IMG/VR virus record: IMGVR_UViG_3300027762_000001
Strand: one strand, 5' to 3'
Source of the DNA: a virus
DNA length: 64,000 bases
Shown here: positions 1-64,000 of the stretch, in pieces
Position numbering within the stretch: position 1 is the stretch's first letter
How the letters are laid out: every line of letters starts with the position of its first letter
The notes under the pieces: generated by a model
Told to the model about the DNA's origin: nothing
Database searches by the model: none
The model's input: only the letters and a program-made list of their open reading frames with translations
Program-made: the position numbers and the translations under genes

Positions 1-1
1 T

Positions 2-1705
2 AGTATTAAAGTTAAAATGAAAAGCTATGGAGTTGATAATAACGATATAGTAGACTCAATTTTAAAAGAAGTAAATGATATGCAAAATAAGTCTATTGCT
101 AGATATTCAAATATTCCTAAAATAAAAATAAGTCAATATTTCAATGTGCGAAATAATGATGCATACTTTTATTTCAATTATGTTAAAGATGATGGCGGTG
201 CAAGAAGAAAACTTCCATTCTTAATAAGAAATGATAAGGCCTTAATAAGACTTGATTTATTAAGAAGGAAAGATGAGCAATGTCTAATTTTAATTGATAA
301 TAAGTACGAACTTCCTTTAGAGGTACCTAATGCATTATTTGATTTTGATGATTGTTCATTAACTCAAGATGTTGTGGAAGACTATATGGAAGGTGTTATT
401 CCCAAAGATGAATTAGAGCCTGGATATCTCATAAAACAAATAGAAAATTATGTAAAGAAATTTTATTGTGCTGAAAACGATAATGTATATAAGATTTTGG
501 CACTTTATTGTTTTATGACTTATTTTTATGAATTATTTGGACAGATACCATATCTTCATTTACAAGGATTAAAAGGCTCAGGTAAATCAGTTTTAGATTC
601 AATATTAAAAATGTTTTGTTTTAATGCTAAGCTAACTGTAAACATGTCAGATGCAGCACTTTTTAGAATGGCTTCAATTGAGGGTGGAACTATAATATTA
701 GATGAAGTTGAAAACTTAACTGTAAAGTCTAAAGTTAATGATTCTATAATGGCATCAGTTTTAAAAGGTGGATACACAAGAGGCTTTCCTGTTTACAGAG
801 TTAATCTTGAAAAAGGTATAAATGATAAATTTGATTGTTTCTGCCCAAAGATAATATCTAATATAGAAGGATTAGAGTCTGTTATATGTGACAGATTTAT
901 AATGATTAACTCATATAAGATAAAATCCTTGACTAACGAGACAAGGCTTGAAGACCCAAAGAATTACTATGCAGAATATGCTGACAAAGTAAAAGCTGTA
1001 ACAGGCAGATGCTGCTTATCTGCTCTTGAGAATTTTCAAAAATTACATCAAATTTATAACTTAAATACCTTTGAAACATTAAACCCTAGACTTAGTCAGA
1101 TATTAACTCCTGTACTTGCAATTGCAAAAATGGCAGATGAAAAAGAGAGAATGCAAACTAAAAAATCAATGGGTGAATACGAGAGGGCCCTTATGGAGTT
1201 TTATGAAACTAATATACAAAGAGATAAGCGTATAGTGAGAAATGATACTGTAGATGGTATATTAGAAGATATAATCCCTATAATAGCAATGGAGTTATAT
1301 GGACTTATACCTGAAGCTAAAAGGGAATATACTGTCACTCAGCACCATAAGTATAAAGAGGCTATTTCGTTTAATAGAAAAGAAGGGTGGTTCGAACTTA
1401 ATATTCTTCATTTTAAATGTTTTATAGAGGAACATATGCCAGGAGATTCAGTGAATCCAAGAATGATTCCTAAGTGGGTTAAATCAGCTTTTAATATAAA
1501 GGAATCTGATATTAAAAGAAAAATGGTTACAATTGAAAATGAAGAACTATTAAAAGAATTTAAAGGTAACACTAAAACTAAAGTAAATGTTTATAGATTC
1601 TATTTTGACCAATATATCGGAAGTAATTTTTTAATTGATACTGAAGATGAAATTGAAGATGATACTGAGGGTGAAGCTAAATCTATAGATGATAAGTTAT
1701 TTTAA
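2..1705 (+). CDS. C-terminal part of a phage primase-helicase-like P-loop ATPase (5' truncated)
   Basis: Walker A GLKGSGKS and Walker B IILDEVE; frame is open back to the window start. Confidence 0.65.
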   Translation, partial: SIKVKMKSYGVDNNDIVDSILKEVNDMQNKSIARYSNIPKIKISQYFNVRNNDAYFYFNYVKDDGGARRKLPFLIRNDKALIRLDLLRRKDEQCLILIDNKYELPLEVPNALFDFDDCSLTQDVVEDYMEGVIPKDELEPGYLIKQIENYVKKFYCAENDNVYKILALYCFMTYFYELFGQIPYLHLQGLKGSGKSVLDSILKMFCFNAKLTVNMSDAALFRMASIEGGTIILDEVENLTVKSKVNDSIMASVLKGGYTRGFPVYRVNLEKGINDKFDCFCPKIISNIEGLESVICDRFIMINSYKIKSLTNETRLEDPKNYYAEYADKVKAVTGRCCLSALENFQKLHQIYNLNTFETLNPRLSQILTPVLAIAKMADEKERMQTKKSMGEYERALMEFYETNIQRDKRIVRNDTVDGILEDIIPIIAMELYGLIPEAKREYTVTQHHKYKEAISFNRKEGWFELNILHFKCFIEEHMPGDSVNPRMIPKWVKSAFNIKESDIKRKMVTIENEELLKEFKGNTKTKVNVYRFYFDQYIGSNFLIDTEDEIEDDTEGEAKSIDDKLF

Positions 1706-1718
1706 AAAAAATCCAAAT

Positions 1719-1739
1719 ATAGTATAAGTAATAAAAGCA
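1719..1739 (+). promoter_or_regulatory. Repeated intergenic motif ATAGTATAAGTAATAAAAGCA (candidate phage-specific promoter)
   Basis: 19/21 identical to 44792-44812; precedes the small-gene cluster; followed by a hairpin. Confidence 0.5.
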
Positions 1740-1799
1740 GGTAAAGTATTTTTTTACTTGCTTATTTTTTATTCTAAAAAAAAGAGAGGGGTAAGTTTT

Positions 1800-2003
1800 A
1801 TGGATTTTAAAAGTATAGCAAAGGGTGCGGGTAAATTTGTTTTGGGTATAGGCTTTACAGGTATAAGTGCATTTGGGGTTTTTTGTGGTATTAAGTCTTG
1901 CAGTGATAGTGTTGACGACATGTTTGAATCTTTCAATGAAGATTTAGACGATGAAGATTTAGATGAAATGATTGACAATATAATCAACGAGGAGGAGGAA
2001 TAG
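1800..2003 (+). CDS. Small membrane-associated protein with acidic tail
   Basis: SD GAGGGG before ATG 1800; MDFKSIAKGAGKFVLGIGFTGISAFGVFCG then a D/E-rich tail. Confidence 0.7.
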   Translation: MDFKSIAKGAGKFVLGIGFTGISAFGVFCGIKSCSDSVDDMFESFNEDLDDEDLDEMIDNIINEEEE

Positions 2004-2005
2004 TT

Positions 2006-2146
2006 ATGAATGGGATGTTAAAGAAAGTTTTAAAAGCTTCGGCAAAGGCAGTAACTTATACTGCAACTGCTATACTAGCAGTTGGTCTAACTAAAGGTAT
2101 CAACAATTTTATGGTTGATACAATCTTCGGTAAAGACGAAGATTAA
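2006..2146 (+). CDS. 46-aa basic/hydrophobic peptide (not in ORF track)
   Basis: SD GGAGGAGG; MNGMLKKVLKASAKAVTYTATAILAVGLTKGINNFMVDTIFGKDED. Confidence 0.7.
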   Translation: MNGMLKKVLKASAKAVTYTATAILAVGLTKGINNFMVDTIFGKDED

Positions 2147-2155
2147 ATATTTCAA

Positions 2156-2191
2156 TTAAAAGCAGTTAGCCCTTAAACTAACTGCTTTTAA
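2156..2191 (+). terminator. Intrinsic terminator-like hairpin
   Basis: TTAAAAGCAGTTAG...CTAACTGCTTTTAA. Confidence 0.65.
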
Positions 2192-2207
2192 TATTTTTTA
2201 GAAAAAA

Positions 2208-2228
2208 CTAGCATAAGATATAAAACAA
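2208..2228 (+). promoter_or_regulatory. Variant of the repeated intergenic motif (CTAGCATAAGATATAAAACAA)
   Basis: 17/21 match to 44792-44812; lies just after a terminator. Confidence 0.4.
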
Positions 2229-2343
2229 CAGAAGGGAGCTAAAAAAAACGTCATAAAAGAGAGGAGCTGAATAAAATCTTTAATAGAAATTGTTTGCAGT
2301 GATTAAGCTTTTAGTTGATATTAAATTACAAAGGAGAAAAATC

Positions 2344-2532
2344 ATGGACAAAAAAGAATTGGGGAAAATAGGTTTAAAAGCTTTGAAGGCAATAGGTATA
2401 GTGGGGGCATGTGGTTTGGGAGGAGAGTATTTAAGGCAATTAGGAAAAGAATACTCGAAAGATGGAGTTAATCTTGGAAAGCAAGCATGCAACTATAGTT
2501 TTAATTTATTTAAAGATTTATTTGGAAAGTAG
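2344..2532 (+). CDS. Small amphipathic protein
   Basis: SD AAGGAG; MDKKELGKIGLKALKAIGIVGACGLGG. Confidence 0.7.
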   Translation: MDKKELGKIGLKALKAIGIVGACGLGGEYLRQLGKEYSKDGVNLGKQACNYSFNLFKDLFGK

Positions 2533-2623
2533 ATAAGGGGTTTAATTTGATATTATATTATATTAGTTATTTTCAAACAAGTATTCATACTTGTTTTTTA
2601 TTTTTCGAGAAAGGAGAAAATTT

Positions 2624-3388
2624 ATGTTAATGTTATTTCATAAATTTATCAAAAGAGTTCCTTTTGATAAAATAGCTCCATTTAATAGTGAGGATTTACT
2701 TTTGATAATGTCCCCGAAAACTGCAATAGTATTAAAATCTATAATGAATGATTTCAATGAGAGATTTTTAATTAAGGATATTATAATTAATAATAAAAAA
2801 GTTTTTGGAGAAAAAGATTTTAATGAAAGATGTAAAGATTTTGCAAACATAATGAGTTCAAGAATAGAAAGATACTTTGAATCTAATAAAAGTAAATATA
2901 TTTTCTTTGATGAAGAGGAACAACTATTTTTAAAAGATTTATTTCATAAAAATAGTTTATCTTGCATCGTTGAAGTTTATTTTAAAATAGACGATTCATT
3001 CCAAAAAGTGGATGTAGAAAAGATTAATATAAATGATTTTAGATTAGTAAGAAGAGATCTATCTAAACTTGGAGTTATAGAGGCTATGAAAGTTGAGCGA
3101 TACCACAATCTAATATCTAGGAAATCAGGCAGAGTCAATAGAAAAAAAGGATTCTTTAATTTTAATGATTTTATAAGTAATTCGGAGAAGTCAAAAATTG
3201 AAACATTAAAATTAATGTACCCTTCATTAAGTGAGGTAAGCAGTAAAGAGGATTTCAAAGTTTGTTACAAAAAATTAGCAAAGAAATTTCATCCAGACTT
3301 AAACCCAGGAAAAGAAGAAAAGTTTAAAAGGATGAAGGATAATTTCGAGTACCTCAAAAAGACAAAGTGGCATAAAAATTTAAAATAA
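2624..3388 (+). CDS. Protein with C-terminal DnaJ J-domain
   Basis: YKKLAKKFHPDLNPGKEEKFKRMKDNFEYL (HPD motif); SD AAGGAG. Confidence 0.85.
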   Translation: MLMLFHKFIKRVPFDKIAPFNSEDLLLIMSPKTAIVLKSIMNDFNERFLIKDIIINNKKVFGEKDFNERCKDFANIMSSRIERYFESNKSKYIFFDEEEQLFLKDLFHKNSLSCIVEVYFKIDDSFQKVDVEKININDFRLVRRDLSKLGVIEAMKVERYHNLISRKSGRVNRKKGFFNFNDFISNSEKSKIETLKLMYPSLSEVSSKEDFKVCYKKLAKKFHPDLNPGKEEKFKRMKDNFEYLKKTKWHKNLK

Positions 3389-3407
3389 GGAGGGTGGTGT
3401 ATTTTAA

Positions 3408-3983
3408 TTGGACATTTCAACATTAACGCAGCTTGTAAATGCTGAAACAATGAAAGATTTAGCCTCTATTGATTCTATAGAAAAAGAAGACTTAAAGGGA
3501 AACGTATTAAATTCTGAAGAGACTGACAGAAAAATAGAGGAAAGAAGAAGAGCTGTAACCGCAGAGTCTCAATCTAGGTCAGTTGGACTTAACTCGCCTA
3601 GTACTCAAACTCCAAAAAGTACAACGGTAATTAGGTCGAGTGAGCCTCAGCCTCAAAGAGTTTACAATAATCCATATCCATACAATAATATTTATAATAA
3701 AACAGTTAAAACAGTTGAGTCTAAAGCTAAGGATTTTTCTGATAACATTTTCAAAAAAGCAGAAGAGTCAGTTAACAAAGAATATAAGTATAGAGAGGAT
3801 ATTAGAAAAGATAATTGGAATATCTTTGAATTAGAAGAAAAGGCAAAGCTAAGTAAAGAAAAGCCTAGAAAGAAGAAAAAGAAAATAGTATCTGATGAAT
3901 CAAAATTATTATTATTAAAAATGGGTGCCTATTCATTAAAAGCACTAATGGAATTAATTTATATTGAAACAAATAAAGATTAG
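3408..3983 (+). CDS. Hypothetical protein
   Basis: 191-aa ORF, TTG start, SD upstream. Confidence 0.65.
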   Translation: MDISTLTQLVNAETMKDLASIDSIEKEDLKGNVLNSEETDRKIEERRRAVTAESQSRSVGLNSPSTQTPKSTTVIRSSEPQPQRVYNNPYPYNNIYNKTVKTVESKAKDFSDNIFKKAEESVNKEYKYREDIRKDNWNIFELEEKAKLSKEKPRKKKKKIVSDESKLLLLKMGAYSLKALMELIYIETNKD

Positions 3984-3993
3984 GAGGATTATC

Positions 3994-4206
3994 ATGAAAG
4001 ATAATGAGACAAGTGAATTAAAAAAGATGCTTAAGAAAAAAGCTATAGAATTTTTAAAGAAGGCAGGAAAGAAGTTGGTACAGATTGCAATAATAGCTCT
4101 TATGGAAAAGTTTCTTAAAAAGATTTTAAGAAAAGCTAAAGATATTAACAGGAAAAATAATACGAATGAAGATATTACTGATTTTAGAACAGTTGAAGAA
4201 TTTTAA
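3994..4206 (+). CDS. Small Lys-rich amphipathic protein
   Basis: SD AGGAGG; KKAIEFLKKAGKKLVQIAIIALMEKFLKKIL. Confidence 0.7.
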   Translation: MKDNETSELKKMLKKKAIEFLKKAGKKLVQIAIIALMEKFLKKILRKAKDINRKNNTNEDITDFRTVEEF

Positions 4207-4276
4207 TATTTAATATACCCTCCAAAAAACAAAATATATATTATGAGGGGGTATCCCCTTACTATATATATTTTTG

Positions 4277-4305
4277 TTGACTATCTATATATGTTATGAT
4301 TTAAT
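4277..4305 (+). promoter_or_regulatory. SigmaA-type promoter for the tRNA-like RNA
   Basis: TTGACT-N17-TTTAAT with extended TG. Confidence 0.55.
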
Positions 4306-4323
4306 ATATGTAAATACAATTTA

Positions 4324-4480
4324 TGTCGGGTGGCGGAATAGGTAGACGCTAAAGGCAAATATGGGATAAAGCTAGGCAATATTGGTTCGAGTCCAATTTT
4401 ATAAGTCCATATGCGACTGGATAGACGTATCCAAGGGGAACAGCTTGGCTATTGCAGGGTGTAAATCCCTGCCCCGACAA
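4324..4480 (+). ncRNA. tRNA-like RNA with anticodon arm replaced by a ~100-nt structured insert containing a second T-arm
   Basis: Acceptor TGTCGGG/CCCGACA; Leu/Ser-type D-arm TGGCGGAATAGGTAGACGC; terminal arm GCAGGG-TGTAAAT-CCCTGC; internal ATTGG-TTCGAGT-CCAAT. Confidence 0.7.
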
Positions 4481-4500
4481 TTACAAGGAGGATTTATTTA

Positions 4501-4644
4501 ATGGAGAAAAATAATAATCAATTACAATTTGCATTAATTTCTGTAGCACTAAAGTCATTAGGGAAAATGTTGGTAGATGTAGCAGAACAGATAATGGTTT
4601 ATAATAATGATAAAAAGGTGGAGACAACAAAAGAGGTGGAGTAA
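4501..4644 (+). CDS. 47-aa peptide (not in ORF track)
   Basis: SD AAGGAGG; MEKNNNQLQFALISVALKSLGKMLVDVAEQ... Confidence 0.6.
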   Translation: MEKNNNQLQFALISVALKSLGKMLVDVAEQIMVYNNDKKVETTKEVE

Positions 4645-4645
4645 A

Positions 4646-6535
4646 TTGATTTCAGTAGATTATAGTCGCGGATATATAATCCTAATTCCAGAACATGATA
4701 ATATTTCTGAATTAGGATTAATTTTTAAAAATGAAAAAGATATTGAATATGAATTTATTAAGGATGAAAAATTATATTATAATTTTTTTAAAGTTCCAGT
4801 AAAACATGTTAATTTATTAAATAAAAAATTAATGCCACTTAAAAATAAACTTGAACTCACCAGTAATTTTAAAGTATGGAGAGACGGATATAAGTCTAGT
4901 CAAAGTAAAACTATTATTCAGTGTGGAGTTATAAGAAGTTACATAAAAAGTAGTGAGAAAATTCCTCATAAAGAAATAGAGGAAGCTACGAGATACTTTT
5001 TTAAAGCCGCTAAATTTCACCCAAAATATAAAGAAGGAAAATGGGACGGATATATAAATCTTTATAAAAGGTGGGAGCACTCATTTCCAACAGGACTTTT
5101 ATTAGATGTAGAAAAAGTTTTAATAAAAAACAAAATAAAATATGAAGTTGAATACACTTATGATAGAACTCCAGAAAAACAATTTAACTGGGAAATTTGT
5201 GATGGAATAATTCCTGACCCTGATCAATTAGAGGCGGTAGAAAAGGCAGTGCAAGGTCTTCGCGGGACGGTTAAGGCACCTACAGGATATGGTAAAACTG
5301 CCATTTTAGCCAAAAGATTGATTGTTGAGCACAGCGTTCCTGCATTATTTGTAGCTAATAAGAAATCTCTTTTAGATGATGCGGCAGAGGAATTTCTAAA
5401 TGGAATCAAGGGTTTGGCGGGAGTTGAAGTTATAAAGGATGGTTACTTCGGAAGTACAAAAATGACGCCTGAGACAAAGAAAGTTGCACCACTATCAAAA
5501 CCTATCGTCGTTGCAACTATTCAGTCACTATCTGCAAGACTAAAAGATGAAAGAACTAGAGAGCATCTTTTAGATTGGCTTAGAAATATATGTAAGTTTG
5601 TAATGGTTGATGAGTGTCAAGCTGTTGGAACTAAAATTTGGGATGAAGTTTTAGAGGAATGTCACGCTCCGTATCGAATATATCTAAGTGCGACGCCTAG
5701 ACGAACTGATTCAGGAGTTATAAAATTAATTGCCGGTTCTGGACCAATACTTTTTACAACAACAGCAGAGAAGCAGATAGAGAAAGGAAGACTTTGTGAA
5801 CTTGACATAATGTATCAAGTTTACGACCATAAGCTTTACAATGAAGGTGATACTGATTTAAAATATGATGAAATATATAAAAGTTGTATAATAGAAAATG
5901 AAGAAAGAAATAGAGATTATATTGTGAATCCAGCTTTATCTATGGTTAAGGAAGGAAGGCATGTCTTAGTTTTAATTCAATACATAGATCATGGACACAT
6001 TATAAAAAATATGTTTCTAGAAGAAGGTCTTACACCTGAAGATGTAAGATTTATATGGGGAGAGACTCCTGATAAATTAAGAAAGAATTCTATTAAAGAA
6101 TTTAAAAAGGGAGAGTTTAAAATATTGATAGGCTCTACTATATTTGATGCAGGAGTTAATATTCCACTTATATCAGGGGTAGTTTTAGGTGGAGCTGGAA
6201 ATAGTGATATAACATTAATACAGAGAATAGGTAGGGGAGCTAGAAACTGTAAATATGAAGATATACTAGGTTATCTCCCTGAGTTTATGAAAAAAAATCA
6301 TAATAAAAAAATTACTAGAGTTTATGATATAATGGATATAAACACAAAGTTTTTTCACAAACAAGCTCTTAACAGATACTATAATGCAAAAGAAGAATTT
6401 GGTCATGATAGAGTACATCTTTTAGGCGGAGACACATCAGTTTTAAAAAGAAAAACCAAAATAAATAAAATAAACAAGGACATAGATCAAGCGTCAGCTC
6501 AGTTAAAAATGTTAATAGAGTTTTCAAATAAATGA
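4646..6535 (+). CDS. UvsW-like superfamily 2 DNA helicase
   Basis: APTGYGKT, VDECQ, SAT and QRIGRGAR motifs; N-terminal WDGYI; likely TTG start at 4646. Confidence 0.9.
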   Translation: MISVDYSRGYIILIPEHDNISELGLIFKNEKDIEYEFIKDEKLYYNFFKVPVKHVNLLNKKLMPLKNKLELTSNFKVWRDGYKSSQSKTIIQCGVIRSYIKSSEKIPHKEIEEATRYFFKAAKFHPKYKEGKWDGYINLYKRWEHSFPTGLLLDVEKVLIKNKIKYEVEYTYDRTPEKQFNWEICDGIIPDPDQLEAVEKAVQGLRGTVKAPTGYGKTAILAKRLIVEHSVPALFVANKKSLLDDAAEEFLNGIKGLAGVEVIKDGYFGSTKMTPETKKVAPLSKPIVVATIQSLSARLKDERTREHLLDWLRNICKFVMVDECQAVGTKIWDEVLEECHAPYRIYLSATPRRTDSGVIKLIAGSGPILFTTTAEKQIEKGRLCELDIMYQVYDHKLYNEGDTDLKYDEIYKSCIIENEERNRDYIVNPALSMVKEGRHVLVLIQYIDHGHIIKNMFLEEGLTPEDVRFIWGETPDKLRKNSIKEFKKGEFKILIGSTIFDAGVNIPLISGVVLGGAGNSDITLIQRIGRGARNCKYEDILGYLPEFMKKNHNKKITRVYDIMDINTKFFHKQALNRYYNAKEEFGHDRVHLLGGDTSVLKRKTKINKINKDIDQASAQLKMLIEFSNK

Positions 6536-6551
6536 AAAGGACCTTAAGTCT

Positions 6552-6758
6552 ATGGAGAAAAAAAGAGTTAGATGTCCCTTTTGTTATCAAAGAGAATCTG
6601 TTGGTTTTTTAAAGGGTAGTATTTGCAAAAGATATTTTTGCAAATACTGTTGCATTGAATTTTCTATTAAAAATGGTGTTCTTGAAATTTTTGAATTAGA
6701 CGGTAATGGTATTGCTTATTTAGTTACAGATGATGATGAGTCATCTGTAACTAAATAG
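6552..6758 (+). CDS. Small Zn-ribbon protein
   Basis: CPFC...CKYC. Confidence 0.55.
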   Translation: MEKKRVRCPFCYQRESVGFLKGSICKRYFCKYCCIEFSIKNGVLEIFELDGNGIAYLVTDDDESSVTK

Positions 6759-6778
6759 TGAGGAGATAATACGGGACA

Positions 6779-7153
6779 CTAATTTTCGAAGGCTTTATTT
6801 AAAATTCCAGAATCTTTAATCATAACATTTACTTTTCCAACCACTGATTCTCTAAAGTGTTCCACTTCTTCTTCTTTTAAAAATGGAAATTTTTTAACTA
6901 ACATTTTATCAAATTGATTTCTTTTTTCTTCTGCAGGGCATCCTTTATATTGTTGCTCTATAGCATAAAATGCATACTCTGCTACATTGTGCATAAAGTT
7001 ATACTGCTCAACACCCATCTTTTTAATTGTAGCTTCTTTTTGTGCTATAAGCAAGTCTAATGCATACTTTACGGCAAAAGTAATTGCGCCTCCTAATGAT
7101 AAAGCTATAATCTGAGTTAAGTGCTTCAATACTTCGTTTAATATTTCTGACAT
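6779..7153 (-). CDS. Holin (LL-H-like)
   Basis: Single N-terminal TM, AFYAIEQ motif, directly downstream of the endolysin. Confidence 0.7.
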   Translation of the reverse strand: MSEILNEVLKHLTQIIALSLGGAITFAVKYALDLLIAQKEATIKKMGVEQYNFMHNVAEYAFYAIEQQYKGCPAEEKRNQFDKMLVKKFPFLKEEEVEHFRESVVGKVNVMIKDSGILNKAFEN

Positions 7154-7167
7154 AAGTTCCAACCCCT

Positions 7168-8868
7168 TTATCTAAATTTTTGTGCTACTTTATATATAAG
7201 CCAATATACGTTGTCATCTAGAGATGCTTTATTTATCCATAAATTTCTACTCTCAACTATATCGTTACTATATAATACATTTACACTTTTATAGATGTTT
7301 GTTAATTTTTCATCTGATAATACCTTGGATAATTTATCATATGTCTGGGGTCCAACTTTGCCATCAACAGTTAGTCCAGATGTATTTTGAAAATCTTCTA
7401 TGGCCTCTTTAGTTAATGTGCCTATTACCCCATCTTCAGTTAACTTATAGCCTATATTATTTAAGCTAACTTGAATATTTTTAATCTCAATTTTTTCTCC
7501 TTCTTTTTGGCTTTCCTCTAATGACTTTATAACTTCTTTTAACTTATTATCAGTTTGAAGACCATATATGCCATCTGCAGTTAAATTATGTTGAGATTGA
7601 AAACTTCTTATAGCTCCTTTAGTTATTGGTCCCATTATGCCATCTGCAACTAAGTTATATCCTAGTCTATTTAAATTTTCTTGTATTTGTAGAGTTGTAA
7701 ATTGAGGGGTCGGAGCAGCTACCTTTAAGGGTTCTTCGATATGGTTTTTTACATCATTTATATATATTCTAGGGTCTACTCTTTTAGCATCTTTTTCCCA
7801 TCCATTTCTAACTTCTAAATGTAAATGTTTAGTTGTAGCATTTCCTGTTGCTCCTTGTAAACCTATGGGCATTCCATCTTTAACCTCTTGATTATTTGAA
7901 ACTAAATAATTCTCTAAGTGAGAATATATAACTGACCATCCAGCATAAGGACCAGAAGCTATTTTAACTTCAACATATTTACCATATCCAGAAGGATCAC
8001 TTTTAATGAGTGCTGTTCCAGGACTTCCTATATGAGATATAAAGTCTTTATTTAATATAAAATCTATTCCATGGTGATTATATCCGACTCTTTGCTCGCC
8101 ATAATCACTTGTGATAATAGAGTCATCAAGCCACTCCACACCTGTGCCCGGAAGGGCTTTTTTTGTTTTATTTTTTAACGCCTCATTTAATTTTGCAATA
8201 GTTAATGGCCCAACTATTCCATCTGCGACTAAGCCATTTTTACCTTGAAAATCTTTAATTGCACTTTTTGTTAAAGGACCTATATCACCATCTGCAACTA
8301 AACTATATCCAAGGGAATTTAATGATATTTGAATCCATATAGCATCATAAGTATCATCATTAGATATTCCTAATGATGGAGCCTCGCCACCTTGTATAGC
8401 AGCCTTAAACTCATTCCACTTAGCCCAGTTGTTAGCTGCCATTGTGCCAGGACAATTTTTTCTTGATGCATCATAATGTCTTACAACTTTTGAGGCTGGA
8501 ATATCTAGCTCTTTCATTAAATGCTTGGTTAACTCAATAGTTTTAATGAAGGCAACATTATAGTCGCTATCGGCGTTTACACATATTTCAATACTGATAG
8601 AATTTCTGTTAGTAATGTCATAAGCACCTTTTCCATCTCCTACTGCCCATGTGTAATATTTTCTAAAATTGTTAATTTGTAGTATTTGCTTATCATCTAC
8701 AAAAAAATCTGCTGAAGCATTTCTGTCTGCCGTATTAAAATAGACATAATGCATTTCTGCATTTGCGCCAGAACGTGCATTACCAGTATCATGAATAACT
8801 AAGTAGTCTATTTTACTGCGCTCCATGGGTGTCCTGTTATAAGCTATTTGTTTAAAATTGATGTTCAT
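7168..8868 (-). CDS. Modular endolysin: Amidase_2 + PG-binding + M23 peptidase + 2 PG-binding domains
   Basis: VIHDTGN...SISIEIC...RHYDASRKNCPG; HHGIDF and HLHLEVR; repeated DGIxGPxT. Confidence 0.9.
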   Translation of the reverse strand: MNINFKQIAYNRTPMERSKIDYLVIHDTGNARSGANAEMHYVYFNTADRNASADFFVDDKQILQINNFRKYYTWAVGDGKGAYDITNRNSISIEICVNADSDYNVAFIKTIELTKHLMKELDIPASKVVRHYDASRKNCPGTMAANNWAKWNEFKAAIQGGEAPSLGISNDDTYDAIWIQISLNSLGYSLVADGDIGPLTKSAIKDFQGKNGLVADGIVGPLTIAKLNEALKNKTKKALPGTGVEWLDDSIITSDYGEQRVGYNHHGIDFILNKDFISHIGSPGTALIKSDPSGYGKYVEVKIASGPYAGWSVIYSHLENYLVSNNQEVKDGMPIGLQGATGNATTKHLHLEVRNGWEKDAKRVDPRIYINDVKNHIEEPLKVAAPTPQFTTLQIQENLNRLGYNLVADGIMGPITKGAIRSFQSQHNLTADGIYGLQTDNKLKEVIKSLEESQKEGEKIEIKNIQVSLNNIGYKLTEDGVIGTLTKEAIEDFQNTSGLTVDGKVGPQTYDKLSKVLSDEKLTNIYKSVNVLYSNDIVESRNLWINKASLDDNVYWLIYKVAQKFR

Positions 8869-8879
8869 AATGTTTCACC

Positions 8880-9122
8880 TCACGCAAAAATTTTTTTTAT
8901 AATATCTATTATCTCTAAAGCTAAATTTTTGTCAGATAGTTGTGTCGAAAGGAGGCCTGAGCTTGCTATTATTGTAAGGAGCAAAGTTATAAACCAGTAA
9001 GTTGTTTTATCAATTTTCTTTTTAATTTCTTGAATCTCCTTCGTCTGCTCTGTAATAACGGCGATATTCAAATCATGTTCTCTGATAATTGTTTCTTGTT
9101 TACATTCATGATTATCTTTCAT
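8880..9122 (-). CDS. Small holin/XhlA-like membrane protein
   Basis: Coiled coil followed by one TM; lies before the endolysin. Confidence 0.55.
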   Translation of the reverse strand: MKDNHECKQETIIREHDLNIAVITEQTKEIQEIKKKIDKTTYWFITLLLTIIASSGLLSTQLSDKNLALEIIDIIKKIFA

Positions 9123-9157
9123 AAAAAAAATCACCCCTATACCATTTTATCACTTAT

Positions 9158-9194
9158 AAAAAAAACAGACAAACATTTAAGTCTGTCTGTTTTT
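9158..9194 (-). terminator. Intrinsic terminator
   Basis: AAAAACAGAC...GTCTGTTTTT hairpin with T-run on the minus strand. Confidence 0.65.
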
Positions 9195-9203
9195 AAAGGA
9201 ATT

Positions 9204-9302
9204 TTATGACAATTCAGTTTGATAAGGCTCAGGTATATCTATTAGGGCTATTCTTTCCATCTTAAGTAAGAATGCATATAATCTTAATATTCTTTGATCC
9301 AT
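9204..9302 (-). CDS. 32-aa XkdX/CD1375-like small tail-region protein (not in ORF track)
   Basis: SD AGGAGG; MDQRILRLYAFLLKMERIALIDIPEPYQTELS. Confidence 0.55.
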   Translation of the reverse strand: MDQRILRLYAFLLKMERIALIDIPEPYQTELS

Positions 9303-9303
9303 A

Positions 9304-9600
9304 TTATTCGCCTCCTGTTTGTAGTACTATTTCAGTTAAGTCAGCAACTAAAGTTTGAAGCTCAGCTATATCAGCATTTGGATTTGGAAGAGCTGCTATT
9401 ATAACTTCAACAGCTTCTAAAGTTGTCTCTGTGCCGTTAACTCTTAATGTCCAAAGGTCAATTTCAGTTTCTCCGCCTGTAACTTTAACATAGTTAAAAT
9501 CGCTATCTGATACCATGGCATTAAAACTTAAGCCGTCAACTTCTTGGTCTTCATGAGTTATTGATAAGCTAAGATTTGGTACTTTTATATACTTTGTCAT
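9304..9600 (-). CDS. Putative tail fibre accessory protein
   Basis: Position after fibre genes; C-terminal coiled coil. Confidence 0.5.
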   Translation of the reverse strand: MTKYIKVPNLSLSITHEDQEVDGLSFNAMVSDSDFNYVKVTGGETEIDLWTLRVNGTETTLEAVEVIIAALPNPNADIAELQTLVADLTEIVLQTGGE

Positions 9601-10367
9601 CTTTTAACTACCTCCTTTAAATTAAATACTTGACTTACCCATTTTACAATATTGCTTTGAGGATGAAAATGATTTAAAACTTCATCAAATAATCCTCTAT
9701 GAATACACTCTTTACAAAGTGATTCAAACTGAGCCATTATGTTGTTGACACTACTTATGTCACTGTTCTGACCTAATGTTACAACATTAAATGCTTCTTG
9801 AATGTATCTTCTTGTCATAGATAAAAGTTGATTATTATCTTTATTATCTTTGTCAAATGTTCCATCGTCTAACTCTTCTTTTATCTGCGACCATATTTCT
9901 ATTTCTCTTACTCTTTCTTTTGCCTGCACCTGCATATTTTGAAGACCTAATAATATTTCTTCTTTTTCAATATTTTTAATATTAAGTCTAGCTTCTAATT
10001 TTTTCTTTTCATGAGGAAGTAAATCATCATTAGCTAATTTATACTCTAAACCTTCAATGTCAGCTTCTTTCATCGTGAGCTTCTCTTGATTCTTTCTATA
10101 CTCAAATGACAAGTTTAAAAGCTGTTCAAAAAACACCATTTGCTCAAGTTTTGCTTGATGATATTTAGCCGCTTTATCTGGAAAATCTTTATCATTTAAT
10201 ACAGAGCATCTTATCTCAGTATTAGTTCTCCAGATAGTTTGAGTCATATGATTGTGCTTTAATTCTGGTATAAGATGCTTAATTTTTTGACTTAGGTTTT
10301 CAGGTAATAAGTCAGCTTCCTTAATGTGTTTTAAGTAATTTTGTTCGTAAAGTTGTAATTTGTTCAT
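9597..10367 (-). CDS. Coiled-coil protein, putative chaperone of the adhesin
   Basis: 256-aa helical ORF directly after the Kelch-like protein. Confidence 0.5.
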   Translation of the reverse strand: MNKLQLYEQNYLKHIKEADLLPENLSQKIKHLIPELKHNHMTQTIWRTNTEIRCSVLNDKDFPDKAAKYHQAKLEQMVFFEQLLNLSFEYRKNQEKLTMKEADIEGLEYKLANDDLLPHEKKKLEARLNIKNIEKEEILLGLQNMQVQAKERVREIEIWSQIKEELDDGTFDKDNKDNNQLLSMTRRYIQEAFNVVTLGQNSDISSVNNIMAQFESLCKECIHRGLFDEVLNHFHPQSNIVKWVSQVFNLKEVVKR

Positions 10368-10391
10368 GTATTTATCTCCTTTGTTATTTTA

Positions 10392-12338
10392 TTAACTTCC
10401 TATGAATTTTTCGGTTGTATAAGGGAAGCAGAGTCCAGCAGACTGAGATCCACATCCACGCGGATAAAATCTTGCTGTATTTGATCCGCTTGTTAGACTC
10501 CATGTACTACCATTAAATTTTTCTGTCGTTTTAATATCTCCACTACTAGCACCTCCACCCATAGAAAGGCCAGCAGATTGAGTCCCTGCTCCTCCTGGAT
10601 ATTCTTTTGCTTCAGATAAATTACCAGAAGTACTCCATGTTGAACCATTAAATTTTTCTGTTCTTGACTCTCTGTATGTAACCCATCCACCAAAAGCTAG
10701 TCCTGCATCTTGAGTTCCACAACTACCAATTTTACTTTTAGTTTGGCTTAAATTTCCTGTGCTACTCCATGTTGAACCATTAAATTTATAAGTATTATTA
10801 TAGTTTGTACTTGTGCTCGCTCCTCCAAATGATAAGCCAGCACTCTGTGTTCCGCACCCTCCAGGTGAATAAGTAGAGATAGGCAAGTTTCCGGAAGTAC
10901 TCCATGTACTACCGTTAAATTTTTCTGTTCTATCATATGCATATCCACTGGTGTTATATTGACCTCCAAACGCAAGTCCCGCAGATTGAGTTCCTGCCCC
11001 ACCTACCTTACCTTTACCTTGGCTTAAAAGCCCTGTACTACTCCATGCTGAACCATTAAAATTATTACATATTGATGTGTAGTTACTTCCATTAAAATGA
11101 CCGAAAGCGACTGCAGCATTTGTAGTTCCACATCCTCCGGGTTCAGACTGGCTTAAAGTAGCTGTACTGACAGTTATCCATACATTCTTAGGCACACCAT
11201 AAGAATAATCAGTTAAACTCCACAAGTCACTACTTACAATTCCGCCATAAATTAAGAATTCAGGGTAAGCGTATCCAGAGCCTATGAATTTTTCAGTCCT
11301 ATTGGTATAACTAGGACCTTCATCTCCACCAAAGGCAAGTCCAGCATCTTGAGTTCCGCAGCCAGCCAAGTTAGATTTGCTTTGACTTAAACTACCTGTT
11401 GTACTCCATGCGGTACCATTAAATTTCTCGGCTATGTTAACATTAAATGTTCCTTGACCACTTACATATGTTTCACCTCCAAAGCACAGGCCCGCATTTT
11501 GAGTTCCACATCCCGCTAAAGAATTTTTGATTTGACTTAAACCGCCTGTACTTGCCCATGTAGATCCATTAAATTTTTGAGCCGCACTTGTTCGTCCACC
11601 AGAAGATCTAAATCCGCCAAAACTAACTCCAGCATTTTGGGATCCACATCCTGCAATCTCTTTTAAATCTACGGGTAAACTACCTGTGCTACTCCATGTA
11701 CTACCATTAAATTTATAGGTTTCTGAATTGTAAGGCGTACCAGTAGTCTCTCCGCCAAAGCCGAGACCTGCATCTTGATTCCCAAGGCCACCAAGATTTC
11801 TACGTGCTGAAGGTAAATTGCCTGAAGTACTCCATATACTACCATTAAATTTGTAGGTAGTTTGATAATATAGGGTAGTGGCATTATATCCTCCAAATGC
11901 CAGTCCTGCATTTTGAGTTCCACAACCCCCTAAACCTGCTCTTGTTGCAGGTAAATTACCTGTGCTACCCCATGCACTGCCATTAAACTTATACGTTATA
12001 TCTAAATAATTTGGTGAGACTCCGCCGTAACCACCAAAGCTAAGTCCAGCATTTTGAGTCCCACAACCTCCTAACTTATAATTGATTACAGGCATATCTC
12101 CCGTACTATTAGTTATCCATACATCTTTAGGGCTAGCCAAAGTATAATCTGTCAAATTCCATATAGCAGTGCTAACAGTACCTCCGCCAGTAGGAAGTAT
12201 CAGACCTGATGTCCACCCGGCCTTCCAAGCCCCACCAACATTACAATGTATAGCTGAAGCTTCTTTCCAAGTTCCACCTATGTTAACAAATATCTTATTT
12301 ATCGCTTTATAAGTTCCACCTATATTAACGTGACTCAT
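10392..12338 (-). CDS. Putative receptor-binding protein with 12 Kelch-like repeats (2 x 6-blade beta-propellers)
   Basis: Repeat KFNGSTWSxxGxL...GCGTQxAGLxFGG; N-terminal NIGGTWK repeats. Confidence 0.75.
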   Translation of the reverse strand: MSHVNIGGTYKAINKIFVNIGGTWKEASAIHCNVGGAWKAGWTSGLILPTGGGTVSTAIWNLTDYTLASPKDVWITNSTGDMPVINYKLGGCGTQNAGLSFGGYGGVSPNYLDITYKFNGSAWGSTGNLPATRAGLGGCGTQNAGLAFGGYNATTLYYQTTYKFNGSIWSTSGNLPSARRNLGGLGNQDAGLGFGGETTGTPYNSETYKFNGSTWSSTGSLPVDLKEIAGCGSQNAGVSFGGFRSSGGRTSAAQKFNGSTWASTGGLSQIKNSLAGCGTQNAGLCFGGETYVSGQGTFNVNIAEKFNGTAWSTTGSLSQSKSNLAGCGTQDAGLAFGGDEGPSYTNRTEKFIGSGYAYPEFLIYGGIVSSDLWSLTDYSYGVPKNVWITVSTATLSQSEPGGCGTTNAAVAFGHFNGSNYTSICNNFNGSAWSSTGLLSQGKGKVGGAGTQSAGLAFGGQYNTSGYAYDRTEKFNGSTWSTSGNLPISTYSPGGCGTQSAGLSFGGASTSTNYNNTYKFNGSTWSSTGNLSQTKSKIGSCGTQDAGLAFGGWVTYRESRTEKFNGSTWSTSGNLSEAKEYPGGAGTQSAGLSMGGGASSGDIKTTEKFNGSTWSLTSGSNTARFYPRGCGSQSAGLCFPYTTEKFIGS

Positions 12339-12354
12339 TTATTAATCAACTCCC

Positions 12355-12684
12355 TTATGGTGTGTACTTAATCCACACATCGCCGTTACCGCCACCTGAT
12401 GGATCGCCTGTTGAGAGAACTATTTTTCTAGCTTGAGCCGTTGTGTAGTCTGTATTATTTTGTGTATATAACTTCCCTGTCATTGTTCCGCCTGCTATAG
12501 GTAATTGTGCATCATTAGTAACATTAGCAAGTCCCACTTCAGTTTTAGTAACACTGTGAGGATTTCCAGTTGTTACACTTTTATGATCATAGGCCTCTTT
12601 ACCTCTGTCACCCCTGTAAGCTGTACCTGATGTTTCTCCTAACTTTAAAAATGCTATTAAATCACCAATGGTTGGTCTAGCCAT
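12355..12684 (-). CDS. Short tail fibre protein
   Basis: NPHSVTKTEVGLANV, LPIAGGTMTG and GDVWIKY fibre motifs. Confidence 0.7.
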   Translation of the reverse strand: MARPTIGDLIAFLKLGETSGTAYRGDRGKEAYDHKSVTTGNPHSVTKTEVGLANVTNDAQLPIAGGTMTGKLYTQNNTDYTTAQARKIVLSTGDPSGGGNGDVWIKYTP

Positions 12685-12705
12685 ATTAATAACCTCCAAT
12701 CATAA

Positions 12706-13353
12706 TTATACTTCAACAACTTCTAGATAAGCTTGACCTTCATAAACTGCTATTTGATATTTTACTCCAACATAATCAGGATTTGAACTTCTGTCTGTAT
12801 AAATCCCATCTTCCATATTAACCGCAGTTCTTAAGTCTACCACTACACCACTGTCAATTCTTGCTATCTCTAAGTATGTATGCCCTGCTACACCTGTAGT
12901 TTTAACTATATTATATTGAATTTGAATCCTTCTTGTAGTCTCCTCTGAAACTCTACTATCCATTATATGATTTGTAATAGTAACTTCTTGTTGATTTCCA
13001 TATTTTTTAATATCATCATCGAAATCAACTTCTTGTTCCCATACATCAAGATAAGCAGTTTCACCTTCGCCAAGTGCCAAGGAAAGCTCTGATATATTTA
13101 ATATATTTCCGTTAGCTATAGCCTTGTCATTTGAAAAGGTCAATGTTCCGCCTGTATAATCTAAACTACCAGTCATGTAAAAACTATTGCCGAATCTGTC
13201 GTTAATTAACCCTTTTAATTTATTTAAGATTATAAGCTGTAGTTCATTCATTTCAGATTCTAAAACAAGAGCCTCAGCTCCATGTTTTATAAGAGAGAAA
13301 TTAGCCTCTTCATTATAATCAGTAAAATTAGTAAAATCAGGCAACACTAACAC
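12706..13353 (-). CDS. Baseplate/fibre attachment protein
   Basis: VLESEMNELQ...AYLDVWEQEV...ETTRRIQ; synteny. Confidence 0.55.
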   Translation of the reverse strand: MLVLPDFTNFTDYNEEANFSLIKHGAEALVLESEMNELQLIILNKLKGLINDRFGNSFYMTGSLDYTGGTLTFSNDKAIANGNILNISELSLALGEGETAYLDVWEQEVDFDDDIKKYGNQQEVTITNHIMDSRVSEETTRRIQIQYNIVKTTGVAGHTYLEIARIDSGVVVDLRTAVNMEDGIYTDRSSNPDYVGVKYQIAVYEGQAYLEVVEV

Positions 13354-13364
13354 CTCCTATTACA

Positions 13365-13946
13365 TTAAAATGTAATTCTTAATACTCTTTCTAATTGTAA
13401 TCCAGTAGTTTTAACTATTAGTGGATGAGTCTTTCTGTTTATCATAAGACCACTATCTTTAGTAGCTGTAGCATCTCCACCATATAGTCCAAACTCTCTT
13501 AACTTACCATTTGCTTCACTGTATAAGAATCTGCCTGTTATTTGTATCTTACTTGTAGGTGTGAGTGTTTCTTCATTACTTCCATCTAAGAACACTATAT
13601 CCGCTGAATCTATCTCTTTTCTAAATGTTTCATTTAAAAGAGCGGAGTCTGTAATTAGTGGATCTGGCGGAGCATCATCTTCCCATGATTCACTCCCAGA
13701 ACCTACTGCCCAATATAAAATTCCTGAATGAGTAGGGGAGTTTTTAAAAAGACACGCAATTAAAACTGAACAATTATTAACAATAATATTAAAATCATTC
13801 CTTATTAATTCTTTAGTTCCGTCAGGATAAATTATATAGTCGAAAATTTCTCCAGTGAATTTATTATTCTTTTTTTCGTCATAATTTTCCACACATTTTG
13901 CAAAGCTTGAATAACTTACCTCTTTTTGTTTTTTTTCAAAATACAT
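13365..13946 (-). CDS. Tail collar/fibre-proximal protein
   Basis: AVGSG...LLNETFRK...EANGKLREFGLYGG. Confidence 0.65.
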   Translation of the reverse strand: MYFEKKQKEVSYSSFAKCVENYDEKKNNKFTGEIFDYIIYPDGTKELIRNDFNIIVNNCSVLIACLFKNSPTHSGILYWAVGSGSESWEDDAPPDPLITDSALLNETFRKEIDSADIVFLDGSNEETLTPTSKIQITGRFLYSEANGKLREFGLYGGDATATKDSGLMINRKTHPLIVKTTGLQLERVLRITF

Positions 13947-13966
13947 TTAAGACAACCTGCCTTTCA

Positions 13967-15475
13967 TTAGTAGTTTATTTCCTCAGTTAATGGGAATCTA
14001 CAAGTTCTAAAATCAACATTTAATCTTTTTGTGCTGTTTAATTTTATTTGAGCGTAATTAATAGTTGTCTTGATATCTCCTTCTATAATATTATCATAAG
14101 ATTCTATCGAGTGTAAATCAGAAAAGTAATCTTCATGGTAGTTGTCATCTATTGACAAGTTAACATTTTCATTTTGTAACTCTTTAAGTTTATCAAAATG
14201 AAAATATAATAAATTTCCAGTAACAACACCACCATCAATACTTCCGTCAAATTCGGAGTCAGCATATCCACCGTCGATGCCACTGTTAAAGGTAGAGTCA
14301 GCATATCCACCATCCACTTTTGAACCTGAGAAAGTTTTAAAATCTTCATTTAATCTACTTAGATTAAGTCTTGCTTCATTATTTGTAAATCTAGTAGGAA
14401 TTATATATCTTTCTGCATCAAGACCAAAAATACTTCCTATATCATAAATATCTCCGATAGTTAAATCCGCTTGATCATAAGATATTTCAGAAATATAGTC
14501 AAAATTATAAGCATCACTTGAATTACTTTTATTAAAATAATCATAGTATTCCGCCACCAATATTATAAAGAATTTTGTATAAGCTGGCTTTATCATGTTT
14601 AAAAATCCAGAGAGTATCTCTAGTTTATCTAAATCAGAAATGTAATCTTCGGGAAGAGTTACAATAAAATTAAAATTAAATAAATCCCACCCGTCCCATC
14701 TCTTTCTTTTTTTTGGGTCCTTTACATATTTATCATATACATCAGCGTTTGAAAGACCTGACAAAGTTTTTATTGCATTCTTTAAATTTATTATGGTTGG
14801 ACCACCTAATGATGCCTGAAGTATCATCTTCATCATTTCAGTATATTCATTTTTTGTCAATTTATCATTAAATAAAGTCTGAGCGCCCCTGTCCATAAAA
14901 GGAATTATTTTATTTCCCATTAAATTATATGGTGTATTTAAATCGACTGCTATATCTTTTAAGTTAACATCTCTAGATAAATTAAAAGGACCAATATCTC
15001 CATTTAAATATATCTTATTATTTAATAAATTATAATTTGTATTTCTTAAAAGTAATTCTCCAGCTTTACTAAACATATCAAAATCTATTATTTTAGAATT
15101 AGGCTCAACCGGTAAATTTCTCTTAGCCTCTAACTGTAAAAAAAGATTTAACATAAATAATACTTCGATTTTTTCTTCTAAAGTAAGTTCGTTTTCCCAC
15201 TTATTAATTCTTTGATCTAAACTTGTTCCATCTAAATTAAGTTTCGTTATAACATCTGAATTTTGTAGTATTGTTTCCAAAGAATAAAATGCACTATCTA
15301 CATTTATTCTTTGTATTGGAATAAACCTGTAAGTTTCTATTTGAGGTATAATTATATTTCTCTTAACTTGTTCTATATATTCATTTGTTAGTAACCCTAA
15401 CCCGCCATAAACGCTAACCATATATTCAAACTGATCATAGTTTACAGAATAATCTTCGTAAAAATTAGAAAACAA
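13967..15475 (-). CDS. Baseplate wedge protein (P2 gpI-like position)
   Basis: Follows the J-like gene; GPTIIN and IKPAYT motifs; short DGGYADS repeats. Confidence 0.55.
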   Translation of the reverse strand: MFSNFYEDYSVNYDQFEYMVSVYGGLGLLTNEYIEQVKRNIIIPQIETYRFIPIQRINVDSAFYSLETILQNSDVITKLNLDGTSLDQRINKWENELTLEEKIEVLFMLNLFLQLEAKRNLPVEPNSKIIDFDMFSKAGELLLRNTNYNLLNNKIYLNGDIGPFNLSRDVNLKDIAVDLNTPYNLMGNKIIPFMDRGAQTLFNDKLTKNEYTEMMKMILQASLGGPTIINLKNAIKTLSGLSNADVYDKYVKDPKKRKRWDGWDLFNFNFIVTLPEDYISDLDKLEILSGFLNMIKPAYTKFFIILVAEYYDYFNKSNSSDAYNFDYISEISYDQADLTIGDIYDIGSIFGLDAERYIIPTRFTNNEARLNLSRLNEDFKTFSGSKVDGGYADSTFNSGIDGGYADSEFDGSIDGGVVTGNLLYFHFDKLKELQNENVNLSIDDNYHEDYFSDLHSIESYDNIIEGDIKTTINYAQIKLNSTKRLNVDFRTCRFPLTEEINY

Positions 15476-15478
15476 GTT

Positions 15479-17233
15479 CTACACCTCCACTTCAGAGAAT
15501 AATACCTTATTTAAAACTGGATACTGTAAATTTGTCACAGCTATAACTGTACCATCTCTTTGTTCAATTATTGCATCTGATGGGTTAACTGGAATATAAA
15601 AGCTTACAAGTGGAACAGAAATATATTCTATAAAAGTGTTAACATCTTCGTTCCTATATAGCTCGCCTATTAAATCTGACTCTTCTACTGAGCTTCCAAG
15701 TTGTAAGTTTTTAAAATAATCTCCAAGTACATTTTGAAGCTGTATAGACTTCGTATCATCTAAAGAGAACCCATCTTTTAATTTTATTCTCATGGCAACA
15801 TTTATAAAGATAGGCTCTGTTTCTTTAAATAAAATGTCAGTTGTAATAACCCTATTTTCTTCTAAATCAAATTCATCTACTAAATTTTTAATAGTTTCAT
15901 TTATACTATATCCAATAGTTATAGAAGTTCCGTTTCTTATCTCGTCCGTTATAAATTTTATTGTTACAATTTCTTGAGATGATTCATAATATGCATCATC
16001 TTCTGACTCTATTAAAGTTCCGTCTATTTTTCTTCTTTCAATTACATAATATGAGTCATTATTATGTGTCACTGAGTTATCATCTGTTTCGTATATCGAG
16101 AATATTCCTTTAAATAAAGTGTCAGCCTCAAATGAAGATAGCCCAACACTAAAACTTTCAGTGTAAGGATTTAATTCATTATCCTCATAATAAACTTCTA
16201 TAGTATTTAAGATGCTACTGTCATAAGATTGCTCACCAGTATTATCTATTAATACAACTAAATCATCATCTTCATCAATAACAGTAAAGATAACTGGTGC
16301 GCCATCATTAGTTACATTTATAGAATCTAAATCAACTTCACTATATTTTTTCTCTAAGACTAATCTACCCGAATTTATTGTAAGATCCTTATAAGAAGTA
16401 GAAGATATTCCACCTTTTATATATATGTCTACTTTTCCACCTATATGTATCTCTTCTTCGGATAAATCATCTTTTATTATTGTGTATAAATCTCTTGTCA
16501 TTTCTTCATCGCCATAACCTACTATGTGCAAATCTTCTACCTCATTAAATTCTGAGAATATAAATTGTCTATATCCTGGCTTTGTTCCTAAGTGTCTTGA
16601 TATATAATATTCCTTTATTCTGTCTGCATATGATACATTGCTCTCTTTGTCTGTTGCATTAGTTATCGCACTTTTATTTGTAACTAATGGAGTATATGAA
16701 CCGAAGTTAGTTTCAACTACAGTTATTTGACTCTCTGATACATTATAAATTTCTCCAATTCCATTTGATACAACTAAAACATCAACATCATAAGTCATTT
16801 TGTTAACATTATATTTAGATAGCATTTCCTCATATGTGAATTCATAGCTTTCCTGAGTACTATAAAATAATCCTGACTCAGTTCTAAATGTTGCTCCCTC
16901 AGGAATTGTAAGGGTAGTATTTGGTATTGTTAAAAATGATAATGTAACATATGTAGATGCATATGTTCCTTGCTTTCTTTGTATTAAATAATTTCCCATA
17001 CCTATTTCGTCTAATTCATCTTCGCTCATATAATATGCATTATCAAGATTTAACATAAACTCCATACTGTTTACTGTATCTATAATAGGGCTTATTATTT
17101 CTTGCAGTGGCTTTACAAATATATCGTCAAATACTGAATTTTCAGATACATCAAGGTCTGGAAACTGTTCTTGCATTTTTGTTACAATATAACTTCTTAT
17201 TAAATTATTAAAATTAGTAATATTAATAGCCAT
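15479..17233 (-). CDS. Baseplate J-like wedge protein
   Basis: IPEGATF...GIGEIYNV...NATDKESN...GGKVDIYI. Confidence 0.8.
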   Translation of the reverse strand: MAINITNFNNLIRSYIVTKMQEQFPDLDVSENSVFDDIFVKPLQEIISPIIDTVNSMEFMLNLDNAYYMSEDELDEIGMGNYLIQRKQGTYASTYVTLSFLTIPNTTLTIPEGATFRTESGLFYSTQESYEFTYEEMLSKYNVNKMTYDVDVLVVSNGIGEIYNVSESQITVVETNFGSYTPLVTNKSAITNATDKESNVSYADRIKEYYISRHLGTKPGYRQFIFSEFNEVEDLHIVGYGDEEMTRDLYTIIKDDLSEEEIHIGGKVDIYIKGGISSTSYKDLTINSGRLVLEKKYSEVDLDSINVTNDGAPVIFTVIDEDDDLVVLIDNTGEQSYDSSILNTIEVYYEDNELNPYTESFSVGLSSFEADTLFKGIFSIYETDDNSVTHNNDSYYVIERRKIDGTLIESEDDAYYESSQEIVTIKFITDEIRNGTSITIGYSINETIKNLVDEFDLEENRVITTDILFKETEPIFINVAMRIKLKDGFSLDDTKSIQLQNVLGDYFKNLQLGSSVEESDLIGELYRNEDVNTFIEYISVPLVSFYIPVNPSDAIIEQRDGTVIAVTNLQYPVLNKVLFSEVEV

Positions 17234-17245
17234 ATCTTAAACACC

Positions 17246-17971
17246 TCAAATCATAAGATTTAATTGAGATCTACTGCCTTGCTCATTTTGTAATACAACA
17301 CTTATGTATATTGCATTTTCCTCAATATCAAAATCAATACTAGATACTGTTGCTGATTTTAATTTTTCAGATGAAGCTAAGTTTGACTCATTTATATTTG
17401 TTAGTTGAAATTTCTTATATTGCACTTCACAATCTGCAACAGCCTCTATTATATTTGTTTCTATTATCGGCCTATTAGAAATTTCATTTCCTATTATATT
17501 ATTTAATGTTGATCCGTAATCATTAATTCTTTTTGTTAATAGTACTTTTAAAAAGCCTTGTATTAATTTTTCAGAACCCGTAACATTTTCTACTGATGTA
17601 TTGTTGTCATTAAATAGTGAAACATACCATCCAAAACCTGCACATTTAGGACATTCTTCTGGTTGATATTGCTTTGTTTTCCTTAAGGTATTAGTATAGT
17701 TAACTGTAAAAATTTCTCCAGCTAAAGGTGCATTTGAAATCCACTTAATATTAACTTTTTCATAAATATTATAATTTATATGTTTATAATAAATTGTAAT
17801 ATTACCATCAACATCTTCACTATACACAGAGTTAACTCTACTTATTATACCTTCTTCACATATTAAATCTATATCACTGTCACTTTTTGTATAATCCTCT
17901 ATCATAGTGTCGTTAATAATTTCTCTCACAACATGATCACATACATGAACAATTTTAGGGCTTTTAAACAT
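17246..17971 (-). CDS. Baseplate gp25-like (sheath initiator) protein with Zn-finger
   Basis: CPKCAG; GSEKLIQ...YGSTL; located before J. Confidence 0.6.
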   Translation of the reverse strand: MFKSPKIVHVCDHVVREIINDTMIEDYTKSDSDIDLICEEGIISRVNSVYSEDVDGNITIYYKHINYNIYEKVNIKWISNAPLAGEIFTVNYTNTLRKTKQYQPEECPKCAGFGWYVSLFNDNNTSVENVTGSEKLIQGFLKVLLTKRINDYGSTLNNIIGNEISNRPIIETNIIEAVADCEVQYKKFQLTNINESNLASSEKLKSATVSSIDFDIEENAIYISVVLQNEQGSRSQLNLMI

Positions 17972-17989
17972 TGAATCTTCAACCCCTTT

Positions 17990-18832
17990 CTACGTTAAGT
18001 TATTCTCTAACGCCTTCATAACATCTTTTTTTACTTCACTATACTTTCTCGCTAAAAATATCTCTATAGTTATTTTATCATCAAACTCTTTATAATTTTT
18101 AAAATCTACAAAATCAAATTCTTCATATATGGCGTTTGCAATAATACAAGAATCATTAATTTGGGTTAAACCCTCACTTGATACAACCATATTTTGCATC
18201 TTATTTACTTCTGAACTAACTAATAATTTCATCTTACTTACAAATGAAAAAGACATACTTGTTTCATCTTGAATAATTTTATTTCTCATATTAGAAAAAT
18301 CTTTAAGAAGTGAAGATATTTTCTTTAAAGTATTTTTTCCTTCGTAATAATTAAAATAAAGGGGAATAGTATTTTTGTATTTTAAAAATTCTGAATCCAT
18401 AGTTCCAACCTTATTTTCTTCAAATATTGAAGACAAAGCGTGATACGGCATAGGGGAATCATTTGGTATTTCTGATACTTCAACTTTATCTCTTATCTCA
18501 ATTAATTTTTTAGTTATATCATTTATTATCTCTTGAAGATCTACGATTGATAGAGCATCAAATGTCATTGTCTTTGTGCTATATAAATTATCCGCTAATT
18601 CATTAATATAATTATTTTTATGAATAGTTGTTATGTTATCCATGATAAAATAAATTTTAGTTCTAAGTAGAGATATCTGTGCTAACATTTGAGCATTATA
18701 ATTTTTAACTATTAAATCTAATTTATTTATTCTTTCTCGATTTAATAAATTTATAAAAGTTAGGGCATAAATTATGCATCTGTTTAAATAATCGCTATTA
18801 GGATATTTTTTTATGTAATCTAAATTTATCAC
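17990..18832 (-). CDS. Hypothetical protein
   Basis: 280-aa ORF, translationally coupled to the sigma gene. Confidence 0.6.
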   Translation of the reverse strand: MINLDYIKKYPNSDYLNRCIIYALTFINLLNRERINKLDLIVKNYNAQMLAQISLLRTKIYFIMDNITTIHKNNYINELADNLYSTKTMTFDALSIVDLQEIINDITKKLIEIRDKVEVSEIPNDSPMPYHALSSIFEENKVGTMDSEFLKYKNTIPLYFNYYEGKNTLKKISSLLKDFSNMRNKIIQDETSMSFSFVSKMKLLVSSEVNKMQNMVVSSEGLTQINDSCIIANAIYEEFDFVDFKNYKEFDDKITIEIFLARKYSEVKKDVMKALENNLT

Positions 18833-19680
18833 TATTTTATCCTTTCTTTTAATTTATTCATTATTTTTTTTGCATCATAATAAGTCATACCATTACTTGT
18901 CGCAGCCTGACTTAAATTTTTAGCTGGACGATTTTTAAATTCTCCCAAACCTAGTACATGATATATTAATTTTCTTTCTGGCCTTGTAAAGTTAATCATT
19001 TCTTTTTTTATTCTTTCTTCTTCTTCCATTTTAGCTAACATACTTTCAGGGCTTACTCTGTTTATATTTAAAGTGTCCATTAGTGTAATGGCATCTCCTA
19101 CACCATCTATATTTCCAATAACAGCATCTCCACTATACTCTAATCTCTCATAATCTTTTATTTGTTGCACTTGTTTACTTGTTATTTTTTTATTCATATC
19201 ATTTTTTATAAAACTAACTATCTCATTTACTTTAGGCTCTCTACCATACTCTCTTGTTAGAAAATTAGTAGCAACTGAAACATTTCCCGCTTGTCTTGTT
19301 AACTCTGTAGATTTTCTAACTCCAAAATCCATGTATTCATTTTTTCTTTTTTGAAGCTCTAATGGTAGAGTATTTTTTATAAAAGTTATAGGTTTATTTT
19401 CTTTACTTAAATCAAAGTTTTTCTTTATTATCTTTTTAAACTCAGCAATTCCATGACCCATTGCAGCATCTTGGTCCATTACACTGCCAAGCTGAGCTCT
19501 TTTAACCTCTTGACTGATGACACCTCTATACTCTCTTATGAGTTGCTTCATTGCAAACTTATCATCTCTTTCTTGTATTGCTTTTATAAGCTCCCTCTCT
19601 TTTTTTACTTGAGGGTCCATACTATCAAACTTTGCAAAGGCTATCTTGTCTATCTTCTCTATGAGCTCATTAATATTCAA
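18832..19680 (-). CDS. Divergent sigma70-family RNA polymerase sigma factor
   Basis: Region 2-like AMKQLIREYRGVI and NFDLSKENKPITF; region 3 NFLTREYGREPKVNEI; region 4-like FTRPERKLIYHVLGL plus HTH; likely TTG start at 19680. Confidence 0.75.
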   Translation of the reverse strand: MNINELIEKIDKIAFAKFDSMDPQVKKERELIKAIQERDDKFAMKQLIREYRGVISQEVKRAQLGSVMDQDAAMGHGIAEFKKIIKKNFDLSKENKPITFIKNTLPLELQKRKNEYMDFGVRKSTELTRQAGNVSVATNFLTREYGREPKVNEIVSFIKNDMNKKITSKQVQQIKDYERLEYSGDAVIGNIDGVGDAITLMDTLNINRVSPESMLAKMEEEERIKKEMINFTRPERKLIYHVLGLGEFKNRPAKNLSQAATSNGMTYYDAKKIMNKLKERIK

Positions 19681-19685
19681 AGATA

Positions 19686-20120
19686 TCACTCCCACCAATT
19701 ATATTTATCTATAAGTTTATCAATTTCATTTATCTTAATTAAAATATCTTTTTTAATTTTATCATTTTTATTGTCTAAAGCTAACTTCTGAAACATTACA
19801 AATAAATTATAGGCCTCATTATTAATTTCAGTGACTTCTTCGTTATTAATTGATATAGAAATATTTACAATATAAAGCGCTGCATCCTCTGAAACTTTTT
19901 TTAATTTTTTAAAATCTTTATCCTTAATACATTCTTCACATTTTAAAACATAATTAACCATTACTTTTATTCTTTCATTATTACGCACTTCATTTTCCTT
20001 TTCAATCTGCCTTATAGCTTTTACTCTTTCAGTGCCTATAATATCAGTATCAAAGTAAAATTTATTAATAACAAAAAGCAATGAACCAACCAGTAAAACA
20101 ATTACAATTATATCCTTCAT
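19686..20120 (-). CDS. Membrane-anchored hypothetical protein
   Basis: N-terminal TM IIVIVLLVGSLLFVI. Confidence 0.6.
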   Translation of the reverse strand: MKDIIVIVLLVGSLLFVINKFYFDTDIIGTERVKAIRQIEKENEVRNNERIKVMVNYVLKCEECIKDKDFKKLKKVSEDAALYIVNISISINNEEVTEINNEAYNLFVMFQKLALDNKNDKIKKDILIKINEIDKLIDKYNWWE

Positions 20121-20122
20121 AA

Positions 20123-21232
20123 TTAACCCCTATAACTAACATTATATCCACCAGTATCTACTTCTATATTTAAAGTTTTAAAATTTAAAGAGCAATTTCC
20201 ATCTACATCTATTGAGGCGGATGCTTTTATAGTATCTGTCTCAATATCTTTTATTTGAAGTCTTAATGCTATATCTTTATCCTGAGAAGATTTTACAAAA
20301 TCATCAGAAGATAAATTAGAAATATCATTGATATTTTCAATATTTTTATTTATAGCATTACCTTTCTCTATTATTATTTTAACACCTTTTTTTGTAATAT
20401 TAAAATCAGCTTTTATATCTGACAAAACTTCACTTATTGCATTTGATAATTCTTCGTCAGTAAGTTCTAAATTATTTATCTTATTTCTGAATTCTAAAAT
20501 TTTATTATCAAAATAATCATTGATTTTATTCGACAATTCTTTTGCCTTATTTAATATATCTAACCTAATTTCTTCATTTATTGTAAGATTACTTCCATCT
20601 ATAGATATAATTTCCGATATATCATATGCTCTCGGAATATTAATTTTGCTATAGTACTCTGAATGGCTCAAAACTTTGATTTCAGACTCTTTTAAGTTCT
20701 TTATTGATTTTATATTGTCACCTATCTTAAAGCCGTTTATAACCCTAGAATTGACTGTCAATTTTTCATCTCCTGTAGAGTAAAAACCATTAACTCCATC
20801 TTTTCTCAAAAATATACAATTATTAGATGAGGATGATAATATATTGTTACCTAATGAGTCTTGTCTTAAATATGAGAAGCCAGAAGACTGAATTGAATTT
20901 TCTCCTTCGACTAATTTTTCACTTATAATAAAAGAATTTTCATCTAGTGGAGGCATCGCTAAAGATCCTACTAAATATGTTTTACCTTTTGATGTTAAAA
21001 GTAATAAACATTTTGAACCTACTCTTGGCATAAAACAAGTTCCATAATTGATTCCTTTTGCAGGAAAGCATATAGATACATTGTCATATCTTGTCGCTGA
21101 TTCTGTAACGAATACACTCACTGTTAATGTCAAAGGATTCACACTTATTATTCGACACTCTAAAATGGAGGGAGGTGAATCTCCATGTACTCTGTTCATA
21201 CTATTATTTATAAGTAAATTAGTTTGATTCAA
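20123..21232 (-). CDS. Baseplate central spike protein (gp5/gpV N-terminal OB-fold)
   Basis: IISVNPLTLTVSV...FMPRVGSKCLL; synteny after the hub. Confidence 0.6.
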   Translation of the reverse strand: MNQTNLLINNSMNRVHGDSPPSILECRIISVNPLTLTVSVFVTESATRYDNVSICFPAKGINYGTCFMPRVGSKCLLLLTSKGKTYLVGSLAMPPLDENSFIISEKLVEGENSIQSSGFSYLRQDSLGNNILSSSSNNCIFLRKDGVNGFYSTGDEKLTVNSRVINGFKIGDNIKSIKNLKESEIKVLSHSEYYSKINIPRAYDISEIISIDGSNLTINEEIRLDILNKAKELSNKINDYFDNKILEFRNKINNLELTDEELSNAISEVLSDIKADFNITKKGVKIIIEKGNAINKNIENINDISNLSSDDFVKSSQDKDIALRLQIKDIETDTIKASASIDVDGNCSLNFKTLNIEVDTGGYNVSYRG

Positions 21233-21235
21233 TTT

Positions 21236-22015
21236 TTATTCCCCCTTCATATAATGCTCAGATATATAAATATCTAAATTTTTCATAGTTTCTTTAATTC
21301 TATTACCTCTCCTCTTTATTGTGTCAGGAGAATTATTATATAACTTATTTAAAGATTCTTGCACTTCATTTAAAGTATAATCTTTTGTAAATAAATTTTT
21401 TGTAGACTTTTGCTCTCCCCCACGAACAAAATCAAATCCCGGATAATTTGTCGGAAACTCATCTTGAGAAGAAGGGTCAACTAAACCAGGCACAAAACTA
21501 CTTCCTAATATATTAACATCTCTTCTTGCAATATAATTAAAATATTTAGTTATTTTATTTCTAAGGTCTGCTGTCCAGTGAGGCTTTATTCCACCTCCGC
21601 CAGATAAATAACCACTATTTGTTGATTCAGGATTAATTAAACCGCTATATACTTGAAGTAATATTTTTCTATTTGGTATTTTAGAATCAAACCCTATTAC
21701 ATTTTTAGAACGTATTGCAGGGAGTAAAAAATTATCTGCTGCTATTTTTGCGTTATGAGTTGGATTTTTAAGTTGTGACTCTGTTCCATATTGACTCCCA
21801 TGTACTCTTATATTAATTTGGAATAACCCTACAGAGTGCTCAGGGTTACTGGTTGAGCCATAAAATACAAGGTTATGATTTCCATTAGACTCACACATCA
21901 TAATAGGCCACCATATCCATATAGGTATTTTTCTGGCACCAAAAACGTTGCTTACACTAGCTAACTTATCTTGTGTCATTAATGTGCTCATATCTCTGGT
22001 GTCATAATATGCCAT
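21236..22015 (-). CDS. Virion-associated lytic transglycosylase (lysozyme-like) with shared C-terminal module
   Basis: ESNGN...SVGLFQIN. Confidence 0.7.
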   Translation of the reverse strand: MAYYDTRDMSTLMTQDKLASVSNVFGARKIPIWIWWPIMMCESNGNHNLVFYGSTSNPEHSVGLFQINIRVHGSQYGTESQLKNPTHNAKIAADNFLLPAIRSKNVIGFDSKIPNRKILLQVYSGLINPESTNSGYLSGGGGIKPHWTADLRNKITKYFNYIARRDVNILGSSFVPGLVDPSSQDEFPTNYPGFDFVRGGEQKSTKNLFTKDYTLNEVQESLNKLYNNSPDTIKRRGNRIKETMKNLDIYISEHYMKGE

Positions 22016-22017
22016 TT

Positions 22018-22776
22018 TTATTCCTCCCTAATGTAATGCTCAGATATAAATAATTCAGATTTTTTTACTATATCTTTTATTTTATTTGACCTATTTTTTA
22101 TTACTTGTGGAGAATTATCATATAGTTCATTTAGTAAGCCTTGTACTTCATTTAAAGTATAGTCTTTTGAAAGTAAAAGTCTTGTTGATTTTTGGTCTCC
22201 ACCTGGGTCAAAATCAAAATTAGCTGTATCTTCATATTCTATATCAGGTATTTCTATATTTGAAGATATGTCACTACTTATTTTATTTCTTCCATTTGAC
22301 TCTTCAATATGCCAATCTTCCCACGACATAGGTTTTATAAGTCCATATTTTGCTAATATTTTATTTGCATTTTCCCAATTTTTTTTATTATTTTTTTCTG
22401 GTCCAGCTAACTCTTTTATCCACATACTACTTATGTCAACCGCACCACCAAAACGATGCCTTGATCCTTCTGGAGAGCCAACCATCCGTTGCCCATTATT
22501 TCCGCCAGCATCATCGTATAGCTTTTTTTGATATGAATAACTTCTATAGCCACTAAAAATATTAATCTTTCCATCGCCTTTATATATAGAATTAGAATGT
22601 TTTCTTCCCGCATAATCTCTTGCTAGGTTAGATAATTTACGAAGTAGAGAAGAGTCAACATTTTCTAAGTCAACAAATGCACCAGCTGGATCTACATATA
22701 TTGTATTTTTATATAAATCTGGGCGAAAAAATATACCTCCCTTCGCCCTTATCATAACTACATTTTTACCTGCCAT
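22018..22776 (-). CDS. Virion-associated M15 (VanY-like) peptidase with shared C-terminal module
   Basis: SGYRSYSYQ, SRHRFGGAVDI, EDWHIE. Confidence 0.85.
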   Translation of the reverse strand: MAGKNVVMIRAKGGIFFRPDLYKNTIYVDPAGAFVDLENVDSSLLRKLSNLARDYAGRKHSNSIYKGDGKINIFSGYRSYSYQKKLYDDAGGNNGQRMVGSPEGSRHRFGGAVDISSMWIKELAGPEKNNKKNWENANKILAKYGLIKPMSWEDWHIEESNGRNKISSDISSNIEIPDIEYEDTANFDFDPGGDQKSTRLLLSKDYTLNEVQGLLNELYDNSPQVIKNRSNKIKDIVKKSELFISEHYIREE

Positions 22777-22823
22777 TTTTACATTCCTCTCTTAACGCCC
22801 CTTCATATGGCTACCGTTATTAA

Positions 22824-25166
22824 CTAAAATAGTCCTAGAGGAAGAAAAAATTCTTCTTCTTTCTCTTCGGCCGCTGATGGGTTTAATTCTGTTACAAATT
22901 TATCATATATAGACTTGGCAATTACATGAGTCAGCATACCTTTATATGTTATGTCTGTACGATTTATTATATTTAAAAATTTAATTATAGAATCCTGCGT
23001 CGCCTCACAATACACGCCTATTTCTTTTACATCTTTTTGTTTTAAAGCGCCAAGTTCAATTAGGCGATATTGTGCATACATTATCTCATCATCTTTATCA
23101 CCTAATCCAAATATTTGAGAAAATCTAGATGGAGGAGGCGCATTATAAATATCCATAACCCCTTTAACATTTTCTTCTGGAACTGTTTTTGCAACTTCAT
23201 TTGCAACACTATTTACAACTCCTGCCCCAGAATTCTTTTTATCGTAATTATTACTCCCATAAAAATAATGAAAATATGGACTACTATTAGTCTTTATTAT
23301 AGAGGGATCATCTGACTTATAAAATTCTAAACATTTTTTTCTTATACTTTCAAATTCTTCTGCATTTTTTATTACTTCTCCAAAATCTTCTGATGTTTGA
23401 TGTAAGACATTTACAAACATATTATCATCTACGTTTTGACTTGATGTAGAGTTGAAATTAATTCTATCTCTGCCCATTGATAAATCTAAAGTTGTATATA
23501 CTCCGCCTTGAGGACTCCCTGAGTGAGACACGCTATTAACATAATATATCTTATCTGAACTTACAGGGTCTAGCCAAACATTGAATCCGGGTCTTATCCA
23601 TGGCATTGCTACAGTTGTAACTGGTGCAGTTTCTACCCCTGAATTTAAAAATCCATATAAAAATTTTGCATATTTTTTAAGAATGTTAGTTGCACTATTT
23701 CTGTCAAAGGCAGCAGAGTTAGAGAATTTTATTAGTGGCTGTTGAGTACTGTAAACTGATAAGCCATATTTTCTTTCTTCTTCACTTGGCCTTAAAAGTG
23801 TATCATTATCAATATTATAGTAGTCAGACCACTTTTCTTGACCTGGTGTCTTTGAACCTACTAGTGCTCCAGATGGAACTAGCATTGATTTTTGATAATC
23901 AGTTAAATCCTCCTGATATTCTTCTGCTCCGCCAGTAACAACTACCCTTGTTACTTCATTTCCCCAGTCTGTATTTTCTGCTAAGCTTACTATGAGTAGA
24001 GGATCTATAACATGATCCTTTAAAACCTTCTGATTCCAGAAAGGGGGTTTTATTCTAATTAATCCGTCTCTATCTTGATAAAATTCAAGCATTAAGTTTA
24101 AGGCTATATCATTAATTGCTACATACATGGAATTAACACTTGTATCAGAAGCAGAAACAACAAAATCTACTATTTTTTGCTGAATCAATTCATCACTAAT
24201 ATCACCCATAATTCTAACTCTATCACTAGCGTTATCCCAGTATCCAGCAGTGTTGCCTTCACTATAAATAGCATTTCCGTTTATGGTTCTCTCTAGCATT
24301 GAGCCTATAAATTCTTTTATTGTTTTTCCCCTAAAAGCATTATCAGCTTCACTGCTAACGCCAGCTATTTTACCTATATTAACTCCTTGAGCTAACCACC
24401 TTAATCTGTTTCCACCTGTTAATGTGTCTTGAAACCCAATAGCCAGTGGTACTAACGTTTTATTTAACCATGTCATATAATCAGTAGCAGAAAAACTCAT
24501 AGTGTATCCGTGAGCAGTTCTACTCCTTCTTTTACTTTTTATATTCCCATCAAATACCATTACATATTTACCGTTGAACATATTTTTAATGAATATTCTT
24601 ACATTTGTCATATGTTCAATTCCATCCATAGAAGATAATAACTTTCCATCTTCAGACCTTGTTTCTATCTTATAAAAGTCAGGTAAATAAATCATATCTA
24701 TGTTAGCAGTTCCTATCGAACCATCCTTAGCTATTCTTGTGCTGAATGCAGTTACAAACTGATCGACTCTTATATTATCAAAAAATATTAAATATCCAGC
24801 ATTACCCTCTATCTTTTTTTCTTTTATATTAAAACTTCTAACATAATCATTAGATAGTTTATTTGATGTATTAATAGAAGTTGAACCTGTATCTTTTTTT
24901 GGTGGAGATGCATTGCTTGCAACGTTTAAAGCTTTTTTAAGTTCAGCTTTTGTTTGAGGTCCAACAATACCGTCTGTCGTTATACTTCTACTTTTCTGAA
25001 AATTAATAACTGCAGACCTAGTATTAGAGCCAAAAAAGCCATCGACTCCTTTTGTTGAAAAGTTTAATTTTGTCAAAATTGTTTGTAGCTCTTCTACATT
25101 TTTATTATATTTTTTACCATTTATAGTTTGACTAAGAAGACTTGGCCATGAATCTATATTGTACAT
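22824..25166 (-). CDS. Baseplate hub protein with PG-binding domains
   Basis: N-terminal DGFFGSNT...DGIVGPQT; EFYQDRDGLIRIKPP; PWIRPGF...YYVNSVSH. Confidence 0.7.
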   Translation of the reverse strand: MYNIDSWPSLLSQTINGKKYNKNVEELQTILTKLNFSTKGVDGFFGSNTRSAVINFQKSRSITTDGIVGPQTKAELKKALNVASNASPPKKDTGSTSINTSNKLSNDYVRSFNIKEKKIEGNAGYLIFFDNIRVDQFVTAFSTRIAKDGSIGTANIDMIYLPDFYKIETRSEDGKLLSSMDGIEHMTNVRIFIKNMFNGKYVMVFDGNIKSKRRSRTAHGYTMSFSATDYMTWLNKTLVPLAIGFQDTLTGGNRLRWLAQGVNIGKIAGVSSEADNAFRGKTIKEFIGSMLERTINGNAIYSEGNTAGYWDNASDRVRIMGDISDELIQQKIVDFVVSASDTSVNSMYVAINDIALNLMLEFYQDRDGLIRIKPPFWNQKVLKDHVIDPLLIVSLAENTDWGNEVTRVVVTGGAEEYQEDLTDYQKSMLVPSGALVGSKTPGQEKWSDYYNIDNDTLLRPSEEERKYGLSVYSTQQPLIKFSNSAAFDRNSATNILKKYAKFLYGFLNSGVETAPVTTVAMPWIRPGFNVWLDPVSSDKIYYVNSVSHSGSPQGGVYTTLDLSMGRDRINFNSTSSQNVDDNMFVNVLHQTSEDFGEVIKNAEEFESIRKKCLEFYKSDDPSIIKTNSSPYFHYFYGSNNYDKKNSGAGVVNSVANEVAKTVPEENVKGVMDIYNAPPPSRFSQIFGLGDKDDEIMYAQYRLIELGALKQKDVKEIGVYCEATQDSIIKFLNIINRTDITYKGMLTHVIAKSIYDKFVTELNPSAAEEKEEEFFLPLGLF

Positions 25167-25178
25167 AGTGCACCATCC

Positions 25179-26783
25179 TTATGTTGATAATGTATTATAA
25201 ATTCTCTCAGGCATATTCTTTAGAACGGGAATAGCCATTTTTTGATAGTATGGTATTAATTCAGTATTAGAGGATACAGCGTATTTATCATTATAAGTAA
25301 ACTTTTCATCTAATGCTACATATGATATTGAATACTGATACAAGAATTTTTGTATAGCTGCTTTATTAAATGATATATTTTGAATAAAGCCATAATAAGT
25401 TCTACCCTCAATTACTAATTCAGTTTTATACTGACTAACATACTCAAAATTATTATTTTTAACATCTTCACTATAAGTTTTATAATTTGTTAAAAATTTA
25501 TGTCTTTCAAGTTCATGTTTCATATCAAGCATAAATCCTGTAAATGATATGTTTATTGGGTTTTTACCTGTTCTCATTAAAAACCATCCGGCATTTGTTT
25601 TGTTCATTTGTTGAGTATTAGATCTGCTCTCTTGAAAAGATGATGGTGAAATTAAAAATGGTATTATTTTTTGTCCACCTCTTAAGTCTGTAAATCTTAA
25701 AATGCAGTTATGATAACCAGGCATTTCCCATGCCTGGTCTTTCCACTTAGGAGCTGCCTTTCCTCCGTAAGAACTAAAGTAAACATTAACATCGTCATAA
25801 TCTGTTCTTACATCTTTAGTCTGCAAATATCTTTCCTTCTCTATAAGTTCATAGTCTATTTTTCTCTCAATTGTTCTGGTTAAGTTTTGAATAAATAAAG
25901 ATTGACTCTCACCTATTCTTTCTAAGACTCTTGGAAGGTCGGGAGTAAAAACAACAGTATTAGGCTCTATATTTAAAGGATCAGTTATATGTGGATTCAT
26001 AAGTAACAATGTATCATATGTATCCTTTGGATTATCGCTTATTGTCATTGCAATTTCTTCTAATGCATTCCAGTCTATACGCTTAAATTCAATATTATCA
26101 AAATCTCTTCTCATTATAGCTTTTTCAACCATAACTTCACCAACTACAAATTTATGATACTTAGTTATGTTTTTAGCTGCACCAATAGGCTCGTAATTTA
26201 TTGTTTTATATATATTAATAAATTTCATTTTTTCTACAACTTCATCTTTTACTTCTTCAAGGTTAGAAAAATTACCACCACCACTACCATTCATTTCTGC
26301 AAAAGATGATATGTTATCAACTTTTAAATTTTCTTGTTCTATTAAATATATACATAAATCAACTAAGGACTTTTTTTGAGAATCAGATAATGTGCTACCT
26401 TCTTTCCCTCCTAAGCATATAGCAATACTATTTCTTACCTCTCTTTTATTGGAGGGTAGTTCATTTTTTTGAAACAAAGGTCTGCACTCATAAATCAAAC
26501 CATCATACTGCAGAGTAGGTTTACTTGACTCACCAGGGCCTTTTATTACATAATGATAAAATATACCTGATATAGCTGTTGTGTAAGAAGTTAATTGATT
26601 TTGATCTAATCTTTGGCCTCTCCACTTTTTATCTTCAGAGTGAGCAGTATTTAATAGACCAATATCTAAATATTCTTGGTTTTCATCACATATTATTATT
26701 TTTGTATCATTAAGATCCAAAAATTCCTTTTCTCTTAGTTGAGGCTTATACTTAAAAGCTTCTTTAACTTTTATTATTTTCAA
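25179..26783 (-). CDS. Tail tube initiator-like protein with degenerate amidase (PGRP-like) and LysM-like segments
   Basis: GIFYHYVI...DGLIYECRP...NSIAICLGG; NPHITDPLNI; C-terminal ISPSSF. Confidence 0.55.
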   Translation of the reverse strand: MKIIKVKEAFKYKPQLREKEFLDLNDTKIIICDENQEYLDIGLLNTAHSEDKKWRGQRLDQNQLTSYTTAISGIFYHYVIKGPGESSKPTLQYDGLIYECRPLFQKNELPSNKREVRNSIAICLGGKEGSTLSDSQKKSLVDLCIYLIEQENLKVDNISSFAEMNGSGGGNFSNLEEVKDEVVEKMKFINIYKTINYEPIGAAKNITKYHKFVVGEVMVEKAIMRRDFDNIEFKRIDWNALEEIAMTISDNPKDTYDTLLLMNPHITDPLNIEPNTVVFTPDLPRVLERIGESQSLFIQNLTRTIERKIDYELIEKERYLQTKDVRTDYDDVNVYFSSYGGKAAPKWKDQAWEMPGYHNCILRFTDLRGGQKIIPFLISPSSFQESRSNTQQMNKTNAGWFLMRTGKNPINISFTGFMLDMKHELERHKFLTNYKTYSEDVKNNNFEYVSQYKTELVIEGRTYYGFIQNISFNKAAIQKFLYQYSISYVALDEKFTYNDKYAVSSNTELIPYYQKMAIPVLKNMPERIYNTLST

Positions 26784-26798
26784 AAAAAATCACCTCAC

Positions 26799-27440
26799 TT
26801 AAATAATCTTTACATTTTTTTCATAAGTATCTAAAAATATATGAGTATCATCTGATATCATTAAAGTTAAAATATAGTCGCCTATGATACTTGGTGATGT
26901 AAATGAAACATCAAATATTTTAGCTTTACCAAAATCTTCACTTACATCTTCATTGCCAGGAACATTTATGTCATCAGTAATAATAAGTGGAAACTCTTCT
27001 TGTACTTGAATTATATCTGATACATCTTTAAATTGTATAATTAATTTAATGTTCTTATCATCTGTCCAGCTAAAAAAGGTACCTGCATTTGTAAATTCAA
27101 TAGTTGCATTTACTTGTGAGTCACTTGCTATTTCAGTTAAAATGTCGTCTGATTTATGGCTTGCTCTTTTTAAGAAATTATTAACTGCATCAACATAATA
27201 TTGATTATCTAATTTTGTTCTTGAAGATAAATCTCTTATAGTTGAAACATTGTCTTTTATCTTTTTCTCTATTATTTTTAATTTACTTACTTGCTCTTTA
27301 AAAAACTTAACATCATTTCCCGAATAGTTGTCTGTATTCTCAGCTATCTTATTATCTATATCTGATTTTATTAATTCAGATTCAGTCATCATATCCTTAT
27401 TTCTTTTTAATAATATATGTATCTTCTCTAAATAATCCAT
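26799..27440 (-). CDS. Hypothetical tail-region protein
   Basis: ORF with SD after the tape measure gene. Confidence 0.55.
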   Translation of the reverse strand: MDYLEKIHILLKRNKDMMTESELIKSDIDNKIAENTDNYSGNDVKFFKEQVSKLKIIEKKIKDNVSTIRDLSSRTKLDNQYYVDAVNNFLKRASHKSDDILTEIASDSQVNATIEFTNAGTFFSWTDDKNIKLIIQFKDVSDIIQVQEEFPLIITDDINVPGNEDVSEDFGKAKIFDVSFTSPSIIGDYILTLMISDDTHIFLDTYEKNVKII

Positions 27441-27460
27441 GTTTCACCTCTTTGAATTTA

Positions 27461-30400
27461 CTAAAGTCCTGGAACCCAATTCCATAATTTCGGAACGTTT
27501 CTGTCAAACCAACTAGTACCTTCATTATTAGGAGTAACACTGCTTGATGCAGTTCCAGCACTCTTACCTTCTATCTTTCCTAATCTTTCATCAAGGTCTT
27601 TTTGTAGATTTGACATTGAGTCTATAACTGATTTAACTGATGTTTGCAAGTCAGTCCATCCACCCTTTAAATCTCCAGCTTCAGATCCTGGAGCGTCAAC
27701 TGTTGTCATAACATTTCTTACTACATCCATTAATATTTTTTTCTGTTCGTCACTTGAACTGTCGTGGTAAGACGCTTCAATTAAATCAGCCTTTAATGCT
27801 TCTCTTCTATGCTCATTACCTGGACCTAAGATTTTCTCAAAGAAGGCGTCTTGTTTTTGTGTCTTCTTTTCTATTGCCTCATTATCATCATCTTTGCCAA
27901 CTACTAATTTTCCTAAATTTCCAGCAATCAGTTTCTCTTGGTCTGTTAATAATGTCTCAAGATTTGGACTGTTTTCAATACTTTCACTAGTACCCATCAA
28001 TGCAAGCTTTGCAATATCTTTTTGACTACCTCCAAGGTATTTAAGCATGACTCCACCAACGCCCGATACAAGTTTTACTTGTTCTTCGTAATCCTTCATT
28101 ACTTGAGGAAAAAGCTCAGCATCAGTATATATTTTAGATTTTGCAAGTCTTGTTGCAGAGTCTAAAGTTTTACCCATTAGAGCTAGGGAACCCCTGCCTT
28201 TCTCGCCTTCTTTTGTAAATGGACCCATACCCGTTTTTATATTTGGATTTTCTTTTTCAAAATTATCAATAAAATTCTTTAGGTTTTTAACGTCACCTTC
28301 ATCTCCAGACATTGCTGCAAGTGTCAGGCTTTCAAACTCACGTTTTTGAGATGTATTTAAATATTTATCATCATTTATTTCGCTTATAATAGACACAAGC
28401 TCTCCTTGTGACTTTACCATTAATTTTTCTCTTTCTTCTTGAGCTTTTTCGGCCGCTTTCTTCATATCTTTAATTGACCCACTACCCTTTATTTTTTCAT
28501 GGTTAGGGTCTTCTGTAAATTTATTAACAGTGTCAATATCAACTGGCTTATATCTATCCCCTTCTTCTGCTCCAACTAAAGTTAACTTACTTCCAATTCC
28601 AAAGAATCCGCCTCTTTTTTGTATTCTACTAGCCTCTAATCTATCTTTATCTGTGAAGTACTGCTCTGTAGGCATTGCCCCTGAATAATTAGGGTCACTT
28701 GATGTTCTTAAATAATTTAACTCTACTAAAAGATTACTCTTTTGATAAACATCCATTTTACCCCATTGAGTATTACCCTTATTATCTTTTTCACTATCAT
28801 AATCCCTTAACATATTTTGAATTTCAACTTGTCTTTCTGCAAACTTTTGATTTGCAGATAATTTAGAGCTTACACCTTTATCCATATCTATGCCATATGC
28901 ATAAGCCATATGCTCTCTCATTTTATTTAAATCCATTTCCTTGACCTTTGGATCATTTATTAAAGCATTAACATGATAAAGGTCAAAATGCTTCCTAATA
29001 TTTTTAGCAGTATCGCCAGTTATATAATCGCTTCTAGTGGCAAAGCTATAGTTTGATTTATACTCTCCTCTTGCTGTCTCAAATGAACTTATCATTTCAT
29101 TACTAATATCAGCACCCTGTCTCTTTAAATCTTGCATTCCTTCTTTAACACCTTTTATTATTTCCTTATAAACTTCTTTGCCTGTCTCTCTAGCTTCTAT
29201 AGAAAAGCTTCTTCCTTGACCTAAATTGGCTGAGTCATACTTGGTGCCAGTTAACCAATCAGAAACCTTTGTAACTGCTCCTACAGCCATCTCTGTCACA
29301 GGAGTAAATCTATCCCCAACTGTATCCTTAAATTTTTCCCATGGGTCTCTTACAAATGTACGCCAAGCACCTTTCCTGTTAGCATTTATATCTGCTAATA
29401 AATCTTGCTGTCTGGTTAAGTTGGCAGCATCTCTTAGCAGTTTTCCATTGTCAGCTTCCTGATAATTTAAGAAGTTTCCAAATAATCTTCCGGCATCTGA
29501 ATTATCACCAAATGCTAAACTTAATATTTGCTCATATGATAAATCTGCATTTCTTAAAGATGGATCTCCTAGTTGCCTTTTGGCAGCTTGCGATATAGTT
29601 GTTGCAATCTTTGATTGCTCTGCTGCGCTAAGTCCACCTAGAATTTTACCTGCTCGATTTACCCATTCATTTGATGCAGCTATATTTCCTTTATCTCTTA
29701 ACTCATTTAATTTAGCAGTACCTTTGTTTGTTAATTGTTCTAATGTTGAACCGCTGGCTGCAAAACTTTTAAATGATTCAGGATTAAATACAAAGCTTTT
29801 TGTATCTTCACTCCAGTCAAAGAAATTAAGACCTGCGCCAATAACCTCGCCCCTGTTTAAGAATTGTTGCATGTAACTAATTGTCATAGAAGAAGCCTGA
29901 TTAACTCCTCCAATATTAGAAATATAATTAAATAGCTCTCTTTGTCTTGGGTCTGAGCCTTGCATAATTTTAGATTTATCATACATTGAACTCACATATG
30001 CTATAGTATCTCCGGCTACTTGCATAGAATTTGTAGGAGATAATGTTGTGCCTTGTCTTAACTGCTCCCCAAGTGCAAATGAAGACTGCATAAATTCGTC
30101 AGCACTTCTTCCGGTGAAAGAGCCAAGCACTTTACTCCTGGATGCAAAATAATCAAAATTTTGACTAGAAATACCTGACTTATTCATTTCACTCATAAGA
30201 CCAGCTACATCTTCAAATGTCTTATTTAATATTAATGCACTCTTTTTAACGTAATCTGTTAATTTAGACATCTTATTTTGAAATGTCTCTAAGTCTTTAA
30301 CATCTTTTAATAATCCGCCCTCTGTAAACTTAGCCATTAGGGTAGTAGTCTCTTGGTCTGTGATTCCTTTTTCAGTATTCATGTGTCTTAAAAATCTTGC

Positions 30401-31030
30401 AGCTCCCCATCTTTGAGACTGGTCAAATCCTGCAATATCTCTTGTATTTGTAGATTCTCTTGGATTTATAAATCTATAAGATTCACGAAGTAAATACTGA
30501 TTTATTGATGCATGCTGTTGGGCTTGATTCAAACCTATATTAAATAAGCCTCCAACAGCTGCGCCTCCAACGACACCACCAGCTATCCCACCAACAAGTC
30601 CAGGAACTAAGGCCGTACCTAAAATACTACCGGCTGCAGATGTTCCAAATTTAGCTCCTGATATTGCGGCATCACCAAGTCTAGATCCATAATCAGTTCT
30701 TATTTGATCCATTTGATGCTGATTAACTCTGTTTCTATCTACAAATACAGAATCTATAAAACCCGCTTGAGGCATATTTAATTGACTAATGGAGCCCCTA
30801 AATTGTTGCCTTGCCGCCTGAGTCGAAGGAGAAAATGGAAACATTGGAGGTGCATACTCTGGCGAATAATTTACATAATCGCTCATATATTGAGCATTAG
30901 GCTGATGCCCAACATTTACAGAATTGTTCTTTGAAGTATTGGAGGCAATCGTATGTATAGCGTTTAATTGTTGTGCTTGTAGTTGTACTAATTTTTCCAT
31001 ACTATCTCTTAAAGATTGCTCCATGTTCAC
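27461..31030 (-). CDS. Tape measure protein
   Basis: 1189 aa, helical, Gly/Ala-rich TM-like stretch, follows the tail chaperones. Confidence 0.8.
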   Translation of the reverse strand: MNMEQSLRDSMEKLVQLQAQQLNAIHTIASNTSKNNSVNVGHQPNAQYMSDYVNYSPEYAPPMFPFSPSTQAARQQFRGSISQLNMPQAGFIDSVFVDRNRVNQHQMDQIRTDYGSRLGDAAISGAKFGTSAAGSILGTALVPGLVGGIAGGVVGGAAVGGLFNIGLNQAQQHASINQYLLRESYRFINPRESTNTRDIAGFDQSQRWGAARFLRHMNTEKGITDQETTTLMAKFTEGGLLKDVKDLETFQNKMSKLTDYVKKSALILNKTFEDVAGLMSEMNKSGISSQNFDYFASRSKVLGSFTGRSADEFMQSSFALGEQLRQGTTLSPTNSMQVAGDTIAYVSSMYDKSKIMQGSDPRQRELFNYISNIGGVNQASSMTISYMQQFLNRGEVIGAGLNFFDWSEDTKSFVFNPESFKSFAASGSTLEQLTNKGTAKLNELRDKGNIAASNEWVNRAGKILGGLSAAEQSKIATTISQAAKRQLGDPSLRNADLSYEQILSLAFGDNSDAGRLFGNFLNYQEADNGKLLRDAANLTRQQDLLADINANRKGAWRTFVRDPWEKFKDTVGDRFTPVTEMAVGAVTKVSDWLTGTKYDSANLGQGRSFSIEARETGKEVYKEIIKGVKEGMQDLKRQGADISNEMISSFETARGEYKSNYSFATRSDYITGDTAKNIRKHFDLYHVNALINDPKVKEMDLNKMREHMAYAYGIDMDKGVSSKLSANQKFAERQVEIQNMLRDYDSEKDNKGNTQWGKMDVYQKSNLLVELNYLRTSSDPNYSGAMPTEQYFTDKDRLEASRIQKRGGFFGIGSKLTLVGAEEGDRYKPVDIDTVNKFTEDPNHEKIKGSGSIKDMKKAAEKAQEEREKLMVKSQGELVSIISEINDDKYLNTSQKREFESLTLAAMSGDEGDVKNLKNFIDNFEKENPNIKTGMGPFTKEGEKGRGSLALMGKTLDSATRLAKSKIYTDAELFPQVMKDYEEQVKLVSGVGGVMLKYLGGSQKDIAKLALMGTSESIENSPNLETLLTDQEKLIAGNLGKLVVGKDDDNEAIEKKTQKQDAFFEKILGPGNEHRREALKADLIEASYHDSSSDEQKKILMDVVRNVMTTVDAPGSEAGDLKGGWTDLQTSVKSVIDSMSNLQKDLDERLGKIEGKSAGTASSSVTPNNEGTSWFDRNVPKLWNWVPGL

Positions 31031-31032
31031 TT

Positions 31033-31475
31033 TTAATCACCAGCCTTTTCATCGTCTTTTAATTCTGAAATACCTAAATTTCTTTTTATATTATCTCTTT
31101 TATATTTAGGTAAGAAGAACTTAGTTTTATAATGGTCACTAAGATCAAGGGTTATTGTATCGGGTGTAGTTGCTTTTATTTCCTCTATAAAATCTTCTAT
31201 CTCTTTATCTACTTCAGTCTCTTTATCCTTATCTCTTTCTTTGATATACTCTAATCCAATCTTTGGATTAGCTAAAACTCCTACAACATCTAATCTATCC
31301 AGTATTCTATCTACTAGAACTTTATTATCTTCATATTCATTTTTCTTGTTATTCATTATTTCCTGATAATGAAAAAGCCATTGAGCATCTGTCATCTTTT
31401 GAAATCTTTCTTCTGTGATAACGCCGTTTTTCTCGTACAAGACTGTTGATACAACCTTGCCGAACGGCGTTCCTA
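31033..31475 (-). CDS. Tail assembly chaperone, -1 frameshift extension (lambda gpT-like)
   Basis: -1 frame after AAATTTT reads LGTPFGKVVSTVLYEKNG... into ORF 31033-31440; no SD before its TTG. Confidence 0.7.
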
Positions 31476-31970
31476 AAAATTTTTTATATCATCCACAATC
31501 TTGCCTTCATTTATATATATATTATTTTGCCTCTGGACACAATCTATATAAAATTGATATGTTTTTTGTATTACAATAGCTGGCATTCTTAATATTTGCT
31601 TATATAAGCTCTCTCTTTTTTTACTGTTTTCATATTTATCAAGGTTATCTCTTTCTATTGGAATTCCATTTATAGAAATAATAGCTTGAGATAATATGCT
31701 AGCTGCTCTTATCTTTTCAATTACATCAATAGGTATGGTAGGATTTGCTGATAATAAAATCGCCTCTGAGATTAGAAGTTCTTCAGTATTTAAAACTTTT
31801 AACTTTACCTTAAACCCTTCAACTATATCTTTTTCATCTACCACAACTCCCTTTTTTAAAAAATCCTCAAAAAAAGTTTCAATATCAGAAGCAGATGAAA
31901 ATGAATAATTTAATATCTTGTCCGTTGACTCATCTTTATTTTGCACATTAATGTTTTCATTTTGTTCCAT
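31473..31970 (-). CDS. Tail assembly chaperone (lambda gpG-like)
   Basis: Between tube and tape measure; ends ATA AAA AAT TTT TAG. Confidence 0.75.
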   Translation of the reverse strand: MEQNENINVQNKDESTDKILNYSFSSASDIETFFEDFLKKGVVVDEKDIVEGFKVKLKVLNTEELLISEAILLSANPTIPIDVIEKIRAASILSQAIISINGIPIERDNLDKYENSKKRESLYKQILRMPAIVIQKTYQFYIDCVQRQNNIYINEGKIVDDIKNF

Positions 31971-32027
31971 AGGTGTTCACTCCTTTTTATTTTTTTATAT
32001 ATTTATAGTATAACATTTTTTACACAC

Positions 32028-32061
32028 AAAAAAGAGAGGCACTATTTCTACCTCTCTTTTT
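32028..32061 (-). terminator. Intrinsic terminator after tail tube
   Basis: AAAAAGAGAGG...CCTCTCTTTTT. Confidence 0.7.
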
Positions 32062-32070
32062 ATATTAAAA

Positions 32071-32640
32071 TTATTCTGTTGTTAAGGAAACAATTTCTTC
32101 ATACATTATATTAACATTTTCAGCTATCAATACTTGGCCTGCACTTATACTTTCGTTTCTTGATTGTATCCAGCAAGTACTAAATACTCTTGAATAACGA
32201 AGAGGATTCCCTTCTTCGCTACTATAAGCTGCAAACATTAAATTTATAGGTTTATCAATTTCTTTTAATGATGCTATTGCTGTTTTACCCTCATTTGAAG
32301 GGGTAACATTTGAGCCTGTTCCAGGTCCATAGTGTAAAAGATTTACTAGGTCTTTACCAAATACAAATAATCTTGCAAGTGATATTTGACCAGTCGCTCT
32401 TCCAGGTACTAGATATGGTCTATCTGAACCTAACTCAAATATCATTTCTATTTGTCTTTGCTCTCCCCAGTTATATCCCTGAATAACGCCTATTCTTTTA
32501 AAATCAGTTCTCTCTGCAGTTAAAGTTGGAGCAGCATAAATAATACACTTTGATGCACTTATAAAGCTACCTGGCTTTATATTGTCATCTATATGTCTTT
32601 TTTGATAATCCCAATTAGTTTCAAAATTTGTATCAGCCAT
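32071..32640 (-). CDS. Tail tube protein
   Basis: IGVIQ...IFELGS...CWIQS; directly after the sheath. Confidence 0.75.
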   Translation of the reverse strand: MADTNFETNWDYQKRHIDDNIKPGSFISASKCIIYAAPTLTAERTDFKRIGVIQGYNWGEQRQIEMIFELGSDRPYLVPGRATGQISLARLFVFGKDLVNLLHYGPGTGSNVTPSNEGKTAIASLKEIDKPINLMFAAYSSEEGNPLRYSRVFSTCWIQSRNESISAGQVLIAENVNIMYEEIVSLTTE

Positions 32641-32661
32641 TTTTAATTACACCCCTTTCTT

Positions 32662-34065
32662 TTATTCTAATATAAGAGTAATTTCAATGTAGTTACAAGG
32701 ATATGGAGGAAGAACTGATAATGACACTATTATGGTGTCAGGATTATTTTCATCCTGCATTATTAAGTCTATTCTTCCATCTACTATTACTCCTCTTGAT
32801 TTTAAAGTATCCATAGTAGAATCAAGAGTTCCTTTAACCATGCTTATAAGTTCAGGAGTAATATTATATCTTCCTATATATACTTCACATGCATTTCTTA
32901 AAAGTTTAGCGCAATAATCTTCAATAGCTAGTATTGAATTTTCTTTAAATTGTAATGTTGACATATCAGTTGATAGTTGATGTCTAATTGTTATAGGAGA
33001 TGTAGAGTTTTCTTGTGTTAAAATCATAACTCCTTTTTCTGCTAATTGATTCATTTGAGTCCTTATCATTTTAACACCCTTTAATTCATTAAATCCATTT
33101 AAAGTCACTCTAGTTAATGACCTTTGTGGAGGATTAGCCCATTGTGCACCTGCAATTGCACAAGCTAAATAAGGAGCATCTAATTCTCTTAGAGTTCCAT
33201 CGCCTAATAATCTAGTAGCTTTATCTGGATACATAACACTTACTCTTCTGTTATATATAAATTCAGATAAACCGCCAACCTTTGTCAATACATCACTGAA
33301 AACAGTACCTTCAGGATCTAGGTCAGTGTATGCTTTTCCGAGGATAGCACATCTTTCCATTCTCTCTTCAACAGAAGACATTTCAGTTATATGAGCTATT
33401 ACAGCGTCTTGAATGTCTTTAGTGTTATCCATTATAACTACTCTCCACATGTCTTTTATAAATCTAGCATGTGTTTCAATTGCAGCTATATAATCAGCAA
33501 CAGTAACTTCTCCATCATAATTAACTTGTAATACATAAACTGTAGGAGCTCCTTGCTCTAGAACTATTCTTGCTCCTAATGATACAGGTGATAGTGGGTA
33601 TCCACTTTCGTTTTCTTGTACCTCAGGACCGAATAAAGATGTTACATCAGCTATAGTTCTACATAACTTTGGTTCAAATTGAGAATCCTCAACATTATAA
33701 ACTAAAGTTACATAATAAGTTGAACCAGCTTCAGGTCCACCTGAATTCCAAGTTATTTCATTTGAGTCAGCAACAAAAGTATAATTACCTGTATCAGGGT
33801 CAGGATCTGCACCCTCTTCAAAAGGAATCCATTCACTGATAATTCCTCTTTTTGAGCTTCCTATATAAGCTATAGAAGCTACACTTGTAAAAGGAAATAT
33901 ATCTGTGTCGCCACTTTCCGCTCTAACTATTGCAACAGTCTCTCTTAACTTACTTGCACCTGTTCCAATAACAAGTGGTATCATTGATACTTCACCTGGA
34001 ATTAAAGGACCAGTTCTAGCGGTATTTTGCACTTCTAGGTATACGCCCGGTTCTCTGTAAGCCAT
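32662..34065 (-). CDS. Contractile tail sheath protein
   Basis: MAYREPGVY; IRHQLST; PPYPCNYIEI C-terminus. Confidence 0.85.
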   Translation of the reverse strand: MAYREPGVYLEVQNTARTGPLIPGEVSMIPLVIGTGASKLRETVAIVRAESGDTDIFPFTSVASIAYIGSSKRGIISEWIPFEEGADPDPDTGNYTFVADSNEITWNSGGPEAGSTYYVTLVYNVEDSQFEPKLCRTIADVTSLFGPEVQENESGYPLSPVSLGARIVLEQGAPTVYVLQVNYDGEVTVADYIAAIETHARFIKDMWRVVIMDNTKDIQDAVIAHITEMSSVEERMERCAILGKAYTDLDPEGTVFSDVLTKVGGLSEFIYNRRVSVMYPDKATRLLGDGTLRELDAPYLACAIAGAQWANPPQRSLTRVTLNGFNELKGVKMIRTQMNQLAEKGVMILTQENSTSPITIRHQLSTDMSTLQFKENSILAIEDYCAKLLRNACEVYIGRYNITPELISMVKGTLDSTMDTLKSRGVIVDGRIDLIMQDENNPDTIIVSLSVLPPYPCNYIEITLILE

Positions 34066-34090
34066 TTTTCAATCCCTCCAATTCTCTTAG

Positions 34091-34669
34091 TTACAAAACT
34101 GTTTTTAAAATCTTTATCATATTTAATAATTCTAAATCTCTAATCTTATTTCCTTCCCATTCTAAATTCCCTTGTACTGATAATGTTGTTTCAAATATAT
34201 GTTCAGGATATTGTCTATGTGGGGATGTAGGATTTTTTGATACACTGCCAACTTTTATATATATTGAATCAAAAAGCTCCTTTGCTGTAAAGGTGAGATA
34301 GCTTAAAGCCCTATTAGCTAAATCTTTGCTTACAAAATACTCTGATAAGCAAACAAGGCCAAGCGAATATGGTATGATATTTAAATATCTTTTCCCTATC
34401 TGCCTTCCTTCATCATCAAATATATCCATATAATAATTACTGTAAAAACTTGTTTCACAATTAAAGTTATACGTTATATTTGTAACGACAAGATGAGGCG
34501 TTTTTAAAGTTGCGTCTTTTTCGGGAAACTCTGGTGTTATTATGAGTTTTGTTAATTTATCATCTTCATTATATACGAAAGTATCATCTTTTTCAAATAT
34601 CGCTTTAAATGCTTTAACATATCTTGCTTCTATCTGTTGCTCTATATCTATTAAATTAAGAGATCCCAT
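34091..34669 (-). CDS. Putative tail terminator/neck protein
   Basis: Position before the sheath. Confidence 0.5.
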   Translation of the reverse strand: MGSLNLIDIEQQIEARYVKAFKAIFEKDDTFVYNEDDKLTKLIITPEFPEKDATLKTPHLVVTNITYNFNCETSFYSNYYMDIFDDEGRQIGKRYLNIIPYSLGLVCLSEYFVSKDLANRALSYLTFTAKELFDSIYIKVGSVSKNPTSPHRQYPEHIFETTLSVQGNLEWEGNKIRDLELLNMIKILKTVL

Positions 34670-34680
34670 TTTAACACCTC

Positions 34681-35457
34681 CTACACAGTAACTTTGTAAA
34701 CTATATTTGACTTTGGAAGTCTATGAATTTGTAGTGTTTGTCTTATAAGATAAAAATTTTTATGGCTCGGTTGACAATTAGCTACAATATATCTTGTATT
34801 GTCTTGTGAAACTAGAATATCATTAATTTGTATAAAGGGATAGTTTAATGTCCAAAGCTGTAGTGGGCTATCTATTTCTCCAACATCACTTACTGTAAAG
34901 TTTTCGCTGACATTAGAAGCATTAAAATAATTGACAAATATTTCATATGCACTATAATATCCGCCAACATATTTAGTTCCGTAACATATTTCGCAGCTAA
35001 CGGGATTAGACCTTCTTCTTACATCGTCAAAACAAGTACATAATTGTCCTATCTTTTTCCTCTTTAATAACTTTAATTTTTCTGTTATTATATTTTTTAA
35101 ATATATAGTGTGAATCTCTACAATTGCTTGAGCTTCAAGGTCAGGTTTTCTACCTTTATACTCACCGTAAATATCATGTAATATACTCTCGCTAGTCAAT
35201 TTGTCTGTGACTTTAATTTTATAGTAATAATTAATAGACACATCATATAAATTAACTAGCATATCTCTATGACTAAAATCTTTAATATCAGAGACCAATA
35301 AAGTATAAGCACCAGTTTGGTGATTAGATTTATATATATCAAATATATAGTTATCTAAATTATCATGAGTATCATTTATACTAAACTCAACATATAAAGA
35401 ATCAAGCCCTAATTTATCTGAAACTAATATATCTTTTATATAAATCATTATCTCCAC
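34681..35457 (-). CDS. Putative neck/head-closure protein (Cys cluster)
   Basis: CTCFD...CEICYGTKYVGGY. Confidence 0.55.
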   Translation of the reverse strand: MEIMIYIKDILVSDKLGLDSLYVEFSINDTHDNLDNYIFDIYKSNHQTGAYTLLVSDIKDFSHRDMLVNLYDVSINYYYKIKVTDKLTSESILHDIYGEYKGRKPDLEAQAIVEIHTIYLKNIITEKLKLLKRKKIGQLCTCFDDVRRRSNPVSCEICYGTKYVGGYYSAYEIFVNYFNASNVSENFTVSDVGEIDSPLQLWTLNYPFIQINDILVSQDNTRYIVANCQPSHKNFYLIRQTLQIHRLPKSNIVYKVTV

Positions 35458-35972
35458 ATCCTGTAACTAAATTCTGATCCAATGCCTATAAACCCTGAGT
35501 TTTCACTTGATGCAATAATAGCAGATTTAAACTCCTTCTTATCTGACTCATATTGTTGAAGTAAGAAGGATACCCAACTTTGATACATGCCAGTTTTATT
35601 AAACATTGCTATACTAAGGCCTGAATCATTATAGTCTATTTGATTTCTAAGCTGCAAGATTCCCTCTCTTATAAGTGCGAAAATCATAGCCCCATCTATT
35701 ATAAGACCATCATCTATTATGGAGTTTTGAAAATTAAATAGTGTATATTTTGTTCTTGGATATCCTTTATTTATATCTGCAATTGCTGACTTTAAGAGAG
35801 CTACTATAGTATTGTCGGAATAGTGCAGTACTTTTCCGGATAAAATATTTTTTTGAGGATCATCATCCGCCATGTGAAGTCTAAAATCATCTACTAAGCC
35901 TTGAAGTGTAGATAGCTGTTCCTGCGTATAATTTCCAGTAATAGTATAAGTCTTTTTTAAAACTATAGGCAT
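35448..35972 (-). CDS. Putative head-tail adaptor
   Basis: FRLHMADD...LRNQIDYNDSG; likely start MPIV at 35972. Confidence 0.55.
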   Translation of the reverse strand: MPIVLKKTYTITGNYTQEQLSTLQGLVDDFRLHMADDDPQKNILSGKVLHYSDNTIVALLKSAIADINKGYPRTKYTLFNFQNSIIDDGLIIDGAMIFALIREGILQLRNQIDYNDSGLSIAMFNKTGMYQSWVSFLLQQYESDKKEFKSAIIASSENSGFIGIGSEFSYRMWR

Positions 35973-35973
35973 A

Positions 35974-36798
35974 TTATACCACCATCCTTTCAAAGCCAAC
36001 GGATATGTATCCATTCTTCTCAAACATAAAGTAGTAGTTCCCAGGCTTCAACATTAAATTCCATGCACCAACATCATTCGTAATTGTCTTAGCTATAACC
36101 TCTTTTGTTGTAGGATTAAAAATAGTTATTTGAGTATTAGGGATTGGAGACCCTTGCTCATCTAACACTTTAGAATCTGAACCGTCTAAACTTTTTAATG
36201 TATTACTTCCAACAAAGAGAGGCGGTATATTATCTGCAGTATCAGTTGCATTTAATATGAAAAATATTTCATCTATTTCACTAAATACTGTTATAGAATA
36301 TTCGCTAATTTCGTCTGGGGTAAAATTATAAAGATAAAAATCTTCAACTGAATTCATATCAATTAAAAATATATCATTTACCCATTCTGTGCCGTTCCAA
36401 AAAGTATTGTCTTTTAATTTTATTATTTTAGCCTTAGCACTATCTCCATCCCCTATAAACTTTATAGGATAAGACGTATTTACTAACCAATCATATTTTA
36501 CTATATCATCATTATACGCAGTTAGAGATATAATTTTACTACAATTATATTCATCTGATCTTGATAATATAGTAAATACTCCTATTTTGTCAGGAGTAAA
36601 ATTATAAGAATATACACCATTTCCAATATGATTCATTATTATATGAAACTCATTATCCACCCATGACATTCCATTCCAATATTTAAAATCTTGTGAGTTC
36701 TTAATAATTGTAATAGGTGTATCATCTAATATTCTATTATTATTAATATCAGTAACGAGTAATGATACTACATATGTCTGACCTAATTTTAAGAACAT
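35974..36798 (-). CDS. Virion protein with C-terminal carboxypeptidase-regulatory-like beta domain
   Basis: Duplicated (Y/F)WNGxxWV unit; GSPIPN...TNDVGAW...PGNYYFMFEKNGY. Confidence 0.5.
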   Translation of the reverse strand: MFLKLGQTYVVSLLVTDINNNRILDDTPITIIKNSQDFKYWNGMSWVDNEFHIIMNHIGNGVYSYNFTPDKIGVFTILSRSDEYNCSKIISLTAYNDDIVKYDWLVNTSYPIKFIGDGDSAKAKIIKLKDNTFWNGTEWVNDIFLIDMNSVEDFYLYNFTPDEISEYSITVFSEIDEIFFILNATDTADNIPPLFVGSNTLKSLDGSDSKVLDEQGSPIPNTQITIFNPTTKEVIAKTITNDVGAWNLMLKPGNYYFMFEKNGYISVGFERMVV

Positions 36799-36809
36799 AT
36801 TTTCACCCC

Positions 36810-37337
36810 TTATTCTGGAGCTTCTTTATTTATAACTTCTTCTATTTTCTTTTCCATTATTTCCTCTATTTTTTCTTCTGTTAATTTAATTTCTACTAGT
36901 TCTTCCTTAATTTCTACTGGCTCTTCTTTGATTTCTACTGGCTCTTCTTTGATTTCTACTGGCTCTTCTTTAGATTTTTTAGATTGTTTTTTATTTTTAT
37001 TTAATCTTTCTGCAGCTGCTTTTTTTCTTTCTTCAATCTTTAATCTGTTATCTTCCTTCTCTTTTTCTTTCTCTGTTCTAGCTTTTATTTTTTCTTTTTC
37101 TTCTGTCGAAATTGATATTCCGTCAAAATCTCTTCTTCTACTTTTAAAGAAGTCATTATAGTTATGACTCTCTATTTTAAACCATCCATTTTGTTCTGCT
37201 GTTTTTAACTTCTCAAAAGTTTCTTCACTAACTTCTGCATTAGTTAAATTATTGCTTCTAAAAACCTTTCCACCAATTAACATCTCACTATTTGTTTCGC
37301 TTATTAATTTTCCTGTTATTTTTATTGTATGTAGCAT
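36810..37337 (-). CDS. Hypothetical protein with KEEPVEI repeats
   Basis: 21-bp tandem repeats at ~36890-36970. Confidence 0.6.
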   Translation of the reverse strand: MLHTIKITGKLISETNSEMLIGGKVFRSNNLTNAEVSEETFEKLKTAEQNGWFKIESHNYNDFFKSRRRDFDGISISTEEKEKIKARTEKEKEKEDNRLKIEERKKAAAERLNKNKKQSKKSKEEPVEIKEEPVEIKEEPVEIKEELVEIKLTEEKIEEIMEKKIEEVINKEAPE

Positions 37338-37353
37338 AAGTTACCCTCCTAAA

Positions 37354-37734
37354 TTAATTGTTTGTACCAGCTAATTGACTGCGCAATACTTCTGCTTCTA
37401 ATTCATTTAATTTATTTTTATTTTGCAAGTATTGTGCTCCGAGTCTTATCCCTTGAACACCTGTACCTATGGCAGCTCCAATTAATGCAGGCTTTATAGC
37501 TCCTAATGCAGCTCCAGTTAATATTCCGCCTAATCCTCCAGCTATCGCTCCACCAGCCCCACCTGTTAGAGCGCCACCTAGAGCAGCTCCCCCAAGCCCA
37601 CCTGCTAACCCTCCAAATGTTCCGCCTATACCTCCACCTATTCCTGCGCCAACTAAAGCACCTTTGCCTAAACTAATTTTATTCTCTTCAGCTATTTTAT
37701 AGATAACCTCTTTATACATTGCCACTTTATCCAT
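37354..37734 (-). CDS. Glycine-zipper putative internal/ejection protein
   Basis: Leader MDKVAMYKEVIYKIA then a long GxxxG stretch. Confidence 0.6.
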   Translation of the reverse strand: MDKVAMYKEVIYKIAEENKISLGKGALVGAGIGGGIGGTFGGLAGGLGGAALGGALTGGAGGAIAGGLGGILTGAALGAIKPALIGAAIGTGVQGIRLGAQYLQNKNKLNELEAEVLRSQLAGTNN

Positions 37735-37758
37735 TACTCTTCCTCCTTAATTTATATT

Positions 37759-37791
37759 ATAAAAGGGTAGGTATGATACCCACCCTTTTAT
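37759..37791 (-). terminator. Terminator after major capsid gene
   Basis: ATAAAAGGGT...ACCCTTTTAT. Confidence 0.65.
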
Positions 37792-37805
37792 TATAACAAT
37801 TAAAA

Positions 37806-38840
37806 TTACATTTCTTCAAGTGAGCCGTAACCTTTAATCTTTCCTTCTTCTTTAGCCATTGCGCCCTTAGTATCATCACTAAGAAGAATCTTGTCATCTC
37901 CAGGAGTGAAGTCTAAGATTAATTTAGCAACAGCTTTTTGTGATGCAAGATAAAGTCCTAAGAACTCAAACATGAATAATCCTTGCTCAAGTTTATTAGT
38001 AACTTCTGTTAATCTTACAGTTAAATCTTTAAGTATAGGCATTCTTCCTACGAAATCTGGCTCTGAGAATGCATATATAGTATTCTTTCCAACAATTCTT
38101 GAAGTGATTAATTTAACACTTCCCCAAATTGAATATTTAACGCCTGACTCTAACATTTCTCTTTGAGTCAATTGGTCTATTTCATTTTGAGCCCAAACTA
38201 GAATATCATCTAATCTGTCTTGTTTCATAACAAAAGCAGCTAGAGGAACATCATGTTGAGACATACATTTTTTTAAGCTAACTAAATGAGTTTTGTAAAG
38301 TAGAGTATCAGCGCTTGTAACTATTTGTGTGTCATGCTCAGGATTTACAGCGTCTCCGCTTCCCATAAGCAATCTATCAACTAAATCTAAGATTTTTCCA
38401 TCTTCGATTTTAGCAACCGCTTGACCTGACAATTCTCTAACTCTTTCTAGATAGTTAAATTTTTGAACTAACATTCTTTTTAAATGAAGAGTAGTATCAT
38501 CACTTGTAATAGTCATGATTCCTACATTAACTCCATCGCCCTCGATTTGATATCTTGGCACTTGACCATCATCAGCATAAAAAGCTGCATGAGAATCGAA
38601 ATCTTTTGGATAATAGAAGTAAGGTTCACCATTTATAAGATGAAGCTCTTCTGAAGTTACGTTGTGAGCTAATAATACTTGTCTTCCAAATGATTCATAG
38701 TCTCTTGTTTCCCTTATAAATGGAGGGAGCTTTTCAAGAGCTAATTTTTCTAATCCACCTGGGGACTCTAACAATTTTCCTAAGTTATAATCAGCATTTT
38801 GAGTTTCACTTGCAGTTTTAATTTTCATAATTCCAGCCAT
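37806..38840 (-). CDS. Major capsid protein (HK97 fold)
   Basis: 344 aa, follows scaffold/decoration genes, precedes a terminator; RDYESFGRQVL, AKIEDGKI, EPDFVGRMP. Confidence 0.8.
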   Translation of the reverse strand: MAGIMKIKTASETQNADYNLGKLLESPGGLEKLALEKLPPFIRETRDYESFGRQVLLAHNVTSEELHLINGEPYFYYPKDFDSHAAFYADDGQVPRYQIEGDGVNVGIMTITSDDTTLHLKRMLVQKFNYLERVRELSGQAVAKIEDGKILDLVDRLLMGSGDAVNPEHDTQIVTSADTLLYKTHLVSLKKCMSQHDVPLAAFVMKQDRLDDILVWAQNEIDQLTQREMLESGVKYSIWGSVKLITSRIVGKNTIYAFSEPDFVGRMPILKDLTVRLTEVTNKLEQGLFMFEFLGLYLASQKAVAKLILDFTPGDDKILLSDDTKGAMAKEEGKIKGYGSLEEM

Positions 38841-38861
38841 TTTAGTTTGTCCTCCCTTCCA

Positions 38862-39278
38862 TTATATTACAGCTTTTATTCTAAGTTCGCCATTAACTGG
38901 AGCGCCCAAAGAATAAGCAGCTATTAACCAAGGTGTAGCGTTTGCTGGATCGTATGGAGTTAATACTCCATCAGCATTAACACAAAGCGGAGTCATAGCT
39001 CCATATGTTTCTGCAGTATCAAAATTACTTACTGTAACTTCGAAAACACCGAAATAATAAGTAACTTTTTTAACTGACTTTCCTGAAATCTGATCTCTTC
39101 CAGCTCTTTTTGAGCTTATGCAAAGAAACGATTTCTTTGTTCCATCTGAAATAACAACTTTACCTGAATCATTAATTGTTACCCATTGTCCTTCTTCAAG
39201 TTCTGTTACAGAATCATCAAGTGGTCTAACTGCAACTCTGTAAGCATACTCGTCTAACCTATTCTCAAATCTTATCAT
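38862..39278 (-). CDS. Capsid decoration/cement protein
   Basis: 138-aa beta-rich ORF just upstream of the MCP. Confidence 0.6.
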   Translation of the reverse strand: MIRFENRLDEYAYRVAVRPLDDSVTELEEGQWVTINDSGKVVISDGTKKSFLCISSKRAGRDQISGKSVKKVTYYFGVFEVTVSNFDTAETYGAMTPLCVNADGVLTPYDPANATPWLIAAYSLGAPVNGELRIKAVI

Positions 39279-39320
39279 GCTTAAACCTCCCTACTATGAT
39301 TTTTAATTTAAAAAAATTTA

Positions 39321-40484
39321 TTAATCTGATAATGACTCTTCAAGAGTGATTCTACGATCACCTAAATCCATATTAATTTGTTTGTCAAGAAAAGTCAAAT
39401 TATCAAGTCCTTCCTTGGTAAATGCGTCAGAATTGATGTTCTCAATTGTTGTTTTTAACATTTCATATCCAGACTCATCAAGTTGCATAACTTTCTCTAT
39501 CTGGCTTTCAATGTCTGCTTTTTTTATTAAGCACTTTTCATTCATTAAATGAGCAAGTTTTGTTGCACTGTCTAGTTTTTCTTTGTTATGTATTGTGGAA
39601 TTTAGTTCGGCGTTTTTAGATATTAACTCCTCATTTTCTTGTGCCAGTTTTCTATTTTCTTTAGCTGCGATTTTTAACATTTTGCTTGCGTTTAAAACGA
39701 CTAGTGATATTTTTTGTATATCTATATTTTTTTGTGATTCACTTTTAATTCTACCATATTTATCGTCGCAAAGAACAGATGATATTTTCTCAATTAATTC
39801 TTTTTTTCTTTCTGATTGATTTTTTTGCATTGCATCACCCTCTTTGCTCTCTTTTTTATCTCCATACAATTTAGATGTTATTGCTAGAGCTCCGACTGTT
39901 GGTAGTACCGCCTTCTTTACTTTACCTAAAGGTGCAGTTGCTAATGGTAAATCTATTTCGCTAAATGTATCAGGGACTCCAGCTTTTGATTCCCCTGTTG
40001 GAACTTGATATTTATTAATAAATGATTTACCGCCCTCACTTCTTGCTCTTGATACATTATCTCTCACACTTTTTTTTACAGAATCCAATCTAGATTTAGC
40101 TTTAGTTATATCTTCGAGGGTCTTAGCTTTAGTTAAAGCTAATCTTGCTCCCTCTAAATCTTTTCTCCCAGAAGATACGGCTTTTTTAACGCTTCTTCTT
40201 CTGAAAAAATTATGTGCGGCTCTACCTCCTCTTATATCCCAATCAGTTAGTTTTTCTTGAGCTTTTGAAAACTGATTTCCAATAGCTTCACTAACTTTTT
40301 TGGGTACAAGCTTTGAGCCAATTCCACTAAAGAAAGAACCTGAGCCTTTTCCTATTAAATGATCTCTAGCTATATCTTTAGCAGAAGATGTTGTACCTCT
40401 AAGATTTTGTTTCCCTATTATGTTGACAAAATCTTGAAAATTCTTAGCTTTTATACCTGCGAATTTATGGAGTCTGTGAGACAC
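39321..40484 (-). CDS. Head protein: basic N-half plus coiled-coil scaffold-like C-half
   Basis: KxA motifs; internal SD and ATG at 39830. Confidence 0.55.
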   Translation of the reverse strand: MSHRLHKFAGIKAKNFQDFVNIIGKQNLRGTTSSAKDIARDHLIGKGSGSFFSGIGSKLVPKKVSEAIGNQFSKAQEKLTDWDIRGGRAAHNFFRRRSVKKAVSSGRKDLEGARLALTKAKTLEDITKAKSRLDSVKKSVRDNVSRARSEGGKSFINKYQVPTGESKAGVPDTFSEIDLPLATAPLGKVKKAVLPTVGALAITSKLYGDKKESKEGDAMQKNQSERKKELIEKISSVLCDDKYGRIKSESQKNIDIQKISLVVLNASKMLKIAAKENRKLAQENEELISKNAELNSTIHNKEKLDSATKLAHLMNEKCLIKKADIESQIEKVMQLDESGYEMLKTTIENINSDAFTKEGLDNLTFLDKQINMDLGDRRITLEESLSD

Positions 40485-40500
40485 AAAAGCTCACCTCCTA

Positions 40501-41292
40501 CTATTCTTGCAATAAGCTATATATATTATAAATAATATCATCTGCTACTTGCATAGAATTTTTTTCTGCAATATAAGCTAGTTTCTCACTTTTATCAACT
40601 ATTGTTTCAATTGCCACTTTATCTTCTATCTTTTGTGAAACATAGTCAGCAAGATCCATTCCTTCTTTTTCTAACTCTTGAGCAGCTAAATCATATGCAT
40701 ACTTAACAACTTCTTCGTCATATTCTGCTGCAGTTTTATTTTCTTCTTCTTCAGTCTCTTCTTCAGCTTCTTCAGTTCCTTCTTGAGTAGCTTCAGCCAC
40801 TATTTTTTTAGCTATCTCTTGAGCTTTTTGAACAAGTTCTTCTTTATCTTGATTCTCTTCCGCTCTTTTTTCTACACCTTTAGCTAAAGCTGATTTTAGG
40901 AGTTTTTGTTCTGCTTCTGCTTCGCCTTCATCAATAACTTCATCTTCACTTTGAACTTCACTGTGATCTCTTTCTTCACTAGTATCAATTCTTTCGTCTT
41001 CACTCATTAACTCTTCTTCCATTGTTTTTCTTTTTGAGTGATTAACTTTGTCTTCTTTAGGTTGTTCAACAGTTCTGTTTTCTAATGAAGGTTCTTCAGC
41101 TACTTTTTCCATAAACATATTATCAATTTCTTCAGCTAAAGCCTCTAGTTGATCTGGTGAAAAATTTTCTTCAAGTATTTGTTTTGCTTCATTTTTATCA
41201 ATACTTGAAGCTGTCTTGTTAATATTATTTTGATAAAAATCTTGGCTTATTAACTCTTCGTAAAAAGCCTCACTTCTTTTATTATCAGACAT
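40501..41292 (-). CDS. Acidic scaffold-like head protein
   Basis: Glu-rich; NKTA, EKVA, EKRA, NKTA, EKLA. Confidence 0.6.
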   Translation of the reverse strand: MSDNKRSEAFYEELISQDFYQNNINKTASSIDKNEAKQILEENFSPDQLEALAEEIDNMFMEKVAEEPSLENRTVEQPKEDKVNHSKRKTMEEELMSEDERIDTSEERDHSEVQSEDEVIDEGEAEAEQKLLKSALAKGVEKRAEENQDKEELVQKAQEIAKKIVAEATQEGTEEAEEETEEEENKTAAEYDEEVVKYAYDLAAQELEKEGMDLADYVSQKIEDKVAIETIVDKSEKLAYIAEKNSMQVADDIIYNIYSLLQE

Positions 41293-41451
41293 TTTCTTGT
41301 AATCGCTACAACCTTTGATATTTTAACAAAAATATCATATAGCGATTCTCTCCTTTCTTTTTTATTTTCAGCGATACTAAAAGCACTTGTTTATTTTAAT
41401 TTTATATACAAAAAACCTAAAAATCAAGTAATCATTATCATTTAAAAAATA

Positions 41452-43821
41452 TCATGATTGTATTGTTTGATTTTTAATACTGTTTTTAGGTTTTTTTGTC
41501 AACTTATGTCCTATATATGCAAATATAGATGCGTCTACTAAATTTGATGGAAGAGCTGATAAGGCTGATTTTTTAGGATTGGTAAATAGTGAGTATGTGC
41601 CAACATCCTTTATTACCGAACCTATTGCTCCTGCAACTTTTTCTACAGTATAATTAAAATCTGTTTTTATAGCTTCTTTACATATATTTAAAAAATTATC
41701 TATATCATATTCGGATAATTTATTTATGGATAATATTTCATCTGCAACATCTTGTCTTTTTAATTCATTTAAGACACATGCATATTTTATTGCACTAATT
41801 TGTTTGTCAGTGTATTTTTCTTTTAAAGTTTTATCTATAGATGCATTTTTAAATATATTATTATTTTCATCATCTGCTTTTTTATAATATTTAGATGATA
41901 TATCTTGTAATTTTTTAGATACATCAAGTCCTTTACCTTTAAATGTTTTTACTATTTTTGGAGCAAATGCTTGAAGCACATATGCGTTAGCAGGATTTTC
42001 TGCCATGTATCTGTTAAACCCGCTTAAGTTTTCTCTATTTTTAAGTCTTGACCTTTGAATTGCAGAGTAACCAAATACAGCGGGTAGTCCATAGGCTAAG
42101 GCTTTTCTTGTAGTATATCCTTTACCTAGTAAAGCTGTTTTTTCTATAAACTCATTTGTTAAATTATCTATTGTGTCTCCCTCTATGTGTGATGCAAACT
42201 TTTCAAGCCCATATGTAAAGTTATCAGATGCTAAATGTTGAACTCTTTGCCCTTGGTAGTTGGCATATAATAGTGACGGTATAATATATTTTAAGAAGTC
42301 ACCTATACCATCAGTATCATTTCTCATTAACATTGCTGGCAAGAAATGAGGTGCATTATTAGTTAAAGGTTTGCTTGGCAAATTGGATATTCTATCAACA
42401 AAAAATCTTGGATGCATACTTCTTTGAGGCATCTCATCTTTTACAAAATCCATCATATCATTATATGCTAAATCTTCATTTAGCATAGGCAATCTTCTTT
42501 TTATTGTCACTATTATTGCTTTAACTTTTCCTAATGGATGTTTGCTTCCTCTTACTAAATCTTGTATATTATCTGTAATCGGAAGTATTTTTTCATTTAA
42601 CGTATCAAACATTGAAGGGAAATTTATTAATTTACTTATGTCGTTTCTTGCAACATTCTCATCTGCTATTTCAACACAATTTCCTGGAATATCAATATCT
42701 TTAAATTGTTCTCTAAAGTCAGATGGACTTGACCCTATTAAAGAATTAAATATATCATTAAACTCTAATGGTGTAAGCTCTATTCCTGCAAAGTCTAATA
42801 CTTTTAAAAATTGGTCGAAAGCATCTCTTAGTGGAAGCTCTTTTTTAATGGCAACTCTTTTTATATTTTCTGCAATCTCGACACATTTTTCTTTATTCCA
42901 ATATTCATCATAAAATAATTTTAAAGAACTTCTTAGATTTTCTATATTTTTATATCTATCACTTAACACTTCACCTTCTGCTGAGTTTGTAATTTTCCCA
43001 ACTATTTCTTTTTTTATGTCAGCTATTTTTTGAAGATATTCTTTTTTATTGGATGCTATCTTCTCAGGGAAAATTTCAAGACTATTAAGTATAAGATTAT
43101 CAACTTTATCATTCGCGCATTTTTCAATGCCTATATCCTCGTTAAGAAAGTTTTCTTTTATGCTAGCAACCTTTTTAATATTAGCATCAAAGCAACTCTT
43201 ATCAAGTTTTAAATCTAGAACTTTAGCTGATTTTTCAGCTCCATTTAAAACTGCAGATATATCATGAAATTTTGGCTCAATATTTATTTCAAAAATTTTA
43301 GTACCATCATCTAATACTTGATTCTTCATATTTCTAATATGGTTACAATACTCACTTCTTACTTTGGCTTTATTTCCACAATAAGAGCATACACTATGTT
43401 TTATTCTACATCCCATAGAAACATCAGTCATAAAACCTTTTTCAAATCCTCTAACAATAGTAGGGGCTAACTTTCTATCTACCCTTATTAGAAGTTTAAC
43501 ACATTTCATTTTATCATCCCATTGAGAATCCAAAACATCCCCAATAGCCTTTGATACATCTTTATTTTCGTGGTTTTTAAAAAAGTGAGCTGTTAAAAAT
43601 GTCTTGTAATTTTTCTTTAATTCATCTTCCGGAAAATAATCTGCATTTTTATTCGATCCGTAAAACTCTCCCGCACTTACAGCTTTTACTACCATATAAA
43701 AGAAATCAGAGTCGTATTTAATTCCATCTGGCAATTTAATTGCTGCGGTTTTTATTAAATTATCATCTAATATTTCAAAATTATCTTCATTTAAACTAAA
43801 AGTAGTTGTTTTGTAAAACAA
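41452..43821 (-). CDS. Prohead (capsid maturation) protease, assemblin/HK97-like, with Zn-finger and long C-terminal extension
   Basis: NKNADYF...FKNHEN...DVSMGC (putative His/Ser), CSYCG...YCNH; first gene of the head operon. Confidence 0.7.
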   Translation of the reverse strand: MFYKTTTFSLNEDNFEILDDNLIKTAAIKLPDGIKYDSDFFYMVVKAVSAGEFYGSNKNADYFPEDELKKNYKTFLTAHFFKNHENKDVSKAIGDVLDSQWDDKMKCVKLLIRVDRKLAPTIVRGFEKGFMTDVSMGCRIKHSVCSYCGNKAKVRSEYCNHIRNMKNQVLDDGTKIFEINIEPKFHDISAVLNGAEKSAKVLDLKLDKSCFDANIKKVASIKENFLNEDIGIEKCANDKVDNLILNSLEIFPEKIASNKKEYLQKIADIKKEIVGKITNSAEGEVLSDRYKNIENLRSSLKLFYDEYWNKEKCVEIAENIKRVAIKKELPLRDAFDQFLKVLDFAGIELTPLEFNDIFNSLIGSSPSDFREQFKDIDIPGNCVEIADENVARNDISKLINFPSMFDTLNEKILPITDNIQDLVRGSKHPLGKVKAIIVTIKRRLPMLNEDLAYNDMMDFVKDEMPQRSMHPRFFVDRISNLPSKPLTNNAPHFLPAMLMRNDTDGIGDFLKYIIPSLLYANYQGQRVQHLASDNFTYGLEKFASHIEGDTIDNLTNEFIEKTALLGKGYTTRKALAYGLPAVFGYSAIQRSRLKNRENLSGFNRYMAENPANAYVLQAFAPKIVKTFKGKGLDVSKKLQDISSKYYKKADDENNNIFKNASIDKTLKEKYTDKQISAIKYACVLNELKRQDVADEILSINKLSEYDIDNFLNICKEAIKTDFNYTVEKVAGAIGSVIKDVGTYSLFTNPKKSALSALPSNLVDASIFAYIGHKLTKKPKNSIKNQTIQS

Positions 43822-44019
43822 AAATCTCAGCTCCCTTCTTATCTTCTAAAGATATTATACTACATTGAAACTTGTATTTAAAACAACTTAAATTTTTAGT
43901 TTAAAAATATATATATTATTTCATTTTTTATATACAATTTACCGATAGAATTTCCAGTGTAAAAACATTACATTATTAGATTAGAATTACTGTAAATATA
44001 AACATATATAACCCCCTTC

Positions 44020-44705
44020 TCGGACAAGCTAACTTTTTTTTAGTTAGCTTGTCCGAGTTGTAAAAGTCTGGGAAAATATGCATACTTGTGTTTATAAAAG
44101 TCTGAAAACCATTGATATAACTGTATTGTAAGAAAATTTTTTTCAATATAATTACATAACTAGGTGGACACTTCCATGCTCGAAGTGTCCACAAGTGTCC
44201 AAATACATTTTTTTCCACCACCCTCAAAGTGGCTCTAGGACTACTCCCATTTTTTGAAGTGTCTGCCAGTCAATTAAGTGTCCAGACGAAATCGTTGTGC
44301 GAGTTGAGTTTTAATAATTTTGGACACTTTTGACCCTAAAAAATATAAAGGGGGGTATAAAAAAATTTTTTTGTTTTTTTAAAAAAAAATTATAAAAATA
44401 AAAAAACAAAAAAATTTTTTAGGGGGGGTTTATTTCGTATAAAAAGTGTCCAAGGTTTCTCTTATTATAATAATAATAATAATATAATATATATATATAT
44501 ATATATAGAACGTAATTGTCCGTAAGGCTTTCAGTTTTTACCTGTTTTTACCTTTTCCCAAATATTTGAAAAACTAGGTGGACACTGGGTGGACACTGGA
44601 GGACACTTCAAAATTCCCCAAAAAATGGGCACTAGAGCCAAGCGGGTTTGAGGGTGCTGGAAAATATTAGGTGTGGACACTTCATGGACAGACGTGGACA
44701 CTTTT
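44020..44705. repeat. Origin-like element: 11 GGACACT iterons in nested inverted repeats around A/T tracts
   Basis: See finding; non-coding; at the divergence of the two transcription blocks. Confidence 0.7.
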
Positions 44706-44791
44706 ATTTTTTCAACTGGAAATTATGCTTACAAAACTATATATATAATTTGAGTTTTTCTATATATGTTATTTTAAAAAAATATGTTATG

Positions 44792-44812
44792 ATAGTATAA
44801 GATATAAAAGCA
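44792..44812 (+). promoter_or_regulatory. Repeated intergenic motif ATAGTATAAGATATAAAAGCA
   Basis: Heads the DNA-metabolism block; matches 1719-1739. Confidence 0.5.
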
Positions 44813-44858
44813 AATGATTTTTGCTTTTTAAATTATTTTTTTAAAGGGGGTAATTTTT

Positions 44859-45401
44859 TTGAATATCAATATTCCTGATGATCACAACCCAAAATACAAT
44901 ATTTCTAAAGAGGACCTAGAAAAGGCAAATGAGCTAATTAGAAATATGAGTTTAGAAAAGGGTGATGATTTAGTAATTAAAGATAATATGTTAATTAAAA
45001 AAACAAAGAACTATGATGCAATATGGAAAGCTTTTTTAGATCAGGAAGAAGAGGAATTCAAGAAAAAAATGAAGTATGGGAAAGAGGATATTGAGAGGAT
45101 AGGAGTAAATGAATTTATTGATTTTTTAGATTGGAGGGATGAAAACGACATAAGTAAATGGAGAACTGATACTTTACATGTAATACCTTGTCTTAACTGT
45201 CAAGATGCCTTTGCTATATTTGAACATCTTGCTTTGTGTAAAAAATGTGAAGGCTTATACGATTTAAGTAAATATTGGGAAGATGCAAGACAAGGAGAAA
45301 TAAAAAAAGAAGGCGCATCATATGCTCAACTCCTTAACTTTACATTTAATAAAAGTGTAAGAAGTAAATATCTAAAAGGAGAAAAGGGATGCGAAAATTA
45401 G
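44859..45401 (+). CDS. Hypothetical Zn-binding protein
   Basis: CLNC...CKKC. Confidence 0.6.
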   Translation: MNINIPDDHNPKYNISKEDLEKANELIRNMSLEKGDDLVIKDNMLIKKTKNYDAIWKAFLDQEEEEFKKKMKYGKEDIERIGVNEFIDFLDWRDENDISKWRTDTLHVIPCLNCQDAFAIFEHLALCKKCEGLYDLSKYWEDARQGEIKKEGASYAQLLNFTFNKSVRSKYLKGEKGCEN

Positions 45402-45658
45402 AGAGAACTATTAAAGCTATAGGATTTTATATAGCTTCAACAAATTCAACAATAAGAGATGCAGCTCAAAAATTTGGCATATCAAAAAGTACAGTTCATA
45501 CTTATATGAAGAATAAACTTTTAGAAATAGATTATGGTTTATTTCTAAAAGTAAAAAGAGTTTTACAGCAAAATAAAGAGGACGCCCCAAGGAGAGGTGG
45601 CATAGCTTTAAAGGGGAGGCCATCAAATCATAAAAAAGTGAGGAATTTAGTAGTTTAG
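45389..45658 (+). CDS. spoIIID: SpoIIID-like sporulation transcription factor
   Basis: ERTIK...YI...TIRDAAQKFGISKSTVH...RGGIA matches the SpoIIID pattern. Confidence 0.85.
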   Translation: MRKLERTIKAIGFYIASTNSTIRDAAQKFGISKSTVHTYMKNKLLEIDYGLFLKVKRVLQQNKEDAPRRGGIALKGRPSNHKKVRNLVV

Positions 45659-45660
45659 GA

Positions 45661-46332
45661 GTGGTAGTTATGAAGGTGATTTATGGATTAAAAATGATTG
45701 ACTTGGAGGATATTATGAGTAACTTCAATGTCGGAAGACCATCTGGTATATGTAATTATTTAAAAAATGATATAGAAGAAAATCCAGATATAATAAATGA
45801 ATTTGATAACAAACTCATAATAGATACAAGCTTAGGTGGAGAAAATACAATCCACAATATTTTAAAACCATACAAATTAATATTTATCCCTTTAGATATT
45901 GTAGAAGAAAAAATAATAAGTAGTGGAATAATAAACTACTTAAAAGGTACAATGGGTAGTTTCTTAAACTTAAGAAGGATTTCTAAAATAGAAAAAACCA
46001 TAGAGGATTATAATGATAGATATTTATCGGTTTGTGAAAAATATAAAAATACGGATAAAATCTTGAATTCTACGTGTTGTATGTTAATATTTGAAGGAGA
46101 TGATTTTTTAGATGTAAGAACCGTCACACCTTCTATATTGTTAAAAGAAGTTATATTCAAAAAAGAAGCATATGTTTGTTCTATATGTAAGAAAAATATA
46201 ATTGTTGATAATACTTCAATGGAAGATTTTATACCTGATATGAACTATGAAACAAATGAGAAAAAAGAAATATTTTATTTTTGTAAAAAATGTTGCAAGG
46301 ACAGGCCTAACGCAAAACAAGTTGGAAATTAA
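45661..46332 (+). CDS. Hypothetical protein with C-terminal Cys pairs
   Basis: CSIC...CKKC. Confidence 0.6.
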   Translation: MVVMKVIYGLKMIDLEDIMSNFNVGRPSGICNYLKNDIEENPDIINEFDNKLIIDTSLGGENTIHNILKPYKLIFIPLDIVEEKIISSGIINYLKGTMGSFLNLRRISKIEKTIEDYNDRYLSVCEKYKNTDKILNSTCCMLIFEGDDFLDVRTVTPSILLKEVIFKKEAYVCSICKKNIIVDNTSMEDFIPDMNYETNEKKEIFYFCKKCCKDRPNAKQVGN

Positions 46333-46391
46333 AGAATTTTAAAATAAAATAAAACTTATTTTAAAAATAAAAAAAGAGAGGGGTCAGTAAA

Positions 46392-46667
46392 ATGAATGCA
46401 AGTGATATTATTGAAAAAGTTAGCAAGGATTTAGGTTTACCAAAAACAACAGTAAAATCAGTATTAAAAGCAACAGAGGAAACAGTTTTAGAAGGTCTTA
46501 AGAGTGATAAGTATGTAAAGTTTGGAACGTTAGGTGCATTTAAAAATGCTCACAGAAATGAAAAAGAAGGTATCAATCCAGCAACAGGTGAAGCTATTGT
46601 AATTCCAGCTCATAATACTATAACATTTAAGCAAAGTGCAACAGCAAAAAGATACATCAACGAATAA
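46392..46667 (+). CDS. hup: HU-family DNA-binding protein
   Basis: FGTLGAF...GINPATGEAIVIPA. Confidence 0.9.
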   Translation: MNASDIIEKVSKDLGLPKTTVKSVLKATEETVLEGLKSDKYVKFGTLGAFKNAHRNEKEGINPATGEAIVIPAHNTITFKQSATAKRYINE

Positions 46668-46686
46668 TTAAAAAGGAGATAATATT

Positions 46687-47574
46687 ATGGCGAAAAATAA
46701 CGAATTAATAACAATTGAAGACAAATTTGATAACTCTTTTGGATTAGATTTATTATCTGATTTAAAATCTGATGCATCTATGATAGGTCTTGAAAATTTA
46801 GATGCATCAGATGTAAAAATGCCTAAAATTAAACTTATGCAACCAACTTCATTAGAAGTTACAAAGGGTTTAGTTTCAGCAGGTCATTTTTATAACACTG
46901 TAACAAAAGAGTCATATGAGAGTCTACCATGTATTTTATTATACATGGGTAAAACAAGGGTAAAATGGAAAGATAAATTTAAAAGAGGAGATGAGCCTCT
47001 TTGTAGGTCTTTTGATGGGGAGAAATCCATAGATGGAGTTTTATGTGCAAACTGTCCTGATTCACATTGGGATAACTCTCCTGATGCAGAAAGTAAAAAA
47101 TCATTATGTAACAAATCATTAGTATGGCTGGGATTAATGGATACACCTCAGAAAACTCCTTTTAGAATTATAATGTCTGGAATGAGCGTGTCACCAACTT
47201 TAGATTTTTCCAGTATGTTACTTATAAATAGATTAGAACCATTTTATTTTAAAATAAACTTAACCTCAGAGTTTAAAGAAAATGATAAAGGATCTTTTTA
47301 TGTAGCAAAATATCCCGATATAAGAAATTGCAAAACCATAATTCATGATACATTAGATTCATTAGGATTCACACCAGCAGATGCAAAAGACGCTGTAAAT
47401 GGTCCTATATTCTTAGCAGAAAGAGATAAAAGAATTAAAGAGTTTAAAGATATAGTAGTGTCTTTGAAAGAATTATTCTTCAAAGCTGCAGAGAAAGATA
47501 CTGTAGATATATCAAATGCAATAGAATTAAATCCAGAGCAAGAAACAGAAACAAAAGAAAATGCATTGTTTTAA
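46687..47574 (+). CDS. Putative ssDNA-binding/replication protein
   Basis: GLENLDASDVKMPKIKLMQ; Cys cluster; acidic C-terminus ending in F. Confidence 0.45.
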   Translation: MAKNNELITIEDKFDNSFGLDLLSDLKSDASMIGLENLDASDVKMPKIKLMQPTSLEVTKGLVSAGHFYNTVTKESYESLPCILLYMGKTRVKWKDKFKRGDEPLCRSFDGEKSIDGVLCANCPDSHWDNSPDAESKKSLCNKSLVWLGLMDTPQKTPFRIIMSGMSVSPTLDFSSMLLINRLEPFYFKINLTSEFKENDKGSFYVAKYPDIRNCKTIIHDTLDSLGFTPADAKDAVNGPIFLAERDKRIKEFKDIVVSLKELFFKAAEKDTVDISNAIELNPEQETETKENALF

Positions 47575-47584
47575 TTAAAACTAA

Positions 47585-47632
47585 TTACCGTAGTACTTCT
47601 ATAGAGGTACTACGGTAATATTTATTTTTTTT
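47585..47632 (+). terminator. Intrinsic terminator
   Basis: ATTACCGTAGTAC...GTACTACGGTAAT followed by a T-run. Confidence 0.7.
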
Positions 47633-47644
47633 AGGAGGTGGCAT

Positions 47645-47806
47645 GTGTCATTTGTAACTATAAAAAATAAAGAAAATGGTAATATGTATCACTGCATATT
47701 ATTAGAGAGAAACGATAGTCACTTTTTTGTAGCTGTTAAGTTCCCGGATGAGATTAAGAATACTTGGTGTTCTTGTTCTTACGATTATTGGGAGCTAATA
47801 TTATAA
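47645..47806 (+). CDS. 53-aa hypothetical protein (not in ORF track)
   Basis: SD AGGAGGTG, GTG start. Confidence 0.45.
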   Translation: MSFVTIKNKENGNMYHCILLERNDSHFFVAVKFPDEIKNTWCSCSYDYWELIL

Positions 47807-47826
47807 TGTGGAGGAGTATTTTTGTG

Positions 47827-48372
47827 ATGGATAGTATAAGACCTAAAGTTATAATCATTTCTGGAAATGCAGAACATGGTAAAGATGAACTTGCTAAAAT
47901 TTTACAAGAGAAATATGAAGAAGATGGAAAAAGAGTTTTTACAGTAGCTTATGGAGACTATTTAAAATTTATAGCAGCTAAGTACTTTGATTGGAATGGG
48001 AAAAAAGATGAGAAGGGTAGAGGCTTACTTCAACATTTAGGAACTGAAGTAGTAAGAGAAAGAAATCCTAATTTCTGGACAACTATTGTTAAAATGTTAG
48101 TAGATGTATTTCACGATAGTTTCGACATATTCCTGATAACAGATGCAAGATTTTATAATGAAATATTTGTATTTGCACTTGATGGCTATAATGTATCTAC
48201 TGTATTAGTTGAAAGGCCAGGGCATGAAAATAGCTTAACTGAGAAACAAAGAAATCATAAGAGTGAAACAGAACTAAAAGATTTTAAATTTGAATATATT
48301 ATTAAGAGTAACACTTTAGAAGAATTAGAGGAAAAAACTGATAAGTTATATGAGAGACTTGAAAAGGAATGA
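47827..48372 (+). CDS. Deoxynucleoside monophosphate kinase
   Basis: SGNAEHGKD, RGLLQHLGTEVVR, ITDARFYNE, HKSE. Confidence 0.85.
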   Translation: MDSIRPKVIIISGNAEHGKDELAKILQEKYEEDGKRVFTVAYGDYLKFIAAKYFDWNGKKDEKGRGLLQHLGTEVVRERNPNFWTTIVKMLVDVFHDSFDIFLITDARFYNEIFVFALDGYNVSTVLVERPGHENSLTEKQRNHKSETELKDFKFEYIIKSNTLEELEEKTDKLYERLEKE

Positions 48373-48376
48373 TTTT

Positions 48377-49045
48377 ATGATAGTTATGTCTTTTGATTTA
48401 TCTAGCTCATGTATTGGAGTTGTTTGTGCAAAGATTGAAAATAAAAAAATAAAAAGCATATTATCTTGCCCTATAATACCTCCTAAATTTGACCCTTCAA
48501 GTTTAGGATTTTTATCTAGTAAGAAAAAAATTAAAACAAGTAAAGGACAATTGATAAATGCTTATTTAAAACCTAACGAAGAAACCATATCAAGGCAAGT
48601 TAAAACGCAAAGAGACTCATATGTAAGGTCTCACAAGGACTTATTTGTATTAACTAAGATAAGTCAAGATATAGATAAGTTAGTAGGGGGAATTAAACCC
48701 GATATTATATTAGTTGAAAAAAATAGTATTTTTAATGGAGTTTTAACATCAGTACTTTTAGCAAAAGTAGCTGGAGTTTTACTCGGATTAGCAGGAAGGC
48801 TATCAATACCCGTTAAAGAATACCCTGTTAAAAAAGTTAGAGAACCTCACAATATAGGTAAGTTAATAAAAGACTTTACTAAAAAATATCATGAAGAAGA
48901 ATTGAAAAAGATTCCCGATATAACAAAAAGAGCATTAAGTGAACTTATGGCATATAAATATAATATAAATTTTCAAACAGACGACGAAAGCGATGCCTGT
49001 GTAGTTTTTGACTATTGGTACAATAAAGAGTATTTACAAAATTAA
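48377..49045 (+). CDS. RuvC-like Holliday junction resolvase
   Basis: MSFDLSSSCIG, ILVE, DESDA. Confidence 0.75.
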   Translation: MIVMSFDLSSSCIGVVCAKIENKKIKSILSCPIIPPKFDPSSLGFLSSKKKIKTSKGQLINAYLKPNEETISRQVKTQRDSYVRSHKDLFVLTKISQDIDKLVGGIKPDIILVEKNSIFNGVLTSVLLAKVAGVLLGLAGRLSIPVKEYPVKKVREPHNIGKLIKDFTKKYHEEELKKIPDITKRALSELMAYKYNINFQTDDESDACVVFDYWYNKEYLQN

Positions 49046-49064
49046 AAAGAGAGGGAAAGCTGCT

Positions 49065-51089
49065 ATGCATGAAACTTTAGATACTATATTTCAAAAAGAC
49101 GGCATATTAAATTCAATAAAAGATGATTATATACCTAGACCCTCACAGATAGATGCGGCTCACCAGATACACAGTTCTTTAAATAATGTGGAGCACTTCA
49201 TTTTAGAAGGCCCATGTGGATTCGGAAAAACACTTAGTTATCTGGTTCCGCTATTTGAGTATTTACATAATCATAAAAAAGAGTGTTTCAGAGCAGTTGT
49301 TGTTACCAATGGAATATCCCTACAGGAACAATTATTCCATAAAGATATTCCATTGGTACAAAAGATTTTTAAGAGTATATATTCTAAAGAATTAAATTTT
49401 TCAATGTTAAAAGGACGTCAAAATTATGTATGTGTTAAAAAGATGGACAGCGTATTAGCTAAAGGAGGTCCTAGGTGGCAAGACATAGTTGATTGGTATA
49501 AAGATACAAAGACTGGAGATTTGTCAGAACTTAATTTTGTTCCAGATAAAGAATTATTAGGTGAAATGTCAAGTTTGAAAGATAAGGAATGTTCAGGAAA
49601 AAGATGTGTTTCATATGGAGAATGTTTTTATCAAAAGCAAAAAGTTAAAGCTCAAGTTTCAGATATAATAATTACTAATTATCATTTATTATTTACTGAT
49701 TTAGAAATAGGAAATAATATTTTACTCCCCAAATACAATATCATGGTATTTGATGAGGCTCATGAAATCGCTTCTATTTACAGAGATTTCAATGAAGAGA
49801 AGATATCTTTAAGTATTTTAAAGGCTATATCTAAAGACTATACAGAAAGTTATAACCTTTACAGGGAATACTTATATGATGGGTTTGATGAATTAGAATT
49901 TGAAACTAAATTACTATTTGAAAAATTAACAGGGGAAGGCGAAAAATATTTTGAAAAATATTTTGATTTAAATTTTAAAGAAGATAAATTATCACAAATA
50001 AAGATTTTAAATGAAAACTTAAAAACTCCTGATGATAATCTTTCGGGGCTTATATATGATATATCATCAAATATAGAGGATATAATAAATAAAAATTCTG
50101 AACTTTTAAATCTTCAGGACAATGAATACATGACAAAACATAACAATAATTTATCGTCTATCTTAAGGAGACTTAAAAAGATAGATAAAGCTAAAAGTCA
50201 ATATATGTCAGATAATGAGGTATGTTGGGTTGAGAAAATGCCATCCGAAGAAAATAAATCATCAAGAATATCTGTTAATAAAAAAATAGTTAATATAGGT
50301 AAAATTTTAAGTGAAAAATTATATAAAAGAGATGACTTAATGTGTATTTTTACCTCTGCAACTTTAAGTGCTGGTGGAAGCTTTGATTTTATAAAAGAGG
50401 AATTAGGCATTGATTTATGCGTTAAATCAATCAATGAATTCATAGGTGATTCACCGTTTGATTTAACTAATCAACAGCTATGGTATCTCCATCCTGATTG
50501 TGTGGATGGCAATGATAGAGATTTTGATAAGGTAATTCCTAACATAATAAAAGATATAGTAATGGCATGTAATGGTGGAGCTTTAACTTTATTTACATCA
50601 ATTAAAAATATGAATGATGTGTTTTTAAAAATTAAAAAAGATTTAAATGGTAAAGGTATAACCGTATTAAAACAAGGCTTAAAACCAAGGATGAAACTTT
50701 TAGAAGAATTTAAAGAAAATGTAGATTCTACATTATTTGCAACAAAATCATTTTTTACAGGTATAGATGTAGTTGGGGAATCATTAAGGTGTGTGATAAT
50801 AGATAAATTGCCTTTCCCGTCTCCTACAGACCCTGTAATGATAAAGCTAGGCGAAAAACCAAATGCATTTTTTAAATACTTTATTCCAATAATGATTATA
50901 GCATTAAAGCAAGCAGTAGGAAGAGGAGTAAGGTCTATAGACGACAAATGCATTGTAGCTATTTTAGATAATAGGTTAGCAACAGCAAAATATAAAAAGA
51001 AAATTAATAATAGCTTTAATTATCCAAAGACAGGTACTAGGGATTTAAACGATATAAAGAATTTTCTATTTAAAATAATGCCGGAGTAA
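49065..51089 (+). CDS. DinG/YoaA-family Fe-S helicase
   Basis: PRPSQ, EGPCGFGKT, KGRQNYVC, Cys cluster, DEAH, QAVGRGVR. Confidence 0.9.
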   Translation: MHETLDTIFQKDGILNSIKDDYIPRPSQIDAAHQIHSSLNNVEHFILEGPCGFGKTLSYLVPLFEYLHNHKKECFRAVVVTNGISLQEQLFHKDIPLVQKIFKSIYSKELNFSMLKGRQNYVCVKKMDSVLAKGGPRWQDIVDWYKDTKTGDLSELNFVPDKELLGEMSSLKDKECSGKRCVSYGECFYQKQKVKAQVSDIIITNYHLLFTDLEIGNNILLPKYNIMVFDEAHEIASIYRDFNEEKISLSILKAISKDYTESYNLYREYLYDGFDELEFETKLLFEKLTGEGEKYFEKYFDLNFKEDKLSQIKILNENLKTPDDNLSGLIYDISSNIEDIINKNSELLNLQDNEYMTKHNNNLSSILRRLKKIDKAKSQYMSDNEVCWVEKMPSEENKSSRISVNKKIVNIGKILSEKLYKRDDLMCIFTSATLSAGGSFDFIKEELGIDLCVKSINEFIGDSPFDLTNQQLWYLHPDCVDGNDRDFDKVIPNIIKDIVMACNGGALTLFTSIKNMNDVFLKIKKDLNGKGITVLKQGLKPRMKLLEEFKENVDSTLFATKSFFTGIDVVGESLRCVIIDKLPFPSPTDPVMIKLGEKPNAFFKYFIPIMIIALKQAVGRGVRSIDDKCIVAILDNRLATAKYKKKINNSFNYPKTGTRDLNDIKNFLFKIMPE

Positions 51090-51102
51090 ACCGGCATTAT
51101 TT
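51073..51102. terminator. Bidirectional terminator-like hairpin
   Basis: AAATAATGCCGG-AGTAAA-CCGGCATTATTT. Confidence 0.6.
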
Positions 51103-51125
51103 ACAAAAAAGGAGGTTAGTAAATC

Positions 51126-51212
51126 ATGGATAATATTAAGAAATACTTATTTTTAATACCACTGTTACTAATAATAAAAGCAAGTGCTCATCTTAGCAAA
51201 GATAAAAAATAG
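51126..51212 (+). CDS. 28-aa hydrophobic peptide (not in ORF track)
   Basis: SD AAGGAGG; MDNIKKYLFLIPLLLIIKASAHLSKDKK. Confidence 0.55.
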   Translation: MDNIKKYLFLIPLLLIIKASAHLSKDKK

Positions 51213-51260
51213 TTTAACTTGTATATTAAATATTATATAATATTTAATATACAAGTTAAA
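51213..51260. repeat. Perfect 48-bp palindrome
   Basis: TTTAACTTGTATATTAAATATTAT|ATAATATTTAATATACAAGTTAAA. Confidence 0.9.
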
Positions 51261-51373
51261 GTTTTATTGCACTAATTTTCACCTTACCTCTACATTTAAC
51301 GCAAAAAGTCTTTTGCTGAAAGGAGGTTTCTTGAAAATTTTTTTTTAAAAAAAATAGACAAGGGGGAAAATTT

Positions 51374-52282
51374 ATGAAGAAAAAAAATAGTAAAATTAGT
51401 AGGTATGTTATTCTTATAACTATTTTAGTGGTTTTTGTTTTAATCTTATTAAGTTATTTTAATGTCTCTCATGGATATTTAGAAGTAGATGAAATGAGAA
51501 AAGAAATTAGTAAAAACAATTACTCTTTTAAGGTTGCAGAAAATCCAGCAATTACACGAAAAATAGGAAATCTTAATATTGAGAATTTTTCAAAAAGGTC
51601 AAAATCTTTAAAGAATAAAAAAGTAAGTATATTAGAAGATATTCCTGCAAAGTATGACTCGAGAGAATTAGGAGTTGTAACTCCAATAAAGGATCAAGGA
51701 GAAGTTGGCACATGCTGGGCTTTTTCGACTACCGCAGCAATGGAAGTTGCGATAGCAAAAAAAGATAATGTAATAGTGGATCTCTCGGAACAATTTTTGA
51801 TGGCAGTAAATACTGAAGGGTATGGAACTAATGGTGGATGGTTTGCTCATCATTATCATATAAATCCAGGTGCTGTTTTAGAAGAAGACTTCCCTTACCA
51901 AGGCAAAGATGGAATAAAATTTGATATTCCAGATTACAATTATAAGTACATAGCAGATGATTGGGGTTATGTAGATGAGAATGTAGACATTCCAAATGTT
52001 AACATTTTAAAATCTGCAATATATAAATATGGATCACTATCTGTTGCTGTATATGCGGATAGATATTTTCAATATTATAAGGGTGGTATATTTGACAGAA
52101 ACAGAAAAGGTAATGTTAATCATGCTGTAAATTTAATAGGCTGGGATGATGAGAAAAAGGCCTGGATACTAGAAAATTCATGGGGCACAAAATGGGGTGA
52201 AAATGGTTTTATGTACATAAAATATGGAACAAATCAAATAGGTTATGCTGCATCCTATGTTACATATAGTGGTCTAAAATAA
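51374..52282 (+). CDS. Exported papain-family (C1A) cysteine protease
   Basis: N-terminal TM/signal; KDQGEVGTCWAF, LSEQ, NHAV, NSWG. Confidence 0.9.
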   Translation: MKKKNSKISRYVILITILVVFVLILLSYFNVSHGYLEVDEMRKEISKNNYSFKVAENPAITRKIGNLNIENFSKRSKSLKNKKVSILEDIPAKYDSRELGVVTPIKDQGEVGTCWAFSTTAAMEVAIAKKDNVIVDLSEQFLMAVNTEGYGTNGGWFAHHYHINPGAVLEEDFPYQGKDGIKFDIPDYNYKYIADDWGYVDENVDIPNVNILKSAIYKYGSLSVAVYADRYFQYYKGGIFDRNRKGNVNHAVNLIGWDDEKKAWILENSWGTKWGENGFMYIKYGTNQIGYAASYVTYSGLK

Positions 52283-52301
52283 TAGTGAGTTAATTAGTTA
52301 T

Positions 52302-52333
52302 AAAAAAATCTGCCCTGATGGGCAGATTTTTTT
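52302..52333 (+). terminator. Intrinsic terminator
   Basis: AAAAAAATCTGCCC-TGAT-GGGCAGATTTTTTT. Confidence 0.75.
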
Positions 52334-52410
52334 CTTGTTTTCCATAATCTCATAAAGTCATATTAGGTTTTAAATTATACTACCAAAATTTTTTTTATTT
52401 GTAAAGAAAA

Positions 52411-52439
52411 TTGACACTTAAATTAAAATATATTAAAAT
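52411..52439 (+). promoter_or_regulatory. SigmaA-type promoter
   Basis: TTGACA-N17-TAAAAT. Confidence 0.7.
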
Positions 52440-52476
52440 TTTTATATAAAACTAAATTATAAAGGAGAAATAAAAA

Positions 52477-52791
52477 ATGATACAAGAAAAATTCTCCGCA
52501 CCACCAATTAAAGCAAGGCAGATAATATTAACTCAAAAAATAGAAGAAGCAAGAAATATAGTAATAGATGCAGACATAGAATTAGATTTTTTGAGGAGTA
52601 TAAAAGATAAATTAGATAGTGAACAGTCAGAGCTTATTAATAGTGAAATAAATGAACTAGAAAGAAGACATGACTTTTATCTTGAGAAATTGAATCACTT
52701 GAAAAGAGTAAGAGAATTGAAAAGAGCGGATAGAACGGCTAGAATGATAGAAAATTCTACGCCTGACACGATAACGCTCTTAGATATTTAA
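52477..52791 (+). CDS. Coiled-coil hypothetical protein
   Basis: SD AAGGAG; 104 aa. Confidence 0.65.
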   Translation: MIQEKFSAPPIKARQIILTQKIEEARNIVIDADIELDFLRSIKDKLDSEQSELINSEINELERRHDFYLEKLNHLKRVRELKRADRTARMIENSTPDTITLLDI

Positions 52792-52808
52792 ATAAAAGTT
52801 TGAACTGT

Positions 52809-52878
52809 ACATGCGACTGTTGGCCGTGCACAGGCCAAGTCATATTCCTTTGGTGGCCACAAGGAAAGTCACGCATGT
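52809..52878. ncRNA. Candidate structured RNA (three-way junction)
   Basis: GC-rich island; ACATGCG/CGCATGT closing stem with two internal hairpins. Confidence 0.4.
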
Positions 52879-52914
52879 TAAAAAAATAAAAGATTTTTCT
52901 TTTATTAACAGTTT

Positions 52915-52947
52915 AAAAAAAAACAAGGGATTATCCCTTGTTTTTTT
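52915..52947. terminator. Bidirectional terminator
   Basis: AAAAAAAACAAGGGA-TTA-TCCCTTGTTTTTTT between convergent genes. Confidence 0.7.
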
Positions 52948-53182
52948 ATTTAGTTAAATTTAATAAACATTCTTGGCATATTAATTTTTTTTTAAATTCT
53001 ATCAAGTTTTCAGACTCATCACAAAAATTACAACGAGGACAATACCTTCTAATATGTATAGCTTCATCAACTTTAAAAATTTCACATTCAACCTCATCTG
53101 AAAACCCAGATTCTTCTATCCATTTTTTGGGTAGCAATACTTTACCTCGCGCACCTACTTTTTTCACACCCATAGCTATCAT
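52946..53182 (-). CDS. AbrB-family transcription regulator
   Basis: GVKKVGARGKVLLPK N-domain; CNFC...ICQEC C-domain. Confidence 0.8.
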   Translation of the reverse strand: MIAMGVKKVGARGKVLLPKKWIEESGFSDEVECEIFKVDEAIHIRRYCPRCNFCDESENLIEFKKKLICQECLLNLTK

Positions 53183-53291
53183 ATTGTATCCTCCTTATTT
53201 GTTATAGCTTGATATTTTTTAGCCTTAACAATATAATTTTATTATATAGTTATAAAATGTCTACTATTTTTTGAAAATAAGGAGTGATATT

Positions 53292-54254
53292 ATGCCATCA
53301 TTATTAGAAGCTTTATCTGGCGGACTAAGTTTTTCATCACCAGCAGTAAAAGATTCAGGGAGCTTCGCTCTTCAGTTAGGGCTTTATAAAGATTCAGTTG
53401 TTAACGATTATAATAAATACAGTACACCACTAAACGAGAGCATTGCAAAAATAGCAAAAGAAAACAGCTTAAATGATAATCAGATACAAAGAATAGTTGA
53501 AGAAGTAAATAACCAAGTTTACCTTGTAAAATATGCTCAAGTAAAACAATACAAAGAAAGAGAAGTAATCTTTGATTTAGCATCTTTAAAAGTTGTTAAA
53601 GGTATACTAGAAGGAAAAGAAGCTATAGAAGATAACGATTCTATTGAGAAAAAAGCTAGCTGGAAAGAAGGAGACGATTTAAATTTTTTAAATTATAATA
53701 AATGTAAATTGCCAGGAATGAGAGAAGATAAAATTAAACCATTATCAGAAATAATGGGGGAAAAATTAGCACACGAAATATCTGAGAAAAATAAAAATTT
53801 TGATAAGGCATTGGAAAAATTTGCAGAAACAACTTATGATATAGCTGAAGCATTAATAAAGTATGATAGATTTAATAAAGACCCTCAAGAAATTTTTAGT
53901 CATATATGTAAAGAGGCAAGTGTAAATAAATATGACCAAATAATGATTAAAAAGGCTGTAACTCAAAAAGTTAATCAATTAAAAGAAGCAAGATATCTTC
54001 CGTCTGATTATAAGTTAGAATTAAATATAGTAGACTGTGCAAAGGAAGATAATTTTTCACTAGGCGAATATAGTTTAAATAAAAGAGCAAATGTAGCGCA
54101 AAGCAATGTTGAACTTCCTGTTATAGAAACTGATAGTAAAAAAGTAATAAAAAATATTCAAAGCCTTATAAATATGGCAGAGAAAATGCAAGAAGAAAAA
54201 CAAAAAGTTATTAATTTAAATGAAAATAAAAATATAATTAATAACTTAAAATAA
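53292..54254 (+). CDS. Putative internal head protein
   Basis: LNESIAKIAKENSLN...; multiple KxA sites. Confidence 0.55.
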   Translation: MPSLLEALSGGLSFSSPAVKDSGSFALQLGLYKDSVVNDYNKYSTPLNESIAKIAKENSLNDNQIQRIVEEVNNQVYLVKYAQVKQYKEREVIFDLASLKVVKGILEGKEAIEDNDSIEKKASWKEGDDLNFLNYNKCKLPGMREDKIKPLSEIMGEKLAHEISEKNKNFDKALEKFAETTYDIAEALIKYDRFNKDPQEIFSHICKEASVNKYDQIMIKKAVTQKVNQLKEARYLPSDYKLELNIVDCAKEDNFSLGEYSLNKRANVAQSNVELPVIETDSKKVIKNIQSLINMAEKMQEEKQKVINLNENKNIINNLK

Positions 54255-54274
54255 AAATGGAAGGAGGAACCTTT

Positions 54275-55378
54275 ATGCCTCACGGTGCAGTCAAGACTCC
54301 CGAGCAAGAAGTGTTATGGGAAAAGGCAAAATTGCAAGCCGAAAAGCAGGGTCAAAAAGATAACTTTGCCTATATAATGGCTATATATAAAAATATGGGC
54401 GGTCTTAATAAAACTGCTATGGAAGATATTTTTATGGAGAAAACAGCTAAAGTTGGTTTTATAGGAAGGGTATTAGGGAAAAATGTAGGCATTGCAAAAA
54501 AAGAATTAGGCTCAGCTCTTAAAGATTTTCAAACAAAAAAAAGTTTATTAAGAAATAAAAAAGTCCAATCAGGTTTTAAATTAGGGCCACTTGATTTTAG
54601 AAAAGAAACTCCATTATACAATAAGTCTGAAATTAGAAAAATATTAAGTTCAGACATGAATAAACTGCAAGATCTTAGAACATTAAAAAAACTTGAAAAT
54701 AAAGAAACTTTTAATGCTAGAGTTAAAGGTGCTTTAGGTTTGGGCGGATTAGCAGCTGCAACACCTTATTTAAAAGATAAAATAGTAAAAGGTAAATACA
54801 CTTATCCACAAGAAACTTATACGGAAGAAACTATTGCGAACAGTGTAGTGCATGGTCTACTAAAGGAAGCTTCAATAAAAAATAAAACTCTCAACTTTTT
54901 AAAGGGAGTAAAAGATATTGGTACATTTAAAGGATATAGTGCTGCAAAACAAAATTTAAAAAATATAGAGAAGGGAGTAAATCCAACTTATTCCCTAAAA
55001 ATAAAAGAGCTTATAGGCCTTAAGAGGTCCATTAAAAACTTAAGCGGAAAAAATGAAGAGTTGAAAAAACAAATATTAAGAGAAAAAGGGTTGGATGAAA
55101 ACTCTGTATCAAGAACAATAATAGACAGAATAAAAGATGGCAATGATGTTTTAAATGCAAAAAGCAGAAGGGCGAAAGATTTAGAAAATTTATATAAAGG
55201 TAATCAAGATATTATTGGAACTGCAAATAATAAATACCAAAAAGAATATAATAAATTTGTTGACGTTAAAGACAGGGAGCTCTCTAAATCACTTGGTCTC
55301 TGGAGCATTCCAACTGTAGGAGCCCTTTATGGTGGTAAAAAAATATTAGATAAACGAAAAGAAAAGGGTAGTCCTTGA
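54275..55378 (+). CDS. Putative internal/ejection protein (basic, two hydrophobic cassettes)
   Basis: NKTAMEDIFMEKTA; GALGLGGLAAA; GLWSIPTVGALYGG. Confidence 0.55.
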   Translation: MPHGAVKTPEQEVLWEKAKLQAEKQGQKDNFAYIMAIYKNMGGLNKTAMEDIFMEKTAKVGFIGRVLGKNVGIAKKELGSALKDFQTKKSLLRNKKVQSGFKLGPLDFRKETPLYNKSEIRKILSSDMNKLQDLRTLKKLENKETFNARVKGALGLGGLAAATPYLKDKIVKGKYTYPQETYTEETIANSVVHGLLKEASIKNKTLNFLKGVKDIGTFKGYSAAKQNLKNIEKGVNPTYSLKIKELIGLKRSIKNLSGKNEELKKQILREKGLDENSVSRTIIDRIKDGNDVLNAKSRRAKDLENLYKGNQDIIGTANNKYQKEYNKFVDVKDRELSKSLGLWSIPTVGALYGGKKILDKRKEKGSP

Positions 55379-55441
55379 TTATTTTGTTTCAATAAATTAA
55401 AATAGTTTTATAATACTTATTCTTTGGGAGGTTTTTAAGTT

Positions 55442-56371
55442 ATGAATAATAATGAATATAACGTATTGGTTGAAAAGTTAGCAGAGGAAATTATAGTTGA
55501 TACAGCAAAAAGATCGGAAGGTAATTTTGGGCAACCAGGAAGCTTTCCAAATATGCAACAAGAACCAAATGGTGGAGTGTCAGGTTTAGAAAGAGGCGGA
55601 GAAGAATCAAAGAGTATAGGGTCTAAGTTTTTAGATTTTATAAAAGGAACTAAAAAAGTAGAAGTTGGACCTAATGTTGTTGCTGATGCTTCAACAGGAG
55701 ATTATGCGGTTAGTGAAACTAAAGTTGCTTATGAAGAATTAGAACTAGTTAAAACTGCAGCTGAAAAAGCTTTTAATGAAGCTGACAATTATGTTCACAG
55801 TGATTCAATAAAAGAAGCAGCTTATCAAATCTATGAAGAAGCAATAGAAAAAGAAGCTACTCTAGCTTATTCTGAATCTCAAATGTTAAAACAAGCAGCT
55901 GAAGAAGCTTTCTCTGAAGCTGATAATTATGAAGATGAAGAATATATTAAACAAGCAGCTTATGAAATATTCATGGAAGCTGAAGAAGTTGAAAAGGCAG
56001 CATCAGAATATTTAGCAGAAAAAACTATAGAAGAAGCTGCGGAAGCATTTGATTACTCTCAAATGTTAAAAAGTGCGGCTGAAGAAGCTTATGCAGAAGC
56101 TGACAATTATGAAGACAGCGAGTATATCAAACAAGCAGCAGAAGAAATTTACGCTGAAGCTTTAAGTATAGAAAAAGAGGCTGGTAGCTTTTTAGTTGAA
56201 ATAGAAAAAGTAGCCGAAGAAGCGGCAGAAGAAGCAACTAAAGAAGAAGAAGATGAAGAGGAAGAAGAAGATGAAAAAGAAGAGCCTAAAGAAGATAAAG
56301 AAGAGGCTTCTAATAGTATGGCTCAAAAAATAATAGAAGAAGCGGCAAAGAAAAAAATGAATAACGAATAA
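55442..56371 (+). CDS. Acidic scaffold/core protein with three internal repeats
   Basis: KxAAEEAFxEADNYEDxEYIKQAA-type unit x3. Confidence 0.6.
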   Translation: MNNNEYNVLVEKLAEEIIVDTAKRSEGNFGQPGSFPNMQQEPNGGVSGLERGGEESKSIGSKFLDFIKGTKKVEVGPNVVADASTGDYAVSETKVAYEELELVKTAAEKAFNEADNYVHSDSIKEAAYQIYEEAIEKEATLAYSESQMLKQAAEEAFSEADNYEDEEYIKQAAYEIFMEAEEVEKAASEYLAEKTIEEAAEAFDYSQMLKSAAEEAYAEADNYEDSEYIKQAAEEIYAEALSIEKEAGSFLVEIEKVAEEAAEEATKEEEDEEEEEDEKEEPKEDKEEASNSMAQKIIEEAAKKKMNNE

Positions 56372-56397
56372 GCAAATCTTTAAAATCAGACATTTAA

Positions 56398-56428
56398 AAG
56401 GCATTTCTTTAATTTAAAGAAATGCCTT
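56398..56428 (+). terminator. Hairpin (terminator or processing site)
   Basis: AAGGCATTTCTTTA...TAAAGAAATGCCTT. Confidence 0.5.
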
Positions 56429-56450
56429 CTTCATAGAAAGGAGCATAGAG

Positions 56451-57872
56451 ATGGAGAAAAATTCTGGAGTAGGTAGCATATTAAGTACCGCATATGTTGG
56501 AAGTGAAGCTATTAAGGGAGCAAAGGAAAGTAAAAGACTCCTTAAAAATCCTAATGTAAATAAGTTTGATGAAATTTTAAAAAACACTCCACAAAAAACT
56601 ATTTCAACTTTTAAAATGTCATCAGCAATTGACGAGCTGTATCTTGAGAAATTATCATACGAAAACAATCAAAATAATGAAGATAAAAAAAAGAAAAGAA
56701 ATATAGCGCCTTACATAATTGGAGCATCTATATTGGGAGCTGGCGCTGCTGAAGCTATAAAAACAGGAAATCCATTAAGGCCACTGAGAACTGCAGGTAA
56801 AGCCTTGAAGGAATTTGGGCACAAGCTACCTAAAGCTGTACTTGGCAGAAGTGGAAAACCTATATTTGAAGGTTTAAGAAAATCTAAACAGATAGTTCAG
56901 GATACCAAAAAGTTTGATAAAGCATTACATGGAGGATCGCCACAAAATCTTCTCCATTATTATTTGCCAGGCGTTGTTTTTGGTGGAGGTATGGGTGCAA
57001 GCAATTTAGCGGTTCATTTGTTGGGAGATAAATACTTTGATAAAAAAGTTAATAGAAAATCATATAATAATTTCCCAAGCCCTAGTGTTCAAATATATAG
57101 AAAGAGAAAATCAGCATCAGATATGATAGATAATAATTTCATGGAAAAAATAGCACAACTAAAAGGCAAAGCTTTTGCTAAAAAATTATTTGTTGAAGAT
57201 TTTTTACAAAATAGTTTAAAAACAATACCTTTTGCACTAACTCCAATAGCTGTATCTCATGCAATGAATAGAAATTTAAAAACTGATTTTAGTCCAATAA
57301 GAGGAAGTAAAGCTCAAAATCATAATGTTGATAAAATTATAATCGAAGTGCCAAGAGAAAAACTTATTAAAACAGCAAACGTAAAAAAAAATTTTCAACT
57401 ATATAAAAAATTAAAAGGTAAAAATTTTAAAGGGTTTACTTTCAGTAAATTTAAACCTAAAGCTGATTCAGGTATAGAGTCATGGGAAAATTTTGCAAAA
57501 TATAGGGTGCCTGAAGGCATGGTCAGGTCTTTAAGTTGGTTTGGAGTTCCTGCGGCTATAACTGCGCTAACTGGAAGAAATATAAAAGGCTTAGGAGAAA
57601 AAGTTAAAAAACATGAAGATATAGATCCTGATAAAGTCAGAATAACAGTTGATAGAGGTTCTGAATACGATGATGCAAATAAATTTATGGATGCATCTAG
57701 AATGTCAAGAATGGCAGATACTAATGAATTATTTATTGAGAAAAAATCAAGTGTGACAAAAGACATAGATAAAATAGTGAAAAATATTTTATCTGAAAAT
57801 AAAAAACTTAAATCAATAAATCCAAGAGTTATAACTCAAGGTATTCAAAAAAACAAAAAAATGTTAGGATGA
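56451..57872 (+). CDS. Putative internal/ejection polyprotein
   Basis: IDELYLEKLS, IDNNFMEKIA, TNELFIEKKS separating basic/hydrophobic cassettes. Confidence 0.55.
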   Translation: MEKNSGVGSILSTAYVGSEAIKGAKESKRLLKNPNVNKFDEILKNTPQKTISTFKMSSAIDELYLEKLSYENNQNNEDKKKKRNIAPYIIGASILGAGAAEAIKTGNPLRPLRTAGKALKEFGHKLPKAVLGRSGKPIFEGLRKSKQIVQDTKKFDKALHGGSPQNLLHYYLPGVVFGGGMGASNLAVHLLGDKYFDKKVNRKSYNNFPSPSVQIYRKRKSASDMIDNNFMEKIAQLKGKAFAKKLFVEDFLQNSLKTIPFALTPIAVSHAMNRNLKTDFSPIRGSKAQNHNVDKIIIEVPREKLIKTANVKKNFQLYKKLKGKNFKGFTFSKFKPKADSGIESWENFAKYRVPEGMVRSLSWFGVPAAITALTGRNIKGLGEKVKKHEDIDPDKVRITVDRGSEYDDANKFMDASRMSRMADTNELFIEKKSSVTKDIDKIVKNILSENKKLKSINPRVITQGIQKNKKMLG

Positions 57873-58123
57873 TAATTTTGAATAATATAATAAGCGTAAT
57901 AACTGAAGCTGCATCAAAGAAAAAATTAGTTGAAATAACATATCAAGACTCAAAAGGTCTTGTTACAAACAGAGAGACAGAGCCATATGAAATAAGAGAT
58001 AATTCTTATTATGGATTTTGTATTTTAAAAAACAGTATAAGAAAATTTAAATTATCTAACATTTTGTCAGCCAAAATGTTAGATAATGAGTATAGACCTA
58101 AGTGGTCAGTTAAAATTCCGTAA
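57869..58123 (+). CDS. Stand-alone WYL-domain protein
   Basis: VEITYQDSKG...REtEPYEI...YYGFC...IRKFKLSNI. Confidence 0.8.
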   Translation: MIILNNIISVITEAASKKKLVEITYQDSKGLVTNRETEPYEIRDNSYYGFCILKNSIRKFKLSNILSAKMLDNEYRPKWSVKIP

Positions 58124-58196
58124 AGATAGGCTGCTTTACTTTGATTGCTATTTATAATAAAATTTAAATTGAAAACATAATAAAGGAGGTTTAATC

Positions 58197-58340
58197 ATGG
58201 AATATAAAAATCATCCAGGATTTATCGCTTTTAAAGCTTCTAATGTAAAAGAAGATGTAAGCTGTAAAGAAGAAAATATTGATAAAGATATCGTTGAGCC
58301 TGAGAAAAAGAATGAAGGTGGTGACGAAGGCAAAGAGTAA
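58197..58340 (+). CDS. 47-aa acidic peptide (not in ORF track)
   Basis: SD AAAGGAGG; MEYKNHPGFIAFKAS... Confidence 0.55.
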   Translation: MEYKNHPGFIAFKASNVKEDVSCKEENIDKDIVEPEKKNEGGDEGKE

Positions 58341-60210
58341 AATCTTTGCCTTAATACTTATGAGAAAATTATCTGATTCTATAATAAAAGAAGCATGTGA
58401 AGAACTAAATGTTGAAGGAAAGCTAGAAAAAAAGGCTTTAAACTTTGCAGATTTTTCTTTTTTGCCAGGATCTATATTGGGCTCAATAACTGGCTCAATT
58501 ATAGCTGGGAATAAAGTTAAAGCTGAGAACCTTCAAAGAAGAATGGAAGAAGAGGACAGAACAGCTTTAAGCGGAAATTATTATAACCAGGCTCAAAATA
58601 TAGTTAATAACTTAAAAGTTGTATTCACGCCATTTGGAGTTATATATATAGTAAAAGATGGCCCTAAAGAAACTACGATTGAAAATATAAACACAAATGA
58701 AATGAATACAGCTATGTACTCTGCTTGGCAAGCTAAAGATGCAGAATACTTTAAAAATATACTATTAAACAAAATGCAAAGTGAGCTTCAATTTGTTGAA
58801 CAAATGTTTGCAAAAAAAATGGTGGAAAAACAGCTTGGTATAAATAATACGATAAAACAAGAAAAGAAAGCATCTATAGATTTTAATGACTTAACTTTAT
58901 ATGAAACTTTAGAGTATGTATCAAAAATGAAGGATATGTATTCTAAACAAAATGAAGCTACAGAGAAGATAGCATCTCTTTTAATTAATGAGATGGATGA
59001 AAGAGAAGATGATTATGTTATATCTTTAAAGTTAGAAAGACCAGTAGAAAAATATGCTTTCTTCGGAGAGGCTTTAAAATTTATGGGGCTTGAAGTAGGA
59101 AGTAAAGACATAAAATCATTACAAGGAAAATTTCTTAATCCATCACATTTAAATAATAGAGTTCAAGTAGGCTTTTTACCTGATAGAGTTGTTTTTATAG
59201 TTGATAATAAGGTTATGTCTTCTCTTCTTGCTATGGATATGAATGAGGAGGGATTTGAGAATTTTAATAAAAGTAATGAAGGTTACTTTAGAAACTTATT
59301 TAAAGAAGAAGCTAAAAAAGGAATGTTAAGAATTCAAGGTAAGATTCCGCCTAATTCTCCTTTAATGAAAATGCAAGAAAAAAAAGCATCTTTTGAGGAT
59401 AATGACTTATCTCAAATCTTTAAAAGAAACGACATACATCCTTTAATTTATTATAAAGCTTTAACAAAAACATTCGGTGATACATGGATTTCATGGGACG
59501 GCAATGCACTTGTTAAAGCAATAGAAAACTCTTTTAATTTAAAAGATGGTGTACCTAGTATTCCACTAAATAAAATATTATCAATAGAAGTTTGTAATTC
59601 TAGCTATACTCCATATACAAGTAAGCATGCTTTCGAGAAGATAATAAGAGGTTTTACTGAAAAATCAGTTAACTTTATGGAGAGAGAAATCTCAGATATA
59701 ACTCCAGAAGATTTAGCTCTAGGTATAGATGCTTTAGATTTAGTAACTCCTAATGATGATATATATGATAATTTCAATCATGAAGTCTTCTCTCATATAA
59801 TTGAAATCTTATTGATAAATAATTGTAAAATATTTTATCCGTCAGAAATGACAGACTCTGTTTTAAAAGATGAATTTTATAGTCAATTAAATGAATATCT
59901 TTTAAATGCTACAAATAAAAAAGATATTGAAGCTATAGACAATAAGAAGCTTGAGAGTAAAACCATAAGTAATAATACGATAATAAATAAAGTATCTTTA
60001 TCTATACTTAACAATATAAGGAAAGTAAAAAAATCTTCTGATTTTGATAATATAAAATTCATTTCAGATGTACTAAATAAAACAAGTATAGAAGATAATA
60101 TAAAAAGCATTATTGAAAAACAAGTTACAAATAATATATTTTTAGATGAAGTATTGGTTATCAAAACAAGAGTATTAAAAGAGCAACTCGCTTTTCTTGA
60201 GCTAAATTAG
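58321..60210 (+). CDS. Putative head protein upstream of portal
   Basis: Several KKA/KIA/KYA sites; internal duplication (VVFTPFGVIYIV vs VGFLPDRVVFIV); likely GTG start. Confidence 0.55.
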   Translation: MTKAKSKIFALILMRKLSDSIIKEACEELNVEGKLEKKALNFADFSFLPGSILGSITGSIIAGNKVKAENLQRRMEEEDRTALSGNYYNQAQNIVNNLKVVFTPFGVIYIVKDGPKETTIENINTNEMNTAMYSAWQAKDAEYFKNILLNKMQSELQFVEQMFAKKMVEKQLGINNTIKQEKKASIDFNDLTLYETLEYVSKMKDMYSKQNEATEKIASLLINEMDEREDDYVISLKLERPVEKYAFFGEALKFMGLEVGSKDIKSLQGKFLNPSHLNNRVQVGFLPDRVVFIVDNKVMSSLLAMDMNEEGFENFNKSNEGYFRNLFKEEAKKGMLRIQGKIPPNSPLMKMQEKKASFEDNDLSQIFKRNDIHPLIYYKALTKTFGDTWISWDGNALVKAIENSFNLKDGVPSIPLNKILSIEVCNSSYTPYTSKHAFEKIIRGFTEKSVNFMEREISDITPEDLALGIDALDLVTPNDDIYDNFNHEVFSHIIEILLINNCKIFYPSEMTDSVLKDEFYSQLNEYLLNATNKKDIEAIDNKKLESKTISNNTIINKVSLSILNNIRKVKKSSDFDNIKFISDVLNKTSIEDNIKSIIEKQVTNNIFLDEVLVIKTRVLKEQLAFLELN

Positions 60211-60221
60211 GAGGGTAAACA

Positions 60222-62189
60222 ATGAGTGATATAAATAAAGACATAACAGAATTAGATGAACTTCCAATGAACGCCATAGATCTTGACAATCCTCTTGATG
60301 GTGATGATAAAAAAATTGCAATGTTAAGAGAGGAAAAAGATAAGGCTATAAGTATGGTGAAGATTGCATCTTTTGATGGAAGACTTCAAGACCCATACCC
60401 TACTCCATTTTTAAATTTATCCGATACCAAGATACCTAGGACATCAACTGAAATTTTTAAATGGTGTAAATATTTTTATACTTTTGACCCGCTAATTGCA
60501 GGAGCCATTAATGCACTATCCACTTTTCCAGTTACTGAAATTTATTTAGAAGATGTAGATGAAAACGGAAAAGGCGATAAAAATGAAGATAGTGATACTT
60601 TAATTTTATATAAAAAAATCTTTTTTAAAGATTTAAATATATATAAAATGTTAATTGAAATAGGTATAGATTATTATTTGTATGGCAACTGCTTTATATT
60701 TGGAGAACTACATACAAATAAAGCAACTGGTAGTGTTGAGTGGAAGAACATGGTGAGACTTGATCCTAATAGAGTTATTATAGATTATAACCCGGCTACA
60801 AAAGAAAAGAAATTTAAATGGAGAGTATCTCCATCTATTGCTAAAATTATAAAAGATAAAAAGCCAAAAGATGAGTATAATAAAATACCAGATATAATGA
60901 AAGAGGCAGTACTTAAAAATAACTCTATAGTATTAAATTCAAATAATATATATCACTTCCCAAGACCTACAGATTCAGCGGGAGATAATAATATTTGGGG
61001 AACACCTATTATTGCAAATGTACTAAAACTTTTAATGTATAGAAATATATTAAGACAATCTCAGGAGGCTATTGCGAGAGAACATATAGTGCCTATGAGA
61101 GTTTATTATTTAGATAGAACCAATGATTATAATCCTACGGCTGATTGGAATAAAGTTGCATCTAACTTTGCTGCTGAACTTAATAAATCAGTAAAAGACC
61201 CTAATTATAAAGTTGTATCTCCTGTTCCTGTTAATTTGATAAATGTTGGAGGTCAAGGAAGGGCTTTATTATTAACTCCAGAAATAGAGCAAATACAAGC
61301 TGAGATTTTGGCAGGAATGAATGTTCCAAGAGAGTTTATATTTGGTGGAGTTGGTTATTCTGGAAGTTCTATATCTTTAAAAATATTAGAAAATCAGTTT
61401 ATAACTTATAGACTTTTACTAAAAGACTTTATGCAAAACTTTATAATAAAAAATATGGCTAAAGCTAGAAAAGAATGGGTTAGTGAAAAGGATGATAGTT
61501 CATTAATTACAGTTAAAATGATGGACTTAAAAATGCAAGATGACGTACAGCAAAAACAATTAGTAATACAATTAAATCAAGCTGGCAAATGTACTAATGA
61601 GTATATGTGGAAAGTTATAGGAATGGACCCTGATAAAATGAGGGAGTCATTAAAAGATGAAGCAATAGAAGCTATAAAAACTGATACAGAAATAAAAATG
61701 GAGCAGTTAAAATCACAATTAGAACTTCAAAAGGTGCAGATGCAAGTAGATCAAGAAATAAGAAAATTCCAATTAGAGATGTATAAAAGTGACCCACAAA
61801 TGAATCAGGAAGAAGCTCAAATGAGTCAGGAACAACAAATGATGCAACAGCCTATGCAAGGACAGGGTCAAAGTCAAGACCAAGGTATGCATCCAGCGGC
61901 ACAAGGTCAAATGCAACCAGAGCAAATGCAACCAGAGCAAAATCCAGCTATTGACGAATCTGATGTCGTCAATGAGGATGCTCAGATTCAAAATGTTGCT
62001 CTTCAATTAATTAAAACAGGGGAAAAAGGAAGAGATGCTTTCTTAGCTTCCTTGCCTGATAGATATAAACAAAAAGTTATAAAGAAAATGCAAGAATTAA
62101 CAACATCTATGAATAATCAGCAAGGTGCAGGAATAGATATGAGACCTATGCCAGAACAAAAACCACCAAGAAGAGATAGCCTAAAATAA
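60222..62189 (+). CDS. Portal protein
   Basis: DPLIAGAIN...YLYGNCF...LDPNRV...WGTPII...ILAGMNVP; Q-rich tail. Confidence 0.75.
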   Translation: MSDINKDITELDELPMNAIDLDNPLDGDDKKIAMLREEKDKAISMVKIASFDGRLQDPYPTPFLNLSDTKIPRTSTEIFKWCKYFYTFDPLIAGAINALSTFPVTEIYLEDVDENGKGDKNEDSDTLILYKKIFFKDLNIYKMLIEIGIDYYLYGNCFIFGELHTNKATGSVEWKNMVRLDPNRVIIDYNPATKEKKFKWRVSPSIAKIIKDKKPKDEYNKIPDIMKEAVLKNNSIVLNSNNIYHFPRPTDSAGDNNIWGTPIIANVLKLLMYRNILRQSQEAIAREHIVPMRVYYLDRTNDYNPTADWNKVASNFAAELNKSVKDPNYKVVSPVPVNLINVGGQGRALLLTPEIEQIQAEILAGMNVPREFIFGGVGYSGSSISLKILENQFITYRLLLKDFMQNFIIKNMAKARKEWVSEKDDSSLITVKMMDLKMQDDVQQKQLVIQLNQAGKCTNEYMWKVIGMDPDKMRESLKDEAIEAIKTDTEIKMEQLKSQLELQKVQMQVDQEIRKFQLEMYKSDPQMNQEEAQMSQEQQMMQQPMQGQGQSQDQGMHPAAQGQMQPEQMQPEQNPAIDESDVVNEDAQIQNVALQLIKTGEKGRDAFLASLPDRYKQKVIKKMQELTTSMNNQQGAGIDMRPMPEQKPPRRDSLK

Positions 62190-62201
62190 GGATGTGATTA
62201 A

Positions 62202-62417
62202 ATGAAAAGAGGAATAAAAACATTTATACTTCCTATGCAGGATAAAGAAGCTTCAATTTTTATGAATAATAAAGATATAGTTGTAACACTAAAGGAGAGA
62301 CACTTTGCCCCAAAAGAGGGATTACTATATTTATATATAGAATATGACGACTTCGCTCCTGAAGGTGAAGATTATGAAGATTGTGATGAAGGTGGGTGTT
62401 TATTAAATGATACATGA
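62202..62417 (+). CDS. Small hypothetical protein between portal and RNAP
   Basis: 71 aa; overlaps the RNAP start. Confidence 0.55.
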   Translation: MKRGIKTFILPMQDKEASIFMNNKDIVVTLKERHFAPKEGLLYLYIEYDDFAPEGEDYEDCDEGGCLLNDT

Positions 62418-64000
62418 AAAAACTGAAGATTTAAAAAGAAGACTTATGAATTTTATGCAGAGGAATACACCCATTAAGGCTGATACTAGAAGTTTACATA
62501 TTGAGAACTTAACTATAACAGAGCCTTCAGCAGTAAATGATTTAGACCAACAGCTTAACATGAAGTATTCTGAATCAGGAAATTTAAAGGGTTGGCTTAG
62601 GGGAAATGTTACAGTTACAGACAATAAAACAAATAAAGAAATAGCAAAAACTAATCCGATAAATTTAATACCTGTATATTATATGACTGATAGAGGTACA
62701 TATATAAGTAATGGTATTGAGAAAAATATTTTAACTCAAATGAGATTAAAACCTGGAGTCTATACTGAAAAAGGTGCTGACATAAGAACCAATCTTATGT
62801 TTGATATGACAAAACAGTATCTTCCTAGAATAGATATTATATTTGATCCAGGTGCAATGTCATTTAAAATTATTATAAAAAGAGGAAAAGACACTAAATT
62901 TGATGGCATTGGATTTTTAAGAGAATTAGGTTTTTCTGATGCTGAAATAAAAAGAGCTATTGGTAACGATTCAGTTTCTGATATGCTATTTTCAGTAAGC
63001 AGAGAAAGAAAAAGTATATACGATATATTTAAAGCTATAACTGGTAAAACATCTAGTGATACGCCAGATAAAACAAGAGATATGTTATTTTCTTATTTTG
63101 ATAATGAAATGACGTTTGGAGAAGATGGTAAGGAGTCAGTTAAATCAACTATAAATTCAAGTTCTAAAAGTTTAAATAAAGATATAATATTAAGGTCTGT
63201 AAATAAAAACTTTGCGGTATTTAGAAATGAAGTTGAAGAAGACGATAAAGATGATTTAAGATTTAAAGTTGTATCAGATGATAATGATTTGATAATGGAA
63301 GAAGTTGCACAAGACTTTGAGGTATTTAAATCATCTGTAATAAATACTTTAAATACAAGAGAAGTTTTAAATTCATCAGACTTAAGAGGATTAACTAAGT
63401 TAGGGAAAAATATTGATAAATTCATGAAAGAAAGTGATTTATCGCAAAATCCGGAACAGACTAATCCACTAGAAATAGCATCCATTGATAGAAAAGTTAC
63501 TCAGATAGGTGGGTTTCAAGGTATATCAAAAGACAATGCTGACAAAGTTATTAAACCAAGAAACTTAAAAGCTATGGCAATTAATAGATTAGATCCAGTT
63601 GAAACTCCAGAGTCAACAAAGATAGGATTAATAGAACATTTAACTCAAAGTGCTGAGGTTAAAAATAAAACTATTAGTACAGAGTTTATAAAAGTAAAAG
63701 ATGGCGTTGCCGTAAATACTCTTGCCAATGTAGTTAAATTAACTCCAGATAAAGAGTATGACTCTAAAGTTGCCTTTTATGATTTAAGATATATAAGAAA
63801 AGATGGTAACAAAATAATATTTACAAAAGATGTAATTCCAGGAAGATATAAAAGTAAAATTCAAGATATTCATATAAGTGAAATACAGTATGTTGATAGA
63901 GCTCCGCAAAACCTTTTAAATTATGCTGCAAATATGATACCCTTCGTAAGTCATGATGATGGAAACAGAACACTTATGGGTACTAATATGCAAAGACAGG
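62407..64000 (+). CDS. rpoB: Phage multisubunit RNA polymerase beta-subunit homolog (3' truncated; absent from ORF track)
   Basis: Open to the window end; PVYYMTDRGTYISNG...QMRLKPGVY, DDKDDL, LSQNPEQTNPL, RLDPVETPESTKIGL, MIPFVSHDDGNRTLMGTNMQRQ. Confidence 0.92.
   Translation, partial: MIHEKTEDLKRRLMNFMQRNTPIKADTRSLHIENLTITEPSAVNDLDQQLNMKYSESGNLKGWLRGNVTVTDNKTNKEIAKTNPINLIPVYYMTDRGTYISNGIEKNILTQMRLKPGVYTEKGADIRTNLMFDMTKQYLPRIDIIFDPGAMSFKIIIKRGKDTKFDGIGFLRELGFSDAEIKRAIGNDSVSDMLFSVSRERKSIYDIFKAITGKTSSDTPDKTRDMLFSYFDNEMTFGEDGKESVKSTINSSSKSLNKDIILRSVNKNFAVFRNEVEEDDKDDLRFKVVSDDNDLIMEEVAQDFEVFKSSVINTLNTREVLNSSDLRGLTKLGKNIDKFMKESDLSQNPEQTNPLEIASIDRKVTQIGGFQGISKDNADKVIKPRNLKAMAINRLDPVETPESTKIGLIEHLTQSAEVKNKTISTEFIKVKDGVAVNTLANVVKLTPDKEYDSKVAFYDLRYIRKDGNKIIFTKDVIPGRYKSKIQDIHISEIQYVDRAPQNLLNYAANMIPFVSHDDGNRTLMGTNMQRQ

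Follow-up and report, generated by a model that had tools for sequence, protein, structure and literature searches.

The uncultured phage analysed here (a 152,620-bp record, about 153 kb, from which a stretch of 64,000 nt, hereafter the window, was taken) is one of a large group of phages with contractile tails, Salmonella phage Arash among them, whose members possess a self-contained bacterial-type transcription system. In the present phage the system consists of a core RNA polymerase (RNAP) whose beta and beta' parts are fused into a single chain with no alpha subunit detected, a single dedicated sigma70-family factor, and putative private promoters, built on the core (G/C)-Y-ATAAG and placed only before blocks of non-structural genes. 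RNAP and sigma would be produced alongside virion parts, with their genes read from sigmaA-like promoters, then loaded into the particle and brought into the cell along with the DNA. The injected pair would then transcribe the genes behind GTATAAG promoters with no need of the host enzyme, and host-type promoters would later drive the virion operons, including new RNAP and sigma for the progeny, a logic that would be that of phage N4. We consider this scheme of packaging, delivery with the DNA and reading of GTATAAG promoters to be the most likely reading, although evenly poised between right and wrong. Relative to known packaged phage RNAPs, the new element would be a single-chain RNAP paired with a leader-bearing sigma.

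Table 1. Positions of the features discussed, numbered from the first letter of the window
Feature	Position	Strand	Basis or remark
Class I promoter-like motif, one mismatch	1720..1736	+	motif search
Class I promoter-like motif TAGCATAAGATATAAAA, exact	2209..2225	+	motif search
Baseplate_J/gp6-like wedge protein	15479-17233	-	phrog_6
gp25-like sheath initiator	17246-17971	-	phrog_2669; weak Pfam Sheath_initiator match
Conserved 280-aa gene, translationally coupled to sigma gene	17990..18832	-	TAGTG overlap
Sigma70-family factor, 282 aa, regions 1.2 to 4	18832..19680	-	profile, AF2, Foldseek
Codons of sigma N-terminal helix MNINELIEKIDKIA (K-phi-A "leader")	19639..19680	-	family conservation
Genes upstream of sigma	19686..25166	-	order kept in relatives
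Head module	37354..43821	-	phrog_18299, phrog_2522
Major capsid protein	37806-38840	-	resembles phage G gp27
Class I promoter-like motif, exact	44793..44809	+	head of + strand non-structural block
Terminator	52917-52947	+	upstream of portal-RNAP operon promoter
SigmaA-type promoter TTGATA-17-TATAAT	53209-53237	+	heads portal-RNAP operon, after terminator
Conserved genes upstream of portal (327, 373, 309, 473, 84, 643 aa)	53271..60210	+	309-aa protein bears leader
Portal protein	60222..62189	+	phrog_16240; 25% identity to Arash gp204, E 2e-46
71-aa ORF overlapping RNAP start	62202..62417	+	ORF in same slot in G002, G003, Arash (gp205)
RNAP beta-beta', first 531 codons of 2276 aa	62407..64000	+	Pfam Rpb2_3 in window

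The original prediction had recognised an RNAP beta homolog in one co-oriented cluster with the portal and putative inner-head proteins, and this ORF is indeed the start of a fused beta-beta' RNAP. It runs 5237 bases past the end of the window, where the expected remainder of beta and beta' was found in one chain. The full product of 2276 amino acids carries the Pfam domains Rpb2_3, Rpb2_6 and Rpb2_7 followed by Rpb1_1 to Rpb1_5, with the NADFDGD motif intact at residue 1502. No alpha subunit was detectable by a search of the genome. RNAP and sigma are both present in all three complete genomes (this phage, G002 and G003).

As a single sequence, the product of the sigma ORF, whose TTG start codon lies behind the ribosome-binding site GGTGGGAG, matches no Pfam or PHROG family, and only 6 of the 61 family members show Pfam Sigma70_r3 and 2 show Sigma70_r4. 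The A1 profile of the 61 relatives matches PDB chains of SigA, SigF and RpoS over regions 2-4 (E 1e-16 to 1e-12), covering profile positions 20-280. The AF2 model (pLDDT 90.8) has the three-domain all-helical fold of sigma2, sigma3 and sigma4, and all 50 of the 50 Foldseek matches listed for it are sigma chains or sigma-containing models, with probability 1.00. The ORF thus encodes a true but divergent member of the sigma70 family, and no second sigma is detectable elsewhere in the genome. A group 1 (SigA-like) sigma, in which aromatics of region 2.3/2.4 and R/E/R residues of region 4.2 recognise TATAAT and TTGACA, was rejected. In the profile alignment, the TYATWWIRQ stretch of SigA faces the family consensus TYitnnlkk and ITFIKNTLP in the phage protein; neither the WW pair that recognises the -10 element nor the R/E/R residues that read the -35 element are conserved, and the same applies to the TRERIRQ stretch of SigA.

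Binding of this sigma to the phage RNAP is predicted by modelling. Sigma with beta' residues 1060-1420 gave a complex score of 0.78 (best of 3 controls 0.00), with at least 26% of contacts shared among three runs and partner pLDDT of at least 70; for comparison, 58 of 80 solved complexes attain the mark applied to this score, as do 2 of 110 mismatched pairs. The modelled interface joins sigma residues 41-82 to beta' residues 1296-1344, which would be the textbook contact of region 2 with the clamp helices, and the score may therefore stem from resemblance to solved holoenzymes.

A motif unlike that of sigmaA, reported earlier before early-looking genes, is confirmed by two exact copies and one with a single mismatch in the window. 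Across the whole genome the + strand has 13 copies of YATAAGAWATAAA and the - strand none (0.24 expected). GTATAAG-type motifs number 13 in this genome, 33 in G002 and 20 in G003, always on one strand and with fewer than 0.25 expected, and the GTATAAG core is retained in C31 and in Arash. These putative private promoters precede non-structural genes and would be read by the phage sigma. The earlier idea of a phage holoenzyme is supported by the co-occurrence of RNAP and sigma, by the lack of a detectable second sigma or alpha in the genome, and by a private promoter core shared as far as Arash.

SigmaA-like extended -10 sites are also found before some replication genes, and promoter class therefore does not map neatly onto timing. 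The sigma gene of this phage is preceded by two extended -10-like sites, at distances of 42 and 84 nt. Dedicated sigmaA-type promoters stand directly upstream of sigma in G002 and the relative L007; in L054, where the sigma is leaderless, its gene stands first in a unit that has a terminator and TTGATA...TGTTACAAT. In G003, RNAP has its own TGGTAAAAT promoter placed after a terminator. Since near-consensus or sigmaA-type promoters precede RNAP or sigma here, in G003 and in L054, the host RNAP could make both proteins early. The promoters and promoter-like sites before RNAP or sigma, including the promoter heading the portal-RNAP operon, would suit a reading that does without packaging and that we hold to be somewhat unlikely. 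In it, early transcription of the sigma and RNAP genes falls to the host sigmaA-RNAP, acting at sigmaA-type promoters that lie within virion modules; the phage holoenzyme then reads GTATAAG as a middle class; and an activator, like p4 in phi29, holds back the structural operons (extended -10, no clear -35). Such a course has the drawback that, given the operon layout and translational coupling, portal and baseplate genes must be expressed early alongside RNAP and sigma.

The placement of the sigma70-like gene inside a baseplate operon, as originally proposed, is borne out by profile, model, Foldseek matches and neighbouring genes. The sheath initiator/wedge stretch (15479..17971, - strand) is homologous to Arash gp13. 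The genes upstream of sigma encode a 144-aa membrane-anchored protein, a conserved 369-aa protein that occupies the baseplate-hub position and has no family match, and SLT and PG-binding cell-wall hydrolases; the neighbourhood also includes the tape measure. The sigma gene and the coupled 280-aa gene show the same 1-4 nt overlap in L007, L010 and L051-L054, and in every relative examined (some 10 independent lineages, with identities as low as 21%) sigma is located two genes upstream of Baseplate_J. The order of portal, small ORF and RNAP likewise recurs in G002, G003 and Arash; the 71-aa ORF has no sequence similarity to Arash gp205. As the RNAP gene lies behind the portal gene and the sigma gene within the baseplate operon, we infer that both are made with virion parts. 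An invariant place in the baseplate cluster and coupling to the next gene might also be expected of a sigma-like protein exapted as a structural baseplate component with no transcription role left. This is hardly credible for a protein in which sigma2, sigma3 and sigma4 are all present at high confidence, whose predicted docking on the clamp helices is canonical, and which is the sole sigma available for an RNAP that needs one.

RNAP and sigma are as poor in cysteine as virion proteins. Cysteine makes up 0.18% of RNAP (4 in 2276 amino acids, only the four of the Zn site) and 0% of sigma, as compared with 0.22% in the leader-protein operon, 0.35% in the portal operon and 0.67% in the tail/head module. 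The non-structural proteins of the + strand contain 1.79%, TerL 2.2% and PolIII alpha 1.6%, cytoplasmic enzymes ranging from 1.3 to 2.2%. The same split is found in G002, G003 and Arash, and it is left unexplained if RNAP and sigma are not packaged.

Packaging is further suggested, by analogy, by the particle proteomics of Arash (OQ632216), a cultured but distant relative (identity about 26% for RNAP and 25% for the portal protein). Arash is likewise a myovirus with portal, small ORF and bacterial-type RNAP in order, a sigma between a cell-wall hydrolase and a Baseplate_J-like gene, the GTATAAG promoter core, and Cys-poor RNAP and sigma; its gp10 matches the phage sigma family (hhalign 98.1%) and occupies the same gene slot. 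It differs in its Salmonella host, its GC content of 54%, a second sigma (gp196), a sigma of 234 aa without the N-terminal leader borne by that of the present phage, and an RNAP split into two genes 5 kb apart, gp206 with beta and the N-terminal part of beta' and gp216 with the C-terminal part of beta', instead of one 2276-aa chain. Arash particles purified by sucrose gradient contained RNAP, sigma and helicase (PMC10585845). RNAP gp206 was the top particle protein with 3516 spectra, and gp216, helicase gp217 and sigma gp10 (100% coverage, 467 spectra) were also present (PMC10585845). The sucrose gradient was the only purification, the 116 proteins listed include ribonucleotide reductases and a kinase, and the authors themselves consider carry-over of abundant proteins possible; their paper is one of detection, without functional work (PMC10585845). 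Carry-over would suit the reading without packaging, which nevertheless leaves the top spectra count of RNAP unexplained. The statement in the original prediction that no packaged sigma70-type factor had been characterised is outdated by the sigma in Arash particles (PMC10585845).

The predicted packaging thus gains indirect support from gene sites in virion operons in every relative, from cysteine poverty and from the Arash particles with RNAP, sigma and helicase. Counting against it are the size of a 260-kDa single chain, a large cargo for ejection, and an RNAP without a leader. Sigma alone might be delivered, for example in the tail or baseplate, and redirect the host core RNAP to GTATAAG, the phage RNAP being made later and not carried. 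The place of the sigma gene would fit such a route: in nearly all relatives it is flanked by the conserved hub-position gene on one side and the wedge genes on the other, and it shows coupling to a gene of the baseplate cluster. A small, all-helical sigma beside a leaderless RNAP would fit as well. Yet RNAP is equally Cys-poor and is the most abundant protein in Arash particles, while the strict co-occurrence of sigma with the phage RNAP and its predicted fit to the phage clamp helices point to the phage core, and we regard delivery of sigma alone as very unlikely.

The N-terminal helix of sigma had been likened to leaders on head proteins. The N-termini quoted for this are present in the sequence, and in each of four genomes K-x-A lies close to the N-terminus of the capsid, scaffold-like and protease proteins. 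The products of the head module are the major capsid protein, two scaffold-like proteins, a leader protein of 126 aa and a protein of 789 aa whose N-terminal domain is a prohead protease; all but one bear K-x-A near the N-terminus. A strong leader family, YKExIYKxA, is found both at N-termini and between polyprotein domains. Within the sigma family, 37 members possess an N-terminal extension, and 33 of these show K-phi-A/G in the first 25 residues (about 11% expected), so the helix proved to be conserved; leaderless members exist, L054 for example. A leader HMM built from 18 leaders, sigma excluded, ranked the sigma N-terminus 24th of 567 with 5.8 bits, true leaders scoring 10-19 bits, and the sigmas of G002 and G003 are absent among the 36 best-scoring N-termini. 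The likeness thus holds for a conserved K-phi-A helix and is weak as a match to the leaders.

It is probable that this helix is a working part of sigma, in autoinhibition like that of region 1.1 or in contact with the phage core, and not a targeting peptide or propeptide, its likeness to leaders reflecting a common amphipathic pattern. The low HMM score, the moderate-confidence helix that AF2 assigns to it, the leaderless members and the Arash sigma, present in particles at full coverage without it, all argue for such a role; its retention in most extended members and the same K-x-A on capsid, scaffold-like and protease proteins argue the other way.

Short N-terminal peptides of this kind have precedents: T4 uses a capsid-targeting sequence, with motif L/I-x-E, that is cleaved by gp21 (IPI-III, Alt), and in Bacillus pro-sigmaE and pro-sigmaK are stored and then clipped. 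Here, several putative cargo proteins likewise have a short N-terminal peptide in common, with a putative protease site at its end; the motif is K-x-A, in contrast to that of T4, and the phage sigma matches the leader family only weakly. By analogy, the sigma of this sub-clade might be kept in the particle as a pro-sigma and lose a K-phi-A helix of about 14 residues on maturation, which we think doubtful. The helix would then be a weak form of a tag marking Cys-poor cargo enzymes and polyproteins (an SNF2 helicase, a ligase-ART and others); the tag would load sigma, clipping would follow on maturation, and the active sigma-RNAP pair would be freed only in the next host. In a variant, sigma would travel at the tail tip or baseplate in a complex with the coupled 280-aa protein and enter before the DNA. 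The weakest step of the scheme, and an unlikely one, is that the prohead protease would clip the leader off sigma. The protease-matured pro-sigma originally envisaged is not supported, in view of a leaderless RNAP, a weak sigma leader, leaderless sigmas in the family, and a leaderless Arash sigma with 100% coverage.

Several known phages offer partial parallels. PhiKZ and AR9 package a multisubunit-type RNAP that reads early genes from non-host promoters and whose genes are among the late genes (PMC7598289; PMC5312081), and no sigma70-type factor has been found in phages of this type (PMC7824862). Their enzymes consist of 4-5 very divergent polypeptides and are accompanied by a second, non-virion RNAP, whereas the present phage has a single enzyme recognisable by Pfam as RpoB/RpoC-like, plus a sigma; the single 2276-aa chain, its recognisable domains and the sigma rule out a phiKZ-type virion RNAP. 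In N4, whose early promoters the host cannot read, the host sigma70 enzyme expresses the polymerase gene late, and its product is packaged (PMC4496689). The N4 enzyme, one domain of a 3500-aa protein, differs in being of the single-subunit T7-like kind and in using hairpin promoters and no sigma. The mReC phages (Weinheimer and Aylward 2020, PMC7481178) are also uncultured tailed phages that encode multisubunit RNAP beta and beta'; sigma, virions and promoters go unmentioned in that paper (PMC7481178). For the mReC phages, gp23-type capsid proteins (PF07068) are reported (PMC7481178), whereas the capsid protein of the present phage is like gp27 of phage G.

The polymerase gene beside the portal, originally predicted to encode an RNAP beta homolog, was found to encode both large subunits. 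Its ORF, which lies 3' of the portal gene and a 71-aa ORF, matches Rpb2_3 (Pfam) within the window, and in the full genome it extends to 2276 aa, where Rpb2_3/6/7 precede Rpb1_1-5 and NADFDGD lies at residue 1502. The presence of Rpb2 and Rpb1 domains and NADFDGD in one ORF indicates a complete beta-beta' fusion, so that the rest of beta and the beta-prime sought downstream of the window are contained in one chain. Full-length fused relatives at 44-52% identity occur on six viral contigs, and the block leading from a 327-aa protein to proteins of 473, 84 and 643 aa, the portal, the small ORF and RNAP is conserved as a unit in the complete related genomes G002 and G003. No RNAP alpha subunit was found by a PF01000 search of the genome, the same search matching in control genomes. 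The small ORF overlaps the RNAP start and is kept in G002 and G003 with a shared PKEG..LY motif; no sequence similarity was found to gp205, at the equivalent position in the cultured Salmonella phage Arash, a distant relative. It may encode an RNAP accessory or assembly factor. An RNAP match at 31-33% identity on contig C3 of G001, a 1.4-Mb bin that also contains the related contig C31, was set aside as a relative because it has no other gene in common with this phage. C3 begins with a 2036-aa open frame spanning rpoB and rpoC, which may be the cellular fused rpoBC of the bin and thus a clue to the host.

The sigma70-like gene recognized in the baseplate operon does encode a sigma factor. By its sequence alone, the protein gave no Pfam or PHROGs match and no tblastn match against 50,697 phage records, and a related-locus search seeded with this single sequence returned no relative. 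Exhaustive searching yielded 68 relatives of 260-305 aa, whose profile matches solved SigA, SigF and RpoS chains over regions 2-4 (E ~1e-16); the AF2 model has a pLDDT of 90.8, and its top Foldseek matches are all sigma chains. The residues with which SigA reads the -10 and -35 elements are absent from it in the family alignment. The gene occupies a constant order of tape measure, hydrolases, a ~360-aa protein, sigma, a ~250-aa protein, gp25-like protein and Baseplate_J, and the same slot is found in L007-L009, L010, G001:C31, G002, G003, L051, L052, L053 and L054, down to 21% identity. The sigma stop overlaps the start of the next gene (TAGTG), as in nearly all relatives. No second sigma is detectable in this genome, a PF04542 (sigma region 2) search being empty though controls matched. 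Just upstream of sigma lies a gene for a 144-aa protein with an N-terminal membrane helix, not conserved in relatives, whose CDS contains two extended -10-like sites, TGATAAAAT and TGATAAACT, 84 and 42 nt 5' of the sigma start. In G002, another sigma, ECF-like and of two domains, lies immediately 3' of a GTATAAG promoter, and a homolog of it is contained in a 485-aa ORF of G003; none is detectable in this genome.

The RNAP and sigma genes are both present in G002 and G003. Modelling of sigma with beta' 1060-1420 gave a complex score of 0.78, the highest of three controls scoring 0.00; 58 of 80 solved complexes reach that mark, as do 2 of 110 mismatched pairs. At least 26% of contacts are common to the three runs, with a partner pLDDT of at least 70, and sigma 41-82 is placed on beta' 1296-1344 in the textbook clamp-helix contact. 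As this interface type is textbook, the score indicates that the two are compatible and may derive in large part from solved holoenzymes.

The non-sigmaA motif of the original prediction was borne out over the whole genome: all 13 copies of TAG-Y-ATAAGAWATAAAAG lie on the + strand and none on the - strand, compared with an expected 0.24. They are mostly intergenic, 20-130 nt 5' of + strand non-structural genes and often after a terminator. The motif is likewise confined to one strand in G002 (33 copies) and G003 (20 copies), six copies lie on the non-structural strand of C31, and the GTATAAG core also precedes genes of Arash (54% GC). Its fixation despite changing host and GC content points most readily to a reader encoded by the phage, and sigma and RNAP probably form a holoenzyme that reads these private promoters. 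TTGATA-17-TATAAT stands at the head of the portal-RNAP operon and TGnTATAAT-like sites ahead of - strand operons; judged by these sites, virion operons appear to use sigmaA-like signals in place of the GTATAAG motif. A scheme in which all GTATAAG promoters are early and all sigmaA-like promoters late was rejected, since extended -10 sites also precede some replication genes; at 30% GC, such sites often arise by chance, and timing therefore cannot be read from them. GTATAAG-type motifs are also located directly 5' of sigma in the distant member L052 and of gp9-gp10 in Arash, which suggests that sigma may be positively autoregulated in some lineages.

The gene anatomy of this system is real and conserved, and the system is already on record in Arash (2023). 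In Arash, as in this phage, portal gp204, small gp205 and RNAP gp206 follow in order, as do hydrolase gp8, gp9, sigma gp10, gp11, gp12 and J-like gp13; homology is seen in the portal (E 2e-46), the J-like protein (E 4e-10), RNAP (~26% identity) and gp10, which matches the sigma family with an hhalign probability of 98.1%. In sucrose-gradient particles of Arash, gp206 gave the most spectra of any protein (3516), and gp216, a further RNAP part, gp10 (100% coverage, 467 spectra) and the helicase gp217 were also present (PMC10585845). Over the whole genome, cysteine content is 0-0.7% in virion and cargo proteins but 1.3-2.2% in cytoplasmic enzymes, with RNAP and sigma among the former. The RNAP cysteines are those of the second beta' zinc site (residues 1095-1135), the N-terminal zinc ribbon being absent. 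An equivalent split is found in G002 and G003, and also in Arash, where cysteine-free gp4, gp10 and gp217 and one-Cys gp206 are among the listed high-count particle proteins. Alternatively, the host enzyme could supply RNAP and sigma de novo, as sigmaA-type promoters stand directly before RNAP in G003 and before the sigma-led baseplate unit in G002, L007 and L054; moreover, Arash is a distant relative, its particle preparation was only moderately clean, and its authors considered carry-over of abundant enzymes possible (PMC10585845). Among single explanations, carriage of RNAP and sigma in the virion ranks first, with about even odds of being correct.

If both are truly in the particle, a widespread, almost unstudied phage group delivers a complete bacterial-type holoenzyme, a third route to independence from host transcription beside the N4 single-subunit and phiKZ split sigma-less enzymes. 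The alpha-less single chain, the sigma with altered -10/-35 reading and the regular GTATAAG promoter make a compact orthogonal transcription system that could be rebuilt in vitro, and the group is informative on RNAP assembly without alpha. Added here to the Arash record are the single-chain core, a sigma with a leader, as part of a leader-tagged cargo set, and clean promoter and cysteine comparisons between genomes; cysteine depletion offers an inexpensive way to predict ejected proteins from sequence alone.

The likeness of the sigma leader to those of head proteins held in part. K-phi-A/G is kept in 33 of the 37 sigma members having an extension (11% expected), so the helix is conserved; the sigma N-terminus ranks only 24th of 567 in a leave-out leader HMM, at 5.8 bits, well below true leaders, and the sigmas of L054 and L055 are truly leaderless, with no upstream coding extension. 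The strong leader family, ~YKExIYKxA, occurs at the N-terminus of at least eight proteins in this genome, between domains of large proteins (SNF2 helicase, ligase-containing 800-aa protein and others), and in G002 and G003; the motif is absent from RNAP. In four genomes, the capsid protein, two scaffold-like proteins and the protease share a conserved K-(T/F/E)-A, with S, G or A next, close to the N-terminus, and the capsid protein has ~8-10 extra N-terminal residues relative to its solved homolog, phage G gp27, which together make a K-x-A cleavage code plausible for head proteins. No papers citing 6WKK were found, and a PDB search with the 789-aa protease gave no match. For sigma, cleavage at K-x-A is doubtful. 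Activation of a pro-sigma by the protease, as first proposed, is an unlikely, minority reading: Arash gp10 begins three residues before the ERELI-equivalent block, hence without a leader, yet is fully covered by peptides in particles. A papain-family gene (Peptidase_C1, E 3e-45), unusual for a phage and directly followed by a terminator, was considered as leader processor, which a hydrophobic P2 would fit, and rejected, as G002 and G003 lack a counterpart yet retain leaders. A long - strand operon encodes cysteine-poor proteins with YKExIYKxA at the N-terminus or between domains, including the ligase-containing 800-aa protein, a 496-aa protein and a WYL-SNF2 helicase; its products look like ejected cargo, either single proteins or polyproteins.

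Positions (in the window unless marked otherwise) and cysteine content of the features discussed
Feature	Position	Strand	Cys (%)
Window	genome 38475-102474		
Tail, baseplate and head module	6779-43821	-	0.67
Sigma	18832-19680	-	0
144-aa protein	19686-20120	-	
Divergent intergenic regions	43822-44858; genome 4217-4881 (outside window)		
Papain-family gene	51374-52282	+	
Its terminator	52302-52333		
Portal operon			0.35
Small ORF (71 aa)	62202-62417	+	
RNAP	62407 to past window end	+	0.18 (only the four zinc-site Cys)
SNF2 (noted with leader-protein operon)	window-equivalent 76487-78619		
Leader-protein operon	genome 144202-152617 and 331-4216 (outside window)	-	0.22
Non-structural proteins		+	1.79
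TerL			2.2
PolIII alpha			1.6
Direct terminal repeat	genome 1-123 and 152498-152620		
Fused rpoB-rpoC frame (L012, L013)	G001:C3 20-5851		
Second ECF-like sigma (L030)	G002:C1:49491-50150		
485-aa ORF	G003 58326-59783		
Motif before sigma	L052:7963-7978		
Motif before gp9-gp10, Arash	L057:11589-11604		

The viral record comprises 152,620 bp at 30% GC, and its - strand tail, baseplate and head module faces + strand blocks. The 123-bp direct terminal repeat falls within a coding sequence and is probably the overlap of a circular assembly rather than physical genome ends. Two large divergent intergenic regions (631 and 665 bp) each contain a (TA)n run and share, in opposite orientations, a ~100-nt element (...ACCCCCCTTTATATTTTTT...CTCAACTCGCACAACGATTTCG...GGACACTT); the pair could be an origin or regulatory element.

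Follow-up and report, generated by a model that had tools for sequence, protein, structure and literature searches.

A hydrophobic-Glu-Lys-x-Ala motif in the head proteins of an uncultured phage as the probable cutting signal for its own head-maturation protease

T4 gp21 and phiKZ gp175 recognize short motifs, act at redundant sites and remove cleavable targeting leaders, and in T4 the determinants for targeting and for processing overlap in one 10-residue leader (PMC9026906). In herpesviruses, pUL26 is a protease-scaffold fusion that is cut after Ala, e.g. at YLQA-T and VQA-S (PMC4498786).

Here, we describe a recurrent motif in the head proteins of an uncultured phage (G000; 152,620 bp, ~153 kb), of which a window of 64,000 nucleotides was analysed. 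The general core of the motif is hydrophobic-x-K-x-A (h-x-K-x-A), with a narrower form hEK.A and an extended form [FY][MLI]EK.[AS]; in full, it has a hydrophobic residue at P5, Glu or any residue at P4, Lys at P3, any residue at P2 and Ala (rarely Ser) at P1, and P1' is mostly Ser, Ala or Gly. Based on sequence comparisons, we suggest that the head-maturation protease of the phage itself most likely uses hydrophobic-Glu-Lys-x-Ala(-Ser) as its cutting signal, and that the Lys-x-Ala rule most likely represents a new specificity within a known kind of maturation system. The relevant features are listed in Table 1.

Table 1. Head-block genes and motif sites in the window
Feature	Coordinates (nt)	Strand	Remarks
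Gly-rich protein (37354), 126 aa	37354..37734	-	N-terminal pentad leader MDKVA-MYKEV-IYKIA
Major capsid protein (MCP), 344 aa, HK97-type	37806..38840	-	phrog_2522 at 1.6e-28
MCP second site G-LEKLA-L, aa 30-34	38739..38753	-	full consensus fit; clade-wide conservation
MCP N-terminal site KIKTA-S, aa 6-10	38811..38825	-	[KRA]-I-K-T-A-[SA]-E in nearly all 120 homologues
Scaffold-like protein (39321), 387 aa	39321..40484	-	4 sites; two separate genes in G001
Acidic protein (40501), 263 aa	40501..41292	-	5 sites, including NKTA-S and FMEKVA-E (nt 41098-41112)
Protease-scaffold polyprotein (41452), 789 aa	41452..43821	-	phrog_18299 head maturation protease; homologues in phage G (gp19), Arash, D181
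Site YYKKA-D, aa 645-649	41875..41889	-	55/90 homologues
Site IEKTA-L, aa 559-563	42133..42147	-	TNEFIEKTA of the earlier note; 85/90 homologues
Release-type site IKKVA-S, aa 215-219	43165..43179	-	directly after protease domain; 88/90 homologues
Protease domain, aa 27-192	43246..43743	-	invariant H84, S135 (DVSMGCR); Cys cluster C138, C145, C148, C159; H161
Site LIKTA-A, aa 22-26	43744..43758	-	directly N-terminal of protease domain; 89/90 homologues
Head protein (53271), 327 aa	53271..54254	+	Arash gp220 homologue; 7 forward sites, 0 reversed
Basic protein (54257), 373 aa	54257..55378	+	double site LNKTA-MEDIF-MEKTA-K (nt 54404-54448)
Acidic repeat protein (55442), 309 aa	55442..56371	+	10 h-x-K-x-A sites
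Basic protein (56451), 473 aa	56451..57872	+	hydrophobic segments; extended sites nt 56643-56657, 57141-57155, 57735-57749
Conserved head-block protein (58279), 643 aa	58279..60210	+	3 sites; present in head block
Portal protein	60222..62189	+	phrog_16240
Portal site MVKIA-SF	60354-60368	+	border of variable N-terminus and conserved core

The motif is strongly enriched and directional. In the 13 proteins of the two head blocks, h-x-K-x-A occurs 51 times, compared with 17 occurrences of the reversed motif (A-x-K-x-h) and 12.2 +/- 3.6 in shuffled proteins, and hEK.A occurs 18 times (3 reversed, 1.1 shuffled); the enrichment over a composition-matched background implied by an earlier note on this DNA is thus real. 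The motif strings quoted in that note were all found in the genes to which it had assigned them, as were IKTA near the N-termini of MCP and protease, KKIA and VKIA in the portal N-terminus and the dozen or so K-x-A sites in 55442 (12 counted). The extended form is present in six copies in four window proteins (40501, 41452, 54257 and, with three copies, 56451) and in eight copies in six proteins genome-wide, whereas residue-shuffled proteomes yield 0.68 (maximum 4 in 300 shuffles); the codons of the six copies differ, so that they are not a DNA repeat. The strict F/Y-containing form is lineage-specific, with only 3 copies in G001, a relative (41% identical) used for orthologue comparison. In tail genes (20 forward, 14 reversed, 12.2 shuffled), replication genes (4, 2 and 3.4) and RNA polymerase genes (1, 4 and 4.4), h-x-K-x-A is at or near background, in agreement with the absence from tail and replication proteins noted earlier, and no tag was found in the fused RNA polymerase of the phage. 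While the enrichment in head proteins stands, the idea that the tag is confined to them proved too narrow, because h-x-K-x-A also exceeds its controls in the remaining genome (130 forward versus 73 reversed and 71.5 shuffled), an excess that stems from leader-tagged enzymes outside the window.

E, K and A are abundant in the head proteins, the 12 K.A sites in 55442 are not independent because this protein is made up of three tandem copies, now diverged, of a ~60-aa repeat, and K.A is mildly over-represented genome-wide (332 versus 246 shuffled). The motif might therefore lack a specific function and arise as a by-product of helical or coiled-coil sequences rich in Lys, Glu and Ala, together with internal repeats in scaffold-like proteins. 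E, K and A favour helices, and the reversed-motif control addresses this composition bias but not entirely. We find this explanation scarcely credible: the counts are 3- to 6-fold lower for the reversed motif and for shuffles, the motif carries over between phages with G+C contents of 31% and 53%, K and A are invariant in unconserved flanks, and the cross-trained matrix and the G000-G001 orthologue comparison described below contradict it as well. Moreover, the period of five in repeats such as MDKIA-MEKVA-MYKEA-IYKEA does not match a helical periodicity of 3.6 or 7, which argues for repeated discrete sites and against an amphipathic helix. The second proposal of the earlier note, that an acidic-hydrophobic helix upstream of the motif is the packaging signal, is not supported, as the alignments keep only P5 (L/I/M) and P4 (Glu), the remainder is gappy and the acidic bias at P7-P10 is only ~2-fold. 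In AlphaFold models, short low-confidence helices end at K-x-A.

In the AF2 model of the 41452 product, which has 198 homologues in the protein database, an N-terminal prohead protease domain precedes a series of helical modules with connecting linkers. This domain adopts the T4 gp21/herpesvirus assemblin fold (VIA-align: Z 9.6 and rmsd 3.0 A over 125 aa to T4 gp21 5jbl_B; Z about 5 to HCMV protease), and the invariant H84, S135 and H161 are a candidate Ser-His-His triad. All four of the best-conserved motif sites fall within segments of pLDDT <50, and two of them stand on either side of the folded protease domain: (i) LIKTA, with K24 and A26 invariant, closes the disordered segment 1-26 and corresponds to LVKTA-A in phage G gp19 and LTKQA-A in Arash gp222; (ii) IKKVA (consensus LEKVA-S; K217 invariant; flank conservation 0.07) lies in the disordered linker 193-258 and has equivalents in phage G (ILEKVA-S), Arash (VLEKVA-N) and D181 (VLQKVA-S); (iii) IEKTA (K561 invariant; flank conservation 0.12) lies in the disordered segment 549-569; and (iv) YYKKA (K647 and A649 at least 90% conserved) lies in the disordered segment 626-651. 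Several moderately conserved K-x-A sites fall in predicted helices. The best-conserved sites are islands in predicted disordered linkers that are unconserved elsewhere, immediately on either side of the protease domain and between the helical modules.

The protease is common to G001, Salmonella phage Arash, Vibrio phage D181 and Bacillus phage G. The motif (L/I/M at P5, Glu at P4, Lys at P3, Ala at P1 and Ser at P1') fills the head blocks of G001 (42 forward, 9 reversed, 8.8 shuffled), Arash (gp218-226; 38, 12 and 6.6) and D181 (head genes; 33 forward, 5 reversed) and also flanks the protease domain of phage G; the remaining Arash proteins show no enrichment (74 forward, 93 reversed, 80.7 shuffled). 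Four phages agree even at positions that the search left unconstrained, i.e. Glu at P4 (4-5x), Ser at P1' (3-5.6x; Ser/Ala/Gly are over-represented there), L/I/M at P5 and Gly at P6. A PSSM trained on Arash and D181 alone detects 10 sites in G000 compared with 1.0 in shuffles; 8 of the 10 are in head blocks and 5 of the 10 in 55442; the tail proteins (9,855 aa) and the replication proteins yield none. Between G000 and G001 orthologues, K and A/S are both kept at 23 of 36 sites, whereas 21% would be expected from other K and A residues of the same proteins. In Stormageddon and Myrna, actinophage relatives of the protease, the motif is not enriched and, therefore, the K-x-A rule is not family-wide. 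In total, the motif co-occurs with the 41452-type protease family in very different phages.

The motif could alternatively be cut by another enzyme, either a host protease or the papain-family peptidase at 51374-52282, a second protease in the window (Peptidase_C1 at 3.3e-45). Capsid and scaffold proteins of the staphylococcal phage 80alpha are processed by a host protease, and this sets a precedent. Nevertheless, we regard such an enzyme as very improbable. G001 lacks a homologue of the C1 peptidase, which is membrane-anchored at its N-terminus; phages of Clostridia, Bacillus/Lysinibacillus, Vibrio and Salmonella all retain the motif, and it is the gp21-fold protease, not the host, that they have in common; and the motif flanks the domain of that very protease.

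Other head proteins also carry the motif. The MCP is 30% identical to phage G gp27. Its KIKTA is an imperfect fit, as P5 is Lys and not hydrophobic, and in homologues the corresponding sequence follows a prefix of variable length. At the second site, the BLAST alignment with the Arash MCP begins exactly (GLEKLA versus GLVKEA), and D181 has GLTKEA-G. The phage G MCP has neither site and begins where the product of KIKTA cleavage would start. The G001 portal has QEKVA-SF at the position aligned with MVKIA-SF. In the 56451 family (47 representatives), K-x-A is kept in 28, 39 and 25 proteins at the three extended positions with flank conservation of 0.08-0.14, and three of only five nearly invariant columns (K67, A69, A235) lie in these sites. 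The leader of 37354 recurs in other proteins of the genome, either in front of their modules or between them. The 58279 product has no match in Pfam or PHROG, and the 55442 product is probably a disposable scaffold or core protein. Motif-bearing head-block proteins of Arash, including gp220, were detected in virions by MS, with 100% coverage for gp221, gp223 and gp224 in Table 2 of that report (PMC10585845). Read literally, this coverage would argue against complete cutting; however, the column cannot be literal because 100% is also given for a 129-aa protein with two peptides. Our literature search, which did not extend to the phage G structure paper, found no published report of mature N-termini in these phages.

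A further possibility is that the motif remains uncut and serves as a docking peptide for the scaffold core, the protease or the inner capsid surface, recruiting proteins into the prohead in a manner similar to encapsulin cargo loading, with cleavage elsewhere or absent. Conserved islands in disordered regions are typical of short linear motifs, the motif heads unrelated enzymes outside the head blocks, and the overlapping determinants in the T4 leader (PMC9026906) likewise speak for docking. We nonetheless consider docking without cutting unlikely, given that ten sites occur in the single acidic 55442 protein, that sites bracket the protease's own catalytic domain and lie at the extreme MCP N-termini and the portal core border, and that P1 and P1' show a preference for small residues. 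This is the known substrate pattern of prohead proteases and not that of a single docking tag. Docking and cutting are, however, compatible with each other.

Combining these data, we think it likely that the prohead protease encoded by the phage itself reads the head-protein motif as its substrate code. The earlier note had proposed that the 41452 protease cuts after K-x-A. That the motif would be the recognition and cleavage signal of this enzyme is supported on comparative grounds by the gp21/assemblin fold, by the motif following the protease into Arash, D181 and phage G, by the conserved islands in disordered linkers beside the protease domain and by its presence at each of the three extended positions of the 56451 family; that cleavage would fall exactly after Ala is plausible, with Ser/Ala/Gly enriched at P1' and complete five-residue motifs that begin at Met1 or stand in tandem. 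In our best reading, the 41452 product is a self-cutting protease-scaffold polyprotein with K-x-A targets also in MCP, portal, scaffold and internal proteins, which would act in a mode like that of T4 gp21 by an Ala-Ser rule nearer to that of herpesvirus assemblin. Inside the assembled prohead, the enzyme would (i) release itself at aa 26 before and aa 219 after the catalytic domain and cut between the scaffold-like modules at aa 563 and 649, (ii) trim the N-termini of capsid protein and portal, (iii) cut 40501, 55442 and 39321, as acidic proteins of the scaffold or core, to small pieces that leave the head, and (iv) process 54257, 56451 and 37354, as internal proteins of basic or hydrophobic character. 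N-terminal leaders of one to four tandem five-residue motifs would probably load cargo onto the scaffold core as well, in the manner of the T4 capsid-targeting sequence.

Accessible published descriptions of the Arash, D181 and phage G systems mention neither protease nor cleavage motif. Arash gp218-gp226, D181 0273-0282 and phage G gp19-gp21 share with our phage a homologous protease with the motif before and after its domain and neighbouring head proteins crowded with the same motif; they differ in having shorter protease genes (300-491 aa) and scaffold-like proteins as separate genes. The phages of phiKZ gp175 and SPN3US gp245 are also large with a virion-packed RNA polymerase, process many head proteins at a three-residue motif, and have propeptides with several redundant sites and a preference for Ser at P1'; however, their motif is S/A/G-x-E and their capsid proteins are different (PMC9026906, PMC10052503), whereas in the clade described here the MCP is small and of HK97 type and the beta-beta' polymerase is a single chain. 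T4 gp21, the best structural match of the 41452 protease domain (Z 9.6), similarly uses one short motif across many head proteins, is itself cut at both ends, and acts on ~10-residue N-terminal leaders (the capsid-targeting sequences of IPI-III and Alt) that terminate at the cut site and direct unrelated proteins into the head (PMC9026906). In contrast, the T4 enzyme cuts after Glu in L/I-x-E, whereas the rule here is h-E-K-x-A, in which P1 is Ala and P3 is Lys; the two proteases share no sequence similarity at the Pfam level, the 41452 protease is fused to scaffold-like modules, and the leaders here are tandem five-residue units that also join modules inside long proteins. Herpesvirus assemblin/pUL26 resembles the 41452 product in that a protease belonging to the same fold class (HCMV, Z about 5) stands at the N-terminus, fused to a C-terminal scaffold and with a release site directly behind the protease domain, and its cutting after Ala with Ser/Thr next (PMC4498786) matches the proposed P1 Ala and P1' Ser here; by comparison, the 41452 protease is a phage enzyme structurally much closer to T4 gp21, its motif needs Lys at P3 and a hydrophobic P5, and its sites and substrates are many more.

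All motif strings quoted in the earlier note were found in the sequence, and the excess over a composition-matched background that it had proposed for the head proteins is present: in the 13 head-block proteins the pattern h-x-K-x-A (hydrophobic residue at P5, Lys at P3 and Ala at P1, with the presumed cut before P1' written ↓) occurs 51 times in the forward direction, compared with 17 occurrences of the reversed pattern A-x-K-x-h and 12.2 +/- 3.6 in shuffled proteins. With Glu at P4 the corresponding counts in the head blocks are 18, 3 and 1.1. The extended form [FY][MLI]EK.[AS] is present in eight copies in six proteins genome-wide vs 0.68 in residue-shuffled proteomes, and a DNA-level repeat as the source of the six copies in the window is ruled out because their codons differ. 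The motif had been described as absent from tail and replication proteins, and the counts there (forward/reversed/shuffled) are indeed at or near background with 20/14/12.2 in the tail block and 4/2/3.4 in the replication block, as they are in the RNA polymerase with 1/4/4.4. One tail-block protein carries a threefold repeat that supplies most of the mild tail-block excess, and these look more like copies of one domain than like cut sites. The dozen K-x-A sites counted in the acidic protein 55442 (ORFs are named by their start in the window) do exist but do not constitute independent events, since the protein reads as three diverged repeats; Tandem Repeats Finder reported only its acidic tail and missed the ~60-aa protein repeats, which are too diverged as DNA.

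The window corresponds to positions 38475-102474 of one phage contig (152,620 bp, 31% G+C), and the K-x-A finding extends over two head-gene blocks. The major capsid protein (MCP) matches phrog_2522 (1.6e-28) and the portal phrog_16240, and the 84-aa ORF of the second block matches only two PHROGs, both of unknown function.

Coordinates of the head-gene blocks and of individual features (window nucleotides unless a locus is named)
Feature	Position	Strand	Description
First head block	37354-43821	-	Gly-rich small protein, MCP, decoration-like, scaffold-like, acidic protein, 789-aa protease
Second head block	53271-62189	+	five proteins without family match, 84-aa ORF, portal
Tail-block protein	7168-8868	-	three copies of G-[PT]-[LI]-T-K-x-A-I-x-x-F
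Gly-rich small protein	37354-37734	-	126 aa; pentad leader MDKVA-MYKEV-IYKIA, long Gly/Ala-rich hydrophobic stretch resembling a glycine zipper, short polar tail
MCP	37806-38840	-	344 aa
Scaffold-like gene	39321-40484	-	one ORF here, two genes in the relative G001 (159217-160159)
Protease-scaffold polyprotein 41452	41452-43821	-	789 aa
Papain-family cysteine peptidase	51374-52282	+	Peptidase_C1 3.3e-45, N-terminal membrane anchor
Acidic protein 55442	55442-56371	+	three diverged ~60-aa tandem repeats with three K-x-A sites each, then poly-Glu/Lys tail
WYL-SNF2 helicase, outside the window	L022:62-2194	-	K-x-A sites at aa 9, 108 and 627 around SNF2 core 125-557
DNA-ligase-domain protein, outside the window	L023:15177-17579	-	domain 24-288, K-x-A site at 307
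Capsid protein, Myrna gp99	L020:7839-8846		N-terminal GSG-[LF]-G-R-[FV]-A↓K, aa 8-16
Capsid protein, Stormageddon gp15	L024:9755-10756		N-terminal GSG-[LF]-G-R-[FV]-A↓K, aa 8-16

The closest named relatives are all distant: Bacillus phage G matches in both the MCP (30% identity) and the protease domain (39.5%), and for Salmonella phage Arash and Vibrio phages D69, D148 and D181 the match is confined to the protease. The order protease, acidic protein, scaffold-like protein, decoration-like protein, MCP is identical in G001, Arash, D181 and phage G, with the protease beside the scaffold and the MCP. G001 is a complete 160,540-bp relative (MCP 71%, protease 41% and portal 56% identical); the search of viral contigs succeeded with the MCP query alone, the protease and the basic 473-aa protein 56451 giving no confirmed relative. 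Among metagenomes the protease has 198 homologues, many of them on 130-170-kb contigs; Clostridia MAG labels are attached to a few contigs. Where the scaffold-like gene is split in G001, the second gene opens with the double motif LINKIA, DMEKTA, and the fused gene has ELIEKIS and IDIQKIS at that point.

Comparison of these genomes suggests that the motif tracks the protease and not the host or base composition. The head proteins of G001 contain 42 forward sites (9 reversed, 8.8 shuffled), and the head block gp218-226 of Arash, a phage with 53% G+C and a Gram-negative host, gives 38/12/6.6, with no motif excess in the rest of that genome (74/93/80.7); the genes around the D181 protease have 33 forward and 5 reversed sites. 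In phage G, the sites LVKTA↓A and VKIA↓P precede the domain of the protease gp19, the sites ILEKVA↓S and LLKIA↓S follow it, and the gene following gp19 opens with MSKKISRLKKTA↓L. Positions on which the sites had not been selected are concordant in all four genomes, namely L/I/M at P5, Glu at P4 (4-5x), Gly at P6, Ser at P1' (3-5.6x) and, weakly, acidic residues at P7-P10; Ala at P1 was itself a criterion for choosing the sites. A scoring matrix trained on Arash and D181 only found 10 sites in the genome studied here vs 1.0 expected, with the head blocks accounting for 8 of them and the tail and replication proteins having none. The K-x-A rule is limited to part of the protease family, given that h-x-[KR]-x-A is not enriched in the actinophages Myrna and Stormageddon, whose proteases are distant relatives. 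The capsid proteins of these two phages share an N-terminal element (see table), perhaps the site in a form with Arg.

Conservation and structural setting suggest that the K-x-A sites behave as short functional motifs. In the alignment of protease homologues the pattern is kept at aa 26 in 89/90, at aa 219 in 88/90 and at aa 563 (the TNEFIEKTA string) in 85/90 sequences, and flank conservation is low (0.07 for the aa 219 site, 0.12 for the aa 563 site). K24, A26, K217 and K561 are invariant; the C-terminal 570 aa contain only five invariant positions, K561 among them. In the AlphaFold model of 41452, aa 27-192 form a confidently predicted domain and aa 259-775 helical modules, and the four best-conserved sites lie exactly in the segments with pLDDT <50 (1-26, 193-258, 549-569 and 626-651). 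The 56451 family is very divergent (47 representatives, 16% mean column identity), and in it all three extended-motif positions stand out as K-x-A islands and supply three of its five nearly invariant columns. Between orthologues of this phage and G001, the Lys and the Ala or Ser are both kept at 23/36 sites vs 21% expected from the other K and A residues of the same proteins. The portal site MVKIA↓SF (QEKVA↓SF in G001) lies on the border between the variable N-terminus and the conserved core. Two candidate sites lie in the MCP. One, KIKTA↓S at aa 6-10, is found almost throughout the clade, with the drawback of Lys at P5; the other, G-LEKLA↓L at aa 30-34, agrees with the consensus and corresponds to the sole N-terminal site of the Arash and D181 capsid proteins.

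The protease domain of 41452 is predicted to have the beta-barrel fold of T4 gp21 and herpesvirus assemblin. The AF2 model of aa 34-194 aligns with T4 gp21 (5jbl_B) at Z 9.6 and rmsd 3.0 A over 125 aa, well above the next unrelated fold at Z 6.9, with the HCMV protease at Z 4.5-5.1; Foldseek gave a probability of 0.98 for 5jbl_A. All 40 homologues compared keep H84, S135 (DVSMGCR), H161 and H186, and phrog_18299, 'head maturation protease', is matched at 7.5e-11. A Pfam search with the domain found no family even at E 0.1, which places the enzyme in a sequence-divergent branch of this fold class, and a PDB sequence search found no match. Protease and scaffold-like helices lie in one reading frame, and the disordered linker 193-258 between them carries the aa 219 site, a putative release site directly after the protease domain. 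A search for shorter stand-alone homologues returned four matches only, three of them short fragments. The phage also encodes a papain-family peptidase, its gene lying between those for replication and the second head block. This peptidase was rejected as the processing enzyme on account of its membrane anchor and its absence from G001, and it could have a function in lysis or at the host surface.

We suggest that cutting at h-E-K-x-A by the 41452 protease is the most likely mechanism. In this model, (i) the polyprotein would enter the prohead via its scaffold-like part, (ii) the protease would then cut at h-E-K-x-A, most likely after Ala, and in doing so free itself, (iii) it would trim the MCP and the portal, and (iv) it would break acidic scaffold or core proteins into fragments and process internal proteins.

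Two elements of the earlier note are not supported. The acidic-hydrophobic helix upstream of the motif had been taken as the packaging signal; within that stretch only P5 and P4 are conserved, although short low-confidence helices that end at K-x-A do occur in the AlphaFold models. Likewise, F/Y at P6 is peculiar to this lineage and not part of the general motif. A short N-terminal leader that closes with the presumed protease motif does recur in unrelated proteins, as in ORF 37354 (see table), MNKVA-MYKDA-IYKLA and MDKIA-MEKVA-MYKEA-IYKEA, and internal copies of the leader mark the boundaries of SNF2 and ligase domains. By analogy with the T4 precedent, a targeting role would fit these tandem five-residue leaders better than the upstream helix. 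The helicase and the ligase-domain protein look like polyproteins of virion cargo. The product of ORF 37354, to which Arash gp224 is similar in composition, may be a membrane-active ejected protein.

More broadly, we tentatively propose, giving it somewhat less than an even chance, that this enzyme represents a widespread undescribed clade of gp21-fold proteases with an assemblin-like Ala↓Ser rule and Lys at P3, spanning ~150-170-kb phages that appear to infect Clostridia together with phage G, Arash and the Vibrio phages, and that the five-residue unit h-x-K-x-A acts as a portable tag both for packaging proteins in the capsid and for setting them free inside it. Among its bearers would be entire enzymes as well as polyprotein modules (SNF2 helicase, DNA ligase domain, membrane-active proteins). 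Arash virions contain the motif-bearing head-block proteins gp218 and gp220-225 as well as the RNA polymerase gp206 (PMC10585845), which begins MPKSA↓S. That paper never mentions a protease or cleavage and has no peptide-level data; its Table 2 assigns a 'sequence coverage' of 100% to proteins detected by two unique peptides (PMC10585845), so that the column is not usable as literal coverage. The phage G multi-omics paper has no cleavage data. Our literature search found no Lys-x-Ala rule, the prohead-protease cleavage motifs that it returned being of the Glu type only. To our knowledge, substrate rules are known for few prohead proteases: L/I-x-E for T4, S/A/G-x-E for the phiKZ group and A↓S for herpesviruses.

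If the tag operates as proposed, virion cargo could be read straight from sequence and foreign proteins could be loaded into phage heads by means of a short tag. Such a rule would predict mature virion proteins, disposable scaffolds and injected cargo for hundreds of uncultured phages and for three culturable ones (phage G, Arash and D181), and it would tie phage to herpesvirus maturation by substrate specificity, beyond fold. The rule is directly testable, and virion mass-spectrometry data exist for Arash and phage G.

T4 gp21 and the phiKZ-group enzymes have many substrates, redundant propeptide sites, self-processing and cleavable capsid-targeting leaders (PMC9026906, PMC10052503); the sequence pattern seen here would parallel these features. 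Unlike the cut after Ala proposed here, these enzymes cut after Glu (PMC9026906, PMC10052503). Herpesvirus pUL26 has the same layout as 41452, i.e. protease, site, scaffold, and cleavage at its release and maturation sites follows Ala (YLQA-T and VQA-S; PMC4498786).
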